Shown: positions 1-53,296 of the stretch, one piece after another | How the letters are laid out: the number at the start of each line of letters is the position of its first letter | Position numbering within the stretch: position 1 is the stretch's first letter | The notes under the pieces: generated by a model | What the model was told of the DNA's origin: nothing | Databases searched by the model: none | The model's input: only the letters and a program-made list of their open reading frames with translations | Translations under genes and position numbers: made by a program | Origin: Candidatus Levybacteria bacterium RIFCSPLOWO2_01_FULL_38_21 | GTDB lineage: Bacteria > Patescibacteriota > Microgenomatia > Levybacterales > UBA12049 | NCBI GenBank assembly: GCA_001782475.1 | Contig: MFOT01000008.1 | Span: 1 to 53,296, forward strand | Reading direction: 5' to 3' | Length of the DNA stretch: 53,296 nucleotides

Positions 1-10
1 TTTACAATTT

Positions 11-247
11 ATGAAGACAGGAAATATCGCGCAAAGACCAAAAGAAGAATGGCTCAAGATCCTTGATAAAGGAATGCTTACTATTCCTAAAAAGTGGCGG
101 GAAGAGCTTGGTTTTGAAAAAGGTAAGGTTATAAAGGCAAAAAAAACAGGAAAGACAATAGTTATTGAACCTATCGAAGAAGAAGCCCCTTATAGACTAT
201 ACACAGATAAAGAAATTTCTGAATTTCTCAAGGCGGATAAGCTCTAA
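11..247 (+). CDS. AbrB/SpoVT-fold antitoxin (VapB-like)
   Basis: 78-aa ORF with a swapped-hairpin style motif (LTIPKKWREELGF..G..V). Its stop lies 2 nt before the PIN gene start. Confidence 0.6.
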   Translation: MKTGNIAQRPKEEWLKILDKGMLTIPKKWREELGFEKGKVIKAKKTGKTIVIEPIEEEAPYRLYTDKEISEFLKADKL

Positions 248-249
248 AA

Positions 250-675
250 ATGCCGAAAGTCTTTTTTGATGCCTCAATTATTATTGCCGCTCTTATCTCC
301 AAAAAAGGTGGATCCCACAAGCTTTTAAGATATGCTAGAGAACGAAAGATTTTTGCTGTCACCTCTCAAACAGTAATTAATGAAGTGAAAGCAAATTTAC
401 ACAAATTTAAAGGTGTAAGTGAAAATAACCTAAGTAATCTTATAAAATCCTCAAAAATAATTATTAGAAAAAGGGTAACCAAAAACGAAATCTCTTCTTT
501 TATTGGCGCAGTTGATGATAAAGATGCGCACGTTCTTGCTGGGGGAGTTCTTACAGGATGTGAATATTTAGTAACTTTAGATAAAAAGCATTTTTTGAAT
601 AAAAAAGTTGTAGAAAAGGTTAAAAATATAAAAATTCTCTCTCCAAAATCATTGTTACAACTAAAGAGTCTGTGA
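250..675 (+). CDS. PIN-domain toxin (VapC-like ribonuclease)
   Basis: 141 aa with acidic PIN signature positions: FFDAS near the N-terminus, NEV, DDKDAHV and TLDKKHF. Immediately follows a small AbrB-type ORF. Confidence 0.7.
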   Translation: MPKVFFDASIIIAALISKKGGSHKLLRYARERKIFAVTSQTVINEVKANLHKFKGVSENNLSNLIKSSKIIIRKRVTKNEISSFIGAVDDKDAHVLAGGVLTGCEYLVTLDKKHFLNKKVVEKVKNIKILSPKSLLQLKSL

Positions 676-680
676 GCAGC

Positions 681-989
681 CTACATCTTAATCTCAATAT
701 TTACTCCAGCGGGCAATTCCAGATGAGTTAATGAATCAATTGTTTTATCTGTTGGAGAAATAATATCTATTAATCTTTTGTGGACTTTTATTTCAAAATG
801 GTCTCTTGCATCTTTATCTATAAACGGAGATTTGTTGACTGCATAAACACTTCTTTTTGTAGGAAGTGGAATAGGGCCTACAACCTTTGCGCCTGTTCTA
901 ATTGCAGTATCTAAAATCTGCTGGCAGCAAAGGTCAATAACCCTTGCATCATAACTTTTTAAACGTACTCTAATTCTCCCCTTCGGCAT
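681..989 (-). CDS. rpsJ: 30S ribosomal protein S10
   Basis: 102 aa. The RIRVRLKSYD...PLPTK...HFEIKVHKRLIDI pattern is typical S10; located downstream of tuf. Confidence 0.95.
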   Translation of the reverse strand: MPKGRIRVRLKSYDARVIDLCCQQILDTAIRTGAKVVGPIPLPTKRSVYAVNKSPFIDKDARDHFEIKVHKRLIDIISPTDKTIDSLTHLELPAGVNIEIKM

Positions 990-1000
990 AATATTAAATC

Positions 1001-1028
1001 AAAAATCAAAGATCAAAAATCAAAAATG
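1001..1028. repeat. Four tandem 7-nt units (AAAAATC/AAAGATC/AAAAATC/AAAAATG) in the rpsJ leader
   Basis: Direct reading. On the mRNA strand this is a UUUUUGA-type period-7 repeat ending about 12 nt before the rpsJ ATG. Confidence 0.8.
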
Positions 1029-1052
1029 ATTTTAAATTAGACCTAATGCTCT

Positions 1053-1081
1053 ATTTTACAATAGATAAAGTTTTTATTCAA
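1053..1081 (-). promoter_or_regulatory. Putative sigma70-type promoter of rpsJ
   Basis: Minus strand reads TTGAAT (1081-1076), 17 nt spacer, TAAAAT (1058-1053). Predicts a leader of roughly 55-60 nt. Confidence 0.5.
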
Positions 1082-1338
1082 GAAGAAGAGAGAGAAATTG
1101 CTCAATTATCACATTGCTAAATTGCTAAAATGTCGCCAATCCGTATGTCGAATGCGTGAGAAATTAGACGAGTAATTCAGGGGGATTCCTTGCAGACTTG
1201 TCAAGGAGGGGGTGAAATCCCCCGTTAAGTGAGGGAGTAAAAATAGCCCGGTTTCATTTCGCAAAGAGTCTTGGTTCTTTTACGGAAAAAGAACAAAGAA
1301 AAATTAATGTGGGAGCGATTTAAAAAAATTAAAGAGGG

Positions 1339-2520
1339 TTAAGCAATAATCTTTGAGATGACTCCTGCGCCGACTGTTTTTCCACCTTCTCTAACGGCGA
1401 ACCTTACTCCCTCTTCCAATGCAACAGGGACAATAAGTTTTACTGTCATCTTTGTATTGTCTCCGGGCATAACCATCTCAACACCCTTAGGAAGAGCAAC
1501 CTCTGCTGTTACATCGGTTGTTCGAATATAAAATTGCGGCCTATAACCAGAAAAAAATGGGGTGTGTCGACCTCCTTCTTCTTTGGTAAGAATATAAACC
1601 TCTGCCTCAAATTCCTTATGAGGAGTTATACTTCCCGGTTTTGCAATAACCTGTCCTCTTTCTACGTCGTCTTTTTCAACACCCCGAAGAAGAAGACCCA
1701 CATTGTCTCCTGCTTGTCCTTCGTCAAGGCTTTTTCTAAACATTTCAACTCCTGTAACAACTGTTGATTTTGTTGCTTTTATTCCAATTATCTCAACTGA
1801 TTCGTTTACCTTAACAACTCCTCTTTCTATTCTTCCTGTTACAACTGTGCCGCGGCCTTTGATTGAGAAGACATCTTCAACAGGCATTAAAAACGGCTTT
1901 TCGATATCTCTTTTTGGAGTTGGAATGTAGTTATCAACCGCATCCATAAGAGCTGAAATTTGTTTTTCTGCTTCTGCGTCTCCCTCCAATGCTTTAAGGG
2001 CAGATCCTCTTATGATTGGGGCATCATTTCCCGGATATTGATATTTTGTAAGAAGTTCTCTTACTTCCATTTCTACCAAATCCAAAAGCTCTTGATCTTG
2101 GACCATATCGGTTTTGTTAAGAAATACAACAATTGCAGGAACGCCAACCTGACGGGCAAGTAAAATATGTTCTCTTGTTTGCGGCATTGGACCGTCTGGG
2201 GCTGAAACAACAAGAATAGCTCCATCCATTTGGGCGGCACCTGTTATCATATTCTTTATGTAATCTGCGTGACCCGGGGCATCAATATGAGCATAGTGCC
2301 GTTTTTCTGTTTCATATTCAATATGAGTAATGTTGATTGTGACTCCTCTTGCTTTTTCTTCGGGAGCATTATCAATATCTTCATATTTCTTAGCTGTTGC
2401 TTTTCCCTGTTTTGCCAAAACTAAAGTTATTGCAGCAGTTAATGTGGTTTTACCATGGTCAACATGGCCAATAGTGCCAATATTTACATGCGGTTTTGTT
2501 CTTTGAAATTTTTCTGCCAT
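1339..2520 (-). CDS. tuf: Elongation factor Tu
   Basis: 393 aa with [18 protein letters not shown] and NKTD G-motifs. Full-length EF-Tu. Confidence 0.97.
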
Positions 2521-2568
2521 AAATTTTTACAAGAAAAAATACACCTTAGAAGATTTAAGGCTAAAGGC

Positions 2569-2597
2569 AATATACAATATTTTCGCTAGAAGGTCAA
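2569..2597 (-). promoter_or_regulatory. Putative promoter of tuf
   Basis: Minus strand reads TTGACC (2597-2592), 17 nt spacer, TATATT (2574-2569), about 50 nt upstream of the tuf ATG. Confidence 0.5.
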
Positions 2598-2614
2598 GAG
2601 TCAAAATGGGAAAT

Positions 2615-3139
2615 TTAGACTGCTATGTGGAGTTGGTCTCGAGGAATAGGCGCTGCTCCTCGCATTCTAACCAGAACAAAAGCAAAATGTGCATCTGTTG
2701 ACCCTCTATGAATAGTGTCTGGGAGGACGGTTACAAAACTATTATCCTCGGTAAGCTCAATCACAGAAGACCCATCTTCTCCCAAATGAAGAAAAATTTT
2801 TCCTCGTAATAGATGATAATCTTCTCTTACTTCTATTTGTTTATGAGAATGTTTATGAGGAGAGGTCTTTTTATTGGCACGCATGAAGTATATAAAGACC
2901 CAGTCATCGCCGATTATCCCCTCAAAAAGATATTCACCATCGGAATTTTCGTGTTTTATTGGGGGAAAATTAAAATCTAAAGTCTGCCCTTGCGCAAGGA
3001 CGCCAATGGCATAAAGACGTTCATGGACAACATTTTTGTAATCCGGAATGAAAACCGAAAGATATTCTGGTGTAATACCTTGACTTGCCCAATCTTGTTG
3101 GAAAGCGGCAGCTCCCCCGGCTTCTGCTATTGATACCAT
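2615..3139 (-). CDS. Cupin-fold protein (metal-binding HxH...E / ...H motifs)
   Basis: 174 aa. SPHKHSHKQIEVREDYHLLRGK followed by LPDTIHRG resembles the two cupin motifs. The termini of the gene are visibly GC-richer than the flanks. Confidence 0.55.
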   Translation of the reverse strand: MVSIAEAGGAAAFQQDWASQGITPEYLSVFIPDYKNVVHERLYAIGVLAQGQTLDFNFPPIKHENSDGEYLFEGIIGDDWVFIYFMRANKKTSPHKHSHKQIEVREDYHLLRGKIFLHLGEDGSSVIELTEDNSFVTVLPDTIHRGSTDAHFAFVLVRMRGAAPIPRDQLHIAV

Positions 3140-3147
3140 AAAAAGCT

Positions 3148-3177
3148 ATTATATAAAATTTCTATAGATAATTTCAA
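3148..3177 (-). promoter_or_regulatory. Putative promoter of the cupin gene
   Basis: Minus strand reads TTGAAA (3177-3172), 18 nt spacer, TATAAT (3153-3148), then 8 nt to the ATG at 3139. Confidence 0.5.
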
Positions 3178-3183
3178 ACTCTA

Positions 3184-5331
3184 TTATTGGGCGGCAACCC
3201 TTCCGGTAAAGGTAGATTTGGCAAGCATTTGTTCAATGATATTTTTTGGAACTTCCTCATAGTGCGACGGCTCCATATAGTAAGAGGCACGTCCTTGAGA
3301 CATAGAGCGTAGAGTTGTTGCATAACCGGATAATTCTGCCAAAGGAACCATTGCCAAAATAATCGTAGCACGAGCTCTCTCTTCTGTTCCCAAAATTTGT
3401 GCTCTTTTGGAAGAAAGATCTCCAATAATATCTCCCATAAACTCAGCGGGCGTTGTTACCTCAACTTTCATTATCGGTTCAAGAAGCGTAAGATTGGCTT
3501 TTTTCGTTGCAGCCTGTAGGGCTTGACTTGCCGCAATCTTAAATGCAATATCCGAAGAATCGACTTCGTGATAACTTCCGTCATAAACTGCAACTTTTAT
3601 ATCAACCATAGGATACCCTAATAAAACTCCGTTTTCCATTGATTCCTTTACGCCTTTTTCTACAGATGCAATAAACTCCTTGGGAATTGCTCCACCTCTT
3701 ATCGCATCTACAAACTCGTATCCTTCTCCTCTCGGTTTTGGCGAAACTCTTAAAAAACAATGGCCGTATTGACCTCGTCCTCCGCTTTGTCTTATATATT
3801 TTCCCTCTGCCTCTGCTATTTTAGTAATTGTTTCTTTGTATGCAACCTGGGGCGCTCCGACATTTGCTAAAACACTAAACTCTCTTCTCATTCGATCCAC
3901 CATAATTTCAAGCTGAAGTTCTCCAATTCCAGAGATTATTGTCTGTCCTGTTTCATGATTTACTTTAATAACAAAAGTCGGATCTTCTTCGGAAAGTCTC
4001 TTTAATGCAAATCCCAATTTTTCCTGATCTACTTTGGTTTTTGGTTCTATTGCCAAGGAAATAACCGGCTCTGGAAATAAAATCCTTTCAAGAACAATTG
4101 GATTTTTTTCATCACAAAGAGTATCTCCTGTTGTTGTATCTTTTAAACCAACGAGTGCTACAATCTCGCCTGAGATTGCCTCTTTAATCTCCTCTCTTGT
4201 ATTTGCGTGCATCAAAAGGATACGGCCAACCCTCTCCATCTTATTTTTTGTACTATTATACGTATAAGAACCCGATGTTATTTTTCCTGAGTAAACCCTA
4301 AAGTAGGTAAGTTTTCCAACATGAGGATCAATTTGGATTTTAAACGCAAGCCCCGCAAAGGACTCTTCCGGAGCCAATTTTCTAACCTCTTCTTGGTTTG
4401 TTTTTGGATTTATTCCCTTTACTTGCCTAAGGTCCAAGGGAGACGGAAGATAATCTACAACAGCATCAAGCAGGGGTTGAACCCCTTTATTTCTAAGGCT
4501 TGAACCTGCATAGATTGGAACAAGTTTATAAGCAATTACTGCTTTTCTTAAAGCTTCTTTTAGCTCTTCTACTGTTGGTTCTTCGCCACTTAAATATTTT
4601 TCCAAAAGTTTATCATCTGTTTCTGCAATTTTCTCAATAAGCTTATGTCTGTATTTTTCAACCTGGGTTTTCATCTCATCTGGAATTTCATCTTTGACTT
4701 CATATTTTGCGCCAAGTTCATCTCCTCCCCAAATTAATGATTTGCGGGTAAGTAGATCAATAACTCCCTTAAAAGACTGCTCAACCCCAATTGGCAAAAC
4801 CATAACTAGAGGATTTGCACCAAGCCGATCTTCGATGCTTTTTACTGTTGAAAGAAAATCTGCTCCGAGCTTATCCATTTTATTGATAAAACAAATTCTT
4901 GGAACTTTATATTTGTCCGCTTGTCTCCAGACAGTTTCGGATTGAGACTGAACTCCCTCCTCTGCATCCAGAACTGTAATTCCTCCATCGAGAACACGAA
5001 GGGATCTCTCAACTTCTGCGGTAAAATCCACGTGACCCGGGGTATCTATGATATTTATTCGGTAAGAATCTTCTTGCCCCGCGGAGCTTTGCAAAGTGTG
5101 GGTCCAATAAGCAGTTGTTGCAGCAGAAACAATAGTAATGCCCCGCTCTTTTTCCTGCACCATCCAATCCATTTGAGTAGTTCCTTTATCGATATCTCCT
5201 ATTTTGTAGGTTTTACCGGTATAAAAGAGGATACGCTCGGTTGTTGTTGTTTTACCAGCATCGATATGAGCGATAATGCCTATATTTCTGATCTTGTCCA
5301 ACGGTAAGTCTCTTGATTTTGCATCCGCCAT
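3184..5331 (-). CDS. fusA: Elongation factor G
   Basis: 715 aa with [20 protein letters not shown] and NKMD motifs, plus full domains II-V by similarity pattern. Confidence 0.97.
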
Positions 5332-5418
5332 AAAAAAACAAAATTCGAAATCCTAAATACTAAATCCTAAATAATTTTGATTATTGAAGTTTTGGGAATT
5401 GTAATTTGTTTAGAATTT

Positions 5419-5455
5419 ACCCTTCGATAAAACTCAGGGTCCTGAGCTTGTCGAA
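5419..5455. repeat. Family C palindromic element (ACCCT-TCGATAAAACTC-AGGGT plus CCTGAGCTTGTCGAA arm), intergenic copy
   Basis: Direct reading. Shares the CCCTTCG...GCTCAGGG core with copies at 18018, 23898 and 28541. Confidence 0.75.
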
Positions 5456-5487
5456 TGGAGATATTCGAATTTAGAATTTGTCTAAGA

Positions 5488-5496
5488 AGTATACCA
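5488..5496 (-). promoter_or_regulatory. Extended -10 (TGGTATACT) candidate promoter for fusA
   Basis: Minus strand reads TGG-TATACT. It would give a leader of about 150 nt containing the family C element and AAATCCTAAATA repeats. Confidence 0.35.
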
Positions 5497-5521
5497 CATT
5501 TTACCCAGCTTGACTACACAA

Positions 5522-5530
5522 TGGTATAAT
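5522..5530 (+). promoter_or_regulatory. Extended -10 (TGGTATAAT) promoter of the alpha/beta hydrolase gene
   Basis: TGG-TATAAT at 5522-5530, then 6 nt to the ATG at 5537. Confidence 0.5.
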
Positions 5531-5536
5531 TGCATT

Positions 5537-6262
5537 ATGAAATCTGAATCGGTAAGGATAAAGGGAAACGAATACTCCCTTTCGGGAACGCTTATTAAGC
5601 CTGAAAACGGAGAAAAAGTCCCTGCAGTCGTTTTCTATCATGGTATGATAAGCCAAAGCAAACCAAGATATATAAGACGGGCTGAAAAATTAGCAAGAAT
5701 TGGAATCGGTTCTTTGTGTTTTGATTTCAGAGGTTGTGGGGAAAGTGATGGAAAACTTGGTAAGTTGTCTCTCTCCGATTGGTTTTCTGATGCATTAATT
5801 GCCTTTGACTATCTTTTCAAGCAAAATTTTGTTGATAAAGATAGAGTCGGAATTGCAGGAAAAAGTCTCGGCGGATGCATGGGCACCCTTGTGTCTGATA
5901 AGAGAAATGTAAAATCAATGGTTCTCCAAGCCCCAGCGGTCTACCCGGATGAATGGTTTAATGAGAAATATACTTGGGGTGAGAAACTAAGTAAACGAAG
6001 ATTGGAATACAGAAAATCAAAAAAAGCACTTGATAATAGTACGATCAGAGCAATTGAAAAATTCAAAAATCCATTATTAATAGTAGGAAGCGAGCTTGAC
6101 GATACCTGCCCCAAAAAAGTAGTTGAGGGGTATTTTGAAAAAGCCGGATCAAAAAATAAAAAACTCGAGTGGATAAAAGGTGCCGATCATTCTCTCAAAA
6201 ATGAAATCCATAACCAACAATACATAAGATTAATGACTGACTGGTTCTCAAAAACCTTATAA
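5537..6262 (+). CDS. Alpha/beta hydrolase (dienelactone hydrolase / S9-like)
   Basis: GKSLGG nucleophile elbow, acidic ELDD and a C-terminal GADHSL His. Start moved to ATG 5537 because the track's TTG at 5510 lies upstream of the -10 box. Confidence 0.75.
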   Translation: MKSESVRIKGNEYSLSGTLIKPENGEKVPAVVFYHGMISQSKPRYIRRAEKLARIGIGSLCFDFRGCGESDGKLGKLSLSDWFSDALIAFDYLFKQNFVDKDRVGIAGKSLGGCMGTLVSDKRNVKSMVLQAPAVYPDEWFNEKYTWGEKLSKRRLEYRKSKKALDNSTIRAIEKFKNPLLIVGSELDDTCPKKVVEGYFEKAGSKNKKLEWIKGADHSLKNEIHNQQYIRLMTDWFSKTL

Positions 6263-6277
6263 ATTTTAATTTGACAC

Positions 6278-6306
6278 TTGACAAATCTTACGTAATTACG
6301 TAAAAT
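6278..6306 (+). promoter_or_regulatory. Promoter plus palindromic operator of the phd/relE pair
   Basis: TTGACA (6278-6283), 17 nt spacer, TAAAAT (6301-6306). The perfect 16-bp palindrome TTACGTAATTACGTAA (6288-6303) fills the spacer and overlaps the -10. The ATG is 6 nt after the -10. Confidence 0.6.
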
Positions 6307-6312
6307 ATTTTT

Positions 6313-6576
6313 ATGACTACAATTTCCGCAACAAATGCCAGAACAAAACTTTATGACATTTTGGATGAAGTAGAAAAACTCTCCAAAAGAATTACTATTA
6401 CAAGTCATGGAAAAGCCAAAGCTGTTTTGGTAAATCCTGATGAGCTTGAGGGCATTGAAGAAACATTGGAAATCCTAAAGGATAAAAGGGCCGTCGCTTC
6501 TATTAAAAAAAGCATGGAGGAAATTAAAGCTGGCAAAATCATTTCTTTTAAGGAAGCTACTGGCGAAGATCTTTAA
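6313..6576 (+). CDS. Phd/YefM-family antitoxin
   Basis: 87 aa. The N-terminus TISATNARTKLYDILDEV...ITSHGKAKAVLV is typical Phd/YefM. TAATG overlap with the toxin gene. Confidence 0.8.
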   Translation: MTTISATNARTKLYDILDEVEKLSKRITITSHGKAKAVLVNPDELEGIEETLEILKDKRAVASIKKSMEEIKAGKIISFKEATGEDL

Positions 6577-6827
6577 TGACCAAAGTTAATTTTACCCCTA
6601 ACTCTTTAAAACACTTCAAAAAAATAAAAGATAAGAAAATAAAAGCAAAAATTAAAACGGGATTTTTAAAACTTTCTCAAAATTCTTATCTTGGAAAAAA
6701 ATTAGAAGGGGAATTTCAAGGTCAATATTCTCTTCGCGTCTGGCCTTATAGAATTGTGTACTACATCACTGAAAAAAAGGATATCATAATTACCGACATC
6801 GGCCACCGAAAAGAAATTTATCGATAA
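6576..6827 (+). CDS. RelE/ParE-family toxin (mRNA interferase)
   Basis: 83 aa with C-terminal YRIVYYI....IIITDIGHRKEIY, the RelE/ParE signature. Confidence 0.8.
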   Translation: MTKVNFTPNSLKHFKKIKDKKIKAKIKTGFLKLSQNSYLGKKLEGEFQGQYSLRVWPYRIVYYITEKKDIIITDIGHRKEIYR

Positions 6828-6829
6828 TA

Positions 6830-7285
6830 ATGAAAGATCTTAGAAAATTAATTCGCGATTATTTAGAAGACGCAAGGCTTATGCAGCTTTCAACTGCAGA
6901 CAATAATCAACCCTGGACATGCAGCATCTGGTTTGCCGCAGATAATGATTTAAATATTTATTGGTTCTCATCTACAAAAAGACGCCATTCAAATGAGGTA
7001 ATGAAAAACCCCAAAGTTTCAGCGGCAATTGTACTTCCTCATACTCCTCAGGACAAACCAAGGGGCTTGCAACTTCAGGGTACAGCTTGGCAAGTGAAAA
7101 GTAAAAAAGAGATTGCTAAAGCTAGCTTATTATTTATTAGTCGGATTTTTACAAAGAAACAAATTATAGATTTCATGAAATTGCGTGACCATCCACACAG
7201 TTTTTACAAAATAAAACCCACGCTTTTTGTGCTTTTTGATTTAGTAAACTTTCCCAAAAACCCAAGACAGGAGCTGAGATTATGA
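6830..7285 (+). CDS. Pyridoxamine 5'-phosphate oxidase-family (FMN-binding split barrel) protein
   Basis: 151 aa. The pattern MQLSTADNNQPWTCSIWF...YWFSSTKRRHSNEV resembles PNPOx/general stress protein 26-like proteins. Confidence 0.65.
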   Translation: MKDLRKLIRDYLEDARLMQLSTADNNQPWTCSIWFAADNDLNIYWFSSTKRRHSNEVMKNPKVSAAIVLPHTPQDKPRGLQLQGTAWQVKSKKEIAKASLLFISRIFTKKQIIDFMKLRDHPHSFYKIKPTLFVLFDLVNFPKNPRQELRL

Positions 7286-8025
7286 GAGACTATTTACAAA
7301 ATAAAGTTATTTTAATTACTGGTTCTTCTGGGGGAATTGGCTCTGCTACTGCAACACTTGCAAGTGAATCTGGCGCAAAAGTCATTCTGCATGGAAATAC
7401 CAATAGCAAAAAGCTTGAGGGGTTGGCCAGAAAACTTAAGGCAGATTTTATAGCTTGTGATGTAACAAACAAAAGTTCAGTTATCAAAGAAGTAAAAAGG
7501 ATAGTGGAAAAAACAAAAAAAATAGAAGGACTTATCAATTGCGCAGGAATCGTAAGACCTAAACCATTTCTTGAGACAGAAGATGAAAATTGGCTAGAGG
7601 AATATAAAGTTAATTTTTTAGGAACTGTCCACTTTTGTCAAGCAGTAATTCCTTATATGCTAAAAAATAAATACGGAAGGATCGTAAATATAGCTTCCAT
7701 AAGAGGCCATTCTGCTACATCAACTCCAAGAGGTATGTCATATTCCGCATCAAAAGCAGCAATTGTAAATCTTACTGCGGCTCTGGCAAAAGAATATGCT
7801 CCGAATATTGCCGTAAATGCAGTTTCCCCAGGTTTTGTACAAACTGAAATGTCAAAGACTTGGAACGAAACAGTTTGGAATCAAGCAAAAAGCTCTCTTC
7901 TTAAAAGAACTGCGCAACCCTCAGAAATAGGGGAAGCTTTATTGTTCCTAATAAGTGGCAAAGCAAGTTTTATAACCGGCCAAACAATCTTAGTAGACGG
8001 CGGTTACACTATTTCAGGAAAATAG
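7282..8025 (+). CDS. Short-chain dehydrogenase/reductase (FabG-like)
   Basis: TGSSGGIGSA cofactor motif, NCAG, and YSASKAA catalytic YxxxK. 4-nt overlap with the preceding gene. Confidence 0.85.
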   Translation: MRDYLQNKVILITGSSGGIGSATATLASESGAKVILHGNTNSKKLEGLARKLKADFIACDVTNKSSVIKEVKRIVEKTKKIEGLINCAGIVRPKPFLETEDENWLEEYKVNFLGTVHFCQAVIPYMLKNKYGRIVNIASIRGHSATSTPRGMSYSASKAAIVNLTAALAKEYAPNIAVNAVSPGFVQTEMSKTWNETVWNQAKSSLLKRTAQPSEIGEALLFLISGKASFITGQTILVDGGYTISGK

Positions 8026-8499
8026 TTACCATCTGAAGTGGGCGAAGGCGCGGTTGGCGTCTGCCATTCTTTGGACGATGTCTCTCTTCTTAATTGCTTC
8101 TCCCTTATTCTCCAGCGCATCCAAAAATTCTGCAGCAAGTTTTTCCGAAAAAGTATGAAATTCTTTATTAGACCGGGACGTTGCAGCTTGAATTATCCAA
8201 CGGACAGCTAAGGAGAGCCTTCTGTCTCCCCGTACTTCAATGGGAACCTGATAAGATGCTCCTCCAACTCTTCTTGCCTTTACTTCTTGCCTTGGGCCTA
8301 CATTAGAGACAGCTTTTTCAAAAACTTCAAGAGGGGTTTTTCCTTGTTTTTCAATTAGTCCTAATGCATCATAAAAAAGTTTTTGCGCGACGGTTTTTTT
8401 ACCATCCCTCATTAAACTATTTATAAATTTAGTGACAAGACGGCTTTTATAAATTTTATCTGGTTCGGTCTGTCTTAGGTGAGCTTTTTTACCTCTCAT
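8026..8499 (-). CDS. rpsG: 30S ribosomal protein S7
   Basis: 157 aa, typical S7 sequence (LINSLMRDGKK..., RVGGASYQVP). Its stop codon abuts the stop of the convergent SDR gene with 0 nt between them. Confidence 0.95.
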   Translation of the reverse strand: MRGKKAHLRQTEPDKIYKSRLVTKFINSLMRDGKKTVAQKLFYDALGLIEKQGKTPLEVFEKAVSNVGPRQEVKARRVGGASYQVPIEVRGDRRLSLAVRWIIQAATSRSNKEFHTFSEKLAAEFLDALENKGEAIKKRDIVQRMADANRAFAHFRW

Positions 8500-8574
8500 A
8501 ATATAGATATAAATTGCTTGATTGTTTAACTGCTATATTGTTTTCAACAATTTAACAATACAACAATTCAACCA

Positions 8575-9057
8575 TTATCCTGTTTCAGAAAGTGGTATCT
8601 CGACAGGCTGGGTCTCTACAGACCCCTGAACAATTCGAGGTGCGCCTGTCCCTCCTCTTTTTGTTCCGTATTTACTACGGGAAGTTTTTCTACTATCTAC
8701 TCCCATTAAATCAAACTTGCCTCTTACAATATGGTATTTTACCCCCGGTAAATCTTTTACCCTTCCTCCCCTAACGAGTACTATTCCGTGTTCAGTAAGT
8801 GAGTGTCCAATTCCCTGAATATAAGCAGTTACTTCCATTTTATTAGATAGTTTTACTCTTGCGACTTTCCGCAAAGCAGAATTTGGTTTCTTAGGAGTCA
8901 TTGTTTTAACCAAAGTAACCACTCCCCGCTTTTGAGGAGAGGTCATACTTTTATAAACTTGATCTTTTGCATTGAAAATTCTTCTTAGAGCAGTGGATCT
9001 AGTTTTCTTCAATTTTTTTCTTCGCCCGCGTCTTGCAAGCTGTGATAATGTTGGCAT
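8575..9057 (-). CDS. rpsL: 30S ribosomal protein S12 with an internal insertion and a C-terminal extension
   Basis: 160 aa with [14 protein letters not shown] and [11 protein letters not shown] cores. About 25 extra C-terminal residues ([26 protein letters not shown]). Confidence 0.95.
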
Positions 9058-9067
9058 AAGTTTTGGT

Positions 9068-9097
9068 ATTATACCTTATCTGAGACAATCTATTCAA
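9068..9097 (-). promoter_or_regulatory. Putative rpsL promoter overlapping the 3' end of rpoC
   Basis: Minus strand reads TTGAAT (9097-9092), 18 nt spacer, TATAAT (9073-9068), then 10 nt to the rpsL ATG. Confidence 0.45.
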
Positions 9098-12000
9098 CCC
9101 CGCCGTTGGCGGGGTCAACTCCGATTTCATCGGACTCAACGGGAATAAGACGCCCAATAATTACATTTTCTTTAAGGCCGATAAGCTTATCCTCTTGTCC
9201 CTGAAGAACTGCTTCGGTAAGAACTTTGGTGGTTTCCTGAAAGGACGCGGCTGAAAGCCATGAATCAGAAAACAGAGAAGACTTAGTAATTCCTACTAAT
9301 ATTTGTCTCGCTGTTGCCGGTTCACCTCCCTGGGAAAGTATTCCGGCATTTATTTCTTCAAACTTAACTTTTGTTATAATATCCCCCGGGATCAAAGAAG
9401 TATTCCCAACTGTTTCTACAACAACTTTATCCGACATCTTCCTAAGAATTACTTCAAAATGTTTATCATTTATTGTTATCCCCTGTGATTCATAAACCCG
9501 CTGAGCCTCTCTAATAATATAGCGTTGCGCTTCAAGAATTCCCTTTATCTTTAGGATGTCTTTTGGGTCAATGTATCCTTGGGCAAGTTGGGTTCCTGAG
9601 GAAATCATATCCCCGTTGGAAACTGCAATTTCAGATGCTAGGGGTACAAAATACTCTTTCTCTTCCGGCGGTTTTACCCTTGCGTTTCTTATCCTTATGA
9701 TGTAACCATCCTCTGTTTTTTCGACCTTTACTTTTCCTGATATATTCGACATTGGAGCAAGGTTTTTTGGTGTCCTCATCTCAAATAGCTCCTCAACTCT
9801 TGGTAAACCTTGAGTAACATCAGACATCACGACCCCCCCAAAATGTCTGACTCTCATTGTAAGCTGTGTCCCGGGCTCTCCAATAGATTGCGCTGCAATC
9901 ACACCAACCGGAACTCCAACTTTTACTTTTCTTTTTGTCGAGAAGTCCCAGCCATAACAAGCGGCGCAAACTCCATATTCCATATTGCAGGTTAAAGGAG
10001 ATCTAACGTTTACTTCCTCAACCTCGTTTTCCAAAAGAAGTTTAAGCTTTTCTTCACCTATCTCCTCTCCCTCTCTTATTATCGGTTTTTTACTCTTTTT
10101 AGATACTATATTTGATGTAGTAGTTCGTCCTAAGATTCTGTCAAAAAATGTAGTTGTTCTGTCTATATCATCTTGTGCAATTAGAATTCCTTCTTTTACC
10201 CCACAATCCTCACCTCTTATAATTATATCGTGGGACACATCAACAAGTCTTCTTGTAAGATAACCTGCATTTGCGGTTTTCAATGCAGAGTCTGTTAATC
10301 CTTTTCGTGAACCGCGGGCTGACGCAACATATTCAAAAATCGAAAGTCCTTCTCTAAAATTTGATTTTATAGGAAGTTCAACAATTTTTCCAAGCGGATC
10401 TAAAATAAGCCCTCTAATTGCCGAAAGTTGCTTTACTTGCTCTTTTCCAGCTCGGGCTCCCTCGGAATCTATAATTACTTTTATTGGATTCTCAGGTTTT
10501 AATATCGACCATGTCTTGTTTGCTAGATCATCCGTTGCTTTAAGCCAAACTTCGTTTTCAAGTCTTTTTCTCTCTTCATTTGTTACAAGACCTTGCTGGT
10601 ATTCCGCTTCAATTTCTGTTATCTTCTTCTCGGCACTCTCAATAAGATTTTCTTTGTCCTCGACCATCTCATTGTCAAAGACCGAAACAGAAACCCCTGA
10701 AATTGTTGCACCGTAAAACCCTAAAGTTTTTATATTGTCGATAATTTTTTCTACCTCCTCCGCAGTTGAATTTGAAATTGCGTAGGTTATTATTCTTTTA
10801 ATACCGGACGCTTTAACTTGTTCATTGATGAATCCTAGAGATTGCGGAATTTGTTCATTAAAAAGTACTCTTCCAACTGTTGTTTCTATTATCTTATTAT
10901 CAACTCTTACTTTAATCGGTTCTCTAAACTTAATCTTTGAAAGAGATTGAGCAAGAATAGCTTCTTGAGTAGATTCAAAAACAGGCTGGATTTCCCTTCT
11001 TAAGCTCTCGTCTATGCTTGTTAGATAAAAAACTCCGACTGCCATCTCTTTATTCGGGAGTGTAATCGGACCTCCGTCAGCCGGCTTTAGAAGATTGTGT
11101 CTTGGCATCATAAGATTTATGGCTTCTTCTTTTGCAATATTAGATAAAGGAATATGAACTGCCATCTGATCTCCGTCGAAATCTGCATTATAACCTGCGC
11201 AAACGCATGGATGAAGGCTTATAGCAGACCCCTCAATCAAAACCGGATAAAAAGACTGTATTCCAAGTTTATGAAGCGTTGGAGCACGGTTTAATAAAAC
11301 TGGATGGTTTTTTGTTATTTCTTCCAAGATATCGAATACCTCTGCTGGTCTTTTTTCGATAAATCTTTTTGCAGATTTAATATTTGGGGCATATCCTCTT
11401 ATTATAACCTCTCTTAAAACAAATGGCTTAAACATTTCAAGTGCCATTTCTTTTGGAAGACCACACTGGGAAAGATCAAGTTGAGGACCAACAACAATAA
11501 CTGATCTTCCCGAATAGTCCACTCTTTTTCCCAAAAGATTTTGCCTAAATCTTCCCTGTTTTCCCCTAAGCATATCTGAAAGTGACCGCAGGGGTGAGGA
11601 AATAACTTGAGTAGTCCTCTGAGATACATCAATTAGAGCATCTACAGATTCCTGAAGCATTCTTTTTTCATTTCTTAAAATTATCTCAGGAGCTCCCAAA
11701 GACATCAAGTGTTTTAATCTGTTGTTTCTGTTAATTACTCTTCTGTATAAATCGTTAAGATCAGAGGTTGCAAATCTTCCTCCTGCAAGCTGAACCATTG
11801 GCCGCAAATCCGGAGGAAGAACAGGTAAAACCGTAATAATCATAGACAAAGGAGACACTCCAGCTTTGCGCATGGATTCAATAAGTCGTAGTCTCTTTAT
11901 AAGCTTTAGGTACTTTTGCCCTTTAGATTTCTCCGCTTCGCTTCTAAGCTTTATAATTAAATCTGATAGATCGATCTTACCAAGAAGCTCCAAAATTCCC

Positions 12001-12818
12001 TCTGCTCCTGTTCGCATTGAAAAAAAAACGGGAATATCGTATTCCAAAATTTTAAAGTATTCATCCTCCGAAAGCACTGTACCAATCCTTAAGTTTTTAA
12101 GAAGGTGAGACAAAGCTTCATAAATTTCATCAAGCTTTTTCTCTTCCTCTACAAGTCTTTCCGAAAGAGCTGCAATTTTTTGTCTTTGGACAAGCTCCAA
12201 TTCCTGATAAACAAGGTCTTTTTGCACTTTTGCAAGTTTCCCTTTTCTCACTTCATTCTTCTTCTCTTTAATTTCGCGCTCAATTTCTTTTTCCGCAAGA
12301 ACTATTTCATCTCTTTGCTGTTTTTTTCTTGTCTCAATATTTTTAAGGAATAAATCAAGTGCTTCCTTTTTCTTATTTTCATCTATATCTATTACCAAAA
12401 ATGATGCATAATAGATTACAGATTCAAGATTTCTCTGAGACATGTCCAAAATTAAAGAAAGGGGGGAAGTCGAACCTTTAAAGAACCACACATGGGCAAC
12501 TGGAGAGGCAAGGTTTATATGACCCATTCTTTCTCTTCTTACCCTTGATGTTGTAACCTCTACTCCACATTTATCACAGATAACGCCTCTGTGTCTTATT
12601 CTTTTGTATTTTCCACAATAACATTCCCAGTCTTTTGTAGGACCGAAGATTCTTTCGTCAAAAAGTCCATCCTTCTCCGGCCTTAGGGTTCTATAGTTAA
12701 TTGTCTCAGGCTTTGTTACCTCACCATAAGACCAGGAAAGGATATCGTCTTTATTTGCAAGAACAATCCTTAAAGACTTAAAATCTAAAATTGTAATATC
12801 TTTCATTTTTTTATTCAT
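9090..12818 (-). CDS. rpoC: DNA-directed RNA polymerase subunit beta'
   Basis: 1242 aa with the NADFDGDQM catalytic motif and zinc-binding CxC..C..C near the N-terminus. 8-nt overlap with rpoB. Confidence 0.97.
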   Translation of the reverse strand: MNKKMKDITILDFKSLRIVLANKDDILSWSYGEVTKPETINYRTLRPEKDGLFDERIFGPTKDWECYCGKYKRIRHRGVICDKCGVEVTTSRVRRERMGHINLASPVAHVWFFKGSTSPLSLILDMSQRNLESVIYYASFLVIDIDENKKKEALDLFLKNIETRKKQQRDEIVLAEKEIEREIKEKKNEVRKGKLAKVQKDLVYQELELVQRQKIAALSERLVEEEKKLDEIYEALSHLLKNLRIGTVLSEDEYFKILEYDIPVFFSMRTGAEGILELLGKIDLSDLIIKLRSEAEKSKGQKYLKLIKRLRLIESMRKAGVSPLSMIITVLPVLPPDLRPMVQLAGGRFATSDLNDLYRRVINRNNRLKHLMSLGAPEIILRNEKRMLQESVDALIDVSQRTTQVISSPLRSLSDMLRGKQGRFRQNLLGKRVDYSGRSVIVVGPQLDLSQCGLPKEMALEMFKPFVLREVIIRGYAPNIKSAKRFIEKRPAEVFDILEEITKNHPVLLNRAPTLHKLGIQSFYPVLIEGSAISLHPCVCAGYNADFDGDQMAVHIPLSNIAKEEAINLMMPRHNLLKPADGGPITLPNKEMAVGVFYLTSIDESLRREIQPVFESTQEAILAQSLSKIKFREPIKVRVDNKIIETTVGRVLFNEQIPQSLGFINEQVKASGIKRIITYAISNSTAEEVEKIIDNIKTLGFYGATISGVSVSVFDNEMVEDKENLIESAEKKITEIEAEYQQGLVTNEERKRLENEVWLKATDDLANKTWSILKPENPIKVIIDSEGARAGKEQVKQLSAIRGLILDPLGKIVELPIKSNFREGLSIFEYVASARGSRKGLTDSALKTANAGYLTRRLVDVSHDIIIRGEDCGVKEGILIAQDDIDRTTTFFDRILGRTTTSNIVSKKSKKPIIREGEEIGEEKLKLLLENEVEEVNVRSPLTCNMEYGVCAACYGWDFSTKRKVKVGVPVGVIAAQSIGEPGTQLTMRVRHFGGVVMSDVTQGLPRVEELFEMRTPKNLAPMSNISGKVKVEKTEDGYIIRIRNARVKPPEEKEYFVPLASEIAVSNGDMISSGTQLAQGYIDPKDILKIKGILEAQRYIIREAQRVYESQGITINDKHFEVILRKMSDKVVVETVGNTSLIPGDIITKVKFEEINAGILSQGGEPATARQILVGITKSSLFSDSWLSAASFQETTKVLTEAVLQGQEDKLIGLKENVIIGRLIPVESDEIGVDPANGGVE
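9097..9115. repeat. Family A hairpin ACCCCGCC-GTT-GGCGGGGT inside the last 9 codons of rpoC
   Basis: Perfect 8-bp stem read directly. Encodes ..DPANGGV.. of the rpoC C-terminus. Confidence 0.8.
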
Positions 12819-15800
12819 CTGTTTCTGTTTTTCCTTCCTCTCCCTTTCCGTCCGTCAGATGGGCTACAGGCAAGTCCTCCATTGGTTTTACCTCCTCTGT
12901 AACCTCGGGAAGTGCAACATTGACAGATTGAGGAGTATCAACTGTTGCGCCATGGGCTATAACATTTATCCCAAGTGCTGCAAGTTCTTTTATTAAAACT
13001 CTAAATGACTCCGGAACTTTCGGAGTTGGAATATCTGTCCCTTTAACAATTGCCTCGAATGCTTTTGCTCTTCCAACAACGTCGTCTGATTTGATAGTTA
13101 ACATTTCCTGTAAGATATGTTTTGCCCTATGAGCTTCAAGTGCCCAAACCTCCATTTCTCCCAAGCGCTGTCCTCCCATTTGAGCCTTTCCCCCCAATGG
13201 CTGTTGGGTTACTAAAGAGTAAGGACCCGTGGATCTAGCATGTGTTTTATCTTCAACCATATGAATAAGTTTCATAATATATTCAACTCCTACAACAACA
13301 GGGTTCTCATAGGCCTCTCCTGTTCTACCATCATATAAAACCGTTTTTCCGCTCTCGGGAAGTTTTGCCATTCTAAGAAAAGACACAATTTTATCTTCAG
13401 CAACTTCTTCAAATACTGGAATCACAACTTTTGTGTTTAGTTTTGTTGCAGCCCAACCAAGATGTGCTTCTAAAAGCTGACCTAAATTCATACGAGCAAG
13501 AACACTTATTGGAGAAATAATGATATCAACTGGTGTTCCTTCGGAGAGCCATGGCATATCTTCTTGCGGAAGAATTCTAGAGATAACACCTTTGTTTCCA
13601 TGTCTTCCCGCAAGCTTATCTCCAACTGTAACGTGTCTAAATTGTGCTACTTCTATAATTATTTTTTTAATAGTTCCTGGCTCTAACTCGTCTCCCTTTT
13701 TTCTGTCCAAAATCCGAATATTAATAACCGTGCCGCGCTCTCCATTTGGAACTCGGAGAGACGTATCTCTTACCTCTCTTGCTTGTTCTCCAAAGATTGC
13801 CCGAAGAAGTCTTTCCTCGGCTGTTAATTCTGTTTCACCTTTCGGTGCTATTTTCCCAACGAGTATATCTCCAGGTCCGACTTCGCTTCCAATAACAACT
13901 ATTCCTTCTTCATCAAGATTTGCCAAATCTTCTTCTGAGACATTTGGAATATCCCGAGTTGTTTCTTCGGGCCCCAACTTTGTATCAACAACTGCCGCCT
14001 CATATTTCCCTATATGAATAGAGGAAAGAATATCCTCTTTAACAAGTCTATCCGAAATAACTATCGCATCTTCGTAACCTAAACCGTCCAAGGAAGCATA
14101 GGCTATAAGCAAATTCTTTCCAAGGGCAAGTTCTCCATTGTCGGATGCAGGACCATCTATTATAAGATCTCCTTTTTTAACTTTTTGCTTGGGTATAACC
14201 ATTGTTTTTTGAGTATAGGAAGTAGCCTGCGAACTTCTTTTGAAAGAATTTACTTTATAAACTAATTCCTTACCGCCTTTTTCCGCCTTTAAAATAACTT
14301 TATTTGCGTCAGCATATTTAATTGTTCCATCATATGGAGCTGTGACAACTCTCCCCATAACTTCTGCAATATCTTTCTCCATTCCTGTTTCAACAAAGGG
14401 ACTTTCTAAATTCACAAGAGGCACTGCCTGACACTGCATGTGGGTTCCCATTAGAGCTCTATTTGCCTCATCGTGACTTACAAATGGAATAAGGGATGCT
14501 GCCGAGCCAACAACCTGACGGGGAACAATATCCACATACTCTATTTTTTCTTTTTCTGTTTCTATAAACTCTCCTTTAAATCTCGCAGGAACACGATCTT
14601 CTTCTATTATTCCGTCTTTTGAAACCATGGCTGCATGAGTGATATAATGATTCTGTTCATCGTCCGCTGTTAGGTAAACAATTTCATCTGTTGCGCGGAC
14701 CGCAGTCTTTTTTCCTCTTTTTTTAAGCTGAACTACCCTTCTATATGGCGTTTCTAAAAATCCGAACTCATTAACCTTTGCATAAAGGGCAATATAAGTA
14801 ACAAGACCAATGTTTGGACCTTCTGGGCTTCTAATCGGGCAGATCCTCCCGTATTGAGAACTATTAATATCGCGAATTGAAAAAGCTGCTCTTTCTCTTG
14901 AAATTCCTCCTGTTCCCATAACAGTTAGACGGTTAAGATTGTCTATTTCAGAAAGCGGATTGGTCTGATCTAAAATAGTAGAGAGCTGAGAAGTCCTAAA
15001 GAATTCATTAATTGATGCCATAATAGGTCTTGCATTTATTAATGGCCCAATCGAAACTGGAACATCGGGCTGAATAAGACTCATTCTCTCCTTAATGCTT
15101 CGTTCAAGTCTTAGTATTCCAACCCTAAATGCATTGGTTGCAACAAGCTCTCCAACGCGCCTCACACGTCTGTTTGCAAGACTATCTATATCATCAATTC
15201 CATCTTTGCCTTGAGCAAGCTCTATTAGAAAACCTATAGTCGCAGTTATGTCATCTACTGTTAAAACTCTTTCTTCAGACGATGTGAAACCCGGAGTATC
15301 TTTAAGCTTTTTATTGATTTTGTATCTCCCAACCTGCCCTAAATCGTATCTTCTGTTGTTGAAAAACATTCCAAAAAAACTTTCTTTTACTTTGTCTAAA
15401 ACAATTGGTTCTCCGGGATGCATTTTCTTAAAAATTTCAAATAAAGCCTCTTGAAAATCTGATGTTTCATCTTTTTTAAGAGTGTTATCTATAAAAGAGG
15501 TCTTTCCATCCCCTTCTAATTCTTTAAATTTTTCTCTTATATCCTCGTTTGAGGAAACTCCCAAAGCTCTTAAAAATGTTGTTGCCAAAAACTTTCTTCT
15601 CCTATCTATTCTTACAGTTATTGTCTCGTGTCTTGTTGTAGAAAATTCAAGCCAGGAGCCGTGAACTGGTCTTATTTCGGCAGTATATATTTTTTTACCT
15701 GTAATATTATCTTGAACAACTGTAAAAAACACTCCGGGAGATCTTACAAGCTGATTAACAATAGTTCTTTCAACGCCATTTATTACAAAAGTTTTCCTTT

Positions 15801-16164
15801 CTGTCATTTGAGGAATATCTCCCAGGAATACTTCCTGTTTTATAGTTTTACTGATTTTTTTGTTAAGAAGAACAGCATCTACATACAATGGGGCATCGTA
15901 TGTTAGCCCCTTGCTCATCGAAACTTCCGAAGAGTTGGCAGGTTTTCCAATGCGATAATTGTTAAATGTGAGAGTCCAGTTTTTTCCTGTGAAGTCATCA
16001 ATTGGAGAGATTTCTTTTAGAATCTCTCCAATTCCTTCTTCGAGGAACCATTTGTATGATTCTTTTTGAACGGCAAGTAAATCTAGTTTAGGCAGAAACT
16101 TATAGTCATTACCCCAGTTCTCTCGCTGTCTATTTGATAAAGTTTTTTTGTCAGCTTTAGGCAT
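12811..16164 (-). CDS. rpoB: DNA-directed RNA polymerase subunit beta
   Basis: 1117 aa with typical beta-subunit blocks (GRHGNKGV, MNLGQ, GGQRLGEMEVWALE). Confidence 0.97.
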   Translation of the reverse strand: MPKADKKTLSNRQRENWGNDYKFLPKLDLLAVQKESYKWFLEEGIGEILKEISPIDDFTGKNWTLTFNNYRIGKPANSSEVSMSKGLTYDAPLYVDAVLLNKKISKTIKQEVFLGDIPQMTERKTFVINGVERTIVNQLVRSPGVFFTVVQDNITGKKIYTAEIRPVHGSWLEFSTTRHETITVRIDRRRKFLATTFLRALGVSSNEDIREKFKELEGDGKTSFIDNTLKKDETSDFQEALFEIFKKMHPGEPIVLDKVKESFFGMFFNNRRYDLGQVGRYKINKKLKDTPGFTSSEERVLTVDDITATIGFLIELAQGKDGIDDIDSLANRRVRRVGELVATNAFRVGILRLERSIKERMSLIQPDVPVSIGPLINARPIMASINEFFRTSQLSTILDQTNPLSEIDNLNRLTVMGTGGISRERAAFSIRDINSSQYGRICPIRSPEGPNIGLVTYIALYAKVNEFGFLETPYRRVVQLKKRGKKTAVRATDEIVYLTADDEQNHYITHAAMVSKDGIIEEDRVPARFKGEFIETEKEKIEYVDIVPRQVVGSAASLIPFVSHDEANRALMGTHMQCQAVPLVNLESPFVETGMEKDIAEVMGRVVTAPYDGTIKYADANKVILKAEKGGKELVYKVNSFKRSSQATSYTQKTMVIPKQKVKKGDLIIDGPASDNGELALGKNLLIAYASLDGLGYEDAIVISDRLVKEDILSSIHIGKYEAAVVDTKLGPEETTRDIPNVSEEDLANLDEEGIVVIGSEVGPGDILVGKIAPKGETELTAEERLLRAIFGEQAREVRDTSLRVPNGERGTVINIRILDRKKGDELEPGTIKKIIIEVAQFRHVTVGDKLAGRHGNKGVISRILPQEDMPWLSEGTPVDIIISPISVLARMNLGQLLEAHLGWAATKLNTKVVIPVFEEVAEDKIVSFLRMAKLPESGKTVLYDGRTGEAYENPVVVGVEYIMKLIHMVEDKTHARSTGPYSLVTQQPLGGKAQMGGQRLGEMEVWALEAHRAKHILQEMLTIKSDDVVGRAKAFEAIVKGTDIPTPKVPESFRVLIKELAALGINVIAHGATVDTPQSVNVALPEVTEEVKPMEDLPVAHLTDGKGEEGKTETDE

Positions 16165-16253
16165 CTGATAAATTCCTGAAGATATCTTCTATCTAACAAA
16201 AAAAACACACAAGGTGTAAAACCCCTTCAAAGTGATTTTTTTGGCGTGTTAAT

Positions 16254-16284
16254 CTTATAGCACAACCTCTTTAACTATGTCAAG
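16254..16284 (-). promoter_or_regulatory. Putative rpoB promoter
   Basis: Minus strand reads TTGACA (16284-16279) followed by TGC-TATAAG (extended -10, hexamer 16259-16254). The spacer is 19 nt, which is long. Confidence 0.4.
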
Positions 16285-16389
16285 TCCCAATTCGGTAATT
16301 TTTGACAGAATTAGAATAATGGTGATGATAATAAGACTAGCTTTCAAAAAAGATCTTATAGAATGTGGAAAATTAGGAGATATACATTT

Positions 16390-17079
16390 TCAAGCACCAA
16401 GGTTAATTATTTCTTTCCCGCGAGACAGCGCACCCCAGCGCTGATCCCGATGGCCAATCCAGCTTGCATTGGCCTCTGGCTCACCGGCGAACATGTACAG
16501 CTCCGGTGCGCGGTCGCATTCGTCCCGAGAACCTGCAGCAGCTACACCCTGGTCTCTGAAAAACTCAGGATACTGTAGGTATAGCGCTATAACTTCTATT
16601 TGGGGGCTTCCAACTTCATCATCTTTAAATTGTTTGATTGCTTGCTCAACAGAATACGGCCTGTATCTTCTAGCATCATGTGTCCAAATAGCAAAGGGTC
16701 CATCAAGAATAGGGGTTATGTTTGTTATTTTGCCAGTGTCAATCCATTCGCGAATACCTGCAAGTTCATATTGTCTTTTTAAAGGTATCCTCCCTTCTAC
16801 CGGAATAAGCAAATCAAAGCGTCCTTTATATGCTTCCGGCTGGACTACACCTTCAGGAAGAGCAAGTGATCTGCGATACTCTATTTCTGATTGTCCTAGT
16901 TCAGAATGAAAGCCAAGATCAATAAAGTTATCAATTTTTCTTTTCCAAACAGGATGGGGGAATTTTTCTAGCCCACCCCGCTCTCTATTTCTTCTAGCTG
17001 CTTCACGGAGATCATTTGCATAATCAACCATCCCATAACGCTCGGCTAGCTCTGCTAATCGCTCTGCGGGTACTGACAT
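16390..17079 (-). CDS. Hypothetical protein, no family recognised
   Basis: 229-aa ORF with its own promoter. Both ends of the gene are visibly much GC-richer than the genome; the middle is AT-rich. Confidence 0.55.
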   Translation of the reverse strand: MSVPAERLAELAERYGMVDYANDLREAARRNRERGGLEKFPHPVWKRKIDNFIDLGFHSELGQSEIEYRRSLALPEGVVQPEAYKGRFDLLIPVEGRIPLKRQYELAGIREWIDTGKITNITPILDGPFAIWTHDARRYRPYSVEQAIKQFKDDEVGSPQIEVIALYLQYPEFFRDQGVAAAGSRDECDRAPELYMFAGEPEANASWIGHRDQRWGALSRGKEIINLGA

Positions 17080-17087
17080 AGGTTTGT

Positions 17088-17117
17088 TTTATATCATAAC
17101 TATAAGTCATTTGTCAA
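17088..17117 (-). promoter_or_regulatory. Promoter of the 229-aa orphan gene
   Basis: Minus strand reads TTGACA (17117-17112), 18 nt spacer, TATAAA (17093-17088), then 8 nt to the ATG. Confidence 0.5.
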
Positions 17118-17207
17118 TAGCAAAATGTTTTGCCGATGATAGAATTAAAATAGGCTTATGAAAGACTTGAAATTAAGAAAAAAAACAGAAAGTATCGAAT
17201 AGTATGA

Positions 17208-17606
17208 CTACACTTCTTCTATTATAGAATAGGCAATTTGTCTGGTTCTTGGACCATTTAATTCAACAAGAATCACTCTCTGCCAAGTACCCAAAGATAA
17301 AGACTTATTTTCAAAAACCAAAGATAGTGACGCCCCAATAATCGATGAGAGAATGTGATCGGGCGTATGAGACGGATCATGGGGATGACGGTAGGAAATT
17401 TTTGGTATCATTTTGCGAAAAGCTTCGAGAAGATCTAAATCTGTTCCGGGATCCAAATCTGCAGTAGTCAGTCCGCAGGTTGTGTGAAGAAGTGAAAGAA
17501 AGCAAATCCCGTTTTTTTTATTGGATTTTTTTATAACTTCATTTACTTTATCTGTTATGTCTAAAATCTGATCTTTTTTAAAAGTTTTTACTTCAAAGTC
17601 GCTCAT
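17208..17606 (-). CDS. YjbQ/UPF0047-family protein (secondary thiamine-phosphate synthase fold)
   Basis: 132 aa with the HTTCGLTTADLDPG...HPHDPSHTPDHI...GTWQ pattern typical of YjbQ. ATGA overlap with the upstream gene. Confidence 0.8.
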   Translation of the reverse strand: MSDFEVKTFKKDQILDITDKVNEVIKKSNKKNGICFLSLLHTTCGLTTADLDPGTDLDLLEAFRKMIPKISYRHPHDPSHTPDHILSSIIGASLSLVFENKSLSLGTWQRVILVELNGPRTRQIAYSIIEEV

Positions 17607-18847
17607 ATATTTATAGACTGAAGTCGTCTTAAAGCCTTTTCCTTATCAAAAGGGTTAATTTTTGATTTTTTAACTGCTTTTTCTAAAATATTGATAGTAT
17701 TGTCATACGTTTTCACATCAACAGAATATGGAATTGCGTCTTTTCCACCGTGAGCAAAACTGTATCTTGCCGGATCCTCATACGAAGGGCCTGCTCCATA
17801 GATGATTTCTGAGACTAGTGATAGCGCTCGTATTGTTTTAGGCCCTACTCCCTCAATTGATAATAAACTTTCATAATCCTCTGGCTTCTCATATGTTACT
17901 CTTTGAAGAATTCTTTCAAGATACTTACTTTTTGTAAAGTCTTCATAAACTACCGGATGAGTTGTAAAATGAGGATCGTTTAATTTGAGAAAAGTAAGTT
18001 GCTCATCCTTTTTGGAAGCTTGCCCTGAGCGAAGCCGAAGGGAGATCATTTTTGAATATCTTGAAAAGTGGCTCCTTAAAAGCTGTATGTCCTTCATCAA
18101 GGTGTTGTAGCTTGAAGCTGCGAGCTCTCTTGATATCTCTTTGTTTTTTCTACTTTTCTTATCAACAAGGTTTAAAACATTTTTCTTAAATACTTGAGAA
18201 GCAATTCCCGCGTGCGGTTCTTCAACAAAATCCTTCTTGTGATTTGTTATTTGTGATTTGTTATTTGTGATTTCTAGCTCATCATACCAGTGGTATCTTC
18301 TAGCAGTCGCATTTGACGTATTCATTCCTTGCTGAACAACCGCCCAACTGTCAATAAGAGAAGACGCTCTTGAAGTTTTTTTGACGGAGGAAAAGAATGC
18401 ATGATGATAAATTTGGTATCCGTCCTGAACTAAACTTGAATCAACTTTTGCTGCCATTTTTGAACTGTATGATAAGTCTTTAAGTTTCTTCTCCTCAAGA
18501 TTTAATCTTTCTCCCCAGTTTAAAATCTCATCGGGAGTTTTTAGTGAAGTTCTTCCTTTTCCTCCACAAATAAAAACTCCCAAATTTTCTTCTTCTCCTC
18601 TTATTGCTTCCTTTAAAGCTGCGGTCAATATCGTTGTAAGACCTGAGGCATTCCAGTCAAATGCAAGAACCATTCCAAGGCTCTGAAACCAAACCGGGTC
18701 TGCAATTCTTTTTAGAAATTCTGCTGCCCCATATTCATCTACTAAAACTCTAACTATTTCTCGTCCTAAAGCCACCATTCTACGAAAAAGCCATGGAGGG
18801 CACTTACCATAATCTAATGTGAAGGTAGCAATTCCTCTTCTCATCAC
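17603..18847 (-). CDS. DUF763-family protein with a helix-hairpin-helix-like segment
   Basis: 414 aa. The N-terminus ATFTLDYGKCPPWLF..DPVWFQSLG..FDWNASGLTT matches my memory of DUF763; IEGVGPKTIRAL is HhH-like. Carries a low-complexity insertion. Confidence 0.7.
   Translation of the reverse strand: MMRRGIATFTLDYGKCPPWLFRRMVALGREIVRVLVDEYGAAEFLKRIADPVWFQSLGMVLAFDWNASGLTTILTAALKEAIRGEEENLGVFICGGKGRTSLKTPDEILNWGERLNLEEKKLKDLSYSSKMAAKVDSSLVQDGYQIYHHAFFSSVKKTSRASSLIDSWAVVQQGMNTSNATARRYHWYDELEITNNKSQITNHKKDFVEEPHAGIASQVFKKNVLNLVDKKSRKNKEISRELAASSYNTLMKDIQLLRSHFSRYSKMISLRLRSGQASKKDEQLTFLKLNDPHFTTHPVVYEDFTKSKYLERILQRVTYEKPEDYESLLSIEGVGPKTIRALSLVSEIIYGAGPSYEDPARYSFAHGGKDAIPYSVDVKTYDNTINILEKAVKKSKINPFDKEKALRRLQSINI
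18018..18044. repeat. Family C element, in-frame copy inside the DUF763 gene
   Basis: The reverse complement reads CTCCCTTCGGCTTCGCTCAGGGCAAGC. Translated in frame as SLRLRSGQAS. Confidence 0.75.
18238..18273. repeat. 2.6 copies of a 14-nt tandem repeat (TGTGATTTGTTATT) inside the DUF763 gene
   Basis: Direct reading; total 36 nt so the frame is kept. Encodes ITNNKSQITNHK. Confidence 0.85.
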
Positions 18848-18870
18848 ACACTTACGGTAACACAGAAGAC

Positions 18871-19182
18871 CTAATTTCTCAAGGATTTTTGAGTAATAAT
18901 CCTGTAAGTTGAGCCAAGGCGGCTCAATTTTGATTCAAAAAGAGTTATCTTATCTACTTTCATTTTTCGGCTAATTTTAGTTAGTTTTATCTTTGGAAGT
19001 TCTAGAATATCCTTTTCCTCAAACCTCGCAAGTGTTACATGAAGTTTATATTTCCTCTTTTCTTTTTCTATCCTGAAGTGTTCGTGAAGTTTTTCGTGAA
19101 GTTTTAGAAGGCTTATTGGTTTTCGGTATTTACTGTTGATTGTGGTTGCGCGGATTGATTGCTCTCCTGTGCTGCATAAATT
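18871..19182 (-). pseudogene. Remnant of a 2H-phosphoesterase (ThpR/LigT-like RNA 2',3'-cyclic phosphodiesterase), C-terminal half only
   Basis: The open frame has no plausible start. It reads ..LLKLHEKLHEHFRIEKEKRKYKLHVTLARFEEKD...KVDKITLFESKLSRLGSTYRII. This covers the second HxTL motif and the typical C-terminal block; the first HxT motif region is absent. Confidence 0.45.
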
Positions 19183-19544
19183 TTATCTCCTGTCTTGACG
19201 ATAATCGGGCGGATTAAATTTACTCCTATCATTGCAAGCTTGTATCCGAATCCGCCAATAAAAGTCATAAGAAAAAAATGCACTGAAAGATTAAGTGCGC
19301 TATCCAAAACGCCGGGGGGGATGATGTTAAGGCTTGGGAGAAGAGCGGATAAATTTGGCTGACCGGTTGAATTTAAAGAATTTAAATCAGTATTGGATGT
19401 AGCAGGAGCTGCGCTTTTTGAAGAAGTACTGAAATAAGTGGGATGAATTATATTGGTAAATGCAAGAATTACCAGAACTACCGAAAATACCATTATAAAA
19501 ACTCCGGTTCCTAAAAAAATATATCCTGTAATTTTTGTGTTCAT
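19113..19544 (-). CDS. Small membrane protein (2-3 predicted TM segments)
   Basis: Hydrophobic stretches ITGYIFLGTGVFIMVFSVVLVILAF and FFLMTFIGGFGYKLAMIGV. Start set to ATG 19544, 6 nt after a -10 box. Confidence 0.5.
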   Translation of the reverse strand: MNTKITGYIFLGTGVFIMVFSVVLVILAFTNIIHPTYFSTSSKSAAPATSNTDLNSLNSTGQPNLSALLPSLNIIPPGVLDSALNLSVHFFLMTFIGGFGYKLAMIGVNLIRPIIVKTGDKIYAAQESNQSAQPQSTVNTENQ

Positions 19545-19550
19545 AAAACC

Positions 19551-19591
19551 ATCATAAACAACCCCCACTGCATTTGCAAGAAAAAATTATT
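19551..19591 (-). promoter_or_regulatory. Promoter module, copy 1 of a 38-nt repeat
   Basis: Minus strand reads TTGCAA (19579-19574), 17 nt spacer, TATGAT (19556-19551). Positions 19554-19591 repeat at 21604-21641 with one mismatch. Confidence 0.55.
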
Positions 19592-19679
19592 CCAATGTTC
19601 TCCCCGCCTTTTTCGGAATAAATAGAAATTTGAGAATGAAAAAAGGTGCTAATTTGTTCAAGTATTTTTTTTAAAAATC

Positions 19680-19688
19680 TGATATATT
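19680..19688 (+). promoter_or_regulatory. Extended -10 (TGATATATT) promoter of the zinc-ribbon gene
   Basis: TG-A-TATATT at 19680-19688, then 6 nt to the ATG at 19695. Confidence 0.4.
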
Positions 19689-19694
19689 ACTTTT

Positions 19695-20231
19695 ATGGAA
19701 GCGGAATGTCCCAAATGCGGATCGCCACTTGCGCCGATAACCGAAACCTCTACTGGCAGAAAACTTCAGAGATGTTCGACCGGAAGCTGGGATATTGAGA
19801 CCAAGAAAAACGTAGGCTGTGATTATATTAAATGGTTTATTCCCGAGCCCGAGACTCTTGATGAGAAATGCCCCAAATGCGGATCTCCCGTAATGCTTGT
19901 CACAACAAGGTTTGGCAAGAAAATGAAAAAATGCTCTACCAATACATGGAATAAGGAGACGAAAAAGGCAGAAGGCTGTGATTTTGTCGAATGGATAAGT
20001 GGTACCAGTGAAGAACTGGACGAGGACTGCCCGCAATGCGGCAAAAAGCTTGTGCTTTATACAACTGCGGCAGGAAAGAAAATGAAAAAATGCTCAACAA
20101 GCGGCTGGGACAGGGAGAAGAAAGTGGCAACAGGTTGTACCTATGTGCAATGGCTAAAACCAGGCGAATATCGGAAAAAAGATGAGCCAAGCGGCGAAGA
20201 GTTTTTTTCTCCTGAACCACCCCAAGAATAA
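19695..20231 (+). CDS. Protein made of three tandem C4 zinc-ribbon repeats (topoisomerase-type zinc-finger-like)
   Basis: Three repeats of about 58 aa: CP(K/Q)CG..(17-18 aa)..C(S)T..W..(10 aa)..GC.(Y/F)..W. Confidence 0.7.
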   Translation: MEAECPKCGSPLAPITETSTGRKLQRCSTGSWDIETKKNVGCDYIKWFIPEPETLDEKCPKCGSPVMLVTTRFGKKMKKCSTNTWNKETKKAEGCDFVEWISGTSEELDEDCPQCGKKLVLYTTAAGKKMKKCSTSGWDREKKVATGCTYVQWLKPGEYRKKDEPSGEEFFSPEPPQE

Positions 20232-20299
20232 GCGTCGTCTTCACGCATTTATTTTAGACTAGACGGAAAAGATTTGAAATAAATCCACTGCGGATTATA

Positions 20300-21421
20300 T
20301 TAATTAACTTCTACTAATGCAGCACCTGCTATCATTCCCGCACCAAATCCTAAAATTAAAACTTTACTTTTTTTTCTAATAAGACCTTCCCCTACCGCCT
20401 CGTGCCAGGCAAGAAAAGTAGTAGCCGAGCCGGAATTTCCATGATTTTTTATATTTGAGAAGATTTTCTTCTGATCTATGCCTAGAAATCCTCCTAAATT
20501 GTCGATCATCCGGCCATTTGCCTGATGAGGAATAACTACATCGATTTCATCACGCGTCACTCCTGCCATCTCACATGTCTCATCAATAATCGGAGGTAAC
20601 GTTGTAGAATTTACTACCCATATAAAAACTCTGTGGCCATTCATTTCGCCATACCTTAAGTTAAAACCGTATTTCTCCTCACCATAAAGCTTTTTTTCAT
20701 CACTTGGCTGTTCTACCTCACAAAAAAACAAACTTCCCTCAGGAGGTTCATATTCGGGCATTATTGAAGCACGAATTAGACCCTTAAGTTCTGGATAGTG
20801 ATGTACTACCGAACCTTTGATCCTCAGATCTTTTCCGTATGTAAATGCTATAGCGGTTGCTGCATCAGAAGGCAAAGTTATATGTATATCATCGCTAATC
20901 GGCGAAACATATTCTGATGCGATAAGCAGAATATTCTTTCCATCAAATTCACTATCGTTTTCTCTTATATGATTTAGTATCCAGACAGGACTGGTACACT
21001 CTGCATAAACGTCCTGTCTGGCTTGAACTACTTCTTTTCCTAAGGCTCTCAAGTTTTCTGCAATCTCCTTACCCAAAGATTTTTTATAGGGAAAAGTGGT
21101 AGAAGCAAAAAGGTCATCAACATGATCCCAATCTCCTCTTCCCTCCAAAGCACTCAATGCAACTCTTATTCCCATATCCGGTACGATCTGCGCCCGATTT
21201 AAAGGTGGGGCTCCGATTTCCGTACAATAATGTCTTTTTTCTATTCCGGTTACATCTTCAATATCATTTGCGCAGTAGGGTTCACCAGATTTCTTTCGAA
21301 CATTCAAAACATCTGTTAAGTAACTCACCATATCTTCGTTTAAGATAATGTTTTGCGGTGTATAAACTGCAGTACTTGCTGTAGGTCTTTCTGTCTCTTT
21401 TGGCGCAAATCGTTCTGTCAT
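20300..21421 (-). CDS. KAS III (FabH)-like thiolase-fold condensing enzyme
   Basis: 373 aa with candidate Cys-His-Asn triad (AECTSP, IPHQANGRMI, HGNSGSATT) and a C-terminal ILGFGAGM motif. Confidence 0.75.
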   Translation of the reverse strand: MTERFAPKETERPTASTAVYTPQNIILNEDMVSYLTDVLNVRKKSGEPYCANDIEDVTGIEKRHYCTEIGAPPLNRAQIVPDMGIRVALSALEGRGDWDHVDDLFASTTFPYKKSLGKEIAENLRALGKEVVQARQDVYAECTSPVWILNHIRENDSEFDGKNILLIASEYVSPISDDIHITLPSDAATAIAFTYGKDLRIKGSVVHHYPELKGLIRASIMPEYEPPEGSLFFCEVEQPSDEKKLYGEEKYGFNLRYGEMNGHRVFIWVVNSTTLPPIIDETCEMAGVTRDEIDVVIPHQANGRMIDNLGGFLGIDQKKIFSNIKNHGNSGSATTFLAWHEAVGEGLIRKKSKVLILGFGAGMIAGAALVEVN

Positions 21422-21600
21422 AAAAATATAATTCGATAATTATATGAGTTTATGATCCTAAAAGTCAATGATCAGATACTAACTGGAGTTTTTCTATGAA
21501 AACCTGGGGTTGAAAATTAGAGAATAAGTCTTGCGCGGATTATATGACGGAAAAATAAATAAGCGGAGTAGCAAAGCTATTTTACCTTTCAGGTAGCGAT

Positions 21601-21641
21601 TGTATAAACAACCCCCACGGCATTTGCAAGAAAAAATTATT
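21601..21641 (-). promoter_or_regulatory. Promoter module, copy 2 of the 38-nt repeat
   Basis: Minus strand reads TTGCAA (21629-21624), 17 nt spacer, TATACA (21606-21601). Overlaps the FKBP stop codon. No start codon follows for about 175 nt. Confidence 0.45.
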
Positions 21642-22140
21642 TTACTTCTAGAAGATCTATGTCGAAGATGAGAGCTGCGTTTGGCGGGATTACTCCCCCT
21701 GCACCCTTTTCTCCATATGCTAGTGAGGGCGGAATTATCAGTCGCCTTCTTCCGCCCACTTTCATTCCAATAATTCCCTGATCCCACCCCGCTATTACCT
21801 TGCCGGTACCTATTTCTACGGTTAAAGGTTCGCGACCTTGTGAGCTATCAAAAACTTTTCCGTTTACAAACATTCCGGTGTAATTCACGGTAATGGTATT
21901 TCCACTGGCCGCGGGTGACCCGGTTCCTACCTGTGTATCTTCAATCAGAAGTTTTGTTATGGGGGGAGGGGTCACAGCGGACGAAGAAGGTGAAGTCGCA
22001 GCTGCTGTCGGAGCCGAAGTTGGAAGAGGAATCGGAGAATTATCAAAAGGATTAGGAGGTCTTTTCTGATTTAAAGTAACAAAAATACCAATTCCTAAAA
22101 GAATTAAAAATCCGTATGCAATTAAATATTTGTTGTTCAC
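21637..22140 (-). CDS. Membrane-anchored FKBP-type peptidyl-prolyl isomerase
   Basis: N-terminal TM segment, Pro/Ala/Ser linker, then an FKBP core (GKVFDSS...VIAGWDQGIIGMKVGGRR...PPNAALIFDIDLLEV). Confidence 0.85.
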   Translation of the reverse strand: MNNKYLIAYGFLILLGIGIFVTLNQKRPPNPFDNSPIPLPTSAPTAAATSPSSSAVTPPPITKLLIEDTQVGTGSPAASGNTITVNYTGMFVNGKVFDSSQGREPLTVEIGTGKVIAGWDQGIIGMKVGGRRRLIIPPSLAYGEKGAGGVIPPNAALIFDIDLLEVK

Positions 22141-22175
22141 TTTTCCCGATTATTTTAGCAGAAATTAAGATGAGA

Positions 22176-22184
22176 TGGTATAAT
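22176..22184 (+). promoter_or_regulatory. Extended -10 (TGGTATAAT) upstream of alaS
   Basis: Direct reading, 28 nt upstream of the alaS ATG. Confidence 0.45.
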
Positions 22185-22212
22185 CGGATTAATCTTCAAT
22201 TTTAAATTTTCA

Positions 22213-24075
22213 ATGAAGGCTTCGGAAATAATAAAAAAATACATTAGTTTTTTTGAAAAACGCGGACATAAGAGAATTGTAAACTCTCCTCTTATCCCTC
22301 AAAACGATCCGACTACTCTCTTTACATCCTCGGGTATGCAGCCTTTGGTCCAGTATTTTTTGGGAGAATCGCACCCTTTAGGAAAAAGGCTTGTAAATGT
22401 TCAGAATTGTTTTAGAGCAGCCGACATTGATGAAGCTGGAGACAATAGGCATACTACTTTTTTTAGAATGCTTGGCAATTGGTCATTGGGAGATTATTTT
22501 AAAAGAGAACAATTGCCATGGTTTTTTGAATTCTTAACAGATGTTCTTAAGCTAGATCCTAAAAGATTATATGTAAGTATCTTCAGTGGATATAATAGTA
22601 TTCCCCGTGATAATGAATCCGCAAGAATTTGGAAAAAATTATTTGAGGATCTTGGAATAGACCCAAAAGATAAAATCTTTTATTATGGTGTTGATAAAAA
22701 TTGGTGGTCGCGAGCGGGTCTTCCTCAGGACATGCCAAAAGGTGAACCCGGCGGACCAGACAGTGAGGTTTTTTATGATCTGGGAACTGCCCATAATAAA
22801 AAATTTGGGAATAAGTGTCACCCGAATTGCCAATGCGGCAGATTCTTGGAAATTGGAAACTCCGTATTTATGGAATACCAGAAGACCGAAGATGGTTTTA
22901 AACCACTGCCGAATAAAAACGTAGATTTCGGCGGAGGTCTTGAGAGACTTTTAGCGGCGGTTGAAAATCAGAACGACATTTTTCAAACAAGTTTATATAG
23001 TCCAATTGTTTCGGCAATAGAAAAGACAACCGGAAGTTCTTACAAAGAAAACTCTCGAGCAATACGAATCATCGTCGATCATTTTGTTGCAGCAGTTTTT
23101 ATAGTAAAAAGTGGTGTTTCTCCATCGAATAAAGAACAGGGGTATGTCCTTCGTCGCTTAGTGAGGAGAGCTTTTGACAATATTAATTCTATAAGAGAAA
23201 TCGAAAATATGGTTGTCTCTACCAAAACGGTAGTTGAATCAATTATTTCTCAATATAAAACTACAGATCCGGATCTTGTACAAAATTTTGAAAGAATAGT
23301 AAGCACAATTTTGGAAGAGATCAATAAATACAGATTTACAATTAATAAGGCGCGAAGTTTTATTCAAAAAAAATATCCACAGATAGGAGACGAACTTAAG
23401 GGAGTTAAAAAAATATCCATAGATGATGCATTTATTCTTTACTCAACCCACGGACTTTCTCCTACCCAAATAAAAAGTCTGGGATATGTTTTTAGCGTGA
23501 GGGAATTTGCAAAAAAAATGGAAGAACACCAACGAGTTTCAAGGAAAGGGGCGCAGGGGAAATTCGCAGGAGGACTTGTGGACCATAGTGATCAAACAAT
23601 AATAGGACATACTGCAACACATCTCATGCACCAGGCCTTACGAGATGTTTTGGGAAATAAAGTTTTTCAAACAGGATCAAATATTACAAGTGAAAGGATA
23701 AGATTTGATTTTTCTTATGATAAGAAATTAACCAATGAAGAAATTTCAAAAGTTGAGAAAATAGTAAATGAAAAGATTGAGAAAAATTTGCCTGTTCATT
23801 TTGAAATAATGCCGCTTAAAAAAGCAAAAGAAATAGGAGCAATCGGACTTTTTAACGAAAAATATGAAGGTAAAGTTAAAGTATATTTTATTGGAGGTCC
23901 TTCGACTCACTCTGTTCGCTCAGGGCAACCTCATACGCAAGCGTACTCGGTTGAATTTTGCGGAGGACCCCATGTTGATTTTACAGGAAAGCTAAAAAGG
24001 TTTAAGATAATAAGGCAGGAAAACATAGGACATAGCCAAAGAAGAATCTATGCCAAAGTTGGCGCTTTTTTATGA
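22213..24075 (+). CDS. alaS: Alanine--tRNA ligase, short form (catalytic plus editing domains, no C-Ala domain)
   Basis: 620 aa. N-terminal class II AlaRS blocks (FTSSGMQP, RHTTFFRMLGNWS) and editing-site HTATHLMH and CGGPHV motifs. The ORF ends soon after. Confidence 0.9.
   Translation: MKASEIIKKYISFFEKRGHKRIVNSPLIPQNDPTTLFTSSGMQPLVQYFLGESHPLGKRLVNVQNCFRAADIDEAGDNRHTTFFRMLGNWSLGDYFKREQLPWFFEFLTDVLKLDPKRLYVSIFSGYNSIPRDNESARIWKKLFEDLGIDPKDKIFYYGVDKNWWSRAGLPQDMPKGEPGGPDSEVFYDLGTAHNKKFGNKCHPNCQCGRFLEIGNSVFMEYQKTEDGFKPLPNKNVDFGGGLERLLAAVENQNDIFQTSLYSPIVSAIEKTTGSSYKENSRAIRIIVDHFVAAVFIVKSGVSPSNKEQGYVLRRLVRRAFDNINSIREIENMVVSTKTVVESIISQYKTTDPDLVQNFERIVSTILEEINKYRFTINKARSFIQKKYPQIGDELKGVKKISIDDAFILYSTHGLSPTQIKSLGYVFSVREFAKKMEEHQRVSRKGAQGKFAGGLVDHSDQTIIGHTATHLMHQALRDVLGNKVFQTGSNITSERIRFDFSYDKKLTNEEISKVEKIVNEKIEKNLPVHFEIMPLKKAKEIGAIGLFNEKYEGKVKVYFIGGPSTHSVRSGQPHTQAYSVEFCGGPHVDFTGKLKRFKIIRQENIGHSQRRIYAKVGAFL
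23898..23930. repeat. Family C element, in-frame copy inside alaS
   Basis: TCCTTCGACTCACTCTGTTCGCTCAGGGCAACC, translated GPSTHSVRSGQP. Lies directly upstream of the CGGPHV editing-site motif. Confidence 0.7.
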
Positions 24076-26366
24076 AACTTCCCCTTCTTCCGTTTCTTGA
24101 AAAAAAAGAGAGTAGGGAATATTTTTTAGCCCTAGTTCTTCGAAACGAAAAGGTAAATGCGGTATTCTTTGAAGAATCTTTGGGAAAAGTCAGTGTTTTG
24201 GGAAAACACAGCGAATATTTTGAAAATTCAATCGAGCAAGTCTCTTTAGAAGAGCTGTTAGGCATTTTGGATAAAGCAATTTCAACTGCCGAGCAGTCGC
24301 TTCCTGAAAATGTCGAGACAGTCAAAACAATCTTTGGAGTAAAAGGAAGCTGGGTTGAGGATAACAAAATAAAAAAAGATTATCTCTTAAAGCTTAAAAG
24401 GATAAGCGATGAGCTGGGACTTGTTCCGATAGGTTTTTTAGTTGCATTTGAAGCAATTGTACATCTTCTGCAAAAAGAGGAGGGCGCACCAGTCACTGCA
24501 ATTTTAGTCGAAACAGGAGAAAAATATGTTTCTGTAGCACATATTAAAGCAGGCAAAATTATAGAATCAAAAACATCGGAGATTATTGAGTCCCCCGCTC
24601 AAACAGTTGATAATCTTTTAAAACATTTTTCTTCTTCGGAGATTTTACCATCCAGAATTATTATTTTCAACGGCGATGAGGATGAAAGTCAGGAATTTAT
24701 AAATCACAGATGGAGTAAAAGTTTACCTTTTCTTCACCTTCCTCAGGCAACAACACTTCCTTTTGAATTTGACTCTGGAGCAGTTCTTTTTGGAGCGGCA
24801 CAACAGATGGGTTTTGAAGTTTTGGAAGATGGGATTTCGGAAATACCACCTGATAGCCTCGCGCTTGGCGGAGCTGGGAAAAAGGAAGAAATCCAAAAGA
24901 CGGAAGGAAAAAAAGAACTTGAAGATGAAGCAGTAACAGACAAGATTAAAAAAATTCCCGATGAAACTTCCGCAGAATACTTTGGTTTTGCAGAAGGTAA
25001 GGATATTTTAAAAGAACCTTTGCCAAAAGAGAAGATTCCGCAGGACATCGGACAAAAAGAGCTAAAGGAAAAAATTGAAGACCTGCCTGCCGGCAAGGCA
25101 GGAATACCGGAAGAACTTCCCCTTCCCTTAAACGCTCTAATGATTTTAGATGGATTAAAAAGTGTATCTGAAAAATTATTGAATATTCTAAAAAAACTTT
25201 CAACAGAAAAACTTGCCACGGGAATTCTAAGAGGTGGAAAAGGGATAATTATACCTGCGGTTTTAATTTTTTTAATTTTTATTCTTGCCATTGTCTATTT
25301 ATTTACAAATAAAGCTTCTGTTGTTTTAAATATTGATGGGAAAACAACAGATAAAACCCAAAATGTAACTTTTTCCCAAAAGCCTACAGATCCTCTAAAA
25401 AATATTATTCAGGGAGAATTTGTTTCTGTTTCCGAAGATGGAACTATCTCTACTCAATCAACTGGCAAAAAAGAAGTCGGTACAAATGCAAAAGGAACAG
25501 TAACTGTCTTTAATAATGCTCCCTCCTCTCAAACATTATCTAAGGAAACTACCATAACATCCTCAAACGGTCTTGATTTCACTTTGGACAAAAGCGTCAC
25601 TGTTTCTTCCGCATCGGGCGATATCTTTTCGGGTACCACACCTGGAAAAACAAGCGTTTCCGCAACTGCAAAACAAATTGGACAAGAATACAACCTCCCT
25701 TCTAATACGAAGTTTTCTATTTTGGGAAGTACTACAATGGCTGCAAAAAATGATAATCCTTTTTCCGGTGGAACAAAAAAAGAAATAACTGTTGTTTCAA
25801 AAGATGATATAGCAAAACTTCTCGAAGATCTTCCCAAAAACCTAGAACAAAAGGCGAAAGACGATCTTTCTAAGAAAGTCTCGGATGATAAGGTTTTGCT
25901 TCCTGTATTTATAAGTAGAACTATTAGTAAAAAAGATTTTGACAAAGATACAGGTGATGAAGCAAAACAAGTAACGCTTAAAGGGTCTGTTAATTTTGGA
26001 GGAATCGCTTATAAAAAAAGTGACAGTACTAGTTTTGCAAACGAGCTTTTGAAAACGAGTATCTCAGCCGATCTGACTGTTGATCCAAATAATATAAAAA
26101 TCAAGGTTAAAGATATAAAAGAAAATAAGAATAAAGAAGTAAATACAAATATAACCATAGTAGGAACTCTTGTTCCAAAGATTGATGAGGAAAAACTTTC
26201 AAAACAGATTTCCGGAAAGTCTTTTAAAAAAGCCGAAGAGATTCTAGAAAGACTTCCGCAGGTTTCTGGTGTAGATATTAATCTTTCTTTTAACATTCCG
26301 TTTTTCCCAAAGCGACTTCCCTTTTCGTCAAAAAATGTAAAAATTACAACTAAAATAAATGGGTAA
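24072..26366 (+). CDS. Bitopic membrane protein: actin-like (FtsA/PilM-type) N-terminal domain, charged linker, one TM, then an extracellular S/T/K-rich domain of about 350 aa
   Basis: The N-terminal block LGLVPIGFLVAFEAIVHLL..APVTAILVETGEKYVSVAHIKAGKI resembles the FtsA/PilM ATPase core. TM segment IIIPAVLIFLIFILAIVYLF. ATGA overlap with alaS and 8-nt overlap with the sortase gene. Confidence 0.45.
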   Translation: MKLPLLPFLEKKESREYFLALVLRNEKVNAVFFEESLGKVSVLGKHSEYFENSIEQVSLEELLGILDKAISTAEQSLPENVETVKTIFGVKGSWVEDNKIKKDYLLKLKRISDELGLVPIGFLVAFEAIVHLLQKEEGAPVTAILVETGEKYVSVAHIKAGKIIESKTSEIIESPAQTVDNLLKHFSSSEILPSRIIIFNGDEDESQEFINHRWSKSLPFLHLPQATTLPFEFDSGAVLFGAAQQMGFEVLEDGISEIPPDSLALGGAGKKEEIQKTEGKKELEDEAVTDKIKKIPDETSAEYFGFAEGKDILKEPLPKEKIPQDIGQKELKEKIEDLPAGKAGIPEELPLPLNALMILDGLKSVSEKLLNILKKLSTEKLATGILRGGKGIIIPAVLIFLIFILAIVYLFTNKASVVLNIDGKTTDKTQNVTFSQKPTDPLKNIIQGEFVSVSEDGTISTQSTGKKEVGTNAKGTVTVFNNAPSSQTLSKETTITSSNGLDFTLDKSVTVSSASGDIFSGTTPGKTSVSATAKQIGQEYNLPSNTKFSILGSTTMAAKNDNPFSGGTKKEITVVSKDDIAKLLEDLPKNLEQKAKDDLSKKVSDDKVLLPVFISRTISKKDFDKDTGDEAKQVTLKGSVNFGGIAYKKSDSTSFANELLKTSISADLTVDPNNIKIKVKDIKENKNKEVNTNITIVGTLVPKIDEEKLSKQISGKSFKKAEEILERLPQVSGVDINLSFNIPFFPKRLPFSSKNVKITTKING
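25082..25102. repeat. Family B palindrome (CCTGCCTGCCGGCAAGGCAGG), in-frame copy
   Basis: Encodes LPAGKAG in the linker of the 764-aa protein. Related to the exact copies at 29993 and 44778. Confidence 0.75.
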
Positions 26367-27090
26367 ATACTATTACAAAAAGGCGGATAAATTTTTTAGA
26401 AAAACGAGGTTACGCCTATTAAGCCTTTTAATTCTTTTTGTTGGGGTGGTCATTGTTTTATATATATTTTTTCCTCTGATTTCATGGCAGATTTATTTTG
26501 CACCAGCTCTTGCATCATCTAGCATACAGACTCCCATCCCAAAATCAATGGTTATTAATCCGTCTACTATTGGGAGCTTAATCTCTCAAGCAGAAAATTC
26601 ACTCTCGGGAGTCGATTATACAAACGCCAAAAACTGGTTTCCGGGATTTAATCCCGCTCATCCTAAACAGCCAAAAATTCCATCTTATACGATTTCGATT
26701 CCGAAGCTTAAAATTAACAATGCTACAGTGTCAACACGCGATAATAACCTGGCAATTCATCTTGTTAATTATCAAAATACCGCTATTCCGCCGGAGTCGG
26801 GAAATGCTGTAATTTTTGGACATTCAACCCTGCCCCAGCTTTTTAATCCAAACGATTATAAGACTATTTTTGCCACTGCATATCAGCTAAGGGCAGGAGA
26901 TGAAATATATGCAAATGTAAACGGCATTTCTGTCAGATATAGAGTTTTTAATATTAGTGTCGTTGAACCGACAAATATATCTATTTTTGAACAAGACTAC
27001 AGCAATTCATATCTAACGCTTGTTACCTGTACCCCTCCCGGAACAACCTGGAAAAGACTGATTATAAAAGCAAGGTTTGAGAAAATTTAA
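26359..27090 (+). CDS. Sortase-family transpeptidase
   Basis: N-terminal TM anchor, catalytic His (IFGHSTL), the TLVTC Cys motif, and a downstream Arg. Confidence 0.85.
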   Translation: MGKYYYKKADKFFRKTRLRLLSLLILFVGVVIVLYIFFPLISWQIYFAPALASSSIQTPIPKSMVINPSTIGSLISQAENSLSGVDYTNAKNWFPGFNPAHPKQPKIPSYTISIPKLKINNATVSTRDNNLAIHLVNYQNTAIPPESGNAVIFGHSTLPQLFNPNDYKTIFATAYQLRAGDEIYANVNGISVRYRVFNISVVEPTNISIFEQDYSNSYLTLVTCTPPGTTWKRLIIKARFEKI

Positions 27091-27352
27091 AAATGGAAGA
27101 AGAAAATAAGTTTAAAACTATTTTAACTAAAATTTGGCCAACGATCTATAGAATAATAAATTCATTTATCTACTTTATACTCTCTGTTATTAAATCTATA
27201 GTATCAATTGCTATAAATCAAATAAAAGGGGGAAAAGACATATAAGAAGGGGCATCTTTAAAAGCGAAGAGGAAAAGCTTCGAAAAGCACTTGAAGCAAT
27301 CCAAAAAAAACTTGTTGGTAAAACACTCACTTACAAGGAAATCTATGCTGTA

Positions 27353-28543
27353 ATGGATGAGATCGCAAGAAATAGACTTGGGGACGTTTTAACTACTTAT
27401 TTTGCTGCATCCGGATACTCTAAGGGGTTTACTAATAAAGAACTTTATTATCTAACCCGCGCTATGGTAGACACAGGAAAACATCTTAAATTTCCCGGAA
27501 TTGTTGCCGACAAACATTCAATTGGAGGAGTTCCGGGAACAAGAACGACCCTAATAGTTGTACCCATAGTAGCTGCTGCAGGGTTTACTATTCCAAAAAG
27601 CTCATCTCGGGCAATAACTACTCCCGATGGAACAGCTGACGATATGGAAGTACTAGCGCCCGTTGTGCTTCCCAAAGATAAAATTTATAAAATTGTGGAA
27701 AAGACGAACGGGTGTATTGTGTGGGGAGCAAGTTTCGGCATAGCCCCTGCAGATGATGTGATAATAAATGTAGAAAAGCCTCTTCTTTTTGAAAGCTATG
27801 ACAAAATCCTGGTTTCTATAATGGCAAAGAAGGTTGCTTTTTCCTCAAATCATGTTGTAATTGATCTTCCTTACGGAAAGATGGTAAAAGTTCATAGAAT
27901 AAAGGATGCAGAAATTCTAAAAGGGAAATTTGAATATCTTGCCCGAAAGTTTAAAATCCGAATAAAGGTTCTAATTCACAAAACAGATGAGCCGGCAGGA
28001 AGAGGAATTGGTCCAATCTTAGAAACTCGCGAGGCATTAAGAGTTCTCCAGCAAAAATCAAATAGACCACTAGATCTTGAGCAAAGGAGTCTTCATATTG
28101 CAACTGAACTCCTAAGGCTTTGCTTAAAAGATTCCGATAGGCAGCTTAAAGAAATTGTTAAGAAAAATTATGGAACCTGCGCCAATTGGGCAAAAAAAAT
28201 ACTAAAAAACGGCGGGGCCTTTTTAAAAATGCAGGAAATAATTAAAGAACAGGGCGGAAACCCAAACATAGATAGCGAGGATTTAAAACCGGGAAAGTTT
28301 TTATTTAGAATAAAATCTGTCAAGAACGGAGTTGCAAAAAGGATAAACAGTAGGAATCTTACAATAATCGGAAAACTTTTAGGCGCTCCAAATCAAAAAG
28401 GGTCAGGGATTTACCTAAACAAGAAAATTGGCGAAAAAGTTGCGAAAAATGATACAATCTGTACATTATACAGCGAAAGTATGTATAATCTTAAAAACGG
28501 AAAAAGTTCGAAAGAACGTTTTCCGATAATAACAGTAGCATGA
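27353..28543 (+). CDS. deoA: AMP phosphorylase / thymidine phosphorylase-family enzyme (archaeal DeoA-type); N-terminal boundary uncertain
   Basis: DKHSIGGVPGTRTTLIVVPIVAAAGFTIPKSSSRAITTPDGTAD and APADD blocks closely resemble archaeal AMP phosphorylase. Similarity appears to continue upstream of ATG 27353; an in-frame TTG lies at 27290. Confidence 0.8.
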   Translation: MDEIARNRLGDVLTTYFAASGYSKGFTNKELYYLTRAMVDTGKHLKFPGIVADKHSIGGVPGTRTTLIVVPIVAAAGFTIPKSSSRAITTPDGTADDMEVLAPVVLPKDKIYKIVEKTNGCIVWGASFGIAPADDVIINVEKPLLFESYDKILVSIMAKKVAFSSNHVVIDLPYGKMVKVHRIKDAEILKGKFEYLARKFKIRIKVLIHKTDEPAGRGIGPILETREALRVLQQKSNRPLDLEQRSLHIATELLRLCLKDSDRQLKEIVKKNYGTCANWAKKILKNGGAFLKMQEIIKEQGGNPNIDSEDLKPGKFLFRIKSVKNGVAKRINSRNLTIIGKLLGAPNQKGSGIYLNKKIGEKVAKNDTICTLYSESMYNLKNGKSSKERFPIITVA

Positions 28544-28565
28544 CCCTTCGGCAAGCTCAGGGTCA
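28541..28565. repeat. Family C element, intergenic hairpin TGACCCT-N11-AGGGTCA starting in the deoA stop codon
   Basis: 7-bp perfect stem read directly. Core CCCTTCGGCAAGCTCAGGG. Confidence 0.8.
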
Positions 28566-28584
28566 TACTGAGTAAAATCGAAGT

Positions 28585-29541
28585 ATGAAAAGGTTTATTA
28601 TTCTTTTAGCAGTATTGCTTTTGTTTGCCGGTGCGACTGTTCTCTGGTGGAAAAACGGAAGTCGGGCCCAAGATCCAGCAAATAAAAGCTCTCAAATTTT
28701 CGTAGTTGTAAAAGGTGAGGGTGTTAGGGAAATTGCGAATAGTCTTAAGACAAAAGGACTGATTAAAGATCCTATTGTTTTCTTTCTTCAAACAAAAAGA
28801 TTAGGACTTGATAAAGATTTGGAGGCAGGGGATTTTAGATTAAGTCCATCTATGAGCCTCTATACCATTATTCAGAATCTAACTCACGGAACTTTAGATA
28901 TATGGATTACAATTCCCGAGGGAATAAGGGCGGAGGAAATTGCAAATATTCTTAAAAAGGGTATTCCATCGTACAAACCGGATTGGAGAGAAACTCTTGC
29001 AACAAGGGAGGGTTATCTATTCCCCGATACTTACCTTATTCCAAGAGACGCCGATATAAATCTTGTAATGTCGCTTCTTAATAATAATTTCGGCAATAAA
29101 TACGATGGGGTCGATGCAGAAAAAACAGGACTTTCGCAAGAAGAGATAGTAACGATCGCATCATTGGTTGAGCGAGAAGCAAAGCTTGCGCAAGACCGCC
29201 CTTTGGTAGCAAGCGTGATACTTAACAGACTTGGTATAGGCATGAAGTTGGATATTGATGCAACAGTTCAGTACGCATTGGGATATCAAGAAAATGAAAA
29301 AACATGGTGGAAGAAAAATTTAACAAAAGATGATCTTAAAATTAACTCTCCTTACAATACTTATAGAAATGCCGATTTGCCCCCTTCGCCTATTTCAAAC
29401 CCGGGACTTTCTTCTATTATGGCCGTCGTAAATCCTTCAAAAACTAATTATCTTTACTATGTCTCTGATAAATCCGGCCACTTGCATTTTGCAACAACAC
29501 TTAAGGAACAAAACGTAAATATAGAAAAATATGGATTATAG
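28585..29541 (+). CDS. mltG: Endolytic murein transglycosylase MltG (YceG-like)
   Basis: 318 aa with an N-terminal TM and YceG-type blocks (EGYLFPDTY, ASLVEREA, NRL...LDIDATVQYAL, YNTY...LPP.PI.NPG). Confidence 0.9.
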   Translation: MKRFIILLAVLLLFAGATVLWWKNGSRAQDPANKSSQIFVVVKGEGVREIANSLKTKGLIKDPIVFFLQTKRLGLDKDLEAGDFRLSPSMSLYTIIQNLTHGTLDIWITIPEGIRAEEIANILKKGIPSYKPDWRETLATREGYLFPDTYLIPRDADINLVMSLLNNNFGNKYDGVDAEKTGLSQEEIVTIASLVEREAKLAQDRPLVASVILNRLGIGMKLDIDATVQYALGYQENEKTWWKKNLTKDDLKINSPYNTYRNADLPPSPISNPGLSSIMAVVNPSKTNYLYYVSDKSGHLHFATTLKEQNVNIEKYGL

Positions 29542-29560
29542 ATTCAAAAATATAAAGCGA

Positions 29561-29620
29561 GGAACAAATTTTTTCGCTGGACGTCAAGCGAATTGCGGGT
29601 CCGAGAAAAAATTTAGTTCC
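29561..29620. terminator. A/T-rich inverted repeat between convergent mltG and the ytxH-like gene (possible bidirectional terminator)
   Basis: GGAACAAATTTTTTC (29561-29575) pairs with GAAAAAATTTAGTTCC (29605-29620), with one bulge. Confidence 0.35.
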
Positions 29621-29635
29621 GAGCGAGTTTAATGG

Positions 29636-29965
29636 CTAAGCGGGTTTTTTGCGGAAAAATCTTCTGTGAGGTAATTTTACTTCTTGAGATTCAGCCTGTT
29701 CTGAATTATTTTTGGTGACTCCGTTTCCGTTTATTATCTTTGGCTCCTCTACAACTTGTTCCATTTCCTCTCCATCTTCTTCTGGTTCTTCTTCGTCCAT
29801 CTGTGCTTCCAGAATTTCCGATAGTCCCCCAACTCCTTCTTTTGTAATCGTCTCTAAAAGTTTTTTTCCTTTTTTTGTCGAAAGAAAAAAAACAAGGCCT
29901 CCGCCTATAATTGCTCCCCATAAAAATCCATCAAAAAATCTGTTGTTATGATGATTATTGTTCAT
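29636..29965 (-). CDS. YtxH-like membrane-associated stress protein
   Basis: The GFLWGAIIGGGLVFFLSTKKGKKLLETI motif is typical of YtxH, followed by an acidic tail. Start set at MNNNHH (29965). Confidence 0.6.
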   Translation of the reverse strand: MNNNHHNNRFFDGFLWGAIIGGGLVFFLSTKKGKKLLETITKEGVGGLSEILEAQMDEEEPEEDGEEMEQVVEEPKIINGNGVTKNNSEQAESQEVKLPHRRFFRKKPA

Positions 29966-29966
29966 A

Positions 29967-30257
29967 TTATTCTCTTTCTTTTTTTGATTCCCGCCTGCCG
30001 GCAGGCATGGTTCTTTTTTTAAGAAGCTGGGCAATTGCCGCGCCAGTTTTAATTCCGGTTGCAAGACTTGAAAGACTGGAAATCGGCCCTGAGACGCTTT
30101 CTGTAATAACGCCAGTATCATCTAAAACTTTATTTGCTTTATCTACTGTTTTTCTAAGCTCTCTTAAAATAAAAAACACCTGAACACCTAAAGCTAAAAG
30201 AAGGATAGTCAAAACTATTATTACTAAAAATAAAGCTGTCTGGGCAGGATCTATCAT
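29967..30257 (-). CDS. DUF948-like membrane protein
   Basis: N-terminal TM followed by the ILRELRKTVDKANKVLDD helix. The pairing with a YtxH-like gene is common in Firmicutes. Confidence 0.55.
   Translation of the reverse strand: MIDPAQTALFLVIIVLTILLLALGVQVFFILRELRKTVDKANKVLDDTGVITESVSGPISSLSSLATGIKTGAAIAQLLKKRTMPAGRRESKKERE
29993..30008. repeat. Family B palindrome GCCTGCCGGCAGGC(AT), in-frame copy
   Basis: 16 nt identical to 44778-44793. Encodes MPAGR in the C-terminal tail of the DUF948-like protein. Confidence 0.85.
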
Positions 30258-30290
30258 GCTTAATTAAAGATAGCATTGAGAAAGTTCTGT

Positions 30291-30397
30291 GTCAACCCCG
30301 CACCAAAATGATAAAACTAGAACTTAAAAGATCAATTCAAGCTGGTATTTAAACTTAACCCAACTCTATGAATTTAAATACTTGGTGCGGGGTCAAC
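30291..30397. repeat. MITE-like unit: GTCAACCCCGCACCAA ... TTGGTGCGGGGTCAAC inverted repeats around a 75-nt AT-rich core
   Basis: 12-bp perfect complementarity (ACCCCGCACCAA / TTGGTGCGGGGT). The GTCAACCCC end sequence also occurs at the rpoC family A copy. Confidence 0.6.
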
Positions 30398-30421
30398 CCG
30401 GATTAAATATAACAAACAATT

Positions 30422-31054
30422 TTACTTTATAATCACGCGGCGTTCAATTCTTGTCTGTTTGCCAAAGCGGTTTACTGCCTTTACAATTATTGTTGTTTTT
30501 CCGGGAAATCCTGTAATTTCCTTTCTAAAAGTCCCGTCAGTATTTACCGAAACAGGCTCATCATTGACTGTGATAGTTGAGTTAGGATCTGTTTTTCCCA
30601 AAACCAAAATTGTTGATGATGATAAAACTGCCATTTCCGTTGGACTAGTTAATTTAATTGGAGGACTTATAAAAGCATATCGATATTGAAAAATTATAAA
30701 TCCCGAAAGAAGTATAAAAAGAAGTATTATCAAAATTACAGCCTGCTTTATTTTAAACCTCTTAAGCGGCATTTCTTTTTGCTCTACCAATCCCTCGGGT
30801 AAAACTTTATAGACTTTTTCTTGATCAAACTCACGCCTAAAGAGAGCTAATATTTCCTTTTCTTCAAGATCTAAAAATTTTGCGTAATTTCTAACAAATC
30901 CTTGTGCATAAGAAAAGGAAGGGAGTTTGTCATATTCCCCTTTTTCTATTGCGAAAAGAAACTCGACTCTTATTTTTGTTGCGTTTGAGATATCCTCAAG
31001 AGTAAGTTTTTTTTTAGTACGCTCATCTTTGAGTTTTTGACCGGCTCGTATCAT
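30422..31054 (-). CDS. RodZ-like HTH membrane protein
   Basis: N-terminal XRE-type HTH (LTLEDISNATKIRVEFLFAIEKGEY), a central TM, and a C-terminal beta-rich domain. ATG 31054 lies 5 nt after the ftsK stop. Confidence 0.6.
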   Translation of the reverse strand: MIRAGQKLKDERTKKKLTLEDISNATKIRVEFLFAIEKGEYDKLPSFSYAQGFVRNYAKFLDLEEKEILALFRREFDQEKVYKVLPEGLVEQKEMPLKRFKIKQAVILIILLFILLSGFIIFQYRYAFISPPIKLTSPTEMAVLSSSTILVLGKTDPNSTITVNDEPVSVNTDGTFRKEITGFPGKTTIIVKAVNRFGKQTRIERRVIIK

Positions 31055-31059
31055 TATCA

Positions 31060-33165
31060 CTATTGATTGAGACTATTGATAATCTCATCGGCATTCCTAA
31101 TCAGGACATCTCTTGGCTTTGAACCCTCTGCGTGTCCTACAATTTCTGCCTCCTCAAGCTGATCCAAAATTCTTGCCGCTCTTGAGTAACCAATCGAGAG
31201 TCTCCTTTGAAGTAAAGACGCAGAAGCCCTATCATGCTGACAGACTATTCTTATTGCTTCCTCAAAAAGCGAATCTCTTCCATCTGCGCCCGAAGAAACG
31301 CCGGCTCTTCTTGTAACAAGCGGGCTTTTGGTAACTTCTTCTGTGTATTCAACAGGCGGTCCTTTTTCCCTAAGGAAGCCAACAAGTTTTTTAACTTCTT
31401 TTTCCGAAACAAACGCACCTTGTATGCGGGTAGGTTTTGCTTGATCAGGCGGAATATAAAGCATATCCCCCCTCCCCAAAAGCTTCTCAGCACCCGGCAT
31501 ATCGATAATTACCCTTGAGTCAACCATCGAAGAAACATTAAAAGCAATTCTGCACGGAATATTTGCTTTAATAAGTCCTGTTATAACATCCACAGACGGT
31601 CTTTGCGTTGAAACAACCAAATGAATTCCTGTTGCTCTTGCCATTTGAGCAAGACGGGTAATAGCATCTTCAACCTCAACCGGTGCAAATGCCATAAGAT
31701 CGGCAAGTTCATCTATAAAAATAATAATATAAGGAAGCACTTGAAATCCCGAAAGTTCATTATAAGAATCGATATTCCTGACTCCCCTTTCCGAAAATTT
31801 TTTATATCTTTCGTCCATTTGATTCATTGCCCATTTTAAAGATGCAAGAATTTTCTCAACATCCACAATTACCTGTGTCATAAGATGGGGAATGCCATTA
31901 TATCCGGTAAGCTCTACTCTCTTAGGATCTATAAGAATTAATTTAACTTCCCAGGGTGCTGCTCTGAAAAGAAGAGATGATATAAAAGAATTAATTAGAA
32001 CTGATTTTCCTGATCCGGTTGTTCCAGCAATCAAAACATGGGGCATTGTTGCAAGATCCGCCACAACTGGATTGCCGGAGACATCAAGACCCAAAGAAAC
32101 AGTGAGCTTTGACTTGCCTTTCCTCATTGTCTCTGATTCAAGCATGGTTTTAAGGGTAACTATCTCAAGGCTTCTGTTTGGAATTTCAATTCCAACTAGG
32201 TTTCTTCCTGGAATCGGCGCTTCAATTCTTATCTGTCCTGTCGGAGCTTCGGTTGCCAACGCAAGATCATTTGATAAAGATGTGATCTTAGAAACCTTAG
32301 TTCCCAATGCAATCTCAAGCGCGTATTGTGTTACCGCAGGTCCTAAGTTTACCTCAACAACCTTTGCTCCTATTGCAAAGCTCTGAAGAGTACTCTCAAT
32401 TTTAGCTGCAATCTTTTTTATATCTCCTCTATCAGCCTTTTGAGGCGTTGAGTCTGATAAAAGCGAAGTCGAAGGATATTCCCAAACCAAGCCAGAAGAG
32501 AGAGGATTGGCAACAAGTTTGTCTGAAAGAAAACCAGATTCTTTTTTAGAAGGTGAAACAATCAATTCGCGTGAAGACAAAGATGGGAATTCTCTTAGTC
32601 CGCCTTTTATTGTTAATTGTCTGTCTTTTATTCCCGCAGGCCCTCTGTTCTTGAAAAAAGAAAACAACTTCGTTGGAAAAAGTCTTAAGATACTCTTTAC
32701 AACAAAAGCTCCTGCGTCCAGCAGCTCATCAATTGAAGTATCAAAGAGAACAATAACACCAACGAAAATACCTGCTATATAAACAACATTTGCTCCAATT
32801 CCGGTTAATACATCTGCTAAGATTTTAAAAAGATATTCTCCAACTTTTCCTCCTTTTATTAAAGCGTCCAAAGATATAAAAAGAAGAAAAAAACCTATGG
32901 AAACGTTGGGACGGGAAAGAAAAAATCTAAGCCTTAAAAAGAAAAAACCTAAGAGAATCAGAACAATAGGAAATAAGATCGATATTGAACCGAAATATTT
33001 ATCCAAGTATTGGGTTATTAAAATAAAAGATGGTTGGCTTTTTGAAAAAGAAAGGAGAAGAATCAGCCCCGAAATAATAAGCCCAAAGGAAAAAATTGAA
33101 TAAATTGTAGTTTTTTTAAGTTTTAACTTGAACTTCTGTCTTCTGTAATGTTTTCTTCTTGCCAT
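31060..33165 (-). CDS. ftsK: DNA translocase FtsK/SpoIIIE
   Basis: 701 aa with N-terminal TM segments, Walker A GTTGSGKS, and a C-terminal winged-helix gamma-like domain (SASLLQRRLSIGYSRAARILDQLE). Confidence 0.9.
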   Translation of the reverse strand: MARRKHYRRQKFKLKLKKTTIYSIFSFGLIISGLILLLSFSKSQPSFILITQYLDKYFGSISILFPIVLILLGFFFLRLRFFLSRPNVSIGFFLLFISLDALIKGGKVGEYLFKILADVLTGIGANVVYIAGIFVGVIVLFDTSIDELLDAGAFVVKSILRLFPTKLFSFFKNRGPAGIKDRQLTIKGGLREFPSLSSRELIVSPSKKESGFLSDKLVANPLSSGLVWEYPSTSLLSDSTPQKADRGDIKKIAAKIESTLQSFAIGAKVVEVNLGPAVTQYALEIALGTKVSKITSLSNDLALATEAPTGQIRIEAPIPGRNLVGIEIPNRSLEIVTLKTMLESETMRKGKSKLTVSLGLDVSGNPVVADLATMPHVLIAGTTGSGKSVLINSFISSLLFRAAPWEVKLILIDPKRVELTGYNGIPHLMTQVIVDVEKILASLKWAMNQMDERYKKFSERGVRNIDSYNELSGFQVLPYIIIFIDELADLMAFAPVEVEDAITRLAQMARATGIHLVVSTQRPSVDVITGLIKANIPCRIAFNVSSMVDSRVIIDMPGAEKLLGRGDMLYIPPDQAKPTRIQGAFVSEKEVKKLVGFLREKGPPVEYTEEVTKSPLVTRRAGVSSGADGRDSLFEEAIRIVCQHDRASASLLQRRLSIGYSRAARILDQLEEAEIVGHAEGSKPRDVLIRNADEIINSLNQ

Positions 33166-33216
33166 ATAAATTATTATATACGCTTAAATTACGCAGTACA
33201 AGTTAAACTTAGTGTT

Positions 33217-33594
33217 TTATCTCGGAGTGGAAACGGAGTATAGCTTTATTTGAGGCATAGAGAAGTGTTTTTTGTTGTAGGTAACCAATGTAAGCTTGTT
33301 GACAACAGCTGTTGCCGCAATAAACATATCCGCTATATCGAGTTTATATTTTTGTTTAAATTCTCCAGTTAATTCTGCTATTTCTTCTGTTATATCAAGG
33401 GGCTTAAATATATTTTTCAATTCTCGAATTATTTTCTTTGCATCTTTAGTTAATCCAGCTCTTATTTCTGCGATAGTAACGACTGAGGTAAATAGCTCCC
33501 CTTTCCTCGAAAGTTCTTCTAATAATTGTACCTCTTTATCTCGCCCTTTAAGATACCAAATAATAATGTCTGAATCTATCAAAAACTTATCCAC
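33217..33594 (-). CDS. vapC: PIN-domain toxin VapC
   Basis: DKFLIDSDIIIWYL..., ..TIAEI.. and ..DMFIAATA.. PIN acidic positions. GTG start at 33594 overlaps the antitoxin stop by 8 nt. Confidence 0.75.
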   Translation of the reverse strand: MDKFLIDSDIIIWYLKGRDKEVQLLEELSRKGELFTSVVTIAEIRAGLTKDAKKIIRELKNIFKPLDITEEIAELTGEFKQKYKLDIADMFIAATAVVNKLTLVTYNKKHFSMPQIKLYSVSTPR

Positions 33595-33865
33595 GAATTC
33601 TTTTGGAGAAACGCTTCTCCGCAGAAATCCATAGGGATTTCCGCCATGCTGTAAGTTCTTTGTCAGATTTAAAAGAAATCCCACCAGCTTTTTCCCAAAT
33701 GCCTTTCAATTTTTTAAAACTTTTCTCTCTTTTCATTTTTGCGATTTCTTCACCAAGAGCTTTGGCAATAATCCTGCTTCTCTCTCTTTTAGGAATTGAC
33801 CCTCTTAATTCGGAGATTAGTTCCTTCGGTAGTGTAATATTTATTCTAGAAACAGTAGTAGCCAT
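33587..33865 (-). CDS. vapB: Ribbon-helix-helix (CopG-like) antitoxin VapB
   Basis: 92 aa. The N-terminal RINITLPKELISEL...RSRIIAKAL is a typical RHH. Confidence 0.7.
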   Translation of the reverse strand: MATTVSRINITLPKELISELRGSIPKRERSRIIAKALGEEIAKMKREKSFKKLKGIWEKAGGISFKSDKELTAWRKSLWISAEKRFSKRIRG

Positions 33866-34078
33866 ATTCAGTCAATACTAATAATACACACTACTAATAC
33901 ACATGTCAAGCCCAGAAAATCATTTATCCTCCCGCCACAACCATGCGGAGTCCTTGGATAATTCGAACTCTAACTTTCCAGCCTATTTTTAGCTCATTCG
34001 AGTCTGAGCCTAAAGGTTCATACCTCAGAGTCGAAGACCTCAAAAAACTATATCAAACTGAACAACCGCTACTATGAT

Positions 34079-34107
34079 TTGAACTTTAAGCTTAAATATG
34101 GTATAAA
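34079..34107 (+). promoter_or_regulatory. Promoter of the orphan gene at 34115
   Basis: TTGAAC (34079-34084), 17 nt spacer, TATAAA (34102-34107), then 7 nt to the ATG at 34115. Confidence 0.5.
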
Positions 34108-34114
34108 TTCGGTC

Positions 34115-34618
34115 ATGACAGAAGCAGTTGGCCAATCTTCAGGTTCCGCAAGGGAGGCAAATAGAACGCCTGACAAAGGTTATGGCGAGTGGTTTGATAA
34201 TTTGTTAGCGTCACTCGATTCTAAGATAGCAGAAGGAATAGAAGCATACCCATCTCTAGCTTATTGGAGTAGAGAAGTTTTAGTAGGAAATCAGCTTTTA
34301 TCAACTATAACAGGCTTAGAACGCGGTAATGCCTTTCGTGATCGTCTTACCCGACTTTATAAACTTTTTGAAGTAGCGATATATCCTAATTTAAATCCAA
34401 ACGAACAAAGAGAATTAAGAAACCATTTTAGAATGAGCAGAATGCAACCTGATGATGACATGCCCCTTACGCTTGATGAACAGTTAATGGGAGATTTACA
34501 GCAACTATGGAGAGTTTGTCGCTTAGATGTACCTACCGATGAACAAAAGAATGATATCCCTGAGGTTTTAAAGCAAACTGTAGTTGATTTTGATTCACTT
34601 GTTTATCAAGGAAAATAA
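34115..34618 (+). CDS. Hypothetical protein, no family recognised
   Basis: 167-aa ORF. The start was trimmed because the track's TTG start is the -35 box. Flanked by 249 nt and 290 nt of ORF-free DNA. Confidence 0.45.
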   Translation: MTEAVGQSSGSAREANRTPDKGYGEWFDNLLASLDSKIAEGIEAYPSLAYWSREVLVGNQLLSTITGLERGNAFRDRLTRLYKLFEVAIYPNLNPNEQRELRNHFRMSRMQPDDDMPLTLDEQLMGDLQQLWRVCRLDVPTDEQKNDIPEVLKQTVVDFDSLVYQGK

Positions 34619-34908
34619 TTTAACAGGTAATACTGCTCCGACTTCTGATAAACTAGCTCAGGATATTTGATTATTTCAGCCCAATCAGAAGTTCAAAATC
34701 AGCAGTTCAGAAACAAGAATTGCCTACAGTTACCACGCCAAGGCAGAATTTATGCCACTCATGCCACTTCAGGAGTGAAATTGAATTGACACCTCGGAAA
34801 TTACACGTCCAAAATCACCGAGACCACAAGGGGCTTTTTTTCTCTTTTTTTAAGAGAGGTAATCAAAGAGGAGTGTCTTCTTCTTGCCATTTTATCTATT
34901 ATATTCTC

Positions 34909-36600
34909 TCACACTTCTATAACAACCGGCAATACCAAGGGGCGGCGGTGAAGATGTTTTAAAACTGATTTTTCCGCAATCTCTCCTATCTTTTTTCTTA
35001 TATACATCCAATCGCTTACTCGTCCTTTTTTTGTACTGAACCCGTCCTTAATGTCCTTTGCCAGTTTTTTGTTTGCAGTCCTTACTTCCTGATTGGATAA
35101 TCCCCGAGAAATTATGGTCGGATAATCAACTATTTGGCCGGTCTGCGAATCTATTTCGACAACTACAATTATTACTCCATCCTTTGAAATTTTTTGCCTG
35201 TCCCGAAGAATAAAACTTTCTATTTCTTCTCCAGAGATTTCATCAACAAATACATTTTTAACAGGTATTTTTCTACCTAGTACTGCCTCATCTTTTGAAA
35301 AAATAATTTCCTGTCCATCTTCAATTAAAAACATATCTTTATCCTCAAATCCCTGTCTTTTTGCCAAATTTTTATAAGCTACCATTTGTCTATATGTCCC
35401 TCCGATTGGAATCAATTTTTTGGGTCTGGTCAATTCCATAAGAAGCATTAAGTCATCGGCTGATCCGTGTCCAGAAACATGAAAATCATCTGTAATTTGC
35501 GAGTAAACAACTTTTGCCCCTTTTTTTGCAATACTATCTATTAATGAGTTTATTGATACTTCATTTCCCGGTATTGGATCTGCTGAGAAAACAATAACAT
35601 CTTTTGGGGAAATCGAAATTTCCCTATGCTCCCCATTTACAATTCGAGACAAGGCAGAATTCTCCTGCGCCTGACTGCCGGCAACAAGAAGCAAAAGCTG
35701 GGAGTCTTTATATTTTTTAATTTCATTGATATCAACTTCCATGCCTTTCTCAAGCTTCATATAGCCTAGTTTTTGAGCAATTGTTGATGTATTTATTAAA
35801 GATCTTCCGACAAAAACAACTTTTCTTTCAAGTTTTTGGGCGGCTTGTATTGCCTGGTTAAGTCTTGAGATATTAGAAGAATAAGTAGTTAATATAAATT
35901 TTCCTTCGCAGTTTCGCATCTGCGCTTCTATATTTTCCGCCAAGACTTGCTCTGATTTTGTAAACCCTTCTTTTTCTGCTCTAAGACAATCAGAGGCTAG
36001 ACAGAGAATTTCTTCATCTGCTGCTTTTGAAATTTTTAAAAAATCGGTTTTTTTACCATCAAAAGGGGTTAGATCAAACTTAAAGTCGCTTCCATGATAA
36101 AAATTCCCAACTGGAGTTTTTATAAAAATATGGCTACTGTCTGGAATTGAATGAGTAACTCTAATAAAAGAAATTGTAAAGCTACCAAGCTTTATTTCTC
36201 CATCTTCATAATTAACAGCTTTCACCCTAACAGGAATTCCAAATTCTTCTAACTTCTCATTGGCAAGTCCTGCTGTTAGGGGACCTGCAAAAATAGGAAA
36301 AGAAAAACCTGTCTTTTTTGCAAGCTGGGGAAGAATAAAAGGGAGAGCGCCTGTATGATCTTCATGTCCATGTGTTAAAGCCATCCCGACTATTTTTTTA
36401 TTTACCCCGCCAGAGGCGGGGTTTGTCAAGAGTAAATAGGAAATATCCGGGAGAAGCAGATCTACTCCAAGCATTGTTTCATCTGCGAAACCTAAACCGC
36501 AGTCAATAATAAGAACCTCATCTTTATATTCATATAAATACATGTTTCTTGTAACATCACCAATGCCTCCAAGTGGAATAAATGATACTTGATTTTTCAT
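34909..36600 (-). CDS. rnj: Ribonuclease J (metallo-beta-lactamase / beta-CASP)
   Basis: 563 aa with the THGHEDHTGALP motif, beta-CASP blocks, and a C-terminal domain. Confidence 0.9.
   Translation of the reverse strand: MKNQVSFIPLGGIGDVTRNMYLYEYKDEVLIIDCGLGFADETMLGVDLLLPDISYLLLTNPASGGVNKKIVGMALTHGHEDHTGALPFILPQLAKKTGFSFPIFAGPLTAGLANEKLEEFGIPVRVKAVNYEDGEIKLGSFTISFIRVTHSIPDSSHIFIKTPVGNFYHGSDFKFDLTPFDGKKTDFLKISKAADEEILCLASDCLRAEKEGFTKSEQVLAENIEAQMRNCEGKFILTTYSSNISRLNQAIQAAQKLERKVVFVGRSLINTSTIAQKLGYMKLEKGMEVDINEIKKYKDSQLLLLVAGSQAQENSALSRIVNGEHREISISPKDVIVFSADPIPGNEVSINSLIDSIAKKGAKVVYSQITDDFHVSGHGSADDLMLLMELTRPKKLIPIGGTYRQMVAYKNLAKRQGFEDKDMFLIEDGQEIIFSKDEAVLGRKIPVKNVFVDEISGEEIESFILRDRQKISKDGVIIVVVEIDSQTGQIVDYPTIISRGLSNQEVRTANKKLAKDIKDGFSTKKGRVSDWMYIRKKIGEIAEKSVLKHLHRRPLVLPVVIEV
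36404..36422. repeat. Family A hairpin ACCCCGCC-AGA-GGCGGGGT, in-frame copy inside rnj
   Basis: Perfect 8-bp stem. Encodes NPASGGV about 10 residues before the HGHEDH metal site. Confidence 0.8.
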
Positions 36601-36601
36601 T

Positions 36602-37690
36602 TTAGGTTGGTAAAAACTGCTTATAGTTTTCCGATGTTATATGAACATAAGAATCCTGAGGAACTTTTCCCTCAACAATAAGTCTTGCCGTTTTTCTGCA
36701 TACTCCCTCAATTGTCCGCTCTAAACTTCTTATTCCGGCATCAAATCCCAAAGGCCTTATAATAAATGGCCAAACACTATCATCAATTACAGGCTGATTA
36801 TCCGATAGTCCTGTTTGCTTGCGGATTTTTGGGAAAAGATAACTTTTTGCAATAGCCAATTTTTCCTCATCTGTGTAGGATGGCATTTGAACAACCTCAA
36901 GTCTGTCTAAAACCGCAGTTGAGATGTTTGTCGTATTATTTGCGGTTGCAACGAATAAAACGTGAGAAAGATCAAATGGATAATCAATATAATGATCGGT
37001 GAAAAATTTATTTTGTTCAGGATCTAAGAGTTCGACTAAAACACCCATAATATCTGCTCTTGCACCTTCTGTCACCCTGTCCAGCTCATCTAGGAGAATA
37101 ACCGGATTTTTGGAGGAAGCATTAACTATTTTTTTGATAATCTCTCCCGGTTCTGCATCAGCAAAGGATCGCGATTGTCCGCGAAGCGCTCTTGCGTCCC
37201 CCATCCCTCCAAGAGGAATCCTCTCAAATTTTCGCCCAAGAGACTCTGCAATAGAATAGGCAAGCGTTGTTTTACCTGTTCCAACTAGTCCGATAAGACA
37301 AAGTATCGGAGCTCTTATTATTCCTTCTCCCGGCTCATTCTGCATAGTTAAAATAATTGATGATAAATATTCAAGAATTCTATTTTTAACGCTTAAAAGC
37401 CCGTAATGATTTTTATCGAGTATCTCTTTTGCGCGGTGAAGATCCAAGATATCTTTTGTTTCTTTATTAAAAGGCAGAGATGTGACCCAATCTACATAAT
37501 TTGAGATATTCTCAAAGTTTATAAATGACGCGTTCCCGCTTTTTAAAGATGCTCGCAGGAGATCAATCATGCCTTCTATTTTTTCCAAAAGGTCTGAAGG
37601 CAAATTAGAAGCTTTTATTTTCTCCGAAAGTTTTTGAATCTGAACGTCTAAGGACTGGGTAGAATTATCCATGTATTTATAATACAACAA
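36602..37690 (-). CDS. Lon-like AAA+ ATPase without LAN or protease domains
   Basis: 362 aa that aligns by eye to the Lon coiled-coil plus AAA+ module (YVDWVTSLPF, HYGLLSVKNRILEYL, Walker A GLVGTGKTT, Walker B ILLDELD, LDPEQN, LDRLEV). The ORF ends at the AAA/protease boundary. Confidence 0.8.
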   Translation of the reverse strand: MLYYKYMDNSTQSLDVQIQKLSEKIKASNLPSDLLEKIEGMIDLLRASLKSGNASFINFENISNYVDWVTSLPFNKETKDILDLHRAKEILDKNHYGLLSVKNRILEYLSSIILTMQNEPGEGIIRAPILCLIGLVGTGKTTLAYSIAESLGRKFERIPLGGMGDARALRGQSRSFADAEPGEIIKKIVNASSKNPVILLDELDRVTEGARADIMGVLVELLDPEQNKFFTDHYIDYPFDLSHVLFVATANNTTNISTAVLDRLEVVQMPSYTDEEKLAIAKSYLFPKIRKQTGLSDNQPVIDDSVWPFIIRPLGFDAGIRSLERTIEGVCRKTARLIVEGKVPQDSYVHITSENYKQFLPT

Positions 37691-37750
37691 TTCGATTTCT
37701 TTTAAAACCAGACGTTATGTTTTACCCCAAACCCAAACCTATACTATTAG

Positions 37751-37769
37751 TTAGGGGTTCAACCCCTAA
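37751..37769. repeat. Hairpin TTAGGGG-TTCAA-CCCCTAA (family D, copy 1)
   Basis: 7-bp perfect stem. Near-identical copy at 41087-41107. Confidence 0.75.
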
Positions 37770-37879
37770 TTTTGTCCTTTGGGAAAAATTGAATATGAGT
37801 ACTAGAGACTTGCGCCAAAAGAAGCCCTTCGATGAAATTTATGCGCGAATTGGGGTGGAAAATCAAGCGCGAACAGACT

Positions 37880-38137
37880 CTATCCGTAAAGATTGCTGTG
37901 TTTATCAAGCGCGACAAACAACACCGAATCTCTTTCTCTTCTGAATATTGCCCGCAAGTCTCCTGAAATATTTATACTTCTAAAACCTTGATACTTTCCT
38001 GTTAAGGCATGGTTATTAAGAATTGGGTTAAACTCGTCTCCAATAAACAAGTTTCTTCTTTCTTTAAACTTTTTCTGTTGTGACGTAGTTAATTTATTAT
38101 ATCCCTTAATAAACTTCTTATGAACGCGGATTTTCAT
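37880..38137 (-). CDS. YafQ/RelE-family toxin (mRNA interferase)
   Basis: 85 aa. The NNHALTGKYQGFRSINISGDLRAIF pattern is typical of YafQ/RelE. ATGA overlap with the antitoxin gene. Confidence 0.8.
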   Translation of the reverse strand: MKIRVHKKFIKGYNKLTTSQQKKFKERRNLFIGDEFNPILNNHALTGKYQGFRSINISGDLRAIFRRERDSVLFVALDKHSNLYG

Positions 38138-38409
38138 TGAGAATCGAGGAATTTATCCATTTCTTCGGCAGTTTCGAAAGGTCCAAAAATATTTCGATTG
38201 TGTTTTATATCTTTCTCAACTTTTGCAATAATTTTCTCAAGCTCAGGAGTCATACGGGGAGTATGGGAAAAAATAACTTCCCGAGTTCTTATGAAATTCC
38301 GAAGAGACGCATTTATAACATCGCTAAGCGTAAGCCCAAGTTCTTTTGCCGCTTTCTGAGCGTTTTCCTTTACTTCTTTATCTGATTTAATATGAATAAC
38401 AGTCTGCAT
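38134..38409 (-). CDS. DinJ/RelB-family antitoxin
   Basis: 91 aa starting MQTVIHIKSDKEVKENAQKAAKELGLTLSDVINASL (RHH-type). The longer track ORF was trimmed because it overlaps pnp. Confidence 0.75.
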   Translation of the reverse strand: MQTVIHIKSDKEVKENAQKAAKELGLTLSDVINASLRNFIRTREVIFSHTPRMTPELEKIIAKVEKDIKHNRNIFGPFETAEEMDKFLDSQ

Positions 38410-38443
38410 AATATCTAAAGTATATACACTGGATATATGGTTG

Positions 38444-40759
38444 TCAATAGCTGTCTTTTCTGAATCGGGGTCTTCGCGGAGGAAAGTTTCTTCGCTGTTT
38501 ACCCTCTTCAGCAGCTCTTTCTCTTTTAAATTGCCTTGATAAGGGATGTTCTTCCTGCGGCGGTCTTCTTTGGAAATCCCTGCTTTTCCTGAACTGTCCG
38601 GAGGGTAAGTGCTCAACTCCTGTCTTTGACTCTCCTTCTCTTTGTCTCTGTGACTCTTCCTCAAACTTCATCGAGAGATTTATTCTTCCCTGCTCATCAA
38701 TCTCTGTAACTCTTACTTTTACTTTTTGCCCGATTGTTACAACTTCGCTTGGATTTTTTACAAAACCCTGTCCCATTTGAGACACGTGAACCATTCCTTC
38801 TTTGCCGGGCAAAACTTCCACAAATGCTCCAAAAGGAAGAACTCTCTTAACAATTCCTTCAAAAATTTCTCCTGGCTTTACTTCCCGAGTTAATCCTTTT
38901 ACCCAATTGACTGCCTTTTGAACTGCCTCCTCAGTTGTTCCCGAAATTGCAACCGAACCGTCATCTTCAACATCAACAGTTGCTCCGGTTTGGGCAATAA
39001 TATTTTTTATCACTTTCCCACCCGGCCCAATAAGTTCTCCAATTTTCTCAACGGGAATATGAACCAACTCAATCTTTGGAGCATATTTTGAAACTTCCTG
39101 TCTTGATTTTGATAAAACACCGAGCATTTTATCTAAAATAGATAGCCTGGCTGTTTTTGCTTTCTCGAATACCTCTTTTATCTGAGATATTGTAATTCCT
39201 GGAACTTTAACATCGAGTTGCATTGCCGTTATCCCTTTTTCTGTTCCTGCCACCTTAAAATCCATGTCTCCAGAGAAATCCTCAAGTCCTAGGATATCGG
39301 TTAAAATTACATATTTTTCATCATCTGACATCATTCCCATTGCAATTCCTGCAACAGAACTATCTATTGGAACTCCTGCATCCATTAAAGCAAGCGTTGA
39401 TCCGCAAGTTGCTGCCATCGAAGTTGAACCGTTAGAAGATAAAACTTCGGATACTACCCTTATTGTGTAGGGAAAGGTGTCTTGTTTTGGTATGACGCAA
39501 AGGAGAGCTCGCTCGGCAAGTGCGCCGTGTCCGATCTCGCGCCTTGAAGGAAAACCCATTCTTCCTGTTTCTCCAATTGAGTAAGGAGGCATAGAATAAT
39601 GGTGCATATATCTTTTTGTTTCCTCTCCCTCTGCTGTTTCAACCAATTGCTCAAGCTTGGGAGAGCCAAGGGTGATAACAGTTAGAACTTGCGTATCTCC
39701 TCTTTGAAAAATTGCAGATCCGTGAGTTCTGGGAAGTACTGAAACTTGAGAAGAAATCTCTCGTATTTCATCTGCTTCTCTTCCATCTAGTCTTTTGCCT
39801 TTCTTTAAAATCTCATCTCTTATTATTTTATAAAGGACAGTTTCTATTCCTCTTGCAATAATTTTTTTATCCAAAGTTGATTCGGGATCAGAAACTTTTT
39901 CTCCCTCAAAGACCATATTTGCTAAATCCTCTGTCTCTGTTTCTGTGGACTCTTTGTTCAATCTTGTCTTTATAAGATTTGTTATTTCTTCTTTGTAGGA
40001 TTTTTCAAGTTTTTTAATAATTTCGAAAAGCTCTGGATCTTTTGAAACAACCTCTTTTTTTCTTTCTACTTGCTTAGCTAATTTTTCGATTAGAGAAATT
40101 ATTTTTTTGTTTTCTTCGTGAGCCTTCTCTATTGCCTCTAAAACTAACTCCTCCGGCATTTGTATTGCTTCTGCCTCAAGCATTACTGTTTTGTCTTTTG
40201 TCTGAGCGGCAACAATATCAAGTTCGGAAAATTCGGTTTCGGCAGCTCCTGGATTTATTATATATTCCTTATTGCCATCATCTTTTTCCTTAACAAATCC
40301 TATTCTTACAGCTGCAACCGGACCATTCCATGGAACAGGAGAAATTGAAAGTGCTGCAGATGTTGCAATAATAGAAAGAATGTCCGGTTCGTTCTCTCCA
40401 TCTACCGAAAGAACTGTTACAACTATCTGAACTTCTTTTTTAAATTCTTTTGGGAATAACGGTCTTATACAGCGGTCTATAAGTCGTGCGGTTAAAATTG
40501 CATCATCGCTTGGCCTTCCCTCTCTTTTCACCCAACGGCTCCCTTTTATTCTTCCTCCTGCATAAAGTCTTTCTATATACTCAACTGTTAAGGGAAGGTA
40601 ATCTATGTCTTCTCTTTCTTTTCCAACAACTAAGGTTACCAAAACCATAGTATCTCCAAGTCTTGCTAAGATTGACGATGTTGCTTGTTGGGCAAGTTCT
40701 CCTGCTTCAAGCGTGAGGGTCTTATCCTCCAGTTTTAAGTGGACTTGAGTTTTTTTCAT
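38444..40759 (-). CDS. pnp: Polyribonucleotide nucleotidyltransferase (PNPase) with an Arg-rich C-terminal tail
   Basis: 771 aa with two RNase PH domains, KH (GPGGKVIKNI) and S1 (GEIFEGIVKRVLPFGAFVE), then a basic tail of about 70 aa. Confidence 0.95.
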   Translation of the reverse strand: MKKTQVHLKLEDKTLTLEAGELAQQATSSILARLGDTMVLVTLVVGKEREDIDYLPLTVEYIERLYAGGRIKGSRWVKREGRPSDDAILTARLIDRCIRPLFPKEFKKEVQIVVTVLSVDGENEPDILSIIATSAALSISPVPWNGPVAAVRIGFVKEKDDGNKEYIINPGAAETEFSELDIVAAQTKDKTVMLEAEAIQMPEELVLEAIEKAHEENKKIISLIEKLAKQVERKKEVVSKDPELFEIIKKLEKSYKEEITNLIKTRLNKESTETETEDLANMVFEGEKVSDPESTLDKKIIARGIETVLYKIIRDEILKKGKRLDGREADEIREISSQVSVLPRTHGSAIFQRGDTQVLTVITLGSPKLEQLVETAEGEETKRYMHHYSMPPYSIGETGRMGFPSRREIGHGALAERALLCVIPKQDTFPYTIRVVSEVLSSNGSTSMAATCGSTLALMDAGVPIDSSVAGIAMGMMSDDEKYVILTDILGLEDFSGDMDFKVAGTEKGITAMQLDVKVPGITISQIKEVFEKAKTARLSILDKMLGVLSKSRQEVSKYAPKIELVHIPVEKIGELIGPGGKVIKNIIAQTGATVDVEDDGSVAISGTTEEAVQKAVNWVKGLTREVKPGEIFEGIVKRVLPFGAFVEVLPGKEGMVHVSQMGQGFVKNPSEVVTIGQKVKVRVTEIDEQGRINLSMKFEEESQRQREGESKTGVEHLPSGQFRKSRDFQRRPPQEEHPLSRQFKRERAAEEGKQRRNFPPRRPRFRKDSY

Positions 40760-41029
40760 TTATTCTTTAAGGCTGAGATTTTTTAAAATTGCGGAGTAAC
40801 GGTTTTTATCTACATTTTTTAAAAAATTAGCAAGCCTTCTTCTTTTTGCAATCATAGACAAAAGACCGCGCCTTGAATGGGTATCGTGAATATGCTGTTT
40901 TAGATGGCCGGTTAATTTAGTAATTCTATTTGTTAAAAGAGCAATCTGAACCTCGGGACTTCCAGTATCTCCCGAAGTAGTCTGGAATTTTTTTATAATC
41001 TCCTGTTTTTGCGTTGATGTTAGCGACAT
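40760..41029 (-). CDS. rpsO: 30S ribosomal protein S15
   Basis: 89 aa with GDTGSPEVQIALLT..I..L..HLK.H.HD.HSRRGL, typical S15. Confidence 0.95.
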   Translation of the reverse strand: MSLTSTQKQEIIKKFQTTSGDTGSPEVQIALLTNRITKLTGHLKQHIHDTHSRRGLLSMIAKRRRLANFLKNVDKNRYSAILKNLSLKE

Positions 41030-41037
41030 AGTTAATA

Positions 41038-41046
41038 ATTATACCA
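41038..41046 (-). promoter_or_regulatory. Extended -10 (TGGTATAAT) promoter of rpsO
   Basis: Minus strand reads TGG-TATAAT, then 8 nt to the rpsO ATG. Confidence 0.5.
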
Positions 41047-41086
41047 ATTTTTAACTCGCCCCTCAATGGGGAAATTTAATTTTAGA

Positions 41087-41107
41087 ATTAGGGATCAAAC
41101 CCCTAAT
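41087..41107. repeat. Hairpin ATTAGGG-ATCAAAC-CCCTAAT (family D, copy 2)
   Basis: 7-bp perfect stem. Lies between the methyltransferase stop and the rpsO promoter. Confidence 0.75.
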
Positions 41108-41197
41108 AAAGACTTTTAAACTAATAGCTCTGACTGAAGTAAATAATCTGGATAAGTAAAACTATACGAAAAGCTCAAGAAGCTATTGTTAATTATT

Positions 41198-42124
41198 TTA
41201 TTGTGTCAGAATTGATTGAGAAAAGAGGGAAGATAATCCCATCTTAAATTCCTCAATTCTCTTTTCAGCAATCTCACAATATTTTTTATCAATATCGTAA
41301 CCGATGTACTTTCTATTAGTTTTCAATGCGGCTATACAAGTAGTTCCACTCCCTAAAAATGGGTCGAGAACAACATCATTCTCAAATGTATAAAGCTGGA
41401 TTAACCGATAGGCAAGTTCAACGGGAAAAGGAGCAGGATGCTTAACCCTTGAAGCTCTTTCTGCGGAGAATGTCCAAATACTTTTTGTAAACTCCATAAA
41501 CTCTTCTTTCGAGATAGTTGATTTCTTATCTGATTTTTTTCGATCATATCTACCTTTCGAGAATACGAGAATATATTCATGGATGTCTCTTAGAGTAGGG
41601 TTACTTGCAGACAGCCAACTACCCCAAGCAAAAGACTGACTTGCGCTTGACGCTTTATTCCAGATAATCTCTCCTCTCATTAAGAAGCCTAATTTATCCA
41701 TTTCTTCAATAACGTAAGAGTGCAGAGGCAGATACGGTTTTCGTCCTAGATTGGCAACATTTATACATGCACGACCGCCTGGTACGAGAACTCGGTAAGT
41801 TTCTTTGAAAACATTATAGAGTAATTTTCTATACTCTTCTAAAGTCAAATCATTATCATACTCTTTACCAACGTTATATGGAGGAGATGTAACCATCAAA
41901 TGAACACTGTTATCTGATAGCTCAGACATCTTTTCACTACTTTTACAGAAAACTCTATTTATATTTTCTCTTAGGATAGAATTTTCAACAAACTCAGGAA
42001 TGTTTTTTTGACCATTTCCAGAATAAAGCTTGCTATTGTAGAACTTTGAGGAGTCGTGATTAACTCTCCCTGGAGAACCGAAGGCACTTGTTTTAGTTCC
42101 GTTATTTTTATTGTAGCGGTTCAT
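41198..42124 (-). CDS. DNA methyltransferase, N4/N6 class (beta-type motif order)
   Basis: Catalytic SPPY motif (MVTSPPYNVGKEY) precedes the AdoMet motif DPFLGSGTT. Start set to MNRYNK, which is preceded by GGAGGA. Confidence 0.85.
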   Translation of the reverse strand: MNRYNKNNGTKTSAFGSPGRVNHDSSKFYNSKLYSGNGQKNIPEFVENSILRENINRVFCKSSEKMSELSDNSVHLMVTSPPYNVGKEYDNDLTLEEYRKLLYNVFKETYRVLVPGGRACINVANLGRKPYLPLHSYVIEEMDKLGFLMRGEIIWNKASSASQSFAWGSWLSASNPTLRDIHEYILVFSKGRYDRKKSDKKSTISKEEFMEFTKSIWTFSAERASRVKHPAPFPVELAYRLIQLYTFENDVVLDPFLGSGTTCIAALKTNRKYIGYDIDKKYCEIAEKRIEEFKMGLSSLFSQSILTQ

Positions 42125-42125
42125 T

Positions 42126-42758
42126 TTAATCCTCCATCCAAAGATCAACCCATCTTTTATAAGAACTCGTATTTGTTTCTACTCTATTCCATTGTACTAA
42201 AATACTCTTGACATTTCTATCGTTAATAAGAAGCGACAGAGCTTCTTTTGTTATCTCAACTCCTCGAGGATTTGTGCCAGCTTTAGGAAGTTTTATGTAG
42301 CTGTTTTTCCTAAGCTTCTTAAAATATTTAACTTGAACTTCCAAGGGTATATAATATAAGCCACCTATACCATTCCAGTTAACTTGAACTAGTAACATGT
42401 CGCAGCTGGGATAATATTTTTCTAAAAATTCTTTTGCTTTTTGAGCGTCGACTGTCCAAATGAGTTTTATACCACCGAGATTTTTTCCAGAAATTGTTTT
42501 GATAGAAATCGGTTGATTAAATAATTTCAAGTCCGTTTCTGGTTTAGTTATAGGAATATTAGTATCGACGTTTTGCTCTCCAAATTTATAAATTAGTAAT
42601 GCAACTAGAATTCTCTCGCGAACTGATCCTATTTCCATTCCAATTTTTCCTGCCCGAGAAGCCTCTAATTCAGCAAGTTGGAAAAGGTAAGGCAAGCGCT
42701 TCTTAATTTTGTTAACAAGCTCATTATCTTTAAAAATTTCTATTAATTGACTGCTCAT
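42126..42758 (-). CDS. Putative type II restriction endonuclease partner
   Basis: 210-aa ORF whose stop lies 1 nt before the methyltransferase ATG. No family recognised with certainty; called from context only. Confidence 0.45.
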   Translation of the reverse strand: MSSQLIEIFKDNELVNKIKKRLPYLFQLAELEASRAGKIGMEIGSVRERILVALLIYKFGEQNVDTNIPITKPETDLKLFNQPISIKTISGKNLGGIKLIWTVDAQKAKEFLEKYYPSCDMLLVQVNWNGIGGLYYIPLEVQVKYFKKLRKNSYIKLPKAGTNPRGVEITKEALSLLINDRNVKSILVQWNRVETNTSSYKRWVDLWMED

Positions 42759-42765
42759 TAAGAAG

Positions 42766-42794
42766 AGTATAGCGTTTAAGGAGGTTTCAATCAA
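42766..42794 (-). promoter_or_regulatory. Promoter of the R-M pair
   Basis: Minus strand reads TTGATT (42794-42789), 17 nt spacer, TATACT (42771-42766), then 7 nt to the ATG at 42758. Confidence 0.5.
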
Positions 42795-42825
42795 CAATTA
42801 CTTATTGTTTATAATATATGTGCCT

Positions 42826-43779
42826 TTAAATATTCGTTGAGCCTTTGTAAATTTTTGGGGCGAGCCAGTCAACCGGTGGATTTTTTCCTTGCTCGCCTCG
42901 CTGCGAAGCGGGCCCCGCGGAGCTTTGGCGGAGTGGGGCCTGCCCCGGCCGAACCTGGTCTCTTTTACCGATCCTTTGCTGGGGAATATTTTTGGGAGAA
43001 AAGACTGATGCTTCCTCATCTCCCCTTATTTGAGCTTTTGTAAACCTCTTATCGCTTCTTACTGCTCCTTTTTTCATAAGTTCTCCTGCCATTTCAAAAG
43101 CTAAAGGACTTGTCCTTGTGTTCTGGAAATTGTCAGTTGCGCTTTCTATTCCAATTAATAAATTTTGTGCAGTATCAATATCCATTGGTAAATCAAGCGA
43201 CAAAATCAAATCGCCCATTCGCTCGGAAATTGAAGAACTATTTGGAGAAACAAGAGCAATATCTCCAAATCCCTGATTATCTGATTTATTGTCTATATTA
43301 ATTACAACTGTATCTTTTAAAGCCTGGGGGTCAAAAATTCTATCCAAATCGGAAAGTCTCGGAGTTCCGACAACAAATAAAAGTCCCGGATACCCCTGCG
43401 ATCTTTTAAAAATAACATCATCCTCGGAAAAACTTAAACCCTCGTCCCCTCCTTTTACAACAATATTCAAAAAACCATCCTCAAGAGTATAAGAAATTTT
43501 TTCTATTTCTCCCTCTCTATATGGAAAAGAGACAATCATATCTCCTGCTCCGCCCTCAAAACTTGATTTTACTTTATCTATTCCAACAAGATGAGAATGC
43601 TCAACCAAAGCTTCTGTTGGACAAACTATTGACACATCTTTTCCGGAAGATAGACAAGAGAGATAAAGGGATAGAGCCGCACCCATTTCATCAACTGCGG
43701 GATTTTTGCCAACGGCAATTCCAATTTTGCTGTTTTTTCCAATAAAATCTTTTATTTGATCTAAAACTCTGTTATCCAT
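42826..43779 (-). CDS. DHH-family (NrnA-like) domain protein with degenerate catalytic motifs and a low-complexity GC-rich tail
   Basis: NrnA-like layout, but motif I reads GKNPAVDEMGAAL, motif II VVGTP and motif III IDNK (instead of DHH). No GGGH/DHHA1 block was seen. The last 80 aa or so are P/Q/R/G-rich. Confidence 0.6.
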   Translation of the reverse strand: MDNRVLDQIKDFIGKNSKIGIAVGKNPAVDEMGAALSLYLSCLSSGKDVSIVCPTEALVEHSHLVGIDKVKSSFEGGAGDMIVSFPYREGEIEKISYTLEDGFLNIVVKGGDEGLSFSEDDVIFKRSQGYPGLLFVVGTPRLSDLDRIFDPQALKDTVVINIDNKSDNQGFGDIALVSPNSSSISERMGDLILSLDLPMDIDTAQNLLIGIESATDNFQNTRTSPLAFEMAGELMKKGAVRSDKRFTKAQIRGDEEASVFSPKNIPQQRIGKRDQVRPGQAPLRQSSAGPASQRGEQGKNPPVDWLAPKIYKGSTNI

Positions 43780-43790
43780 AGGGGAATTTT

Positions 43791-43815
43791 ATCCAGCACC
43801 AAATTGGTGCTGGAT
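43791..43815. terminator. Perfect 12-bp-arm palindrome ATCCAGCACCAA-A-TTGGTGCTGGAT directly after the infB stop
   Basis: Direct reading. No U-tract follows on the mRNA strand, so it may be an intercistronic stabiliser or processing hairpin rather than a terminator. Confidence 0.4.
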
Positions 43816-45351
43816 TTATCCATGAGATATTATCACATCTCCTATAGTAAAGTCAAGGAAAGGTGAAATGATTATACCAGCTTCATTGCCCTTTTCTACT
43901 TTTGAGATGGGATTTTTACCTTGCCTTAAAGATGAAATTACACTCTCTCCAATTACCTCATCTTTTCTAACAAGCCTTATCTTATCTCCCTTAGCCATTC
44001 TTCCCTCAAGTACCGCAACTCCCATAACTTTTGTTTTTTCAAATGGAAACTGCGCAACTACTTTTGCTTTCCCTAAATTTTCTTCAACAAGAGAAAGTTC
44101 TCTACCCTCTAAAACATCTGTTATTTCATCGATCAGTTCATAAATAAGATTGTAATTTTTAACAACCACTTCCTCTGTCTTTGCAAGTTTTATGATTTCC
44201 GGCTTAATTTTTATATTAAATCCAAGAACAATTGCACCGACTCCCTTTGCAAGCAAAAGATCTGCGGGCGAGATATCTCCTGTTTTGTAAGATACAATAT
44301 TTATCTGATTTGGCAAGGCATTTATTATTGCCTCTAAGGAACCTAAAGTATCCGCGCAAATTATTAATGAGAGAATTGGTAGGTTTTCAGAAAAAGGGGT
44401 GACACGACTGGAAGGGCTCCCGACAGCGCGCATCTCCGATGTAATCGGAGGAGCACTGACGGGAGGGAAAGTCGGGGCAGGACCCCGTTGATTCAAAACA
44501 CGAAATTTTTTCAAAACTATACTTCCGACTTTAGGAACTTTTTCAAAGCCCAAAATTTCAACTGCTTCGCCTATTGTTACCTTGTCTACTTTTTTTCCCG
44601 AAGCATCAGTAAGACTTTTCACTTTTCCAAAGACTCCATTGCTTGATATCTCATCTCTTAAAGATAATGTCCCGCTTTTAATGACAACTGAGGATAGCGG
44701 CCCTGATCTTTGATCTTGCTTTGATTCAATAACCACACCCTTAAATTCTCCGCTTTCGGAAGAAATAAATTTTTCCTGCCTGCCGGCAGGCATAGCTTTT
44801 TTTATCTCAAAAACTAGAAGAATAAGATCCAAAAGTTCTTTAATATTTGTATTTGTTTTTGCGGATACTTCTACTACCGGCACATCGCCGCCGTATCCTT
44901 CAAGAAGAACTTCTGCTTTTAAAAGCTCTCGTTTTGCTTTTTCGGGATTTTTTTCGGCAAGATCAGATTTTGTCAAAACAACAATAAAAGGGATATCAAC
45001 CTCTTTTAATAATTTTATACTTTCTCTAGTCTGCGGCATTACTCCGTCAACAGATGAAACAACCAAAAGCCCGATATCTGCCGCCATAATTCCTTTTCCT
45101 CTCATATTAGAGAATAGTTCATGCCCGGGTGTATCTATAAAAGTGATAGCCTTTTTCTCGCCTTCATTTATAAATTCTATTTTTGATGCGCCAATTCTTT
45201 GAGTAATTCCCCCATATTCTTTTTGTGCAACATTTGATTTGCGGATTGTATCCAAAAGGGCAGTCTTTCCGTGGTCTACGTGGCCTACTACGGCAACAAC
45301 CGGGGGGTAGAATTTTTTATTTGGCGGATTTGGTTTTTGTTTTTTTGCCAT
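43816..45351 (-). CDS. infB: Translation initiation factor IF-2, short form
   Basis: 511 aa that starts almost directly with the G domain ([24 protein letters not shown]). Carries two in-frame GC-rich insertions. Confidence 0.95.
44417..44465. repeat. 49-nt nested imperfect palindrome inside infB
   Basis: Inner stem CTCCGAT-GTA-ATCGGAG (44434-44450). Outer arms CTCCCGACAG / CTGACGGGAG match 9 of 10. Embedded in a GC-rich stretch coding [25 protein letters not shown]. Confidence 0.65.
44778..44793. repeat. Family B palindrome GCCTGCCGGCAGGC(AT), in-frame copy inside infB
   Basis: 16 nt identical to 29993-30008. Encodes MPAGR. Confidence 0.85.
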
Positions 45352-45445
45352 ATTAAATTATTAAAATCCGAAATTCGAATATCAAAATTCGATGCAAGCC
45401 CGAAATTCAAAATTCCAAATGCTCTAAACATAGGTTTCGAATTTG

Positions 45446-46510
45446 TTATTCATCTTTTTTTGACTTCTTTATCACTTTTTTCTTTACCGATTTTTTTCCT
45501 GACACTTCCTTTTTAACTTTCGTAATGACTTTTTTTTCTTCTTCGGGTTCTTTAACTTCCATTTTCTCTCCTTCTATCTCTATTCTGTGCTCCGTCAGTT
45601 TTGATGCAAGGCGGGCGTTTTGCCCCTCTTTTCCGATTGCCAGAGAAAGCTCCTCGGACGGAACAAAAACATGAGCGGTTTTTTCATCCTCATTAACCTC
45701 GACCCTTACATTTTTTGCAGGAGACAGTGCTTGTGCGACATAGTCTTTTGGGTTCTCCTGCCATTGGATAACATCTAATTTTTCAAGCCCCCCGAATTCC
45801 GCAATTACAGCCTGAACCCTTACGCCTTTTTGACCAACACAACTTCCCACAGGATCAATTCCCGACTGAGCTGAATAAACAGCAATTTTACTTCTCGAGC
45901 CGGGTTCTCTTGCGATATTTTTAATCTCAACGCTTCCCTGAGCAACTTCCGGCACTTCTCTTTTAAAAAGCCCCTCCAAAAGTCCATTGTCTGTTCGTGA
46001 AACTATTAACTCTTCTCCCTTAAGACCTTCTCTTATTTCTAAAAGATAAACTGCAAGTCTTTGATTTAAATGATATTTTTCATTTGGGATTTGTTCATGA
46101 AGGGGCATAATTGCTTCTGTTTTGCCAACATCAACGATTATATTGGGCCCTGCAAATCTTAAGATCATTCCATTTATTATTGTACCCACGCGGGTCTTAT
46201 AGTCCGATATTATCGCTTCTTTTTCTTTTTCTCTAATTTTCTGCAAGATTACTTGTTTTGCAGTTTGAGCAGCAATTCTTCCAAAGCCGGGCGGAGTAAC
46301 ATCTTTATCTTTTAAGAAAATTTTTGCCTCTCCAGAGTTTTTGTCCAAAGTTGCCAAGTATTCCTCAATTTCTACTCCCGGATGATCTTTTTTATAGGCC
46401 GCAAGGATTGCATTTTTTACTGTATCCAAAACCACAGAAATATCAACGCCGCGTTCATTTGCGACCTGATTTAAGGCAAGTGAAAACTCACTTCTTTGTA
46501 CTGCCGGCAT
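45446..46510 (-). CDS. nusA: Transcription termination/antitermination factor NusA
   Basis: 354 aa with N-terminal, S1 and two KH regions (GSRSKIAVYS, GQKGVRVQAV, IGKEGQNARLAS) and a Lys-rich tail. Confidence 0.95.
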   Translation of the reverse strand: MPAVQRSEFSLALNQVANERGVDISVVLDTVKNAILAAYKKDHPGVEIEEYLATLDKNSGEAKIFLKDKDVTPPGFGRIAAQTAKQVILQKIREKEKEAIISDYKTRVGTIINGMILRFAGPNIIVDVGKTEAIMPLHEQIPNEKYHLNQRLAVYLLEIREGLKGEELIVSRTDNGLLEGLFKREVPEVAQGSVEIKNIAREPGSRSKIAVYSAQSGIDPVGSCVGQKGVRVQAVIAEFGGLEKLDVIQWQENPKDYVAQALSPAKNVRVEVNEDEKTAHVFVPSEELSLAIGKEGQNARLASKLTEHRIEIEGEKMEVKEPEEEKKVITKVKKEVSGKKSVKKKVIKKSKKDE

Positions 46511-46519
46511 AGTCGAAAC

Positions 46520-46528
46520 AGTATACCA
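46520..46528 (-). promoter_or_regulatory. Extended -10 (TGGTATACT) promoter of nusA
   Basis: Minus strand reads TGG-TATACT, then 9 nt to the nusA ATG. Confidence 0.45.
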
Positions 46529-46617
46529 AATCTACCTTAAAGCCGCAATGACTTGTGAAAGATTTTCAAACTAAATCTAAAGATTATAAATTTTTTAAAA
46601 AGAGTTATAATTTAATT

Positions 46618-47412
46618 ATGGAGTTCAGTGAGATCCCCCAGCTTTTGACAGAAAAAATAAGACGGAGAAAAATTCCTAAAAAGGAGACTTCACTTAGCAG
46701 AGACAGTAATCTTTCACAAAGAGGTTTTTTCTTTGAGATGAGAGATACAAGTAAGGAAATCCAGGCTGTTGCAAATGCGGTTGGACAACTTACAGATAAA
46801 GGTGGCGAAAACTCTGGAACATGTTTTGTTTTAGAAGATAAAAATAAATATCTAGTTTCCGCTCTACATTGTGGTAACCTTAAAGATAAAAATGCATTAC
46901 CCGACTATAAAGTTATTATGCCAGATGGAACTGAGATCCAATTAAGCCCAGCAAGTGGTGAAGTTACCTTACAAGACCCTGGTCTGGATTTATTTGTTTT
47001 TAAACTCAATAATCCTCCAGACAGCTTGCCATCACTAAAATTAGAGAAAACCGAAAGCATGGGAAAAAAATATATCAAGAAAAGCTTCTGTATAGGTTAC
47101 CCTTATACTTTTCTCAGACAGAGACCTACAGTGAAAGGACCTGTTGTTTCAGTAGGTGAATTTATTCACGATCCTAACTTGTATGACACAGAATATTATG
47201 TAACTGCAAGAATTGAGGGAGGAAACAGTGGCAGCCCAATAATAGATGCTGGTACTGGTGGTCTCTTGGGAATGGCTACATCAGTCGTGGCGAAACCCAG
47301 CAAGGAGGAAGGTGCTAATTTCCACTTAATCAATTCTGCGTATATAGTTCCTGCACATCAAATATATTTGAATCTTTTACAACAACAAGAGTCTTCCTCT
47401 ATTCTATTATGA
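46618..47412 (+). CDS. Trypsin-like (S1/PA clan) serine peptidase with no obvious signal peptide
   Basis: Candidate His (SALHCG), Asp (GLDLFVFKL) and Ser (GGNSGSPIID). Start set to ATG 46618, 6 nt after TATAAT (46606-46611). Confidence 0.65.
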   Translation: MEFSEIPQLLTEKIRRRKIPKKETSLSRDSNLSQRGFFFEMRDTSKEIQAVANAVGQLTDKGGENSGTCFVLEDKNKYLVSALHCGNLKDKNALPDYKVIMPDGTEIQLSPASGEVTLQDPGLDLFVFKLNNPPDSLPSLKLEKTESMGKKYIKKSFCIGYPYTFLRQRPTVKGPVVSVGEFIHDPNLYDTEYYVTARIEGGNSGSPIIDAGTGGLLGMATSVVAKPSKEEGANFHLINSAYIVPAHQIYLNLLQQQESSSILL

Positions 47413-47469
47413 GAAGATTAATGATATCTTGACACCCCAGGAATTATTTATCGCTACCTACGAGATAAT

Positions 47470-49857
47470 TTAGATTGCTGATATTGTTATTTGTGAATTG
47501 TTAACTGTTATTAATAATTTATCTCCTCTTTTTATCTCATCTTTTAATATTTTTTGGGCGAGGAGGTCTTCGATGTTGTCCTGAATATAGCGGTTGATCG
47601 GCCGGGCTCCAAATTCTTCGTCAAACCCTTCTCTTATTATTTTCTCGATCGCTGTCTTATCAAAACTAACCGTTATATCCTGCTCAAGCATTCTATCAGA
47701 TAGTTCTTTTAAAAGAATTTTAGTAACTTGCTGTATTTCTTCCTGTCCCAAGGGTTTAAAGACAATTATTCCGTCGAACCTATTTAAAAGTTCCGGCTTA
47801 AGAATCCCTTTTGTCTGTAAAAACTCAAGAAGTTGCTCTTGAAACTTTTTATCGATTGCCGTTCCTTTATTTACCTCTTCCCGAATAAATTCTGAGGCCG
47901 CATTTGAAGTTGCAATAATTATTGCATTGGTAAAAGAAACAGTTTTGCCCTTATTGTCGGTGAGCCTTCCGTCATCAAGAATCTGGAGGAAAAGATTTAA
48001 GATGTTTGAACTTGCCTTTTCAAATTCGTCCAAGAGAACCAGTGAGAATGGACTATCTAATATTTTATCTGTCAGCTCTCCCGGCATTTCCTCTTCGCCC
48101 GGCATTGAACCTAAGAGTCTTTTTAAAGAGCCCTCCTCCGAGTATTCGCTCATATCAAGCCTAATCATTTTATGCGCATTTCCAAAATATATTTTTGCCA
48201 AGGTTTTAGCAGTTTCTGTTTTTCCAACACCGGTTGGTCCTAAAAACAAAAATGAAATCGGCTTATCTTTTATGGTAAGACCAGTTCGCAATCTTCTCAT
48301 TGCCTCTGATACTTCAGAAACTGCTTCTCTTTGATCAACAACTCTTTTGTGAATTTCATCCTCCAGGTTAAGAAGGAGTTCTTTTTCTTTCTTACCAGGC
48401 TTTCCAACAGCAATCTTAGTTTTGCTTTCTATCTTTTGAATAACATCCTGTTCTTCAACAATTTGCTTTTTGGAAAGCACTGCCGAAGCAGCTGCATCCT
48501 CAAGAAGGGTTATTGAAGAACCGGGAAGAACTCGGTCTGGCAAATATTTTTTAGCATATTTTAGACTTGCATCAATAGCTCGATAGGATATTTTTATGTT
48601 GTCCGATCTTTCTATTTCGCTTGCCTTTTTAAAAAGCATTGTAAGAGAAGTTTCTTCACTTGGCTCATCAACTTTTATTATTTCCAAGTTTTCAAGAAGT
48701 GTTTTTCGGGTTTCTACAAATTTTTTAAATGATCCCGGTGTAATAGTTGCTATTATCCGGATTGCTCCCCTTTGAATATATGGGATGAGGATTCCCGAAA
48801 GATCAAGGTGAAAGGACGAAGAACCCAAAATATTTTCAAATGACGGTAAAAAAACAATAATGTTTCCGCAGTGAGAAAGCTCTGCGATTACACTATCGAG
48901 TCTTTCCTCAAGTTGCCCAAGATTATCTGATCCCGACAAAAGCGCGTCAACCAAAAGCATATAAAACCTTTGATGGTAAAGGCTTCCCCTTAAATTTCCT
49001 ATAAAGCTTTCAAAAGCAAGACTTTCCGCTAATTCTGTTTTGCCGCTTCCTGTCTCTCCAACCAAAAGAGTGCTTTTCCCCTTATACATTCCCTCAACAA
49101 GCTGTCTGATCTCACTTTCTCGTCCTAAAAAAGAAGGTTTTTTTTGCAAAACTTCTCCGGTTAAATCAACCATGTATTTCTTAGTCTCGATTGTCCACCC
49201 CGTTACCCAACCTTCTCCAATACCCTCTCCCCAAAAGCTGACTCTAAAAGATTTTGGATTCTCTTCATCGGTAAATCTTGTTCTTGCCCAAGAAAGAATT
49301 TGAATTAGTTCTTCTTTTTTAAGATTTTTATTGAAAATAACTTTTGTCTTGTCCTCTGTTAAAAGCAGATAAGAAACAAATAAATCCATTGTTGTAACAA
49401 ACTTTCCTTTAAGATTTTTTGAAATTTCGAAAGCGTACCTTATTAATTCTTCTCTTGGAATATCAATAAGTTTTATTTCTTCTTGGGAAAGAATATCCAT
49501 TTTATCGAGTAGGAAATTTATGGAAGGGATTTTTAAAAGTTTTCTTATTAAAGACTGCGTATTATTTGAACTTAAGAAAATACTTAAAGATCTTAGGGTG
49601 AATGAATCAAGGGGATCTCCTTTGTTTAATTGAACTTCGATTTCCGGAAGTTTTCTCGAAATTTTAAAATGGAAAAAAGTTTCTATTATTAAAAATAAAG
49701 AAAGCAGAAATAAAGGAGTTTTAATCAAAGATAAATTGAGAGAATTGTTGAAGATGGAAAGTAGAATATAGAAAAATAGAAAAATAAATAAAAATATCCT
49801 GATTATAAAAACTATCAGGGATTGGTAAATATAATAAATTCTCGCGTATCCGATCAT
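47470..49857 (-). CDS. Membrane-anchored Clp/Hsp100-family AAA+ ATPase (two modules, first degenerate)
   Basis: N-terminal hydrophobic helices and a Clp_N-like region. D1 has Walker A GETGSGKT but FLPSFEN where FIDELH is expected. D2 is intact (GPTGVGKTE, LLDEFEKA). No IGF/VGF ClpP loop was seen. Confidence 0.8.
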   Translation of the reverse strand: MIGYARIYYIYQSLIVFIIRIFLFIFLFFYILLSIFNNSLNLSLIKTPLFLLSLFLIIETFFHFKISRKLPEIEVQLNKGDPLDSFTLRSLSIFLSSNNTQSLIRKLLKIPSINFLLDKMDILSQEEIKLIDIPREELIRYAFEISKNLKGKFVTTMDLFVSYLLLTEDKTKVIFNKNLKKEELIQILSWARTRFTDEENPKSFRVSFWGEGIGEGWVTGWTIETKKYMVDLTGEVLQKKPSFLGRESEIRQLVEGMYKGKSTLLVGETGSGKTELAESLAFESFIGNLRGSLYHQRFYMLLVDALLSGSDNLGQLEERLDSVIAELSHCGNIIVFLPSFENILGSSSFHLDLSGILIPYIQRGAIRIIATITPGSFKKFVETRKTLLENLEIIKVDEPSEETSLTMLFKKASEIERSDNIKISYRAIDASLKYAKKYLPDRVLPGSSITLLEDAAASAVLSKKQIVEEQDVIQKIESKTKIAVGKPGKKEKELLLNLEDEIHKRVVDQREAVSEVSEAMRRLRTGLTIKDKPISFLFLGPTGVGKTETAKTLAKIYFGNAHKMIRLDMSEYSEEGSLKRLLGSMPGEEEMPGELTDKILDSPFSLVLLDEFEKASSNILNLFLQILDDGRLTDNKGKTVSFTNAIIIATSNAASEFIREEVNKGTAIDKKFQEQLLEFLQTKGILKPELLNRFDGIIVFKPLGQEEIQQVTKILLKELSDRMLEQDITVSFDKTAIEKIIREGFDEEFGARPINRYIQDNIEDLLAQKILKDEIKRGDKLLITVNNSQITISAI

Positions 49858-49858
49858 T

Positions 49859-50170
49859 TTATGAAAAAAATAAAAATACTGTTGCAACAGGCCATAAGAT
49901 AAATGAAACAAAAAAGATTATTTCAAGAAAGATTAGTAAAGAAAATAATATTAAGTCTGCGATTATTACAAATGACTTGATAAAAATTCCCATAGCGACC
50001 GAAAATACAACTAATCCCTTCCTGTACTCGTTTTTCCATGGCTTAAAATAGGTTCTTATTAAAAGGGGGAGCGACAAAAGCGCAAGCATTGAATTGTTTA
50101 ACGAGGAAAAAAATCTTATGAGTCCTATCGGAGCTTCAAAAAACCAAAATTTTAAAAAAATTATCACCAT
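49859..50170 (-). CDS. Small polytopic membrane protein
   Basis: 103 aa, strongly hydrophobic. Its stop lies 1 nt before the Clp-like ATG. Confidence 0.45.
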   Translation of the reverse strand: MVIIFLKFWFFEAPIGLIRFFSSLNNSMLALLSLPLLIRTYFKPWKNEYRKGLVVFSVAMGIFIKSFVIIADLILFSLLIFLEIIFFVSFILWPVATVFLFFS

Positions 50171-50210
50171 CTTTTTTTAGTTTAAGAGGTTTCTCTATAA
50201 ATTGCAATTC

Positions 50211-50229
50211 ACCCCGCCAAAAGCGGGGT
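50211..50229. repeat. Family A hairpin ACCCCGC-CAAAA-GCGGGGT immediately after the M28 peptidase stop
   Basis: 7-bp perfect stem, intergenic. May act as an intercistronic or terminator hairpin. Confidence 0.75.
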
Positions 50230-51396
50230 TTATTTGGGATAACAGATAAGCGGGCAAAGCTGAATATTTTTTTGGCCCGAAGAACACTTAGGGTCAGGGT
50301 AGCAGTTATAAAGTTTTGAGGTTGGGGCAGGGAGGACAGGCGTAGCAGTAGGCGTTGTGGGTGGTATCCCGGGAGAATTTGTTGTTGTAGGTCCGCCCGG
50401 GGTTGGAGTATTAGGTGAAGGCAATGATTCAGCATTAGCCAATTCTACAAGCGCTCCTGCTACAGCCTTCGCTGTTTTTGTAAGTTGAGAAAAATTAATT
50501 TTATCCATGGTGTCTTGAACTGAATGATAAGTAGGGTTATTATTTATACCGCACTCGTATCCAAATGCAGCAGGCTTACCCGCATAACCAAATGCTGCGT
50601 GATCGCTCCTCCCGTTGGTGCTTGACCCAGTACGAATGTTAAGCTCTATGTTATATTTGCTATTAACCTCCAGAATTTTAGAAGTCAAGATATTACTTCC
50701 GGTATTCGGCCAGTAATAAAAATTTACACACTCGGAATTCGGACCATACCCAACCATATCAACATTTATAACGCCTTTTACCACTTTGCCTTGCGGAATA
50801 TGATCAACATAATAATAACTTCCAATAAGTCCCTGCTCTTCCCCCGAGAAGGCAATAAACTCAAGGGAATATTCAAAAGATACACCCAAGCTTTTCAAGA
50901 CTCTTGCTGATTCCATGACAAGAACGGTTCCACTACCATTATCATCCGCACCCGGAGCTGGATTATTGGTTCCAGACATTGCGGCTGTTGAGTCCATATG
51001 AGAAGTTAAAATATAAACTTCATTCTCTTTCCTACCTTTAATCCTCCCGATAATATTTCTAGTTCCCGCACCACCAACAGTAAAATCTTGAAAGCTACTT
51101 TCAAGCCCAAGGCTATCAAAATGGCTCTTTATATACTCTGCCTCTACCCTATTTCCGCGGGGCTTACCTTTTTCTCCATTATAAGGACTGTACCTTGTCT
51201 GTTTCTGATCGGGCCCGGCTATATCATCATTGTCAGTAAGATTTGTAAGATATTCTCTAAGTTTTTGTTCTGAAACCCGCTCTATTGCAGTCTTTACATG
51301 AGTACTTGCTAAACTAACTTTGGGTTTTGCTTTTTTCGTGTAGGAAAGACCTATCAAAAATAACACCAAAAACAGAATTAGAAAAATTTTCCTCAT
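50230..51396 (-). CDS. Secreted M28-family aminopeptidase with a PT-rich linker and a C-terminal 4-Cys module
   Basis: Signal peptide, zinc-ligand blocks (HMDS, GADDNGSG, SGEEQGL, VDMVG, SDHAAF), then a P/T-rich stretch and KLYNCYPDPKCSSGQKNIQLCPLICYPK. Confidence 0.85.
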   Translation of the reverse strand: MRKIFLILFLVLFLIGLSYTKKAKPKVSLASTHVKTAIERVSEQKLREYLTNLTDNDDIAGPDQKQTRYSPYNGEKGKPRGNRVEAEYIKSHFDSLGLESSFQDFTVGGAGTRNIIGRIKGRKENEVYILTSHMDSTAAMSGTNNPAPGADDNGSGTVLVMESARVLKSLGVSFEYSLEFIAFSGEEQGLIGSYYYVDHIPQGKVVKGVINVDMVGYGPNSECVNFYYWPNTGSNILTSKILEVNSKYNIELNIRTGSSTNGRSDHAAFGYAGKPAAFGYECGINNNPTYHSVQDTMDKINFSQLTKTAKAVAGALVELANAESLPSPNTPTPGGPTTTNSPGIPPTTPTATPVLPAPTSKLYNCYPDPKCSSGQKNIQLCPLICYPK

Positions 51397-52064
51397 GCTT
51401 TCTCGTCATGTCCTTTTCTGCCAATGTAACCCAATTTTCTTAAAATCAAAGCTACAATAACAATAAAAATTACTACAACCAGAAAAACTATCCAAAAAGG
51501 AGAAATTTCTTTCTTTTCTTGTTTTGGCACAGATGCAGGAAAAGTTGTTCCAGTGGATGCTGGGATTGTTTTTTTAATCTCGAGGTTTGGGGGGACGATT
51601 TTTTCAGGAAAAGGAACATCAAAAAACTCGGCTATTACTCCTTCGTGAGCTAATGTAACACCCACAGGTGTTTTTAGAAGTGTGTAATAAGAAGAGACAG
51701 GAATTACTTCCCCAAACGCTTGCAGTTTAGCCGATTGATTAGGTTTTGGATGGTAAAAAAGAGCGTAGCGAGAAATATCTGTGCTGTAGTCTAAGATTTT
51801 TGGATTGAATCCTTTATTGATAAAATTCTTTCTTTGTTGCTCTGTGATCAGGGATAGAAAAAGTGGTTCTTTAACTTCTTCTCCTTCAAGATAAGCCAAA
51901 ACTTTTGTGCTTTGCGAAAATAAAAAATCCGTATCATCCCGAGTTGTGTAGGGAGTTACTGAAAGAAGAAGATTTACCTCTTGAGCAAAAATCTTGGGGA
52001 AGGCTGGAACCAAAAGGCAGACAATTATAAGCAGTAGACCTATTCTCCCAATTATTTTTCTCAT
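51393..52064 (-). CDS. Exported protein with an N-terminal signal/anchor and a C-terminal TM anchor, unknown family
   Basis: Start set at MRKIIGRIGLLLIIVCLL. C-terminal FWIVFLVVVIFIVIVALIL is followed by basic residues. TAATG overlap with the S8 gene and ATGA overlap with the M28 gene. Confidence 0.5.
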   Translation of the reverse strand: MRKIIGRIGLLLIIVCLLVPAFPKIFAQEVNLLLSVTPYTTRDDTDFLFSQSTKVLAYLEGEEVKEPLFLSLITEQQRKNFINKGFNPKILDYSTDISRYALFYHPKPNQSAKLQAFGEVIPVSSYYTLLKTPVGVTLAHEGVIAEFFDVPFPEKIVPPNLEIKKTIPASTGTTFPASVPKQEKKEISPFWIVFLVVVIFIVIVALILRKLGYIGRKGHDEKA

Positions 52065-53296
52065 TATTTCGGAGTACAAATTAATTGGCATTGCTGAATA
52101 ACTTTCTGTGCGGGTGGACAATTTGGATCAATAACACAATTATAAAAGACTATCGGTGTTGGTGTCGGCGTTGGGCTTAATCCCCCCGAACCTCCGCCTG
52201 TTGGAGTTGGCGTTGGTACTCCTGGAGGTAAAGTCGGTATTAAAGTAGGAGTCATCCCAGGAGGCAGGGTTGGTGTTGGACCCGAAGTTGGGGTATTGGT
52301 TGGAGGTGGTTGTCCACTACCGCAAGCTTGAAGAGCTCTAAAGACATTTAGTCTTGGACCAATCGGTTTATCGGTCGATATGGGGTCTGCGCTTGCAACT
52401 AAACAATCACTGACTTGCTGTGGGGTAAGGTTTGGGTAAAGAGATAAAATAAGAGCCGCTGCTCCTGCAACATGAGGAGAAGCCATGGATGTTCCACTAA
52501 GAACTCTATATCCATTGCCAGGTGCCGTCGAGAGAATATTCAACCCTGGAGCAGCTATTTCAACAGTAGAACCATAATTTGAAAAACTAGTCCTGCTGTC
52601 AGAGGAGGTGGTGGCCCCCACTGTTATTACTCCAGCACAGTTAGCTGGAGAAAAACCTGACGCTGACACTGCATCGTTGCCTGCCGCAACAGCAATAACC
52701 ACACCTTTTTGTACAGCATAATCTATAGCTCTTTGCATGCCTATGGAACAGGAACCTGAACCTCCTATGCTCATGTTTATAACCCGTGCTCCCCTATCGG
52801 CTGCTGTCGATATAGCTGTAGGGATAGATAAACCCCCAGGACAGCCCCTCAACGTAACCATTAACGACATTAACTTCACTTCCCAGTTAATCCCTGGGAC
52901 TCCTATGCTGTTATTACCAACTGCTCCTATGGTTCCTGCCACGTGCGTAGCGTGGTAACCACAAATTAAGTTATTTACTTTTTCTATATCATTTAAATCT
53001 TCGTGGTCTGCAATCCCACTATCAATTACAGCAACTACTACTCCTTGGGAACCTTTTGTGATGTCCCACGCGTTGGGCACATCAATCTTTCTTAATCCCC
53101 ACATTTCAGTGTCTGGATATCTTGGGTCATTTGGAGTTATAAACATTTTCATTATATAGTTGGGTTCTGCCGATTCAATACCTTCAGCATTACTTAAAAT
53201 CTTATGTACTAACCTAACATCAGTCCCCTTTCTTAGCTTCAGAATGTAAAATCTTCGTAAAATGGGGTCATTATTTGTAACGTGAAGCCTCTCTTG
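52064..53296 (-). CDS. Subtilisin-like S8 serine peptidase (5' end beyond the window) with a PT-rich linker and a C-terminal 4-Cys module
   Basis: Triad blocks VIDSGI, HATHVAGTIGA and SGTSMASPHVAG. The frame stays open to the window edge and reads an I9-type propeptide end (..AEPNYI). The C-terminus is VFYNCVIDPNCPPAQKVIQQCQLICTPK. Confidence 0.9.
   Translation of the reverse strand, partial: QERLHVTNNDPILRRFYILKLRKGTDVRLVHKILSNAEGIESAEPNYIMKMFITPNDPRYPDTEMWGLRKIDVPNAWDITKGSQGVVVAVIDSGIADHEDLNDIEKVNNLICGYHATHVAGTIGAVGNNSIGVPGINWEVKLMSLMVTLRGCPGGLSIPTAISTAADRGARVINMSIGGSGSCSIGMQRAIDYAVQKGVVIAVAAGNDAVSASGFSPANCAGVITVGATTSSDSRTSFSNYGSTVEIAAPGLNILSTAPGNGYRVLSGTSMASPHVAGAAALILSLYPNLTPQQVSDCLVASADPISTDKPIGPRLNVFRALQACGSGQPPPTNTPTSGPTPTLPPGMTPTLIPTLPPGVPTPTPTGGGSGGLSPTPTPTPIVFYNCVIDPNCPPAQKVIQQCQLICTPK

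Follow-up and report, generated by a model that had tools for sequence, protein, structure and literature searches.

The family C repeats in the genome of Candidatus Levybacteria bacterium RIFCSPLOWO2_01_FULL_38_21 are probably solo copies of a short hairpin repeat which is common to many bacterial phyla and which is spread by a GIY-YIG nuclease. The stretch of DNA analysed here, referred to as the window, is 53,296 nt long (contig MFOT01000008.1 of assembly GCA_001782475.1, positions 1-53,296 of the forward strand). An initial annotation of this DNA had described four clear copies of a palindromic element, and all four are recovered by the pattern CCTTCG-N(2-25)-CTCAGG, which matches at 5421-5438 (+), 18024-18041 (-), 23899-23924 (+) and 28545-28561 (+); these four matches compare with 0.13 expected, and none of 100 shuffled sequences reaches four. 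A scan for hairpin units whose closing stem measures 3 bp or more likewise yields four in the window against 0.15 expected. The core has a GC content of 68% compared with about 37% for the window, in agreement with the earlier remark that the element is richer in GC than its hosts. A further, partial copy suggested at 37824-37837 did not survive scrutiny: only the heptamer CCCTTCG is present there, which occurs eight times in the window against 4.4 expected, and the covariance model described below has no match at the site.

The family unit consists of a variable closing stem of at least 3 bp around a conserved 13-nt loop that reads TGAGCYTGYCGAA on one strand and TTCGRCARGCTCA on the other. 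Exact matches to the 19-mer CCCTTCGRCAAGCTCAGGG are present in at least 120 stretches of genome contigs, which come from at least 18 phyla, cultured isolates included, and in at least 120 stretches of viral contigs. Among units that do not have the CCC/GGG triplet, 107 of 150 are fully Watson-Crick paired at the three closing positions compared with about 1.6% by chance. A long variable stem was rejected in favour of the short covarying one, as extension past the closing triplet barely exceeds that found with shuffled flanks. The term palindrome used in the initial annotation is hence apt in the sense that the element forms a hairpin, but not in the sense of a long palindrome, the hairpin being short, its 13-nt loop conserved and its 3-bp closing stem covarying. 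About 75% of the family copies are intergenic, and neither orientation is favoured with respect to the neighbouring genes, which fits an element that acts at the level of the DNA; a function at the transcript level was rejected on the same ground. Of the six frames in which the core can be read, five are open and give rise to the peptides PFDKLR, PSTSSG, LRQAQ, PELVEG and LSLSK.

Checking the copies against a covariance model, as had been suggested at the outset, bears the family out. The model R1 was trained on sequences from other phyla only, with none from the window, and its top matches in the window are exactly five hairpin units, two at 5420-5458 (units 1a and 1b), one at 18023-18042 (unit 2) and two at 28540-28588 (units 4a and 4b); the remaining copy, which is located inside alaS, is a long-loop derivative. 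Of 430 family units, 49 have GTCA 5' of the closing triplet, and most of the others carry GTTCG, CTCA or CTTG. The same three tags stand in place of GTCA in all window units other than 4b. A search of the window with Rfam at gathering thresholds gives no match, and in a permissive Rfam scan of eight motif-rich loci the repeats match RF02901 only, below threshold. No tRNA genes were found in the window, a general inverted-repeat scan of it adds nothing further for the hairpin family, and a literature search with the DNA core and the derived peptides as strings found nothing relevant.

The candidate mobilising enzyme is suggested by loci in other genomes where inverted copies of the hairpin are located on both sides of a GIY-YIG gene at the DNA level (L070, L329, L334, L335 and L336), and by two loci (L332 and L337) where related TGAGG..CTCGAA variants flank GIY-YIG genes. 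No model match in these loci is farther than about 270 nt from the gene. The bracketed genes belong to one clade of single-domain GIY-YIG nucleases of about 100 amino acids, the proteins of which match Pfam PF01541 only and no NCBIfam model, and their nearest solved structures are the UPF0213 proteins 1zg2 and 1ywl. Of 120 L070 protein homologues, 39 end or begin with motif-derived peptides, compared with 1 of 120 and 6 of 120 in the controls. There are no hairpins near the more distant GIY-YIG relatives found in viral contigs, no hairpin adjoins the GIY-YIG genes of CPR relatives (L145 and L148/149), and the 53-kb window contains no GIY-YIG ORF. Because the window holds no such nuclease, we infer the enzyme that mobilised its copies. 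A first strict GIY-YIG regular expression had returned one case only; the link emerged only when the search was started from the nuclease side.

This arrangement is highly reminiscent of the Ssn single-strand nucleases (CDD family cd10448) and the Ssn-related motifs known as SRM/NTS hairpin repeats (Chenal et al. 2025, Nat Commun 16:2388, PMC11893778). Cleavage by the Ssn nuclease takes place in single-stranded DNA, immediately upstream of the hairpin, and spares both double-stranded DNA and RNA, while the repeat is oriented by a non-palindromic 5' tag, HGTCWY (PMC11893778). Like SRM/NTS, family C is made up of short hairpin repeats of 20-50 nt which are present in many copies, mostly between genes, and in many phyla, Sphingomonas and Devosia being included in both cases. 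Inverted copies bracket a gene for a single-domain GIY-YIG protein of about 95-105 amino acids in both systems, although the window itself is without one, and a subset of the family units, window unit 4b among them, has a GTCAY tag 5' of the hairpin. Unlike NTS, which combine a conserved stem of about 7 bp with a loop of 3-4 nt, family C combines a covarying 3-bp stem with a conserved 13-nt loop, and most of its units have other tags (GTTCG, CTCA). It is also found in frame in essential genes, whereas only 2% of NTS copies are located inside genes (PMC11893778). The published SRM pattern, HGTCWYN(0-2)YYVSBRHN(0-5)WNVSBRGN(0-2)RNCYNB, matches none of 273 canonical copies and no site in the window, while the NTS positive control is matched. 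Judged by sequence, the nuclease-bracketing layout is that of the Ssn architecture, with the hairpin a putative second design that the published pattern misses.

Two of the window copies are located between genes. Copy 1 takes the form of an inverted dimer in the divergent spacer of the EF-G gene fusA (3184-5331, minus strand; this and the genes named below were assigned with Pfam) and an alpha/beta-hydrolase gene. Its left half, unit 1a (5420..5439, plus strand), reads CCC-TTCGATAAAACTCA-GGG, has an AT-rich 14-nt loop and matches the pattern; the hairpin-unit scan gives it a 4-bp closing stem, and R1 matches it at 5415-5444 (-) with 16.1 bits (E 0.043). Unit 1b (5440..5458, minus strand) reads CCATTCGACAAGCTCAGGA on the minus strand, with two mismatches to the canonical 19-mer, and is matched by R1 at 5435-5464 (+) with 16.7 bits (E 0.028). 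The two units pair into a 39-nt palindrome, and the dimer folds with -18.1 / -18.5 kcal/mol (z -2.3 / -4.3 relative to shuffles).

Copy 4 is located at the junction of deoA, a pyrimidine-nucleoside-phosphorylase-like gene (27353-28543, plus strand), and yceG (28585-29541, plus strand). Unit 4a (28540..28566, plus strand) is the best-preserved hairpin and reads ATGACCC-TTCGGCAAGCTCA-GGGTCAT, with one mismatch to the canonical 19-mer. The deoA stop codon TGA (28541-28543) is contained in its left arm, its fold has z values of -2.9 / -3.3 relative to shuffles, and R1 matches it at 28539-28567 (-) with 29.6 bits (E 6e-6). Unit 4b (28561..28588, plus strand), GGTCATAC-TGAGTAAAATCGAA-GTATGA, is a degenerate inverted unit with a 6-bp stem according to the hairpin-unit scan. 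It bears a GTCAT tag within GGTCATAC, contains the yceG start codon (28585-28587) in its right arm and is matched by R1 at 28561-28590 (+) with 12.2 bits (E 0.56). The arm TCATACT is common to both units, and a unit with the same arms as 4b is found in an unrelated contig (L043). Copy 4 is present in the relative L136 and missing in L122, L123, L154 and L167, where the empty site is clean. In L122 the deoA TGA overlaps the yceG ATG by 4 nt (GTAGTATGAAAAG), and an alignment of the window with L136 and L122 delimits the extra block at 28544..28588 (plus strand), which is composed of a 38-nt insert (28544-28581) and the heptamer AGTATGA (28582-28588). The latter is the second copy of a duplicated target heptamer, the first being AGCATGA at 28537-28543. 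The insertion parts deoA and yceG, each of which keeps its own stop or start codon.

The 7-bp direct duplication at copy 4, the inverted dimers of copies 1 and 4 and the dispersed, mostly intergenic and orientation-neutral distribution of the copies would also suit a miniature transposon derivative, of the DDE-type MITE or REP/RAYT kind, whose mobility depends on a transposase and not on a GIY-YIG nuclease. This explanation is unlikely. The duplicated heptamer is also present in inverted form within the insert, where it makes the hairpin arms, and a simple staggered-cut duplication predicts no such thing. The MITE-like direct duplication is seen at one filled/empty pair, no parent IS is seen near 137 copies, and an all-against-all comparison of the genes within 2 kb of these copies revealed no recurrent transposase or other neighbour family, which leaves the GIY-YIG clade as the only recurrent partner found. 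REP and REPIN sequences are extragenic hairpins that flank a single-copy RAYT gene (Y1 HUH) and are presumably mobilised in trans, as family C would be, and REP families are species-specific. Family C shares with them short extragenic hairpins that often form inverted dimers, and copies that flank a single-copy gene for an enzyme which, in family C, would likewise act on single-stranded hairpins. In contrast to REP, which have a conserved stem and a GTAG or CGTC tag (PMC3733652), its loop is conserved and its stem is free, its candidate partner is a GIY-YIG nuclease rather than a Y1 transposase, and its core is common to many phyla. The element itself lacks a GTAG tag, since the one next to copy 4 is host sequence that the empty site has too, and the family C hairpin motif is absent from the text of the paper on GTAG/CGTC REP (PMC3733652).

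The other two copies are located in frame inside genes. Unit 2 (18023..18042, minus strand), CCC-TTCGGCTTCGCTCA-GGG followed by CAAGC, is in sense orientation within the DUF763 gene (17603-18847, minus strand), is translated as ..SLRLRSGQAS.. and is matched by R1 at 18018-18047 with 11.4 bits (E 0.94). The insert of about 8-10 residues is polymorphic among DUF763 orthologues, the alignment of which had been called for earlier, and within the aligned set it is mostly missing from the more distant ones (below about 70% identity). The alaS gene (22213-24075, plus strand) contains an in-frame insert of 45 nt (23899..23943, plus strand; residues 563-577, PSTHSVRSGQPHTQA), in which the long-loop derivative CCTTCGAC-TCACTCTGTTCG-CTCAGGG-CAA occupies 23899-23928 (+) and the translation includes ..GGPSTHSVRSGQPHTQAYSVEFCGGPHV... 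As had been observed, both coding copies specify RSGQ from one and the same half, CGCTCAGGGCAA. The initial annotation had also placed about 15 extra residues ahead of the YSVEFCGG block, which is confirmed by the closest AlaRS orthologue, where the sequence reads YFINN-YSVEFCGG with no insert. The insert is missing in about a third of 120 orthologues and in three of four relatives with about 79% nucleotide identity (L121, L134 and L136), the fourth, L122, having another hairpin variant at the same spot. The Pfam tRNA_SAD match in the window AlaRS accommodates 59 residues on 44 profile positions. A predicted AlaRS model was used because archaeal AlaRS structures align poorly across the insert. 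AlphaFold assigns pLDDT values below 50 to residues 564-574, between the strands 554-560 and 579-582, and thus models the insert as a low-confidence loop between two strands, in line with the surface loop that had been anticipated.

Element-derived peptides are found at no fewer than four different positions among AlaRS orthologues, and L167 has two near-identical copies of about 80 nt, one of them within alaS. At the AlaRS hot spot the closing stems differ by paired changes (CCC/GGG, TCC/GGA and TGG/CCA). Shared residues in distant orthologues had been named as an observation that would speak against insertion, and this objection applies in part: AlaRS orthologues of only about 50% identity do carry PST.SG-type residues at the insert spot, but these are, to go by the DNA, distinct hairpin variants and not ancestral protein sequence. 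Random insertion plus selection alone leaves the recurrent occupation of one AlaRS turn by such variants unexplained. The copies are secondary insertions, which are in frame in two genes.

It is rather improbable that the hairpins are structural elements of benefit to the host, for instance by tuning deoA-yceG coupling or by marking genes for or against recombination, with functional coding copies. The intergenic units do fold significantly better than shuffles (z -2.3 to -4.3), unit 4b sequesters the yceG start codon while unit 4a holds the deoA stop codon, and the paired stem changes at the AlaRS hot spot would agree with such a role, as would the analogous repeats of Neisseria, which modulate transformation (PMC11893778). 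However, the coding copies in DUF763 and alaS no longer out-fold shuffles (z +0.5 and -0.3), many orthologues are without inserts, and in bacteria at large the copies do not favour either orientation with respect to transcription. Moreover, a comparison of the window with L136 shows nothing distinctive in the identity of the copy 4 region, which does not exceed that of its surroundings, and no uridine tract follows the hairpins.

The initial annotation compared the element with Rickettsia palindromic elements (RPE), as hairpin DNA that is tolerated as an in-frame peptide, and this part of the comparison is upheld by the empty sites in relatives and by the presence or absence of the inserts among AlaRS and DUF763 orthologues. 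RPE, too, are selfish-looking palindromic DNA that occupies intergenic sites as well as in-frame positions within genes, some of them essential, where they encode a surface peptide, are present or absent among orthologues and decay after insertion. They are said to have been described by Ogata and colleagues in 2000 as elements of about 100-150 bp that are restricted to Rickettsiales, whereas the units described here measure 20-45 bp, are pan-bacterial and are associated with a nuclease gene. RPE and Ssn-related motifs may be linked, because Rickettsia is listed among the genomes rich in the latter (PMC11893778). A lineage-specific, RPE-like selfish palindrome of CPR that is unrelated to the nuclease-associated family would account for in-frame inserts that come and go among orthologues, and for a window with no partner gene and CPR GIY-YIG genes with no flanking copies. 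Such an origin is very improbable, since exact copies of the same 19-mer come from no fewer than 18 phyla and from viral contigs, which contradicts lineage specificity and with it the earlier view of the element as a CPR peculiarity; in addition, the window copies are found by a model built with no window sequence, and the element is far shorter than RPE. That there is no element, and that chance similarity or an ancestral hypervariable loop giving SGQ-rich peptides explains the similar residues at the same spot of some distant AlaRS orthologues, can practically be dismissed given the shuffle controls, the clean empty site and the match of coding and intergenic copies to each other and to other phyla at the DNA level.

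The preferred explanation for family C is thus that of solo copies of a cross-phylum hairpin repeat, spread by a GIY-YIG nuclease. In this Levybacteria lineage the units entered secondarily, one into the 4-nt deoA/yceG overlap, one into the fusA spacer as an inverted dimer, and others into turns on the surface of AlaRS and DUF763. Where a permissive loop takes up an insertion of 3n length, the latter would persist as 8-16 additional residues before it decays. In single-stranded DNA the hairpin would form and serve as the recognition site of the GIY-YIG nuclease, which may be encoded elsewhere in the genome or may formerly have been present, and which would have spread the copies in a manner analogous to REP/RAYT. 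Every same-species contig that extends to the sites of copies 2-4 (3 to 8 of 8 contigs, each with an identity of at least 99.9%) has them in identical form. With no within-species polymorphism, all copies are fixed in the sampled population, and there is therefore no sign of current mobility.

A more far-reaching and decidedly tentative possibility is that the hairpin is the end of an unrecognised class of GIY-YIG-driven mobile elements of single-stranded DNA, solo copies of which colonise the same exposed turns of essential genes in CPR time and again, with the stem kept paired even in coding sequence, as the CCC/GGG, TCC/GGA and TGG/CCA stems at one AlaRS site suggest, and the coding copies acting as live nuclease targets. 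If true, the coding copies could, for example, be marks on essential genes that favour or prevent their recombination with single-stranded DNA entering the cell.

The family ties very common but unnamed junk peptides in bacterial annotations (PFDKLRANG, PSTSSG, LRQAQGER, LSLSKG and RPELVEG) to a defined hairpin and a candidate enzyme, and would extend the 2025 picture of Ssn and hairpin repeats by a second hairpin design beyond the published search pattern. Hairpins of this kind reach the reduced genomes of CPR, where they are found in frame in essential genes like alaS, and this affects annotation, CPR protein alignments and phylogenies, and estimates of insert-rich CPR proteins. If the link to the nuclease is true, a free stem around the conserved loop of 13 nt would represent a new single-strand-specific DNA-cutting specificity.

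The window carries four copies of family C, a short hairpin repeat, and a search for CCTTCG-N(2-25)-CTCAGG recovers them at the same positions that the initial annotation had reported: in the fusA spacer (copy 1, 5421-5438, plus strand), inside DUF763 (copy 2, 18024-18041, minus strand), inside alaS (copy 3, 23899-23924, plus strand) and at deoA/yceG (copy 4, 28545-28561, plus strand). Over the whole window 0.13 matches are expected and no shuffle reaches four. The host genes and in-frame peptides claimed at the same time are supported by Pfam (EF-G, DUF763, AlaRS, a pyrimidine-nucleoside-phosphorylase-like gene and YceG) and by the translations, which read SLRLRSGQAS in DUF763 and PSTHSVRSGQPHTQA in alaS. 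A partial copy proposed at 37824, which adjoins a YafQ-type toxin gene (37880-38137), is a mere heptamer at chance frequency and no model detects it. Copy 1 is an inverted dimer of 5420-5439(+) and 5440-5458(-), and in copy 4 a second unit, degenerate and inverted, spans 28561-28588. Relative to shuffles, folding is better for the intergenic units (z -2.3 to -4.3), whereas the two coding copies in alaS and DUF763 show no such advantage. In eight same-species contigs (at least 99.9% identical) copies 2-4 are exact wherever the contigs reach them; the window copies are fixed in this sample, with no current polymorphism. Two further structures are unrelated to family C: a 12-bp palindrome without mismatches that lies between two genes on the minus strand (43791-43815), and a 13-bp perfect hairpin (16000-16033) at the 5' end of the rpoB coding sequence. 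One population contig has rpoB called as two genes of 996 and 114 aa (L321 12681-16034, equivalent to 12811-16164 of the window), and other same-species contigs have one 1117-aa gene.

The exact 19-mer CCCTTCGRCAAGCTCAGGG occurs in at least 120 stretches of a one-genome-per-species collection, for which about ten chance matches is an estimate and not the outcome of a computed control. The matches listed include Bacteroidota, Cyanobacteriota, alpha-, beta- and gamma-Pseudomonadota, Actinomycetota isolates, Nitrospirota, Myxococcota, NC10, Planctomycetota, Acidobacteriota, Armatimonadota, Chloroflexota, Eremiobacterota, Verrucomicrobiota and several CPR groups. Viral contigs also contain the 19-mer, in at least 120 stretches, and with this spread the suggestion that the element is a CPR peculiarity falls. 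About 75% of family copies are intergenic and their orientation is unbiased relative to neighbouring genes, which argues for a DNA-level element. Where the loop TGAGCYTGYCGAA lacks CCC/GGG closing triplets, the triplets are fully Watson-Crick in 107 of 150 cases compared to ~1.6% by chance (GGC/GCC, TGG/CCA, TGC/GCA, TCC/GGA and others), which makes the unit a hairpin whose loop is conserved and whose stem varies freely but stays paired. Family C is a pan-bacterial hairpin family under pairing constraint. Its usual right flank is CGAACGG, TGACAA, CAGGCTC or ACCG, and it includes nested half-motif arrays and tandem arrays. Multiplication of [CCTTCGA]n followed by [GCTCAGG]n, seen in the database loci L024 (3100-3260), L059 (7400-7520), L070 (2050-2700) and L082, suggests nested copies, and the same loci hold whole units in tandem with fixed spacers. 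Sub-threshold matches to Rfam RF02901 (Aggregatibacter sRNA 41) lie exactly on repeat clusters in L069 (1427-1569), L024 (3014-3203) and L105 (591-748), and this model may have been built on repeats of such a type. The canonical 19-mer of one Staskawiczbacteria (CPR) contig (L010 370-432) immediately adjoins what resembles the 3' end of a tRNA gene (T-arm-like GGGTTCAAATCCCGA).

Copies beyond the window are found in other genomes by both pattern and model. When 67 units, all from outside the window, are used to build a covariance model, its five best matches in the window are the five family units, and nothing else is credible. Applied to 1.04 Mb of DNA from CPR relatives the model yields 18 matches of at least 17 bits, nine inside alaS, a count inflated because every locus scanned was centred on alaS; the simple pattern gives 15 in the same DNA compared to about 1.2 in shuffles.

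The window belongs to a Levybacteria-like CPR bacterium, and comparison with relatives shows secondary insertion of copies in this lineage, including in frame in two genes. Copy 4 is identical in L136 and missing from L122, L123, L154 and L167; where the site is empty, deoA TGA and yceG ATG overlap (GTAGTATGAAAAG). In the filled state the sequence is AGTATGA - CCCTTCGGCAAGCTCAGGG - TCATACT - GAGTAAAATCGA - AGTATGA; the target heptamer, which forms the hairpin arms, therefore has a direct duplicate and an inverted copy as well. Orthologue alignments reveal presence and absence of the insert at both coding sites. Of 120 AlaRS orthologues about a third, the closest (79% identity) among them, have nothing inserted between ..VKVYFIG and YS.EFCGGPH, and the rest have 8-30 PST-, SGQ- or RSG-rich residues there. 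Among four relatives at ~79% nucleotide identity the insert is missing in L121, L134 and L136, and L122 has another hairpin variant at the same turn (11681-11709, TGG-TGAGCCCGCCGAA-CCA, peptide GSAGSPQDA). This one turn is occupied by different stem variants in different lineages. Across orthologues element-derived peptides occur at at least four AlaRS positions, around residues 192, 245, 345 and 540-560. In L167 three nested hairpin types make up a ~80-nt composite that is present in two near-identical copies (9560-9660 and 10970-11070), one intergenic and the other within alaS in antisense orientation, lengthening the protein by about 30 residues (..GDPEPVEGDS..). In the AlphaFold prediction for the window AlaRS (mean pLDDT 78) the insert, residues 564-574 with pLDDT below 50, falls between two strands (554-560 and 579-582) and shortly precedes the CGGPH zinc motif. 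This AlaRS (22213-24075) has just 620 aa and stops after the editing domain, without the C-Ala domain; the closest 120 orthologues are all of comparable shortness (596-658 aa), and the 546-aa entry P0004, with 72% query coverage, looks partial. A 764-aa ORF (24072-27090) whose sole match is weak and Baseplate_J-like has a 4-nt overlap with the alaS stop and is followed by a sortase gene (Pfam PF04203, from the same-species locus table). DUF763 proteins of the window clade have 8-10 extra residues compared to distant orthologues (below about 70% identity), which mostly read SLK-x-GDEQLT. Separate lineages have LRSGRAL, RRSGQAL, SLQGHAL or ASQGQAL at this spot, and the window shares its decayed copy with L121. 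Insertion in frame in two genes followed by decay of the coding copies bears out the proposed likeness to Rickettsia palindromic elements (RPEs) in behaviour, but the window copies differ from RPEs in size and distribution.

Genes within 2 kb of 137 copies include no recurrent family, and 240 motif-selected loci contain only two GIY-YIG ORFs, both adjoining the motif. The gene in L070 has three copies upstream in one orientation and at least three downstream in the other. A stronger link comes from the protein side: motif-derived peptides are present in 39 of 120 homologues of this single-domain protein (~95-105 aa), compared to 1/120 for AlaRS and 6/120 for DUF763 as controls. Nearly all lie at the extreme C-terminus (..RLAR..PSTSSG*, LRQAQ, FDKLRVT) and a few at the N-terminus (LSLSK). 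In Sphingomonas sp. KR3-1 (L334 2954-3321) ccgttcgcccTGAGCTTGTCGAAgggcg and cgcccTTCGACAAGCTCAgggcgaacgg flank a GIY-YIG gene inserted between rnc and era; the same pattern of inverted flanking copies recurs in L329, L335 and L336, and L332 and L337 have related TGAGG..CTCGAA variants. All model matches in these loci fall within ~270 nt of the gene. Family copies bracket one GIY-YIG clade. In two soil contigs (L329, L335) the hairpin-GIY-YIG-hairpin unit lies directly downstream of rpoB, placed as if inserted into conserved operons. No such hairpins were found near more distant GIY-YIG relatives in viral contigs. The main weakness of assigning a nuclease to the element is that neither a nuclease gene within the 53-kb window nor a CPR GIY-YIG gene with flanking hairpins is seen.

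Ssn enzymes are single-domain GIY-YIG proteins (CDD cd10448) which cleave ssDNA immediately upstream of their cognate hairpin repeat but leave dsDNA and RNA uncut. The Neisseria repeat is NTS (CGTCATTCCCGCGMAVGCGGGAATCYRG) and related repeats elsewhere are Ssn-related motifs; repeats lie near 71% of homologues and on both sides of 42%, and the authors point out the IS-like architecture and the REP/RAYT analogy. [quoted passage not shown] 2025, PMC11893778). Family C shares the gene-bracketing architecture, and some of its units also bear that system's GTCAY tag. Its hairpin design is different, and the published degenerate pattern matches 0/273 family copies. The element is a variant, new in sequence and in structure, of the kind of repeat described in 2025. 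The hairpin, formed in single-stranded DNA, would be the recognition site of the GIY-YIG nuclease, and solo copies would spread in trans. In essential genes an insert would survive only if its length is 3n, if it is read in one of the five open frames and if it sits in a permissive turn. The interest of the family lies in a 13-nt loop that is kept exactly across phyla, in the family's link to a candidate single-strand nuclease and in the colonisation of essential CPR genes by the element.

Follow-up and report, generated by a model that had tools for sequence, protein, structure and literature searches.

The window, a stretch of 53,296 nucleotides from an ultra-small genome of the Levybacteria (CPR), here called G000, carries a short hairpin at four loci: at the end of rpoC next to the rpsL promoter, inside rnj, 3' of an M28 peptidase gene, and 25 nt past the stop codon of the gene at 30422-31060 (Table 1). 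As the preliminary description had recognized, these copies belong to one repeat family, which is translated in rpoC and rnj and is also found between genes. The stems fall into two subfamilies, CCCCGCC (Family A) and a commoner sister with CCCCGAT or TCCGAT.

Table 1 Positions of the hairpin units, their flanks and associated features in the window
Feature	Position	Strand	Details
rpsL promoter	9068-9097	-	-35 TTGAAT 9092-9097, 18-nt spacer, -10 TATAAT 9068-9073; rpsL ATG 9057
Flanking repeat TCAA (coding TTGA)	9094-9097		Forms positions 1-4 of the rpsL -35 TTGAAT; read from sequence
Family A core, rpoC unit 2	9098-9114	-	CCCCGCC-AAC-GGCGGGG on the coding strand
Middle TCAA copy	9115-9118		Between tandem units; layout TTGA-core-TTGA-core-TTGA
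rpoC unit 1, sister subfamily	9119-9135	-	G-TCCGAT-GAA-ATCGGA-G, encodes (V)ESDEIG
Outer TCAA copy	9136-9139		After rpoC unit 1
Hairpin site with nested insert	30292-30396	-	TCAA, CCCCGCACCAA ...75 nt... TTGGTGCGGGG, TCAA
AT-rich nested segment, ~80 nt	30301-30387		In the loop of the 30292-30396 hairpin
rnj flanks	36401-36404 (left, TTTA), 36422-36425 (right, TTTG)		Direct repeat 3/4; coding TAAA/CAAA
Family A core in rnj	36405-36421	-	CCCCGCC-TCT-GGCGGGG on the coding strand; 21-nt insertion with flank 36422-36425
M28-copy flanks	50208-50211 (TTCA), 50229-50232 (TTTA)		M28 stop codon inside the right flank
Family A-like core 3' of the M28 peptidase gene	50212-50228	-	CCCCGC-CAAAA-GCGGGG

The rpoC copy had been described as ACCCCGCC-GTT-GGCGGGGT at 9097-9115, in the final codons of rpoC on the minus strand (DPANGGVE-stop) and in contact with the -35 element of rpsL. 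Indeed, it lies there, and TTGAAT abuts the hairpin with one base in common. This is the second of two tandem units, and with a single flank included it lengthens the RpoC tail by 7 codons (D-P-A-N-G-G-V region). As RNA, unit 2 folds with -17 kcal/mol and unit 1 with -8 kcal/mol. Likewise, the copy reported at 36404-36422, ACCCCGCC-AGA-GGCGGGGT, is located inside rnj, where NPASGGV occupies residues 60-66 and HGHEDH residues 77-82; the RNA fold of its core is -16.3 kcal/mol. The relative at 30291-30397 was also found as described: a 12-bp inverted repeat ACCCCGCACCAA at 30295-30393 encloses a 75-nt loop and has GTCAAC on both sides, and the site stands directly ahead of a -35 element on the minus strand (TTGACA, 30290-30295; promoter scan). 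The fourth copy (50211-50229) is present and starts 1 nt past the M28 stop codon, but its 7-bp stem and 5-nt loop do not follow the strict N3 formula given for it.

Insertion polymorphism between relatives

Comparison with related genomes revealed what the preliminary description had missed, namely that each hairpin is an insertion of 21 nt accompanied by a target-site repeat, and that the insertions are polymorphic between close relatives and decay from GC to AT. The rnj site is filled in G000; in the DNA alignment, G001, G002 and G009 lack 21 nt at this point, and the empty site of G001 reads ACAAAC/AAAAAA. In a protein alignment with 30 relatives, the site is empty in two of the three congeners and in 26 further relatives, and the Thermus RNase J (3BK1) has a 7-residue gap exactly at NPASGGV. 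The orthologue comparison proposed earlier as a refuting test did not refute the repeat: PAxGGV is absent from RNase J in Thermus and in 29 of the 30 relatives, and almost no RpoC tail has it.

At the rpoC tail, a metagenome contig (run X14) with ~95% identity to the window lacks exactly the 21-nt unit 2. This unit is also missing in G001, G003 and most of the 78 Levybacteria compared, and most of these have no hairpin at the rpoC/rpsL junction. GTTGAAG...GTATAAT upstream of rpsL is conserved in the majority of them. A 21-nt unit precedes GTTGAAG in G002, and none is found there in G001; tandem double units at the same TTGA occur in G000 and L159. Unit 1 has homologues in G015, G017, L137, L155 and L103 and decayed equivalents in G001-G003, L158 and L159, and units at the rpoC tail are spread over at least three separate clades. 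Across species, these rpoC-tail hairpins differ by compensatory changes that alter amino acids (GAT/ATC, GAC/GTC, GGC/ACC, GCC/GGC), for which selection on a functional hairpin at that site is an alternative explanation.

At the 30291 site, the congeners G002 and G003 carry a plain hairpin, GTCAA-CCCCGAT-CAA(A/C)T-CGGGG-TCAA, and metagenome relatives (runs X14 and X15) have an empty site, CTGTCAA/CCGTAAC. The nested ~80-nt segment is missing in three congeners, and no second copy of it was found in the G000 genome. The M28 copy has an orthologue of equal length (19 nt) in G001; as the flanks are identical and 6 of the 7 changes are GC-to-AT transitions, we interpret the G001 version as an old copy that is decaying.

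Filled sites are not confined to G000. glyA is filled in the congener G001 (ANPAKGG) and empty in G000, which has a single GTAAAC; a thioredoxin-like gene is filled in G019, and the G000 version is 7 residues shorter. The empty glyA and 30291 sites carry one copy of the 4-mer. At sites where an outgroup is lacking, a gain looks the same as an exact deletion caused by slippage from one 4-5-nt repeat to the other.

In-frame palindrome insertions in protein genes were seen in rnj, rpoC, SSB, the G001 glyA and the G019 thioredoxin-like gene. The rpoC and rnj copies both read P-A-x-G-G-V, as stated previously. The explanation offered for this, a self-complementary stem, was not borne out: self-complementarity makes the orientation immaterial and accounts for nothing further. 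The reading frame follows instead from the position of the 4-nt target within the codon, and a second frame occurs in other copies, such as T-P-P-K-A-G in SSB.

Abundance, flanking repeats and RNA structure

The pattern count suggested in the preliminary description placed Family A far above chance. CCCCGCN{3,9}GCGGGG matches three times in the window and not once in 100 dinucleotide-preserving shuffles, and CCCCGCC-N2-6-GGCGGGG occurs 30 times in 31 related genomes, compared with one match for the reversed control. The wider class of CCGnn-loop-nnCGG hairpins is represented by 54 matches (~7 in shuffles), and CCGAT-N3-ATCGG by 228 in the 31 genomes (20 for the control). Identical 13-17-mers turn up again at loci and in lineages that are not related to one another. 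With the shuffles empty and the reversed control nearly so, we give practically no credence to chance or an assembly artefact as the origin of the pattern; contigs of several independent metagenome runs carry identical letters, with no differences, and the hairpins are therefore not artefacts of assembly.

The 4-nt flanks of the 17-nt cores agree more often than expected, at 1.82 of 4 positions in G000 (null 1.20, p<0.0005) and at 2.66 in 28 other genomes (1.59, p<0.0002). Perfect flanking 4-mers were found in 11 of 29 cases and are varied (TCAA, TTGA, ATAA, TTAA, TCCA, CTCG, CTAA); some flank pairs of Family A units agree at just 2-3 of the 4 positions, which counts against reading them as insertion elements. 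The GTCAAC flank common to the rpoC copy and the 30291 unit, correctly noted before, is explained by the duplicated target TCAA/TTGA. Copies lie outside long open reading frames more often than expected (12 of 28 versus 12.7%, p=7e-5).

Three of the four window copies are at gene ends on the coding strand, and the hairpins fold stably, with -15 to -17 kcal/mol, as would be expected if each had arisen where it now stands as a functional RNA structure (terminator, attenuator or 3'-end stabiliser) and the likeness were due to convergence. The rpoC-tail hairpins of different species also keep their pairing while both arms change and amino acids are altered. Nevertheless, we consider this origin very unlikely. 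The copies of rnj, glyA and SSB are embedded in coding regions, none of the copies is followed by a U-tract (tails UUGAAUAGAUUG for rpoC, UAAAUAAAAA for rnj and UGAAUUGCAAUU for M28), and a terminator-like scan of 29500-37500 lists no Family A copy. Moreover, the junction hairpin is missing in most Levybacteria, copies decay in sister species, and convergence leaves the flanking 4-nt repeats and the constant 21-nt size unexplained. A search of the whole window against Rfam 15 gave no match at the gathering score. We conclude that Family A hairpins did not originate in place as terminators and are not conserved motifs of the proteins. Copies at gene ends may be used at the RNA level, e.g., as a 3'-end barrier.

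Candidate copying enzymes

Small GIY-YIG nucleases at tRNA genes and RAYT-like transposases are possible candidates for the enzyme that copies the hairpins. G000 encodes five Y1_Tnp/RAYT-like proteins, and among 31 relatives, genomes with more RAYT-like genes also tend to have more CCCCGCC hairpins (Spearman 0.61; presence/absence Fisher p=0.008; phylogeny ignored). Enzymes of the IS200/IS605 type act on hairpins beside a specific tetranucleotide, which would suit ordinary REP elements moved by the RAYT-like Y1 (HUH) transposases of the genome (a REP/REPIN-RAYT system). This explanation is nonetheless improbable. HUH transposition makes no target duplications, whereas the varied flanking 4-mers behave as real ones. 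A different hairpin, CACCCC-N-GGGGTG, flanks each of the five RAYT-like genes, and the CCGAT sister subfamily is plentiful in the RAYT-free genomes G003 (18 copies) and G006 (13). REPs are defined by a conserved tetranucleotide, GTAG or CGTC, with which the palindrome is tagged on one side (Di Nocera 2013), and no Family A copy has this tag; the flanks are TCAA, TAAA, TTCA and similar.

According to another explanation, the hairpins would not propagate by themselves but arise as a by-product of GIY-YIG nuclease cassettes at tRNA genes: the nuclease would cut TCAA-like sites, and repair would copy in the hairpin module of the cassette. All 31 relatives have GIY-YIG matches (2-12 per genome, mostly open frames of ~80-130 aa), and CCGAT-hairpin counts track their number (Spearman 0.55, p=0.0015), but CCCCGCC counts do not (rho 0.17). 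In G024, G026 and G028, a duplicated tRNA fragment next to a GIY-YIG ORF harbours a hairpin with a TCAA/TTGA repeat within its D-loop, and in G002 tRNA-Gly copies on either side of such an ORF have the anticodon arm replaced by a CCCCGCC hairpin. Among the hairpins listed, ~6 of 75 are within 300 nt of a GIY-YIG ORF (~0.5 expected), although this co-location may mean no more than that tolerant DNA accumulates elements of either kind. In the window, neither a tRNA nor a GIY-YIG gene stands close to any of the four copies; the tRNA/tmRNA search of the window found none. Nothing we know of GIY-YIG nucleases predicts 4-nt duplications, and the known enzymes leave 2-nt overhangs (PMC2330249). We regard the cassette origin as unlikely.

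Proposed element and known systems

Family A hairpins, whose anatomy, insertion polymorphism, target repeat and decay we documented here, are probably miniature palindromic insertion elements. The unit is a 17-nt palindromic core with a 7-bp GC-rich stem and a freely varying loop of mostly 3 nt, and a 4-nt target, preferentially TCAA/TTGA or TAAA, is duplicated by, or accompanies, the insertion. Core and repeat together result in a net gain of 21 nt, that is, 7 codons per insertion. With no stop codon in the stem, a unit that lands in a tolerant protein loop or tail is translated, as P-A-x-G-G-V or P-P-x-A-G. Because TTGA is part of the -35 box, two copies stand directly ahead of promoters; a TTGA target in the -35 hexamer may thus let copies gather upstream of promoters at gene ends, where target duplication would regenerate the -35. 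Copies later either remain perfect or decay from GC to AT. The copying itself, by an enzyme acting on the hairpin, is the step we infer; all transposase substrates known to us are far larger than 17 nt, which counts against an insertion element.

We further propose, tentatively and with somewhat more doubt than confidence, that a 17-nt hairpin transposing with a 4-bp target duplication and a frame-neutral 21-nt footprint has spread through Levybacteria and other CPR by means of a structure-specific enzyme not recognised as a transposase (candidate: the 80-130-aa GIY-YIG proteins at tRNA genes). With TTGA in the -35 box as its preferred target, it would also place hairpins at the junctions of operons and lengthen protein tails (RpoC), and it would be among the smallest self-propagating DNA units known. 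If found, the enzyme would define a minimal DNA substrate for insertion.

In minimal-genome bacteria, translated selfish DNA is carried and tolerated by essential, highly conserved genes (those for RNA polymerase beta', RNase J, SHMT and SSB), and GC-rich 7-residue inserts should not be taken for lineage-specific functional motifs. The anatomy of 17+4 nt with a TCAA/TAAA target can be used for annotation, for dating insertions between strains and in the search for the enzyme.

Several known repeats resemble Family A. MITEs and cyanobacterial small dispersed repeats (SDRs) are likewise non-autonomous, with inverted ends and target duplications, and Family A has the 7-bp inverted arms and the fixed 4-nt flanking repeat of MITE-type ends. 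However, MITEs are 50-500 bp long and derive from an identifiable IS element, whereas the Family A core is 17 nt and a search that left out DDE transposase families revealed no IS ending in CCCCGCC or CCCCGAT. SDRs, as Elhai and colleagues reportedly described in 2008 (Genome Res 18:1484, cited in PMC3116915), are only ~20-30 nt long and nest in one another. REP/REPIN elements, including intragenic GTAG/CGTC REPs (20-40 nt), are GC-rich hairpins in many copies and sometimes intragenic, but Family A differs in its missing tag, its target-site repeats and the other hairpin type beside the RAYT genes.

Yeast and fungal mitochondrial GC clusters share with Family A scattered GC-rich palindromes with target-type repeats and variable loops, mostly intergenic and in some cases in frame. 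They are organellar, roughly 30-60 nt long and have the terminal repeats AG or TAG, whereas Family A is bacterial, with a 17-nt core, a 4-nt repeat (TCAA/TAAA) and a frame-neutral total of 21 nt. In their AT-rich genome these short clusters also occur in frame in var1, their short terminal repeats have been read as target-site duplications, their loops change fast, and in Neurospora mitochondria GC-rich palindromes flank tRNA genes, too (PMC8811140). Rickettsia palindromic elements (RPEs) are translated in frame in many unrelated, functional housekeeping genes (PMC10969869, PMC3733652), as Family A is; compared by size, they are mostly ~100-150 bp with a conserved peptide, as opposed to 17+4 nt with a defined 4-nt target repeat in a different phylum (Patescibacteria). 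Yeast mitochondrial GC clusters, RPEs and intragenic REPs are the closest described counterparts, and the copying enzyme, if found, would also provide a link from bacteria to the GC clusters of mitochondria, which have long lacked an explanation.

Anatomy and abundance of the hairpin unit

The source genome G000 comprises 788 kb in 28 contigs with 37% G+C; in its contig C8, the window, nearly all genes around the hairpin sites lie on the minus strand. Direct reading of the window located the four hairpin sites of Family A where the preliminary description had placed them; for the copy behind the M28 gene, the position after the gene held, but the strict three-nucleotide loop did not, as a 7-bp stem encloses a loop of 5 nt. 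Base composition does not explain the pattern, since shuffled window sequence gave no match. G000 contains nine CCCCGC...GCGGGG hairpins, including six of the form CCCCGCC-N2-6-GGCGGGG, and 54 CCGnn-loop-nnCGG hairpins versus about 7 in shuffles. Across 31 related genomes, CCCCGCC-N2-6-GGCGGGG occurred 30 times versus once for the reversed control, and the sister form CCGAT-N3-ATCGG 228 times versus 20 for its control. A phylum-wide scan for CCCCGCC-N3 with T...A flanks gave matches in only 8 of 401 genomes, showing that this strict form is patchy across the phylum.

In each of the four window copies, the 4-mers adjoining the 17-nt core form a direct repeat. Among 28 CCG(CC/AT)-N3 hairpins of G000, the flanks matched at 1.82 of 4 positions versus 1.20 expected (p < 0.0005), and other offsets gave no significant match. 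The mean for 29 hairpins from 28 other genomes was 2.66 versus 1.59 (p < 0.0002), with perfect 4-nt repeats, of varied sequence, in 11 of the 29. Since the flanking 4-mers vary between copies, we conclude that they are target-derived and that the unit measures 17 + 4 = 21 nt. The same variation rules out an element-borne tetranucleotide (IS608-like) as the source of the repeat, and a 6-nt target repeat (GTTGAC) was marginal (p = 0.07), the 4-nt repeat beside the 17-nt core fitting better. This anatomy explains the encoded peptide: the core reads P-A-x-G-G or P-P-x-A-G, with Val encoded where its final G meets the T of the repeat. Long ORFs showed no instance of the third frame, P-R-x-x-R-G.

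Measured against longest-ORF gene calls, 12 of 28 copies lie outside long ORFs versus 12.7% expected (p = 7 × 10−5), as would be expected if most insertions into coding sequence were selected against. Copies are also present in rRNA and in spacers. In a related genome, a 3.6-kb stretch (G028:C6:76024-79622) contains six CCGAT-type hairpins, and a CCGAT-GTA-ATCGG in a 511-aa gene of the window (44436-44448, reading PPITSEM) has a palindromic extension and lacks the flanking repeat.

Coordinates of Family A copies in the window and of RAYT-like genes in G000
Feature	Location	Flank pair
rpoC copy	C8:9097-9115	TCAA/TCAA
rnj copy	C8:36404-36422	TTTA/TTTG
M28 copy	C8:50211-50229	TTCA/TTTA
30291 unit	C8:30292-30396	TCAA/TCAA
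RAYT-like Y1 transposase gene	C24:4827-5417	
RAYT-like Y1 transposase gene	C20:4467-5132	
RAYT-like Y1 transposase gene	C2:27870-28562	
RAYT-like Y1 transposase gene	C28:14098-14745	
RAYT-like Y1 transposase gene	C1:12438-12815	

Filled and empty sites

A DNA alignment of rnj from three congeners and the next genus identified a clean 21-nt insertion in G000, missing in G001, G002 and G009. The third congener, G003, carries a 24-nt non-hairpin insert in the same loop, which may be the remnant of a copy or have arisen independently, and three other relatives have unrelated small inserts. The PAxGGV peptide might have been a conserved part of RNase J; this is not so, because the hairpin is present only in G000 among 30 relatives and the alignment with Thermus thermophilus RNase J (3BK1) has a 7-residue gap exactly at NPASGGV. 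The metagenome evidence, here and below, comes from contigs (not reads); contigs of four runs all carry the rnj hairpin, showing no strain polymorphism among them. In glyA, the same core is present in G001 (ANPAKGG), and the G000 site is empty with a single GTAAAC; a thioredoxin-like gene contains the core in the relative G019, and the G000 protein is 7 residues shorter. Gains and precise losses of units cannot always be told apart.

At the place orthologous to the 30291 unit, the simple hairpin GTCAA-CCCCGAT-CAA(A/C)T-CGGGG-TCAA is present in G002 and G003, and G001 differs. Relatives from two metagenome runs (X14, X15) have the empty site CTGTCAA/CCGTAAC, and another (X9) a decayed hairpin. 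Inside its loop, the G000 unit carries an additional AT-rich stretch of about 80 nt; no second copy of the unit's 75-nt interior was found in G000. The M28 stretch in G001 has the same length and identical flanks, with 7 of 19 positions changed, six of them by GC-to-AT transitions; it is an old copy undergoing decay in G001.

The rpoC tail and the rpsL promoter

In most Levybacteria (window 9055-9097, loci L099-L178), the rpoC/rpsL junction reads CCN-GTTGAAGG...17 nt...GTATAAT-ATG(rpsL), so that the last rpoC codons form the rpsL promoter, both the -35 (GTTGAAG) and the -10, and the TAA in GTATAAT is the rpoC stop. In the G000 tail, two 21-nt units stand in tandem with TTGA on either side of each (coding strand, CCC GTTGA/G TCCGAT GAA ATCGGA G/TTGA/CCCCGCC AAC GGCGGGG/TTGA ATAG), and L159 has a tandem pair too. 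A unit follows GTTGA in about 11 of 78 species from at least three separate clades, with pristine junctions in sister species. In an X14 contig with about 95% identity to 9070-9300, exactly 21 nt are missing at 9100, namely the CCCCGCC unit, and the homologues of unit 1 in G001-G003 show the same kind of decay as the M28 copy in G001. Across species, pairing within these units is kept by coordinated changes that alter amino acids (GAT/ATC, GAC/GTC, GGC/ACC, GCC/GGC); it is the nucleic-acid palindrome, and not the peptide, that is being kept or re-introduced.

The 30291 hairpin is directly followed, on the coding strand, by a -35 TTGACA, as at rpoC/rpsL. The -10 and the rpsL ATG are only about 10 nt apart, with the same spacing at the gene starting at 30257; the short gap suggests a leaderless rpsL mRNA. 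The hairpins are stable as RNA. A role as terminators was rejected, since every copy lacks a U-tract. Copies at gene ends may act as a 3'-end barrier. Searching the window against Rfam and for tRNAs gave no match, and three small metatranscriptomes of a related study contain none of the sequence.

Candidate enzymes, other palindromes and known analogues

RAYT-like Y1 (HUH) transposases are candidates for the enzyme behind Family A, and their number correlates with that of CCCCGCC hairpins (without kinship correction). However, the five such genes in G000 are each flanked by another hairpin, CACCCC-N-GGGGTG (about 18 copies, mostly intergenic), genomes without RAYT genes are rich in the CCGAT form, and genuine target duplications are at odds with HUH transposition. 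Every relative has small GIY-YIG ORFs, and their number correlates with CCGAT hairpins (likewise uncorrected for kinship). Several lie beside hairpin-bearing tRNA fragments: at L207-L210 (G002:C60, G026:C14, G028:C2, G024:C2) they adjoin tRNA genes and a hairpin-bearing partial tRNA duplicate. In the tRNA-Arg, tRNA-His and tRNA-Lys copies, the hairpin occupies the D-loop and is accompanied by a TCAA/TTGA repeat; in the tRNA-Gly copies, it takes the place of the anticodon arm. For these ORFs as the enzyme source, the link is one of association.

G000 contains further palindromes. About a dozen coding sequences (window 25082-25102 and 44777-44792; also C5, C10, C11, C21, C24 and C27) contain Family B, (CC)TGCCTGC-CG-GCAGGCA(GG), nearly always in the frame LPAGRQ or LPAGKAG. 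At C25:17650-18600, tRNA-Ala is followed by a spacer that contains two hairpins of the Family A type and then by the 23S rRNA 5' end; the 23S carries one more hairpin as well as an intervening sequence that codes for an 83-aa GIY-YIG protein and is bracketed by CCCCTCACC...GGTGAGGGG; an 11-bp-stem hairpin of this region recurs in 16S rRNA (C23:1064) and at C2:40972 and C18:4917. TCCGCC-AAA/TCT-GGCGGA hairpins (C5:2239, C6:2271, C13:8393, C18:17661) encode a recurring FSAKGGPASGW-like peptide in four unrelated proteins and probably belong to a larger repeat. The translated CCCCGC-14 nt-GCGGGG hairpin of the ribosomal protein L10 gene (C9:433-500; hairpin at C9:450) is flanked by the 13-nt direct repeat AAAATGGAAAATG, and the 17 + 4 model does not fit it. 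This hairpin and a DHH palindrome (C24:83505) look like other families, to judge by a longer loop or by larger flanks with nesting, and the model does not include them.

We found no description of elements like Family A in CPR/Patescibacteria in the literature. The closest described analogues are Rickettsia RPEs, intragenic REPs and the GC clusters of fungal mitochondria; the last of these include in-frame insertions in var1, have rapidly changing loops and end in repeats that are interpreted as target duplications (PMC8811140).

Follow-up and report, generated by a model that had tools for sequence, protein, structure and literature searches.

REPs and REPINs are GC-rich palindromes of about 20–40 nt that are scattered in genomes and associated with the RAYT (TnpA-REP) transposase. 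Their presumed mode of spread is as single-stranded hairpins, moved with the help of a single associated enzyme gene. The GC clusters, or palindromic mini-elements, of fungal mitochondria are organellar, lineage-specific, and 30–50 bp long (cf. PMC7218506), and palindromic elements have reportedly been described in Rickettsia (RPE; Ogata et al., in 2000). The Ssn enzymes, of the cd10448 clade, are hairpin-directed single-stranded DNA (ssDNA) nucleases that cleave sequence-specifically next to the hairpin, and each such gene has copies of its repeat on its flanks (Chenal et al. 2025, PMC11893778). The Ssn-related motifs (SRMs) are represented by NTS/dRS3 in Neisseria, and the characterised Ssn targets have a conserved, one-sided, non-palindromic CGTCAT extension, which gives both repeat and cut their orientation (PMC11893778). 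SegB of phage T4 is a free-standing GIY-YIG homing endonuclease located in a tRNA gene cluster (PMC2330249).

The window analysed here is the whole 53,296-nt stretch of DNA from the uncultured Candidatus Levybacteria bacterium RIFCSPLOWO2_01_FULL_38_21 (GCA_001782475.1, MFOT01000008.1). The original prediction, that a 16-nt string is shared by a 96-aa gene and infB, was confirmed: ATGCCTGCCGGCAGGC (as a 16-mer, GCCTGCCGGCAGGCAT) matched exactly at 29993–30008 and 44778–44793, and the near copy claimed for the opposite-strand 764-aa gene was present at 25082–25102. With up to one mismatch, CCTGCCGGCAGG was found three times in the window (at 25086, 29994, and 44779), against approximately 0.02 sites expected by chance, and none of 100 dinucleotide shuffles of the window reached three or more, in agreement with the claim that such a repeat is unlikely by chance. 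Because repeated 16-mers are themselves common in the window (35, nearly all AT-rich, with only two families at 75% GC), the palindrome repeat is distinctive by its composition and palindromy. Its self-complementarity was as predicted, whereas its length, given as 12–14 nt, was not: the sites (S1, S2, and S3) are each a 21-nt derivative of one perfect 20-nt palindrome, here called PAL (CCTGCCTGCCGGCAGGCAGG), and the extra base in each copy keeps the reading frame. The features are as follows.

24072..26366, plus strand: 764-aa membrane protein, host of S3 (translation; weak Pfam hits)
25082..25102, plus strand: S3, PAL-derived 21-nt insert in the 764-aa membrane protein (fuzzy PAL match with one inserted base)
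29967..30257, minus strand: 96-aa protein with an N-terminal transmembrane helix, host of S1 (translation; no Pfam family)
29990..30010, minus strand: S1, PAL-derived 21-nt insert in the C-terminal tail of the 96-aa membrane protein (DNA alignment with L007 and L005)
43816..45351, minus strand: infB, encoding IF-2 of 511 aa, host of S2 (Pfam families; PDB matches to IF-2, E = 7e-88)
44775..44795, minus strand: S2, PAL-derived 21-nt insert in infB (empty site in L203, orthologue alignments)

Both exact copies are read in the same frame in minus-strand genes, as TMPAGRRE in the 96-aa protein and AMPAGRQE in IF-2, and the third is read as DLPAGKAG in the plus-strand 764-aa gene. The predicted PAGR reading therefore holds at the window sites but is not the only one, in that PAL encodes LPAGRQ, CLPAGR, or PACRQA depending on the frame. 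Each window site is a presence/absence polymorphism of seven codons, and this filled/empty polymorphism at all three sites supports the earlier proposal of a DNA-level mobile or recombinogenic hairpin that is tolerated in ORFs; mobilisation itself is what we infer.

In infB, the minus-strand sequence of S2 is CtaTGCCTGCCGGCAGGCAGG, encoding (A)MPAGRQ, with a 1-nt ambiguity in its boundary (44775–44795 or 44776–44796). That it represents an insertion is borne out by locus L203, which has the exact empty site (ATA AAA AAA/GAA AAA TTT), compared with the filled site of the window (ATA AAA AAA (GCT ATG CCT GCC GGC AGG CAG) GAA AAA TTT). Neither the insert nor PAGR was found in any of about 145 other IF-2 orthologues (25 orthologous loci and 119 other cluster representatives), and the insert was missing from 119 of 120 IF-2 cluster representatives. 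According to the alignment with Thermus thermophilus IF-2 (PDB 3J4J), S2 lies in the linker from the G domain to domain II. Identical IF-2 sequences including the insert were present on nine contigs from ENA and JGI samples, with four places among the matches listed, and S2 is restricted to the window's own lineage.

The minus-strand sequence of S1 is CCaTGCCTGCCGGCAGGCgGG, encoding (T)MPAGRR, and shares with S2 the extra A that gives ATG, so that both belong to the same +A subvariant. In the DNA alignment, locus L007 was empty, with exactly those 21 nt missing, and locus L005 had a decayed copy (CCACACCATCTGGTAGGAGAG), whereas the window copy is near-intact. S1 is the older insertion: the L005 lineage has it too, in a form that has drifted towards AT by decay. 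The "DUF948-like" label previously given to the 96-aa protein found no confirmation in Pfam; its gene lies upstream of a YtxH-like gene, whose own Pfam similarity is weak. S3 (CCTGCCTGCCGGCAaGGCAGG) encodes (D)LPAGKAG, and homologues with 70–75% identity to its host were either filled, with DLPAGKAGIPEEL (P0242, P0243, and P0245; decayed in P0246), or empty, reading EEI-------PEEL (P0244 and P0247–P0253). The 764-aa protein showed only sub-threshold Baseplate_J-like hits in Pfam, and some sources name it "baseplate J/gp47 family".

PAL is a perfect 20-mer that folds into an 8-bp stem with a CCGG loop, with a hairpin energy of −8 kcal/mol as ssDNA, and all six of its reading frames are free of stop codons. 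In each of 12 independent filled/empty pairs, the filled site differed by a precise 20-bp insertion and the target was not duplicated, which shows that PAL enters as a discrete 20-bp unit and that target bases are neither duplicated nor lost. Among 160 PAL copies, there was no target-site duplication of fixed length and no consensus within 8 nt on each side; the sole flank signal was a depletion of T at −1 and of A at +1. A ThaI-type restriction–modification system lies near the element; it recognises CGCG, which is absent from the element.

The motif is not unique to the three window sites, and PAL spread is not limited to Levybacteria. Within other Levybacteria, the RNase J gene carried PAL in L018 (as the perfect 20-mer) and in L022, had a decayed copy in L015, and was free of it in L006, L007, L009, and L012; PAL was also present in the ClpC gene of L006. 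All the copies in L006, L018, and L022 are inside ORFs, as are all three window copies, and the roughly 450 kb of Levybacteria DNA examined contained about 6 PAL-like copies. Beyond these, the motif occurred on hundreds of environmental contigs: a metagenome scan recovered PAL at at least 120 loci, in at least 127 copies, on contigs with a GC content of 29–71%, and in viral contigs 42 of 55 inner-16-mer sites extended to the same perfect 20-mer, for which the chance is 1 in 256. The 20-mer is the same in environmental bacteria and phages of great diversity, and besides genes it is found in non-coding DNA and tRNA fragments. Records of plasmids and phages of cultured hosts, 9.6 Gb in total, yielded no perfect PAL.

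The recurrent neighbour among the clustered ORFs around PAL was a GIY-YIG protein (Pfam GIY-YIG domain, E = 1e-16), not a Y1 transposase. A GIY-YIG ORF lay 18–70 nt from PAL at L079, L126, L132, L155, L176, and L181, and PAL occurred within 200 nt of a nuclease gene in 8 cases versus 2.8 expected, a number reached in 5 of 2000 permutations. In 11 independent cassettes, a tRNA 5′ fragment containing PAL was located just upstream of the gene for an 80–90 aa single-domain GIY-YIG nuclease, with PAL on the upstream side only, not both. The 5′ part of the tRNA is duplicated in these cassettes, the intact tRNA is restored downstream, and the duplicated segment is split by PAL into pieces of 10–22 nt. 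When we considered the five homologue groups closest to the PAL-linked nuclease (P0155, P0121, P0156, P0132, and P0159), every locus retrieved through them had PAL (at L328, a one-mismatch variant) 18–60 nt upstream, in a tRNA 5′ fragment; more distant GIY-YIG subfamilies had their own, different inverted repeat. The PAL-linked nucleases of the cassettes are mutually only 34–55% identical, and their profile matched the product of a Shinella GIY-YIG gene flanked by SRM hairpins (hhalign probability 98.1%, 35% identity). Outside the window, PAL is tightly linked to genes for single-domain GIY-YIG nucleases of 80–90 aa, which are homologues of the Ssn enzymes. Searches with hmmsearch and tblastn identified no GIY-YIG gene, either in the window itself or across the 439 kb that it makes up together with related Levybacteria loci, and the partner enzyme is therefore putative for this organism.

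Like the Ssn/SRM systems, PAL is a dispersed, short, hairpin-forming repeat (SRM range, 20–50 nt) present in several copies and, in the environmental cassettes, physically linked to the gene for a single-domain GIY-YIG protein of ~90 aa, the nucleases linked to it have an SRM-flanked homologue in that family, and different nuclease clades have different repeats. Unlike them, PAL is a perfect, spacer-free 20-mer that lacks the CGTCAT extension in 160 copies, is identical across phyla rather than lineage-specific, lies upstream of the gene only, inside a duplicated tRNA 5′ fragment, and has seemingly few copies per genome; moreover, whereas 2% of NTS are intragenic, PAL is found in frame within essential genes. 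With REPs and REPINs it shares a GC-rich palindrome and insertion without target duplication, although REPs are extragenic, imperfect, and species-specific, carry a GTAG or CGTC tag, and depend on a HUH/Y1 transposase, whereas PAL is perfect, has no such tag in its flanks, occurs inside ORFs, and is linked to a GIY-YIG nuclease. MITEs are defined by terminal inverted repeats and target-site duplication at 50–500 bp, whereas PAL is 20 bp long, with no duplication in the 12 pairs. In common with fungal mitochondrial GC clusters, short GC-rich palindromes have invaded an AT-rich genome and, at times, coding regions. As with the RPE, a palindromic repeat has been inserted in frame into ORFs at all three window sites, but RPEs and the Coxiella MITEs (PMC5896051), insertions of which add surface peptide segments, are 5–7 times longer (about 100–150 bp), confined to one genus, and without a linked nuclease, whereas the 21-nt inserts of the Levybacteria genome add seven residues only. 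The PAL cassettes resemble SegB in having a small GIY-YIG gene beside or within tRNA genes, although SegB is larger, has a DNA-binding domain, cuts double-stranded DNA, and has no dispersed palindrome. A highly iterated palindrome or DNA uptake sequence (about 1 per kb, produced by substitution bias rather than by insertion) was rejected, the window having 3 PAL-derived copies per 53 kb that are insertions relative to orthologues, as was an intrinsic terminator, in that a hairpin followed by a T-run occurs only antisense to infB and the small gene and a T-run accompanies 19% of environmental copies.

Taken as a whole, S1–S3 are probably dispersed, frame-compatible copies of PAL as a REP/SRM-like mini-element, presumably mobilised as a single-stranded hairpin. 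The PAL hairpin in ssDNA would be recognised, and cut at its base, by an Ssn-like nuclease whose gene lies somewhere else in the genome or in the community, and the freed hairpin would be re-joined into single-stranded gaps elsewhere, which would explain the sharp 20-nt boundaries and the lack of duplication. S2 may have been copied from an existing 21-nt copy inside the genome, and later selection would leave only frame-preserving copies, in tolerant loops. Counting against this mechanism are the negative GIY-YIG searches of the 439 kb, the low copy density, unlike that of the expanded REP or NTS families, the missing CGTCAT extension, the upstream-only position in the cassettes, and the identity of PAL across phyla while the associated proteins diverge to 34–55% identity. 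Moreover, GIY-YIG nucleases act on DNA by hydrolysis and are not known to carry out strand transfer, which means that a ligase would be required for re-insertion, and the window copies, as 21-nt variants, may be immobile relics. A bolder version, which we consider possible but doubtful, is that no mobile DNA smaller than PAL has so far been observed, PAL being a bare 20-nt hairpin cut from ssDNA by an Ssn-like GIY-YIG nuclease and re-ligated elsewhere in a hydrolytic "cut-and-ligate" route distinct from HUH/DDE transposition, unchanged across bacterial phyla and phages, and able to lengthen essential proteins such as IF-2, RNase J, ClpC, and P-type ATPases by seven residues.

It is unlikely, in our estimation, that no dedicated enzyme is involved and that PAL is a self-maintaining palindrome, spread or homogenised by template switching at hairpins, short-patch gene conversion, or recombination of environmental DNA, with the GIY-YIG adjacency secondary. 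The 16-nt identity and shared +A subvariant of S1 and S2 are as expected if resident copies copy each other, the near-intact S1 beside its decayed L005 orthologue fits periodic refreshing, and the nuclease gene was not found in the 439 kb of Levybacteria sequence; in the cassettes, PAL next to the nuclease might itself be selected, because it breaks up direct tRNA repeats through which the nuclease gene would otherwise be deleted, as seen in the 10–22 nt pieces. However, this leaves unaccounted for one exact, sharp-ended 20-mer over contigs of 29–71% GC and its presence in 11 of 11 independent cassettes with such divergent nucleases, and the distinct inverted repeats of distant GIY-YIG subfamilies are the pattern expected from enzyme–repeat co-evolution.

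A hairpin useful to the host appears more improbable still, whether as a DNA tag for single-strand "restriction" in natural transformation (as for NTS and SsnA in Neisseria), a stop to antisense transcription through infB and the small gene, or a means of slowing translation at domain boundaries. NTS repeats do modulate transformation with SsnA (PMC11893778), S1 and S2 score as terminator-like on the plus strand, antisense to the genes, with a hairpin and then a T-run, and the window palindrome is better kept than its L005 orthologue; but the T-runs are lysine codons of the host genes, a run of this kind accompanies only 32 of 168 environmental PAL copies, sister lineages thrive without the inserts, and copies have decayed towards AT in L005, L015, and P0246. 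Protein-level similarity through a selected P-A-G-R peptide, chance, or an assembly or library artefact is scarcely credible. Although every copy is in frame and encodes small or flexible residues, and 16-mer repeats are common in the window, this reading was already ruled out by the orthologue alignments and independent assemblies: both peptide and codons are missing from orthologues, the same DNA occurs in different frames, in non-coding DNA, and in tRNA fragments, the number of sites far exceeds the 0.02 expected, the nine ENA/JGI contigs carry the identical IF-2, and diverged, decaying copies are known.

If the mini-element reading is true, it joins two subjects so far studied separately, the newly described Ssn hairpin-directed ssDNA nucleases and the old question of what lets palindromic repeats as short as these spread, for which PAL is a clean test case, with exact 20-bp boundaries, no target duplication, and identity across phyla. 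Empty orthologous sites allow its in-frame entry into an essential gene to be dated, the tRNA-fragment/PAL/GIY-YIG cassette is a recognisable annotation marker, and a nuclease specific for PAL would make a candidate ssDNA tool, its predicted site being 20 nt long and symmetric. PAL-type elements can also make small indels in the conserved proteins of genome-reduced CPR bacteria. In the window genome, intragenic PAL occurs as 21-nt frame-keeping variants only, one lying in the tail of a protein, one in a linker between domains, and one in a low-complexity spacer.

The 16-mer GCCTGCCGGCAGGCAT occurs exactly at positions 29993–30008 and 44778–44793 of the window, which has a GC content of 37.6%. 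The original prediction held that exact repetition of a perfect GC-rich 14-nt palindrome in this AT-rich window is very unlikely to be due to chance, and the counts agree: with up to one mismatch, the 12-mer core was found at three sites, against 0.02 expected, and three or more sites were reached in none of 100 shuffles. These shuffles rule out a chance origin, although plain 16-mer repeats are frequent in the window. Nearly all of its 35 repeated 16-mers are AT-rich, and only two families have 75% GC. Because repeated 16-mers are common here, the signal lies in composition together with palindromy, not in repetition alone. The sole other GC-rich exact 16-mer repeat is CAAAGCTCCGCGGGGC (minus strand, 5076–5091 and 42912–42927), which encodes QSSAG at both places: in a variable loop of an EF-G-like gene (3184–5331) and in a low-complexity stretch of a 317-aa protein that has no Pfam match (42826–43779). 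It includes the quasi-palindrome GCTCCGCGGGGC, with CCGCGG and CGCG inside.

Fuzzy searches of the window and 34 related loci identified the perfect 20-nt palindrome CCTGCCTGCCGGCAGGCAGG (hereafter PAL) as the parent of all copies. Each copy in the window is 21 nt long and consists of PAL plus one base:

25082–25102, plus strand: S3, CCTGCCTGCCGGCAaGGCAGG, in the gene for a 764-aa protein
29990–30010, minus strand: S1, CCaTGCCTGCCGGCAGGCgGG, in the gene for a 96-aa membrane protein
44775–44795, minus strand: S2, CtaTGCCTGCCGGCAGGCAGG, in infB (IF-2)

The exact copies, S1 and S2, are read in the same frame, and the extra A common to both creates a Met codon. The 96-aa protein ends in …KKRTMPAGRRESKKERE followed by the stop codon; it has no family in Pfam or NCBIfam, and its earlier label as "DUF948-like" was not confirmed. 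The context of the third copy is …EDLPAGKAGIPEE…. PAL contains no stop codon in any of the six frames and reads LPAGRQ, CLPAGR, or PACRQA. As single-stranded DNA, it is predicted to fold into an 8-bp stem with a CCGG loop (−8 kcal/mol).

At the level of the host genes, the proposed insertion into infB was upheld by the alignment of IF-2 orthologues. The seven codons of S2 were missing in all 25 orthologous loci and, among 120 cluster representatives (56–97% identity), occurred only in the window's own cluster. At the DNA level, the empty site in the related locus L203 reads …ATA AAA AAA/GAA AAA TTT…, and the filled site in the window reads …ATA AAA AAA [GCT ATG CCT GCC GGC AGG CAG] GAA AAA TTT…. 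An alignment to Thermus thermophilus IF-2 (3J4J) places the insert in the linker that connects the G domain to domain II. ENA and JGI samples yielded nine contigs that encode the identical insert-bearing IF-2, so S2 is not an assembly artefact; the existence of decayed copies likewise rules out an artefact. For the 96-aa protein, exactly the 21 nt of S1 are missing in L007, and L005 carries a copy at the same place with eight substitutions, six of which are GC to AT. This decayed copy indicates that S1 is older than S2. The homologues of the 764-aa protein (70–75% identity) fall into a filled group at S3 (DLPAGKAGIPEEL, with the decayed version LSAGKAGVPEEL in the homologue P0246) and an empty group (EEI-------PEEL). 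The copies that persist inside genes of this window are 21 nt long and occupy a protein tail (S1), an inter-domain linker (S2), and a low-complexity spacer (S3), and the orthologue alignments exclude a conserved peptide. Two more distant homologues of the 764-aa protein (P0254 and P0262, 56–59% identity) read DLPARLDSAKRAGQAGIP and DLPARL-AAKRAGEAGIP at the S3 site; they carry a "DLPARLDSAKRAGQAG" insert, in which the PAL halves are seemingly about seven codons apart, and which may represent either a nested insertion or a longer element related to PAL.

The motif is not restricted to the three sites of the window, as it also occurs in RNase J and ClpC of other Levybacteria and in viral and metagenome contigs. 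In RNase J, the perfect 20-mer is present in L018, a variant in L022, and a decayed version in L015, and PAL is absent in L006, L007, L009, and L012; the ClpC of L006 also hosts PAL. A second GC-rich hairpin family, ACCCCGCC-n3/n4-GGCGGGGT, was observed at 9097–9115, 36404–36422, and 50211–50229 of the window. It is in frame in the C-terminal tail of an rpoC-like gene (DPANGGV) and in RNase J (NPASGGV), and the third copy lies directly past a stop codon. In RNase J it forms a 21-nt insert at the exact PAL site of L018 and L022; L006 and L007 lack this insert, and L005 has a decayed version of it. The form ACCCCGCC-n3-GGCGGGGT was rejected as a PAL-like mobile unit, since it is a hairpin of the terminator type that is common in viral contigs (82 hits).

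To see how PAL sits in DNA, 14 nt from either side of every copy were joined, and the resulting string was sought elsewhere. This yielded 12 independent filled/empty pairs (L043, L063/L074, L079, L126, L128, L130, L132, L142, L143, L155, L208, and L327), each differing by exactly the 20-bp PAL, with no target bases duplicated and none lost. PAL inserts as a discrete unit of 20 bp, duplicates no target sequence, and is gained and decays at orthologous sites. The empty and filled sites in the host genes sustain the original reading of a DNA-level hairpin inside ORFs and allow it to be sharpened. Neither a fixed target-site duplication nor a target motif was found, and the flanks have no consensus beyond an under-representation of T at −1 and A at +1. 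One-nucleotide identity between the flanks is in slight excess (52 vs. 30), and direct 7-mers common to both flanks number 30, against 12.8 ± 3.7 at random positions of the same contigs, because PAL is frequently located among short tandem repeats. Only 19% of the copies have an adjacent T-run. PAL often lies within simple repeats of 7–8 nt or in the middle of another hairpin (empty copy at L142:4951). Local clusters or tandem pairs 9–13 nt apart were seen in L047, L142, L176, and L181, including four copies in 1.5 kb of AT-rich non-coding DNA (L142, 987–2469).

When viral contigs were searched with the inner 16-mer, 55 sites were found. Of these, 42 extend to the same perfect 20-mer, for which chance would give 1 in 256, and 11 others match PAL on one side. 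The 20-mer scan of metagenomes found at least 120 loci with at least 127 copies. Among the matches listed, the contigs have 29–71% GC (median 43%) and include groundwater from Rifle and Hainich. Records from cultured hosts (7.3 Gb of plasmids and 2.3 Gb of phage genomes) contained no perfect PAL, and a literature search with the PAL sequence and its peptides returned nothing relevant. In two high-GC phage-like contigs, PAL lies in the variable loop of tRNA-Met (L041, 8616–8635; L067, 2284–2303). ARAGORN called the L067 gene as a 92-nt tRNA and none in L041; the former tRNA may be functional, with PAL as an extra arm.

When the ORFs neighbouring PAL copies were clustered, one protein of 80–90 aa recurred; it has a GIY-YIG catalytic domain (E = 1e-16) and no specific family name in Pfam or NCBIfam. 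Its genes are part of a cassette of constant architecture (L079, L126, L132, L155, L176, and L181):

Element 1: 5′ fragment of a tRNA gene, with perfect PAL (one copy or two) located within or next to the D-arm
Element 2: gap of about 20–70 nt
Element 3: GIY-YIG ORF, its 3′ end overlapping the next element
Element 4: the same tRNA, complete and free of PAL

PAL lay within 200 nt of the nuclease gene in eight cases, against 2.8 expected, and only 5 of 2,000 permutations reached eight. As an independent test, loci were fetched via homologues of the PAL-linked proteins, and the same cassette was found in all five of the closest homologue groups (P0155, P0121, P0156, P0132, and P0159). The P0156 group includes a MAG protein named Azambacteria by one source, the P0132 group a Margulisbacteria MAG, and the P0159 group a PAL copy one base off (L328). 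The cassette tRNAs are Lys, Asn, Ser, Arg, Leu, and Val. The distant GIY-YIG subfamilies P0140, P0226, P0138, P0196, and P0142 had no PAL and were bounded by a different inverted repeat, ACCCCGTTAGATAA…TTATCTAACGGGGT; ACCCCGTTAGATAA was not above chance in the window. A GIY-YIG profile scan of the viral contigs recovered only one already known contig. Other small GIY-YIG subfamilies (L218–L244, L330, L331, and L333) lie between the inverted repeats cACCCCGTTAGATAA … TTATCTAACGGGGTg in IS-like units of about 300 bp, some of which split a Bro-N-type gene (including in the cultured Niabella drilacis), and others of which are inside a type I R-M operon or beside a group II intron reverse transcriptase.

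Chenal et al. 2025 (PMC11893778) described the Ssn family: GIY-YIG proteins of a single domain (about 94 aa) whose binding to a hairpin repeat (SRM, 20–50 nt; NTS/dRS3 in Neisseria) is confined to single-stranded DNA, which they cut next to the repeat. The cognate repeat usually flanks the gene, giving an IS-like arrangement. That paper does not mention tRNA genes or CPR bacteria. A Shinella GIY-YIG gene with CGTCATCCTCGGGCTTGACCCGAGGATCC on both sides matched the profile of the PAL-linked proteins (98.1% probability). Given this homology to a repeat-flanked, SRM-type enzyme, PAL appears to be the cognate repeat of an Ssn-like clade. Unlike described SRMs, PAL is perfectly palindromic and lacks the CGTCAT extension that gives them an orientation, is identical across phyla, and occurs inside a duplicated tRNA fragment. 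Whereas only 2% of NTS are intragenic, PAL sits in frame within genes, and in colonizing genes in frame it resembles the Rickettsia palindromic elements (RPE). PAL is best read as a palindromic repeat of the REP/SRM type, tied to a small nuclease; outside this window it is tightly linked to Ssn-like nuclease genes.

In the mechanism that we propose, the nuclease would recognize the symmetric PAL hairpin in single-stranded DNA and cut at its base, and the released or copied hairpin would then be joined into single-stranded gaps elsewhere. The gene infB would have received a 21-nt, already frame-compatible copy from within the genome, because a 20-nt insertion followed by a +1 correction would imply a lethal intermediate. 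Against this mechanism, neither the window nor 439 kb of related loci yielded a GIY-YIG nuclease gene, the density of PAL copies is low, and, to our knowledge, GIY-YIG chemistry does not include strand transfer. Peptide-level selection, chance, and artefact are excluded. A rival explanation is that general recombination or template switching spreads PAL without a dedicated enzyme. Alternatively, PAL may be retained for a host function, either DNA tagging for the control of transformation, as in Neisseria, or antisense termination, for which the terminator-like scores of S1 and S2 on the antisense strand speak.

A ThaI-family restriction endonuclease and an N4/N6 DNA methyltransferase are encoded at 41198–42797, between rpsO/pnp and infB. 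The specificity of the endonuclease is presumably CGCG, and since PAL does not contain CGCG, the neighbouring system was rejected as relevant to PAL. The same gene order was also found in the near-identical contigs L001–L003.

Follow-up and report, generated by a model that had tools for sequence, protein, structure and literature searches.

The PPC domain is a β-sandwich of ∼70–90 residues. Peptidases of families M4, M9, M28 and S8 carry it C-terminally; it binds protein substrates, and roles in substrate binding, localisation or inhibition have been proposed for it (PMC3327674). The four-cysteine module described here is likewise a non-catalytic C-terminal appendage of secreted peptidases, with families M4, M28 and S8 common to both, but PPC lacks the four-Cys pattern and is usually cleaved, whereas the module has ∼28 residues and four invariant cysteines and is kept inside fusion proteins. 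CBM1 domains are eukaryotic, are carried by glycoside hydrolases and bind by means of three aromatic residues that form a flat face. The order of a catalytic domain, a Pro/Thr-rich linker and a terminal mini-domain of ∼30 residues is the same as that of the module, and CBM1 also has four cysteines, forming two disulfides; the module differs in having one conserved aromatic position (Y or F in 87 of 96 modules) and in being carried by peptidases and dockerin proteins. The resemblance to CBM1 drawn in the original prediction thus holds for the layout but not for an aromatic face or a profile match, as CBM_1 matched none of the isolated modules at E ≤ 10. The Sdr/MSCRAMM LPXTG proteins are also similar in layout, with a functional domain, an SdrD_B-type stalk, a Pro/Thr- or Ser/Asp-rich region and a C-terminal element, but the module carriers have no LPXTG, C-terminal TM helix or basic tail. 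The module can further be compared with dockerins (type I and the Cys-rich fungal dockerin/CBM10), small modules at protein termini by which enzymes are placed on a partner; it is not itself recognised as a dockerin, has no Ca-binding EF-hand repeats and is found beside dockerins rather than replacing them.

The DNA studied (the window; 53,296 nt) is contig MFOT01000008.1 of assembly GCA_001782475.1, from the uncultured groundwater organism Candidatus Levybacteria bacterium RIFCSPLOWO2_01_FULL_38_21 (GTDB lineage Bacteria; Patescibacteriota; Microgenomatia; Levybacterales; UBA12049). All of the genes discussed lie on the minus strand. The S8 subtilase gene (52064–53296) has lost its 5′ end at the contig end; the remainder of the locus forms the end of contig C6, where the S8 N-terminus, a prodomain-like ORF upstream of it and a ClpC-like gene are found, and in other assemblies every contig breaks inside the 5′ part of the gene. 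Its catalytic domain (52355–53047; residues 84–314 of the partial ORF) matches PF00082 with E = 5.7e-50 and 170.7 bits (gathering score 21.8), and the motifs DSG, HATHVAG and GTSMASPH are readable. By composition, a P/T/G-rich linker of ∼57 residues follows (52151–52321; 14 of 20 residues are P or T in its densest 20-residue stretch), and then the last 28 residues, VFYNCVIDPNCPPAQKVIQQCQLICTPK, which are the module (52067–52150; profile E = 1.2e-15; stop codon 52064–52066). The S8 stop overlaps the start of the gene for a bitopic exported protein of 223 residues (51393–52064) in a TAATG, and the stop of this gene overlaps the start of the M28 aminopeptidase gene (50230–51396) in an ATGA, both as originally described. 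The M28 protein begins with a hydrophobic signal or anchor, MRKIFLILFLVLFLIGLS, and is LapA-like (E = 1.3e-27). Its catalytic domain (50458–51057; residues 114–313) matches PF04389 with E = 1e-39 and 136.7 bits (gathering score 21.3), with HMDS, DDNGSG, GEEQGL, VDMVG and SDHAAF readable. A P/T-rich linker of ∼36 residues, again assigned by composition (50317–50424), leads to the second copy of the module, the last 28 residues KLYNCYPDPKCSSGQKNIQLCPLICYPK (50233–50316; profile E = 5.5e-16; stop codon 50230–50232). A search for RNA evidence found the locus in DNA metagenome runs only.

Two unrelated exported peptidases, S8 and M28, do therefore end in a P/T-rich linker and a 28-residue four-Cys module, as had been predicted. 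Both copies have the spacing C-x5-C-x9-C-x3-C and end in LICYPK or LICTPK, with no hydrophobic segment; NIQLCPLICYPK and VIQQCQLICTPK are examples of peptides within the module. The two share 16 of 28 residues (57%) and 51 of 84 bases (61%), only 12 of 28 third codon positions are alike and eight of the 16 common residues are encoded by different codons. When all six frames of the source genome were searched with the M28 tail, the S8 tail was found with E = 7.4e-6, and a regular expression run over the six frames of the 788-kb genome found these two copies only. Each copy is closer to relatives in other genomes than to that of its operon partner, and modules 92% identical to the S8 copy occur in other proteins. 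These closer relatives and the 61% DNA identity rule out a recent intragenomic duplication and bear out the claim that the likeness is maintained at the protein level. No match to either tail was present among the Pfam results for the window proteins.

A profile search of 1.84 billion representative proteins gave 98 matches, of which ∼95 are true. Searching related genomes with the profile, the check that the original prediction had called for, located the module in 67 of 245 Levybacterales genomes (24 of 61 in a first set of relatives); none of the other lineages represented in a 400-genome sample of the phylum Patescibacteria had it. The consensus, of ∼26–28 residues, is [YF]-x-C-x2-D-P-x-C-x6-[IL]-Q-x-C-x-L-x-C-T-P-x. 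In an alignment of 96 modules C10, C16, C26 and C30 are invariant, D13, Q24 and L28 are conserved at ≥94% and the Cys spacing is fixed in 83. The invariant positions use both Cys codons and all six Leu codons, a turnover that shows purifying selection over the long term. The module is conserved and folds as a unit of its own. Searches of Pfam-A, NCBIfam and PDB sequences gave nothing below E = 0.004, the weak matches being scattered and mutually unrelated; Foldseek found no relative among PDB folds, a search with little power on a 33-residue model; and literature searches found no description of such a module. A domain that is already known is ruled out by these searches. The two outcomes that would have counted against the original prediction, a motif limited to these two proteins or a match to a defined family, were thus not observed, and the four-Cys module is a real conserved domain family, undescribed and confined to the order Levybacterales.

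Among 95 carriers we recognised S8 (23), M4 (15), M28 (four) and M64 (two) domains, as well as SdrD_B (26) and Dockerin_1 (11), so the module is found on several unrelated catalytic domains. A P/T-rich linker precedes it nearly always, often with an SdrD_B-type Ig-like stalk domain before the linker. The type I dockerin stands directly before the module in 11 carriers, and there are dockerin-bearing carriers in which no peptidase domain is recognised. The module ends 1–9 residues (usually three) before the stop codon in ∼90 of the ∼95 proteins; internal copies are those of the M4-SdrD_B-PT-module-linker-M28 fusions and of one further protein. Because it can be internal between M4 and M28 it is a domain and not a sorting signal, and the tails carry neither LPXTG nor a hydrophobic helix, in line with the original reading; an LPVTG substrate and sortases in the source genome serve other proteins. 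The module is shuffled among exported proteins with differing catalytic domains and dockerin-bearing proteins. Nearly all of the carriers have an N-terminal TM anchor, and the propeptides detected on them are FTP and fervidolysin-N-pro. PPC (PF04151) matched none of the window proteins (E ≤ 0.1), none of the 96 isolated modules (E ≤ 10) and none of the 95 carriers (E ≤ 1e-4).

Judged from this architecture and by analogy, we give an even chance to the module being a disulfide-stapled binding or retention module, functionally like the PPC or CBM1-type appendages. It would sit, non-catalytic, at the far end of the stalk, and its ligand could be the envelope of the producing cell, the surface of a host or a substrate protein. 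As the propeptide of the S8 and M4 carriers follows the N-terminal membrane anchor and is autocleavable, maturation should sever the anchor, which would leave the C-terminal module as the sole element able to keep the mature enzyme on a surface ligand. In the source genome an S8 endopeptidase and an M28 aminopeptidase carry the same module, and both may for this reason be brought to the same target; some relatives would achieve co-localisation by fusing M4, module and M28 in one polypeptide. The genomes of Patescibacteria (the candidate phyla radiation) are tiny, and these bacteria, which cannot be grown on their own, have to obtain amino acids from host cells or from the surroundings; shared targeting of the two peptidases would suit a tiny-genome organism that needs to scavenge amino acids. 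The family is a new and very small one, and its profile can be tested. A Levybacterales cell usually has just one exported protein that bears the module, in most cases a peptidase, and it is this protein that the family marks. Should the ligand belong to a host or to the envelope, the module would help in finding the hosts of Levybacteria that have not been cultured and would provide a minimal binding scaffold stapled by disulfides.

Three observations sit less comfortably with binding or retention. A module for general anchoring would not usually be limited to one copy per genome; the M28 protein has its own N-terminal anchor or signal, which remains, so that the module would not be needed to hold it; and only one aromatic position is conserved, in contrast to the flat aromatic face of CBM1.

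The module could instead be a C-terminal pro-region that aids export or folding, or inhibits the peptidase, and is removed on maturation, in which case it would be a routine addition to domain catalogues. Removal is usual for PPC domains and for the C-terminal pro-sequences of some subtilases, the linker in front of the module is exposed and protease-accessible, and the module is strictly terminal in ∼90 of 95 carriers. It also occurs on the same peptidase families as PPC (M4, M28 and S8; PMC3327674). We nevertheless regard a pro-region as rather unlikely: the fusions keep the module between two catalytic domains, dockerin proteins with no recognised peptidase domain carry it too, and 28 residues on a flexible stalk of 36–57 residues would make a poor active-site inhibitor or folding chaperone.

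The binding or retention reading includes disulfides, and the predicted fold bears on these. AF2 modelled the M28 copy with a pLDDT of 81 and with strands at residues 8–12 and 28–32, which contain C10 and C30. The module may thus fold as a small two-stranded β-hairpin with its first and fourth cysteines on paired strands and the second and third in the loop that joins them, giving two nested disulfides; the pairing is inferred from the strand positions in the model. The alternative that the four cysteines bind a metal ion, as in a zinc knuckle or similar metal-stabilised mini-domain, seems improbable to us. All four are invariant, the carriers are probably anaerobic groundwater organisms and 39 of the 67 genomes with the module have no detectable VKOR, all of which a metal site would accommodate; however, the x5, x9 and x3 spacings are unlike the usual CxxC knuckles, the 96 isolated modules gave no Pfam zinc-finger match beyond chance, the carrier protein is exported and the predicted placement of the first and fourth cysteines on paired strands is the usual geometry of a disulfide. 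The source genome moreover has VKOR and two DsbA-like genes in all, one of which adjoins the VKOR gene. VKOR was also tried as a test of disulfide dependence: it is present in 28 of 67 genomes with the module versus 67 of 178 without it (odds ratio 1.19, p = 0.56). There is no linkage across the order, so disulfide formation gains no phyletic backing from it, and the comparison neither supports nor refutes such dependence.

Beyond the M28 gene the window encodes a polytopic membrane protein of 103 residues (49859–50170) and a membrane-anchored Clp-like AAA+ ATPase with AAA_2 and ClpB_D2-small matches (47470–49911); both are context and lie outside the module system. Directly after the M28 stop, a sequence scan found a GC-rich hairpin (50211–50229; 7-bp stem with six G–C pairs). 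It has no T-run on the minus strand; its role as a terminator is putative, and the transcription unit probably ends here. The original prediction had counted the peptidases and the membrane-protein/Clp-like pair as one dedicated surface-proteolysis module. A single dedicated operon that includes the pair is unsupported because this hairpin separates it from the M28 gene; the pair is also core, with the small membrane protein present in 206 of 245 genomes independently of the module and fused to the ATPase in several.

In most loci the carrier gene lies between the ClpC-like gene and the small-membrane-protein/Clp-like pair, and nearly every module-bearing genome has one copy, the source genome having two. 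A general surface tag on many proteins is ruled out, because the module is almost always present once per genome and in one syntenic slot. The same regularity could indicate a docking tag for a partner in the neighbourhood, either the small polytopic protein with the Clp-like ATPase or the bitopic protein. We consider this very unlikely: the small protein and the ATPase are found in 206 of 245 genomes and the module in 67 of them, the slot can be empty and dockerin-type carriers are encoded elsewhere in the genome, and the neighbours clpC, dnaJ, nusA and infB are housekeeping genes with an order that is conserved anyway. As core genes, the small membrane protein and the Clp-like ATPase are unlikely as module-specific partners. 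The bitopic protein was expected to belong to the same system; it is indeed exported and flanked by both peptidase genes, but it is not tied to the module. It occurs in only ten of 245 Levybacterales genomes, adjoins the M28 gene in all ten and is found without the module in four of them. It is therefore a partner of M28 and not of the module, and is ruled out as the receptor of the latter. More doubtful still is a specific form of docking in which the module would connect a single exported peptidase in each cell to a machine of the envelope, made up of the Clp-like ATPase and the small polytopic protein, and so couple extracellular proteolysis to ATP-driven polypeptide handling or uptake; were it true, it would serve an organism unable to make its own amino acids. 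Finally, chance or low complexity, with nothing biological behind the likeness of the two tails, is refuted as an explanation, since the module, although only 28 residues long and adjoining low-complexity linkers, is matched by the family profile at E ∼ 1e-15 in both copies, has ∼95 relatives with four invariant cysteines and conserved D, Q and L positions, and shows codon turnover at invariant residues.

The bitopic protein comprises a signal peptide, an ectodomain of ∼140 residues, a C-terminal TM helix and a basic tail. A word-based homologue search returned only the protein itself, and a fold search with the ectodomain gave no solved relative, its matches to tandem ferredoxin-like (RRM/ACT) folds all falling short of significance. 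The AF2 model (pLDDT 79) has two β-α-β-β-α-β-like units.

Three minus-strand genes fill the final 3 kb of the window: a 5'-truncated S8 subtilase (52064..53296; Peptidase_S8, E = 5.7e-50 with Pfam), a 223-residue exported ORF that we call the bitopic protein (51393..52064), the ATG start of which overlaps the S8 stop, and an M28 aminopeptidase (50230..51396; Peptidase_M28, E = 1e-39 with Pfam). The original prediction, that both peptidases end in a common four-cysteine module, is confirmed: the 28-residue tails follow P/T/G-rich linkers of ∼57 (S8) and ∼36 (M28) residues and match the quoted sequences letter for letter, and the TAATG and ATGA gene overlaps are both present. Poor conservation of the DNA relative to the protein was also claimed correctly, with 16 of 28 residues identical between the tails but only 51 of 84 bases; third codon positions agree at 12 of 28, and different codons are used at eight of the 16 common residues. 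In a six-frame search of the source genome (788 kb, 98% complete; the window is contig C8) the M28 tail recovers that of S8 (E = 7.4e-6), and a pattern search of all six frames finds these two copies only. The argument against a recent duplication stands, as neither copy is the closest relative of the other: the S8 tail has relatives elsewhere at 92% identity, and the M28 tail is 69–73% identical to tails from other genomes compared with 62% to the S8 tail.

Profile searches show that the module is present in other proteins and genomes, not only in these two. A 29-residue query was matched in 24 of 61 related genomes, where the carriers have clearly homologous C-terminal tails. A profile built from 22 sequences matched 67 of 245 genomes of the order (27 of 103 genera), once per genome with four exceptions; in an even sample of 400 genomes across the phylum, it gave significant matches in long open frames only in the source genome and one other of its family. 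Against 1.84 billion representative proteins it produced 98 matches at E ≤ 1e-3, ∼95 of them true, and in ∼90 of the latter the module ends one to nine residues (usually three) from the stop. All four cysteines are invariant in a 96-sequence alignment, with the spacing C-x5-C-x9-C-x3-C in 83/96 and an aromatic residue two positions ahead of the first cysteine in 87/96; Asp13 (94/96), Pro14 (86/96), Gln24 (90/96) and Leu28 (95/96) are also conserved. Both TGT and TGC are used at the invariant cysteines and six codons at the invariant leucine; what is conserved is therefore the protein sequence, and this conservation is old. The module matches no known family in Pfam or NCBIfam: NCBIfam gave nothing for the tails at E ≤ 10, Pfam left the tails of the window proteins without any match, and the 96 isolated modules gave just four weak Pfam matches at E ≤ 10, scattered and mutually unrelated. 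Among all PDB chain sequences the profile found nothing under E = 0.17, Foldseek found no match in the PDB for the module model (a 33-residue query of low power) and literature searches did not find a description of the module. The module is therefore a genuine domain family, as yet undescribed, that has a clear profile and is confined to one order.

The 95 carriers contain S8 (23), M4 thermolysin-like (15), M28 (four) and M64 (two) catalytic domains according to Pfam, together with type I dockerin (11), cohesin (one) and SdrD_B Ig-like (26) domains; in another group the catalytic domain is not recognisable. The typical order is an N-terminal TM anchor, a propeptide (FTP or fervidolysin-N-pro), the catalytic domain, an SdrD_B/CarboxypepD_reg stalk, a PT linker and the module. 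The module is internal in a 1050-residue protein of the related genome G058 (M4, SdrD_B, PT linker, module, Gly/PT linker, M28) and in the representative proteins P0003, P0069, P0074 and P0044; since M28 was detected in only four of 95 carriers, at most some of these are M4–module–M28 fusions. Such internal positions indicate an autonomous domain and not a cleaved sorting signal that needs a free C-terminus, which, with the lack of LPXTG, upholds the view that this is no classical sorting signal. Single polypeptides of ∼950–1090 residues with the M4-to-M28 layout are encoded at locus L024 (contig C1 of G058, 4351–7503) and represented by P0003 and P0069. In the carrier at locus L036 (G022:C3, 4159–6108) the module is preceded by two copies of a distinct Cys-rich repeat, TCGNGTCELGETNVNCPSDC. 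A second S8 paralogue of the source genome (448 residues; contig C2, 36360–37706, outside the window) has a long PT linker as well; its tail, KPWWCVYAPSRYLCK followed by the stop, is shorter and has two cysteines, unlike the four-cysteine module. This tail is kept on ∼447-residue S8 proteins of G001, G025 and G021 and on a 252-residue open frame in G048, and may represent a second family of C-terminal mini-tails.

The module is thus a conserved mini-domain that caps the stalk of exported enzymes, mostly peptidases; it is shuffled among catalytic families and is usually single-copy. From the architecture and by analogy, we give an even chance to a role in binding or retention. The sole anchor of the S8 and M4 carriers would be the TM segment upstream of an autocleavable propeptide, so that the mature enzyme would come free if the C-terminal module did not hold it on something. 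An endopeptidase and an aminopeptidase could also be co-localised on the same target through the common module, because the two unrelated peptidases of the window have one module and M4–module–M28 fusions exist elsewhere. The best functional precedent is probably the PPC domain of M4, M9, M28 and S8 peptidases, for which binding to protein substrates has been demonstrated (PMC3327674). Alternatively the module, terminal in most carriers and internal in others, could be a pro-region that is cleaved off, which we consider unlikely. In concept the family is a further version of the C-terminal accessory modules well known from secreted hydrolases. Its fixed slot and the pattern of one copy per genome are unusual, but the evidence does not imply an unusual mechanism. 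Wall-anchored Gram-positive proteins have a functional domain, SdrD_B stalk, P/T-rich region and C-terminal element in the same order, but the module carriers lack an LPXTG signal, although the genome has sortases and an LPVTG substrate. There are three to four sortases, one within the window (26692–27075); on contig C2 (44645–46325), a sortase gene is directly preceded by the gene for a 382-residue protein that terminates in LPVTG, a hydrophobic segment and Arg.

AlphaFold2 modelling of the module with the 96-sequence alignment (mean pLDDT 81) predicts strands at residues 8–12 and 28–32 that hold Cys10 and Cys30, with Cys16 and Cys26 in the connecting loop; from this model we infer nested disulfides, first to fourth and second to third. 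Disulfides could form outside the cytoplasm, as the source genome encodes VKOR beside a DsbA-like protein, and one more DsbA-like protein. In the order as a whole, however, VKOR shows no association with the module: it occurs in 28 of the 67 module-bearing genomes and in 67 of the 178 others (odds ratio 1.19, p = 0.56). A metal-bound form is therefore possible. We regard metal stabilisation through the four cysteines as rather improbable; it overlaps with a binding role, since it concerns chemistry and not function.

All-against-all ORF clustering of 21 loci gives a conserved gene order: a ClpC-like ATPase (Clp_N domain), a small prodomain-like ORF, the module carrier, a ∼108-residue membrane protein, a membrane-anchored Clp-like ATPase, nusA and infB. 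A DnaJ/CbpA-like gene follows the carrier in one family only, before the membrane protein, and the carrier slot is empty at locus L048. In the window the small polytopic membrane protein (103 residues) lies at 49859–50170 and the Clp-like ATPase at 47470–49911. They form a single open frame of 822–891 residues in several genomes and thus constitute one functional unit. The original prediction joined this pair to the peptidases; the grouping is not supported, as the pair is core equipment that 206 of the order's 245 genomes have, independently of the module. It is very improbable that the module serves as a docking tag for the Clp-like machine encoded next to it. A perfect 7 bp GC-rich hairpin (ACCCCGC-CAAAA-GCGGGGT, 50211–50229) begins one base past the M28 stop, with no T-run on the coding strand, and suggests a separate transcription unit. 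A Trypsin_2 (trypsin-like) peptidase gene (46555–47412, plus strand), the product of which lacks an obvious signal peptide, is convergent to the Clp-like ATPase gene, a position that is the same in other assemblies of the source population.

In G001, of the same genus, the small membrane protein immediately follows the S8–module gene, which makes the bitopic and M28–module genes an addition of two genes in the source genome. Homologues of the bitopic protein occur in only ten of 245 genomes; an M28 gene adjoins in all ten and the module is missing from four. The bitopic protein is thus an M28-linked membrane partner, for which a role as inhibitor, chaperone or tether would be a guess. Its signal peptide (A-Q-type cleavage context) is followed by a conserved ∼140-residue ectodomain, and a TM helix with a basic tail forms the C-terminus. 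AlphaFold2 (pLDDT 79 overall, >88 over most of the ectodomain) predicts two β-α-β-β-α-β-like units, with no significant solved relative by sequence or by fold. In G058, G472 and G482 its gene comes after the M4–M28 fusion.

The upstream half of the locus lies at the end of contig C6 of the source genome, with the ClpC-like gene at 6941–9475, the prodomain ORF at 9485–10033 and the S8 N-terminus at 10014–10241. All assemblies of the locus (including L057, L058 and L059) break within the 5' part of the S8 gene, in the window at its edge, 53296. A repeat may be the cause: the 180-residue ORF upstream (C6, 9485–10241 region) is paralogous, at 40% identity, to the N-terminal prodomain region of the S8 protein itself. 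The locus is present in public groundwater and soil metagenome runs, every one of them DNA.
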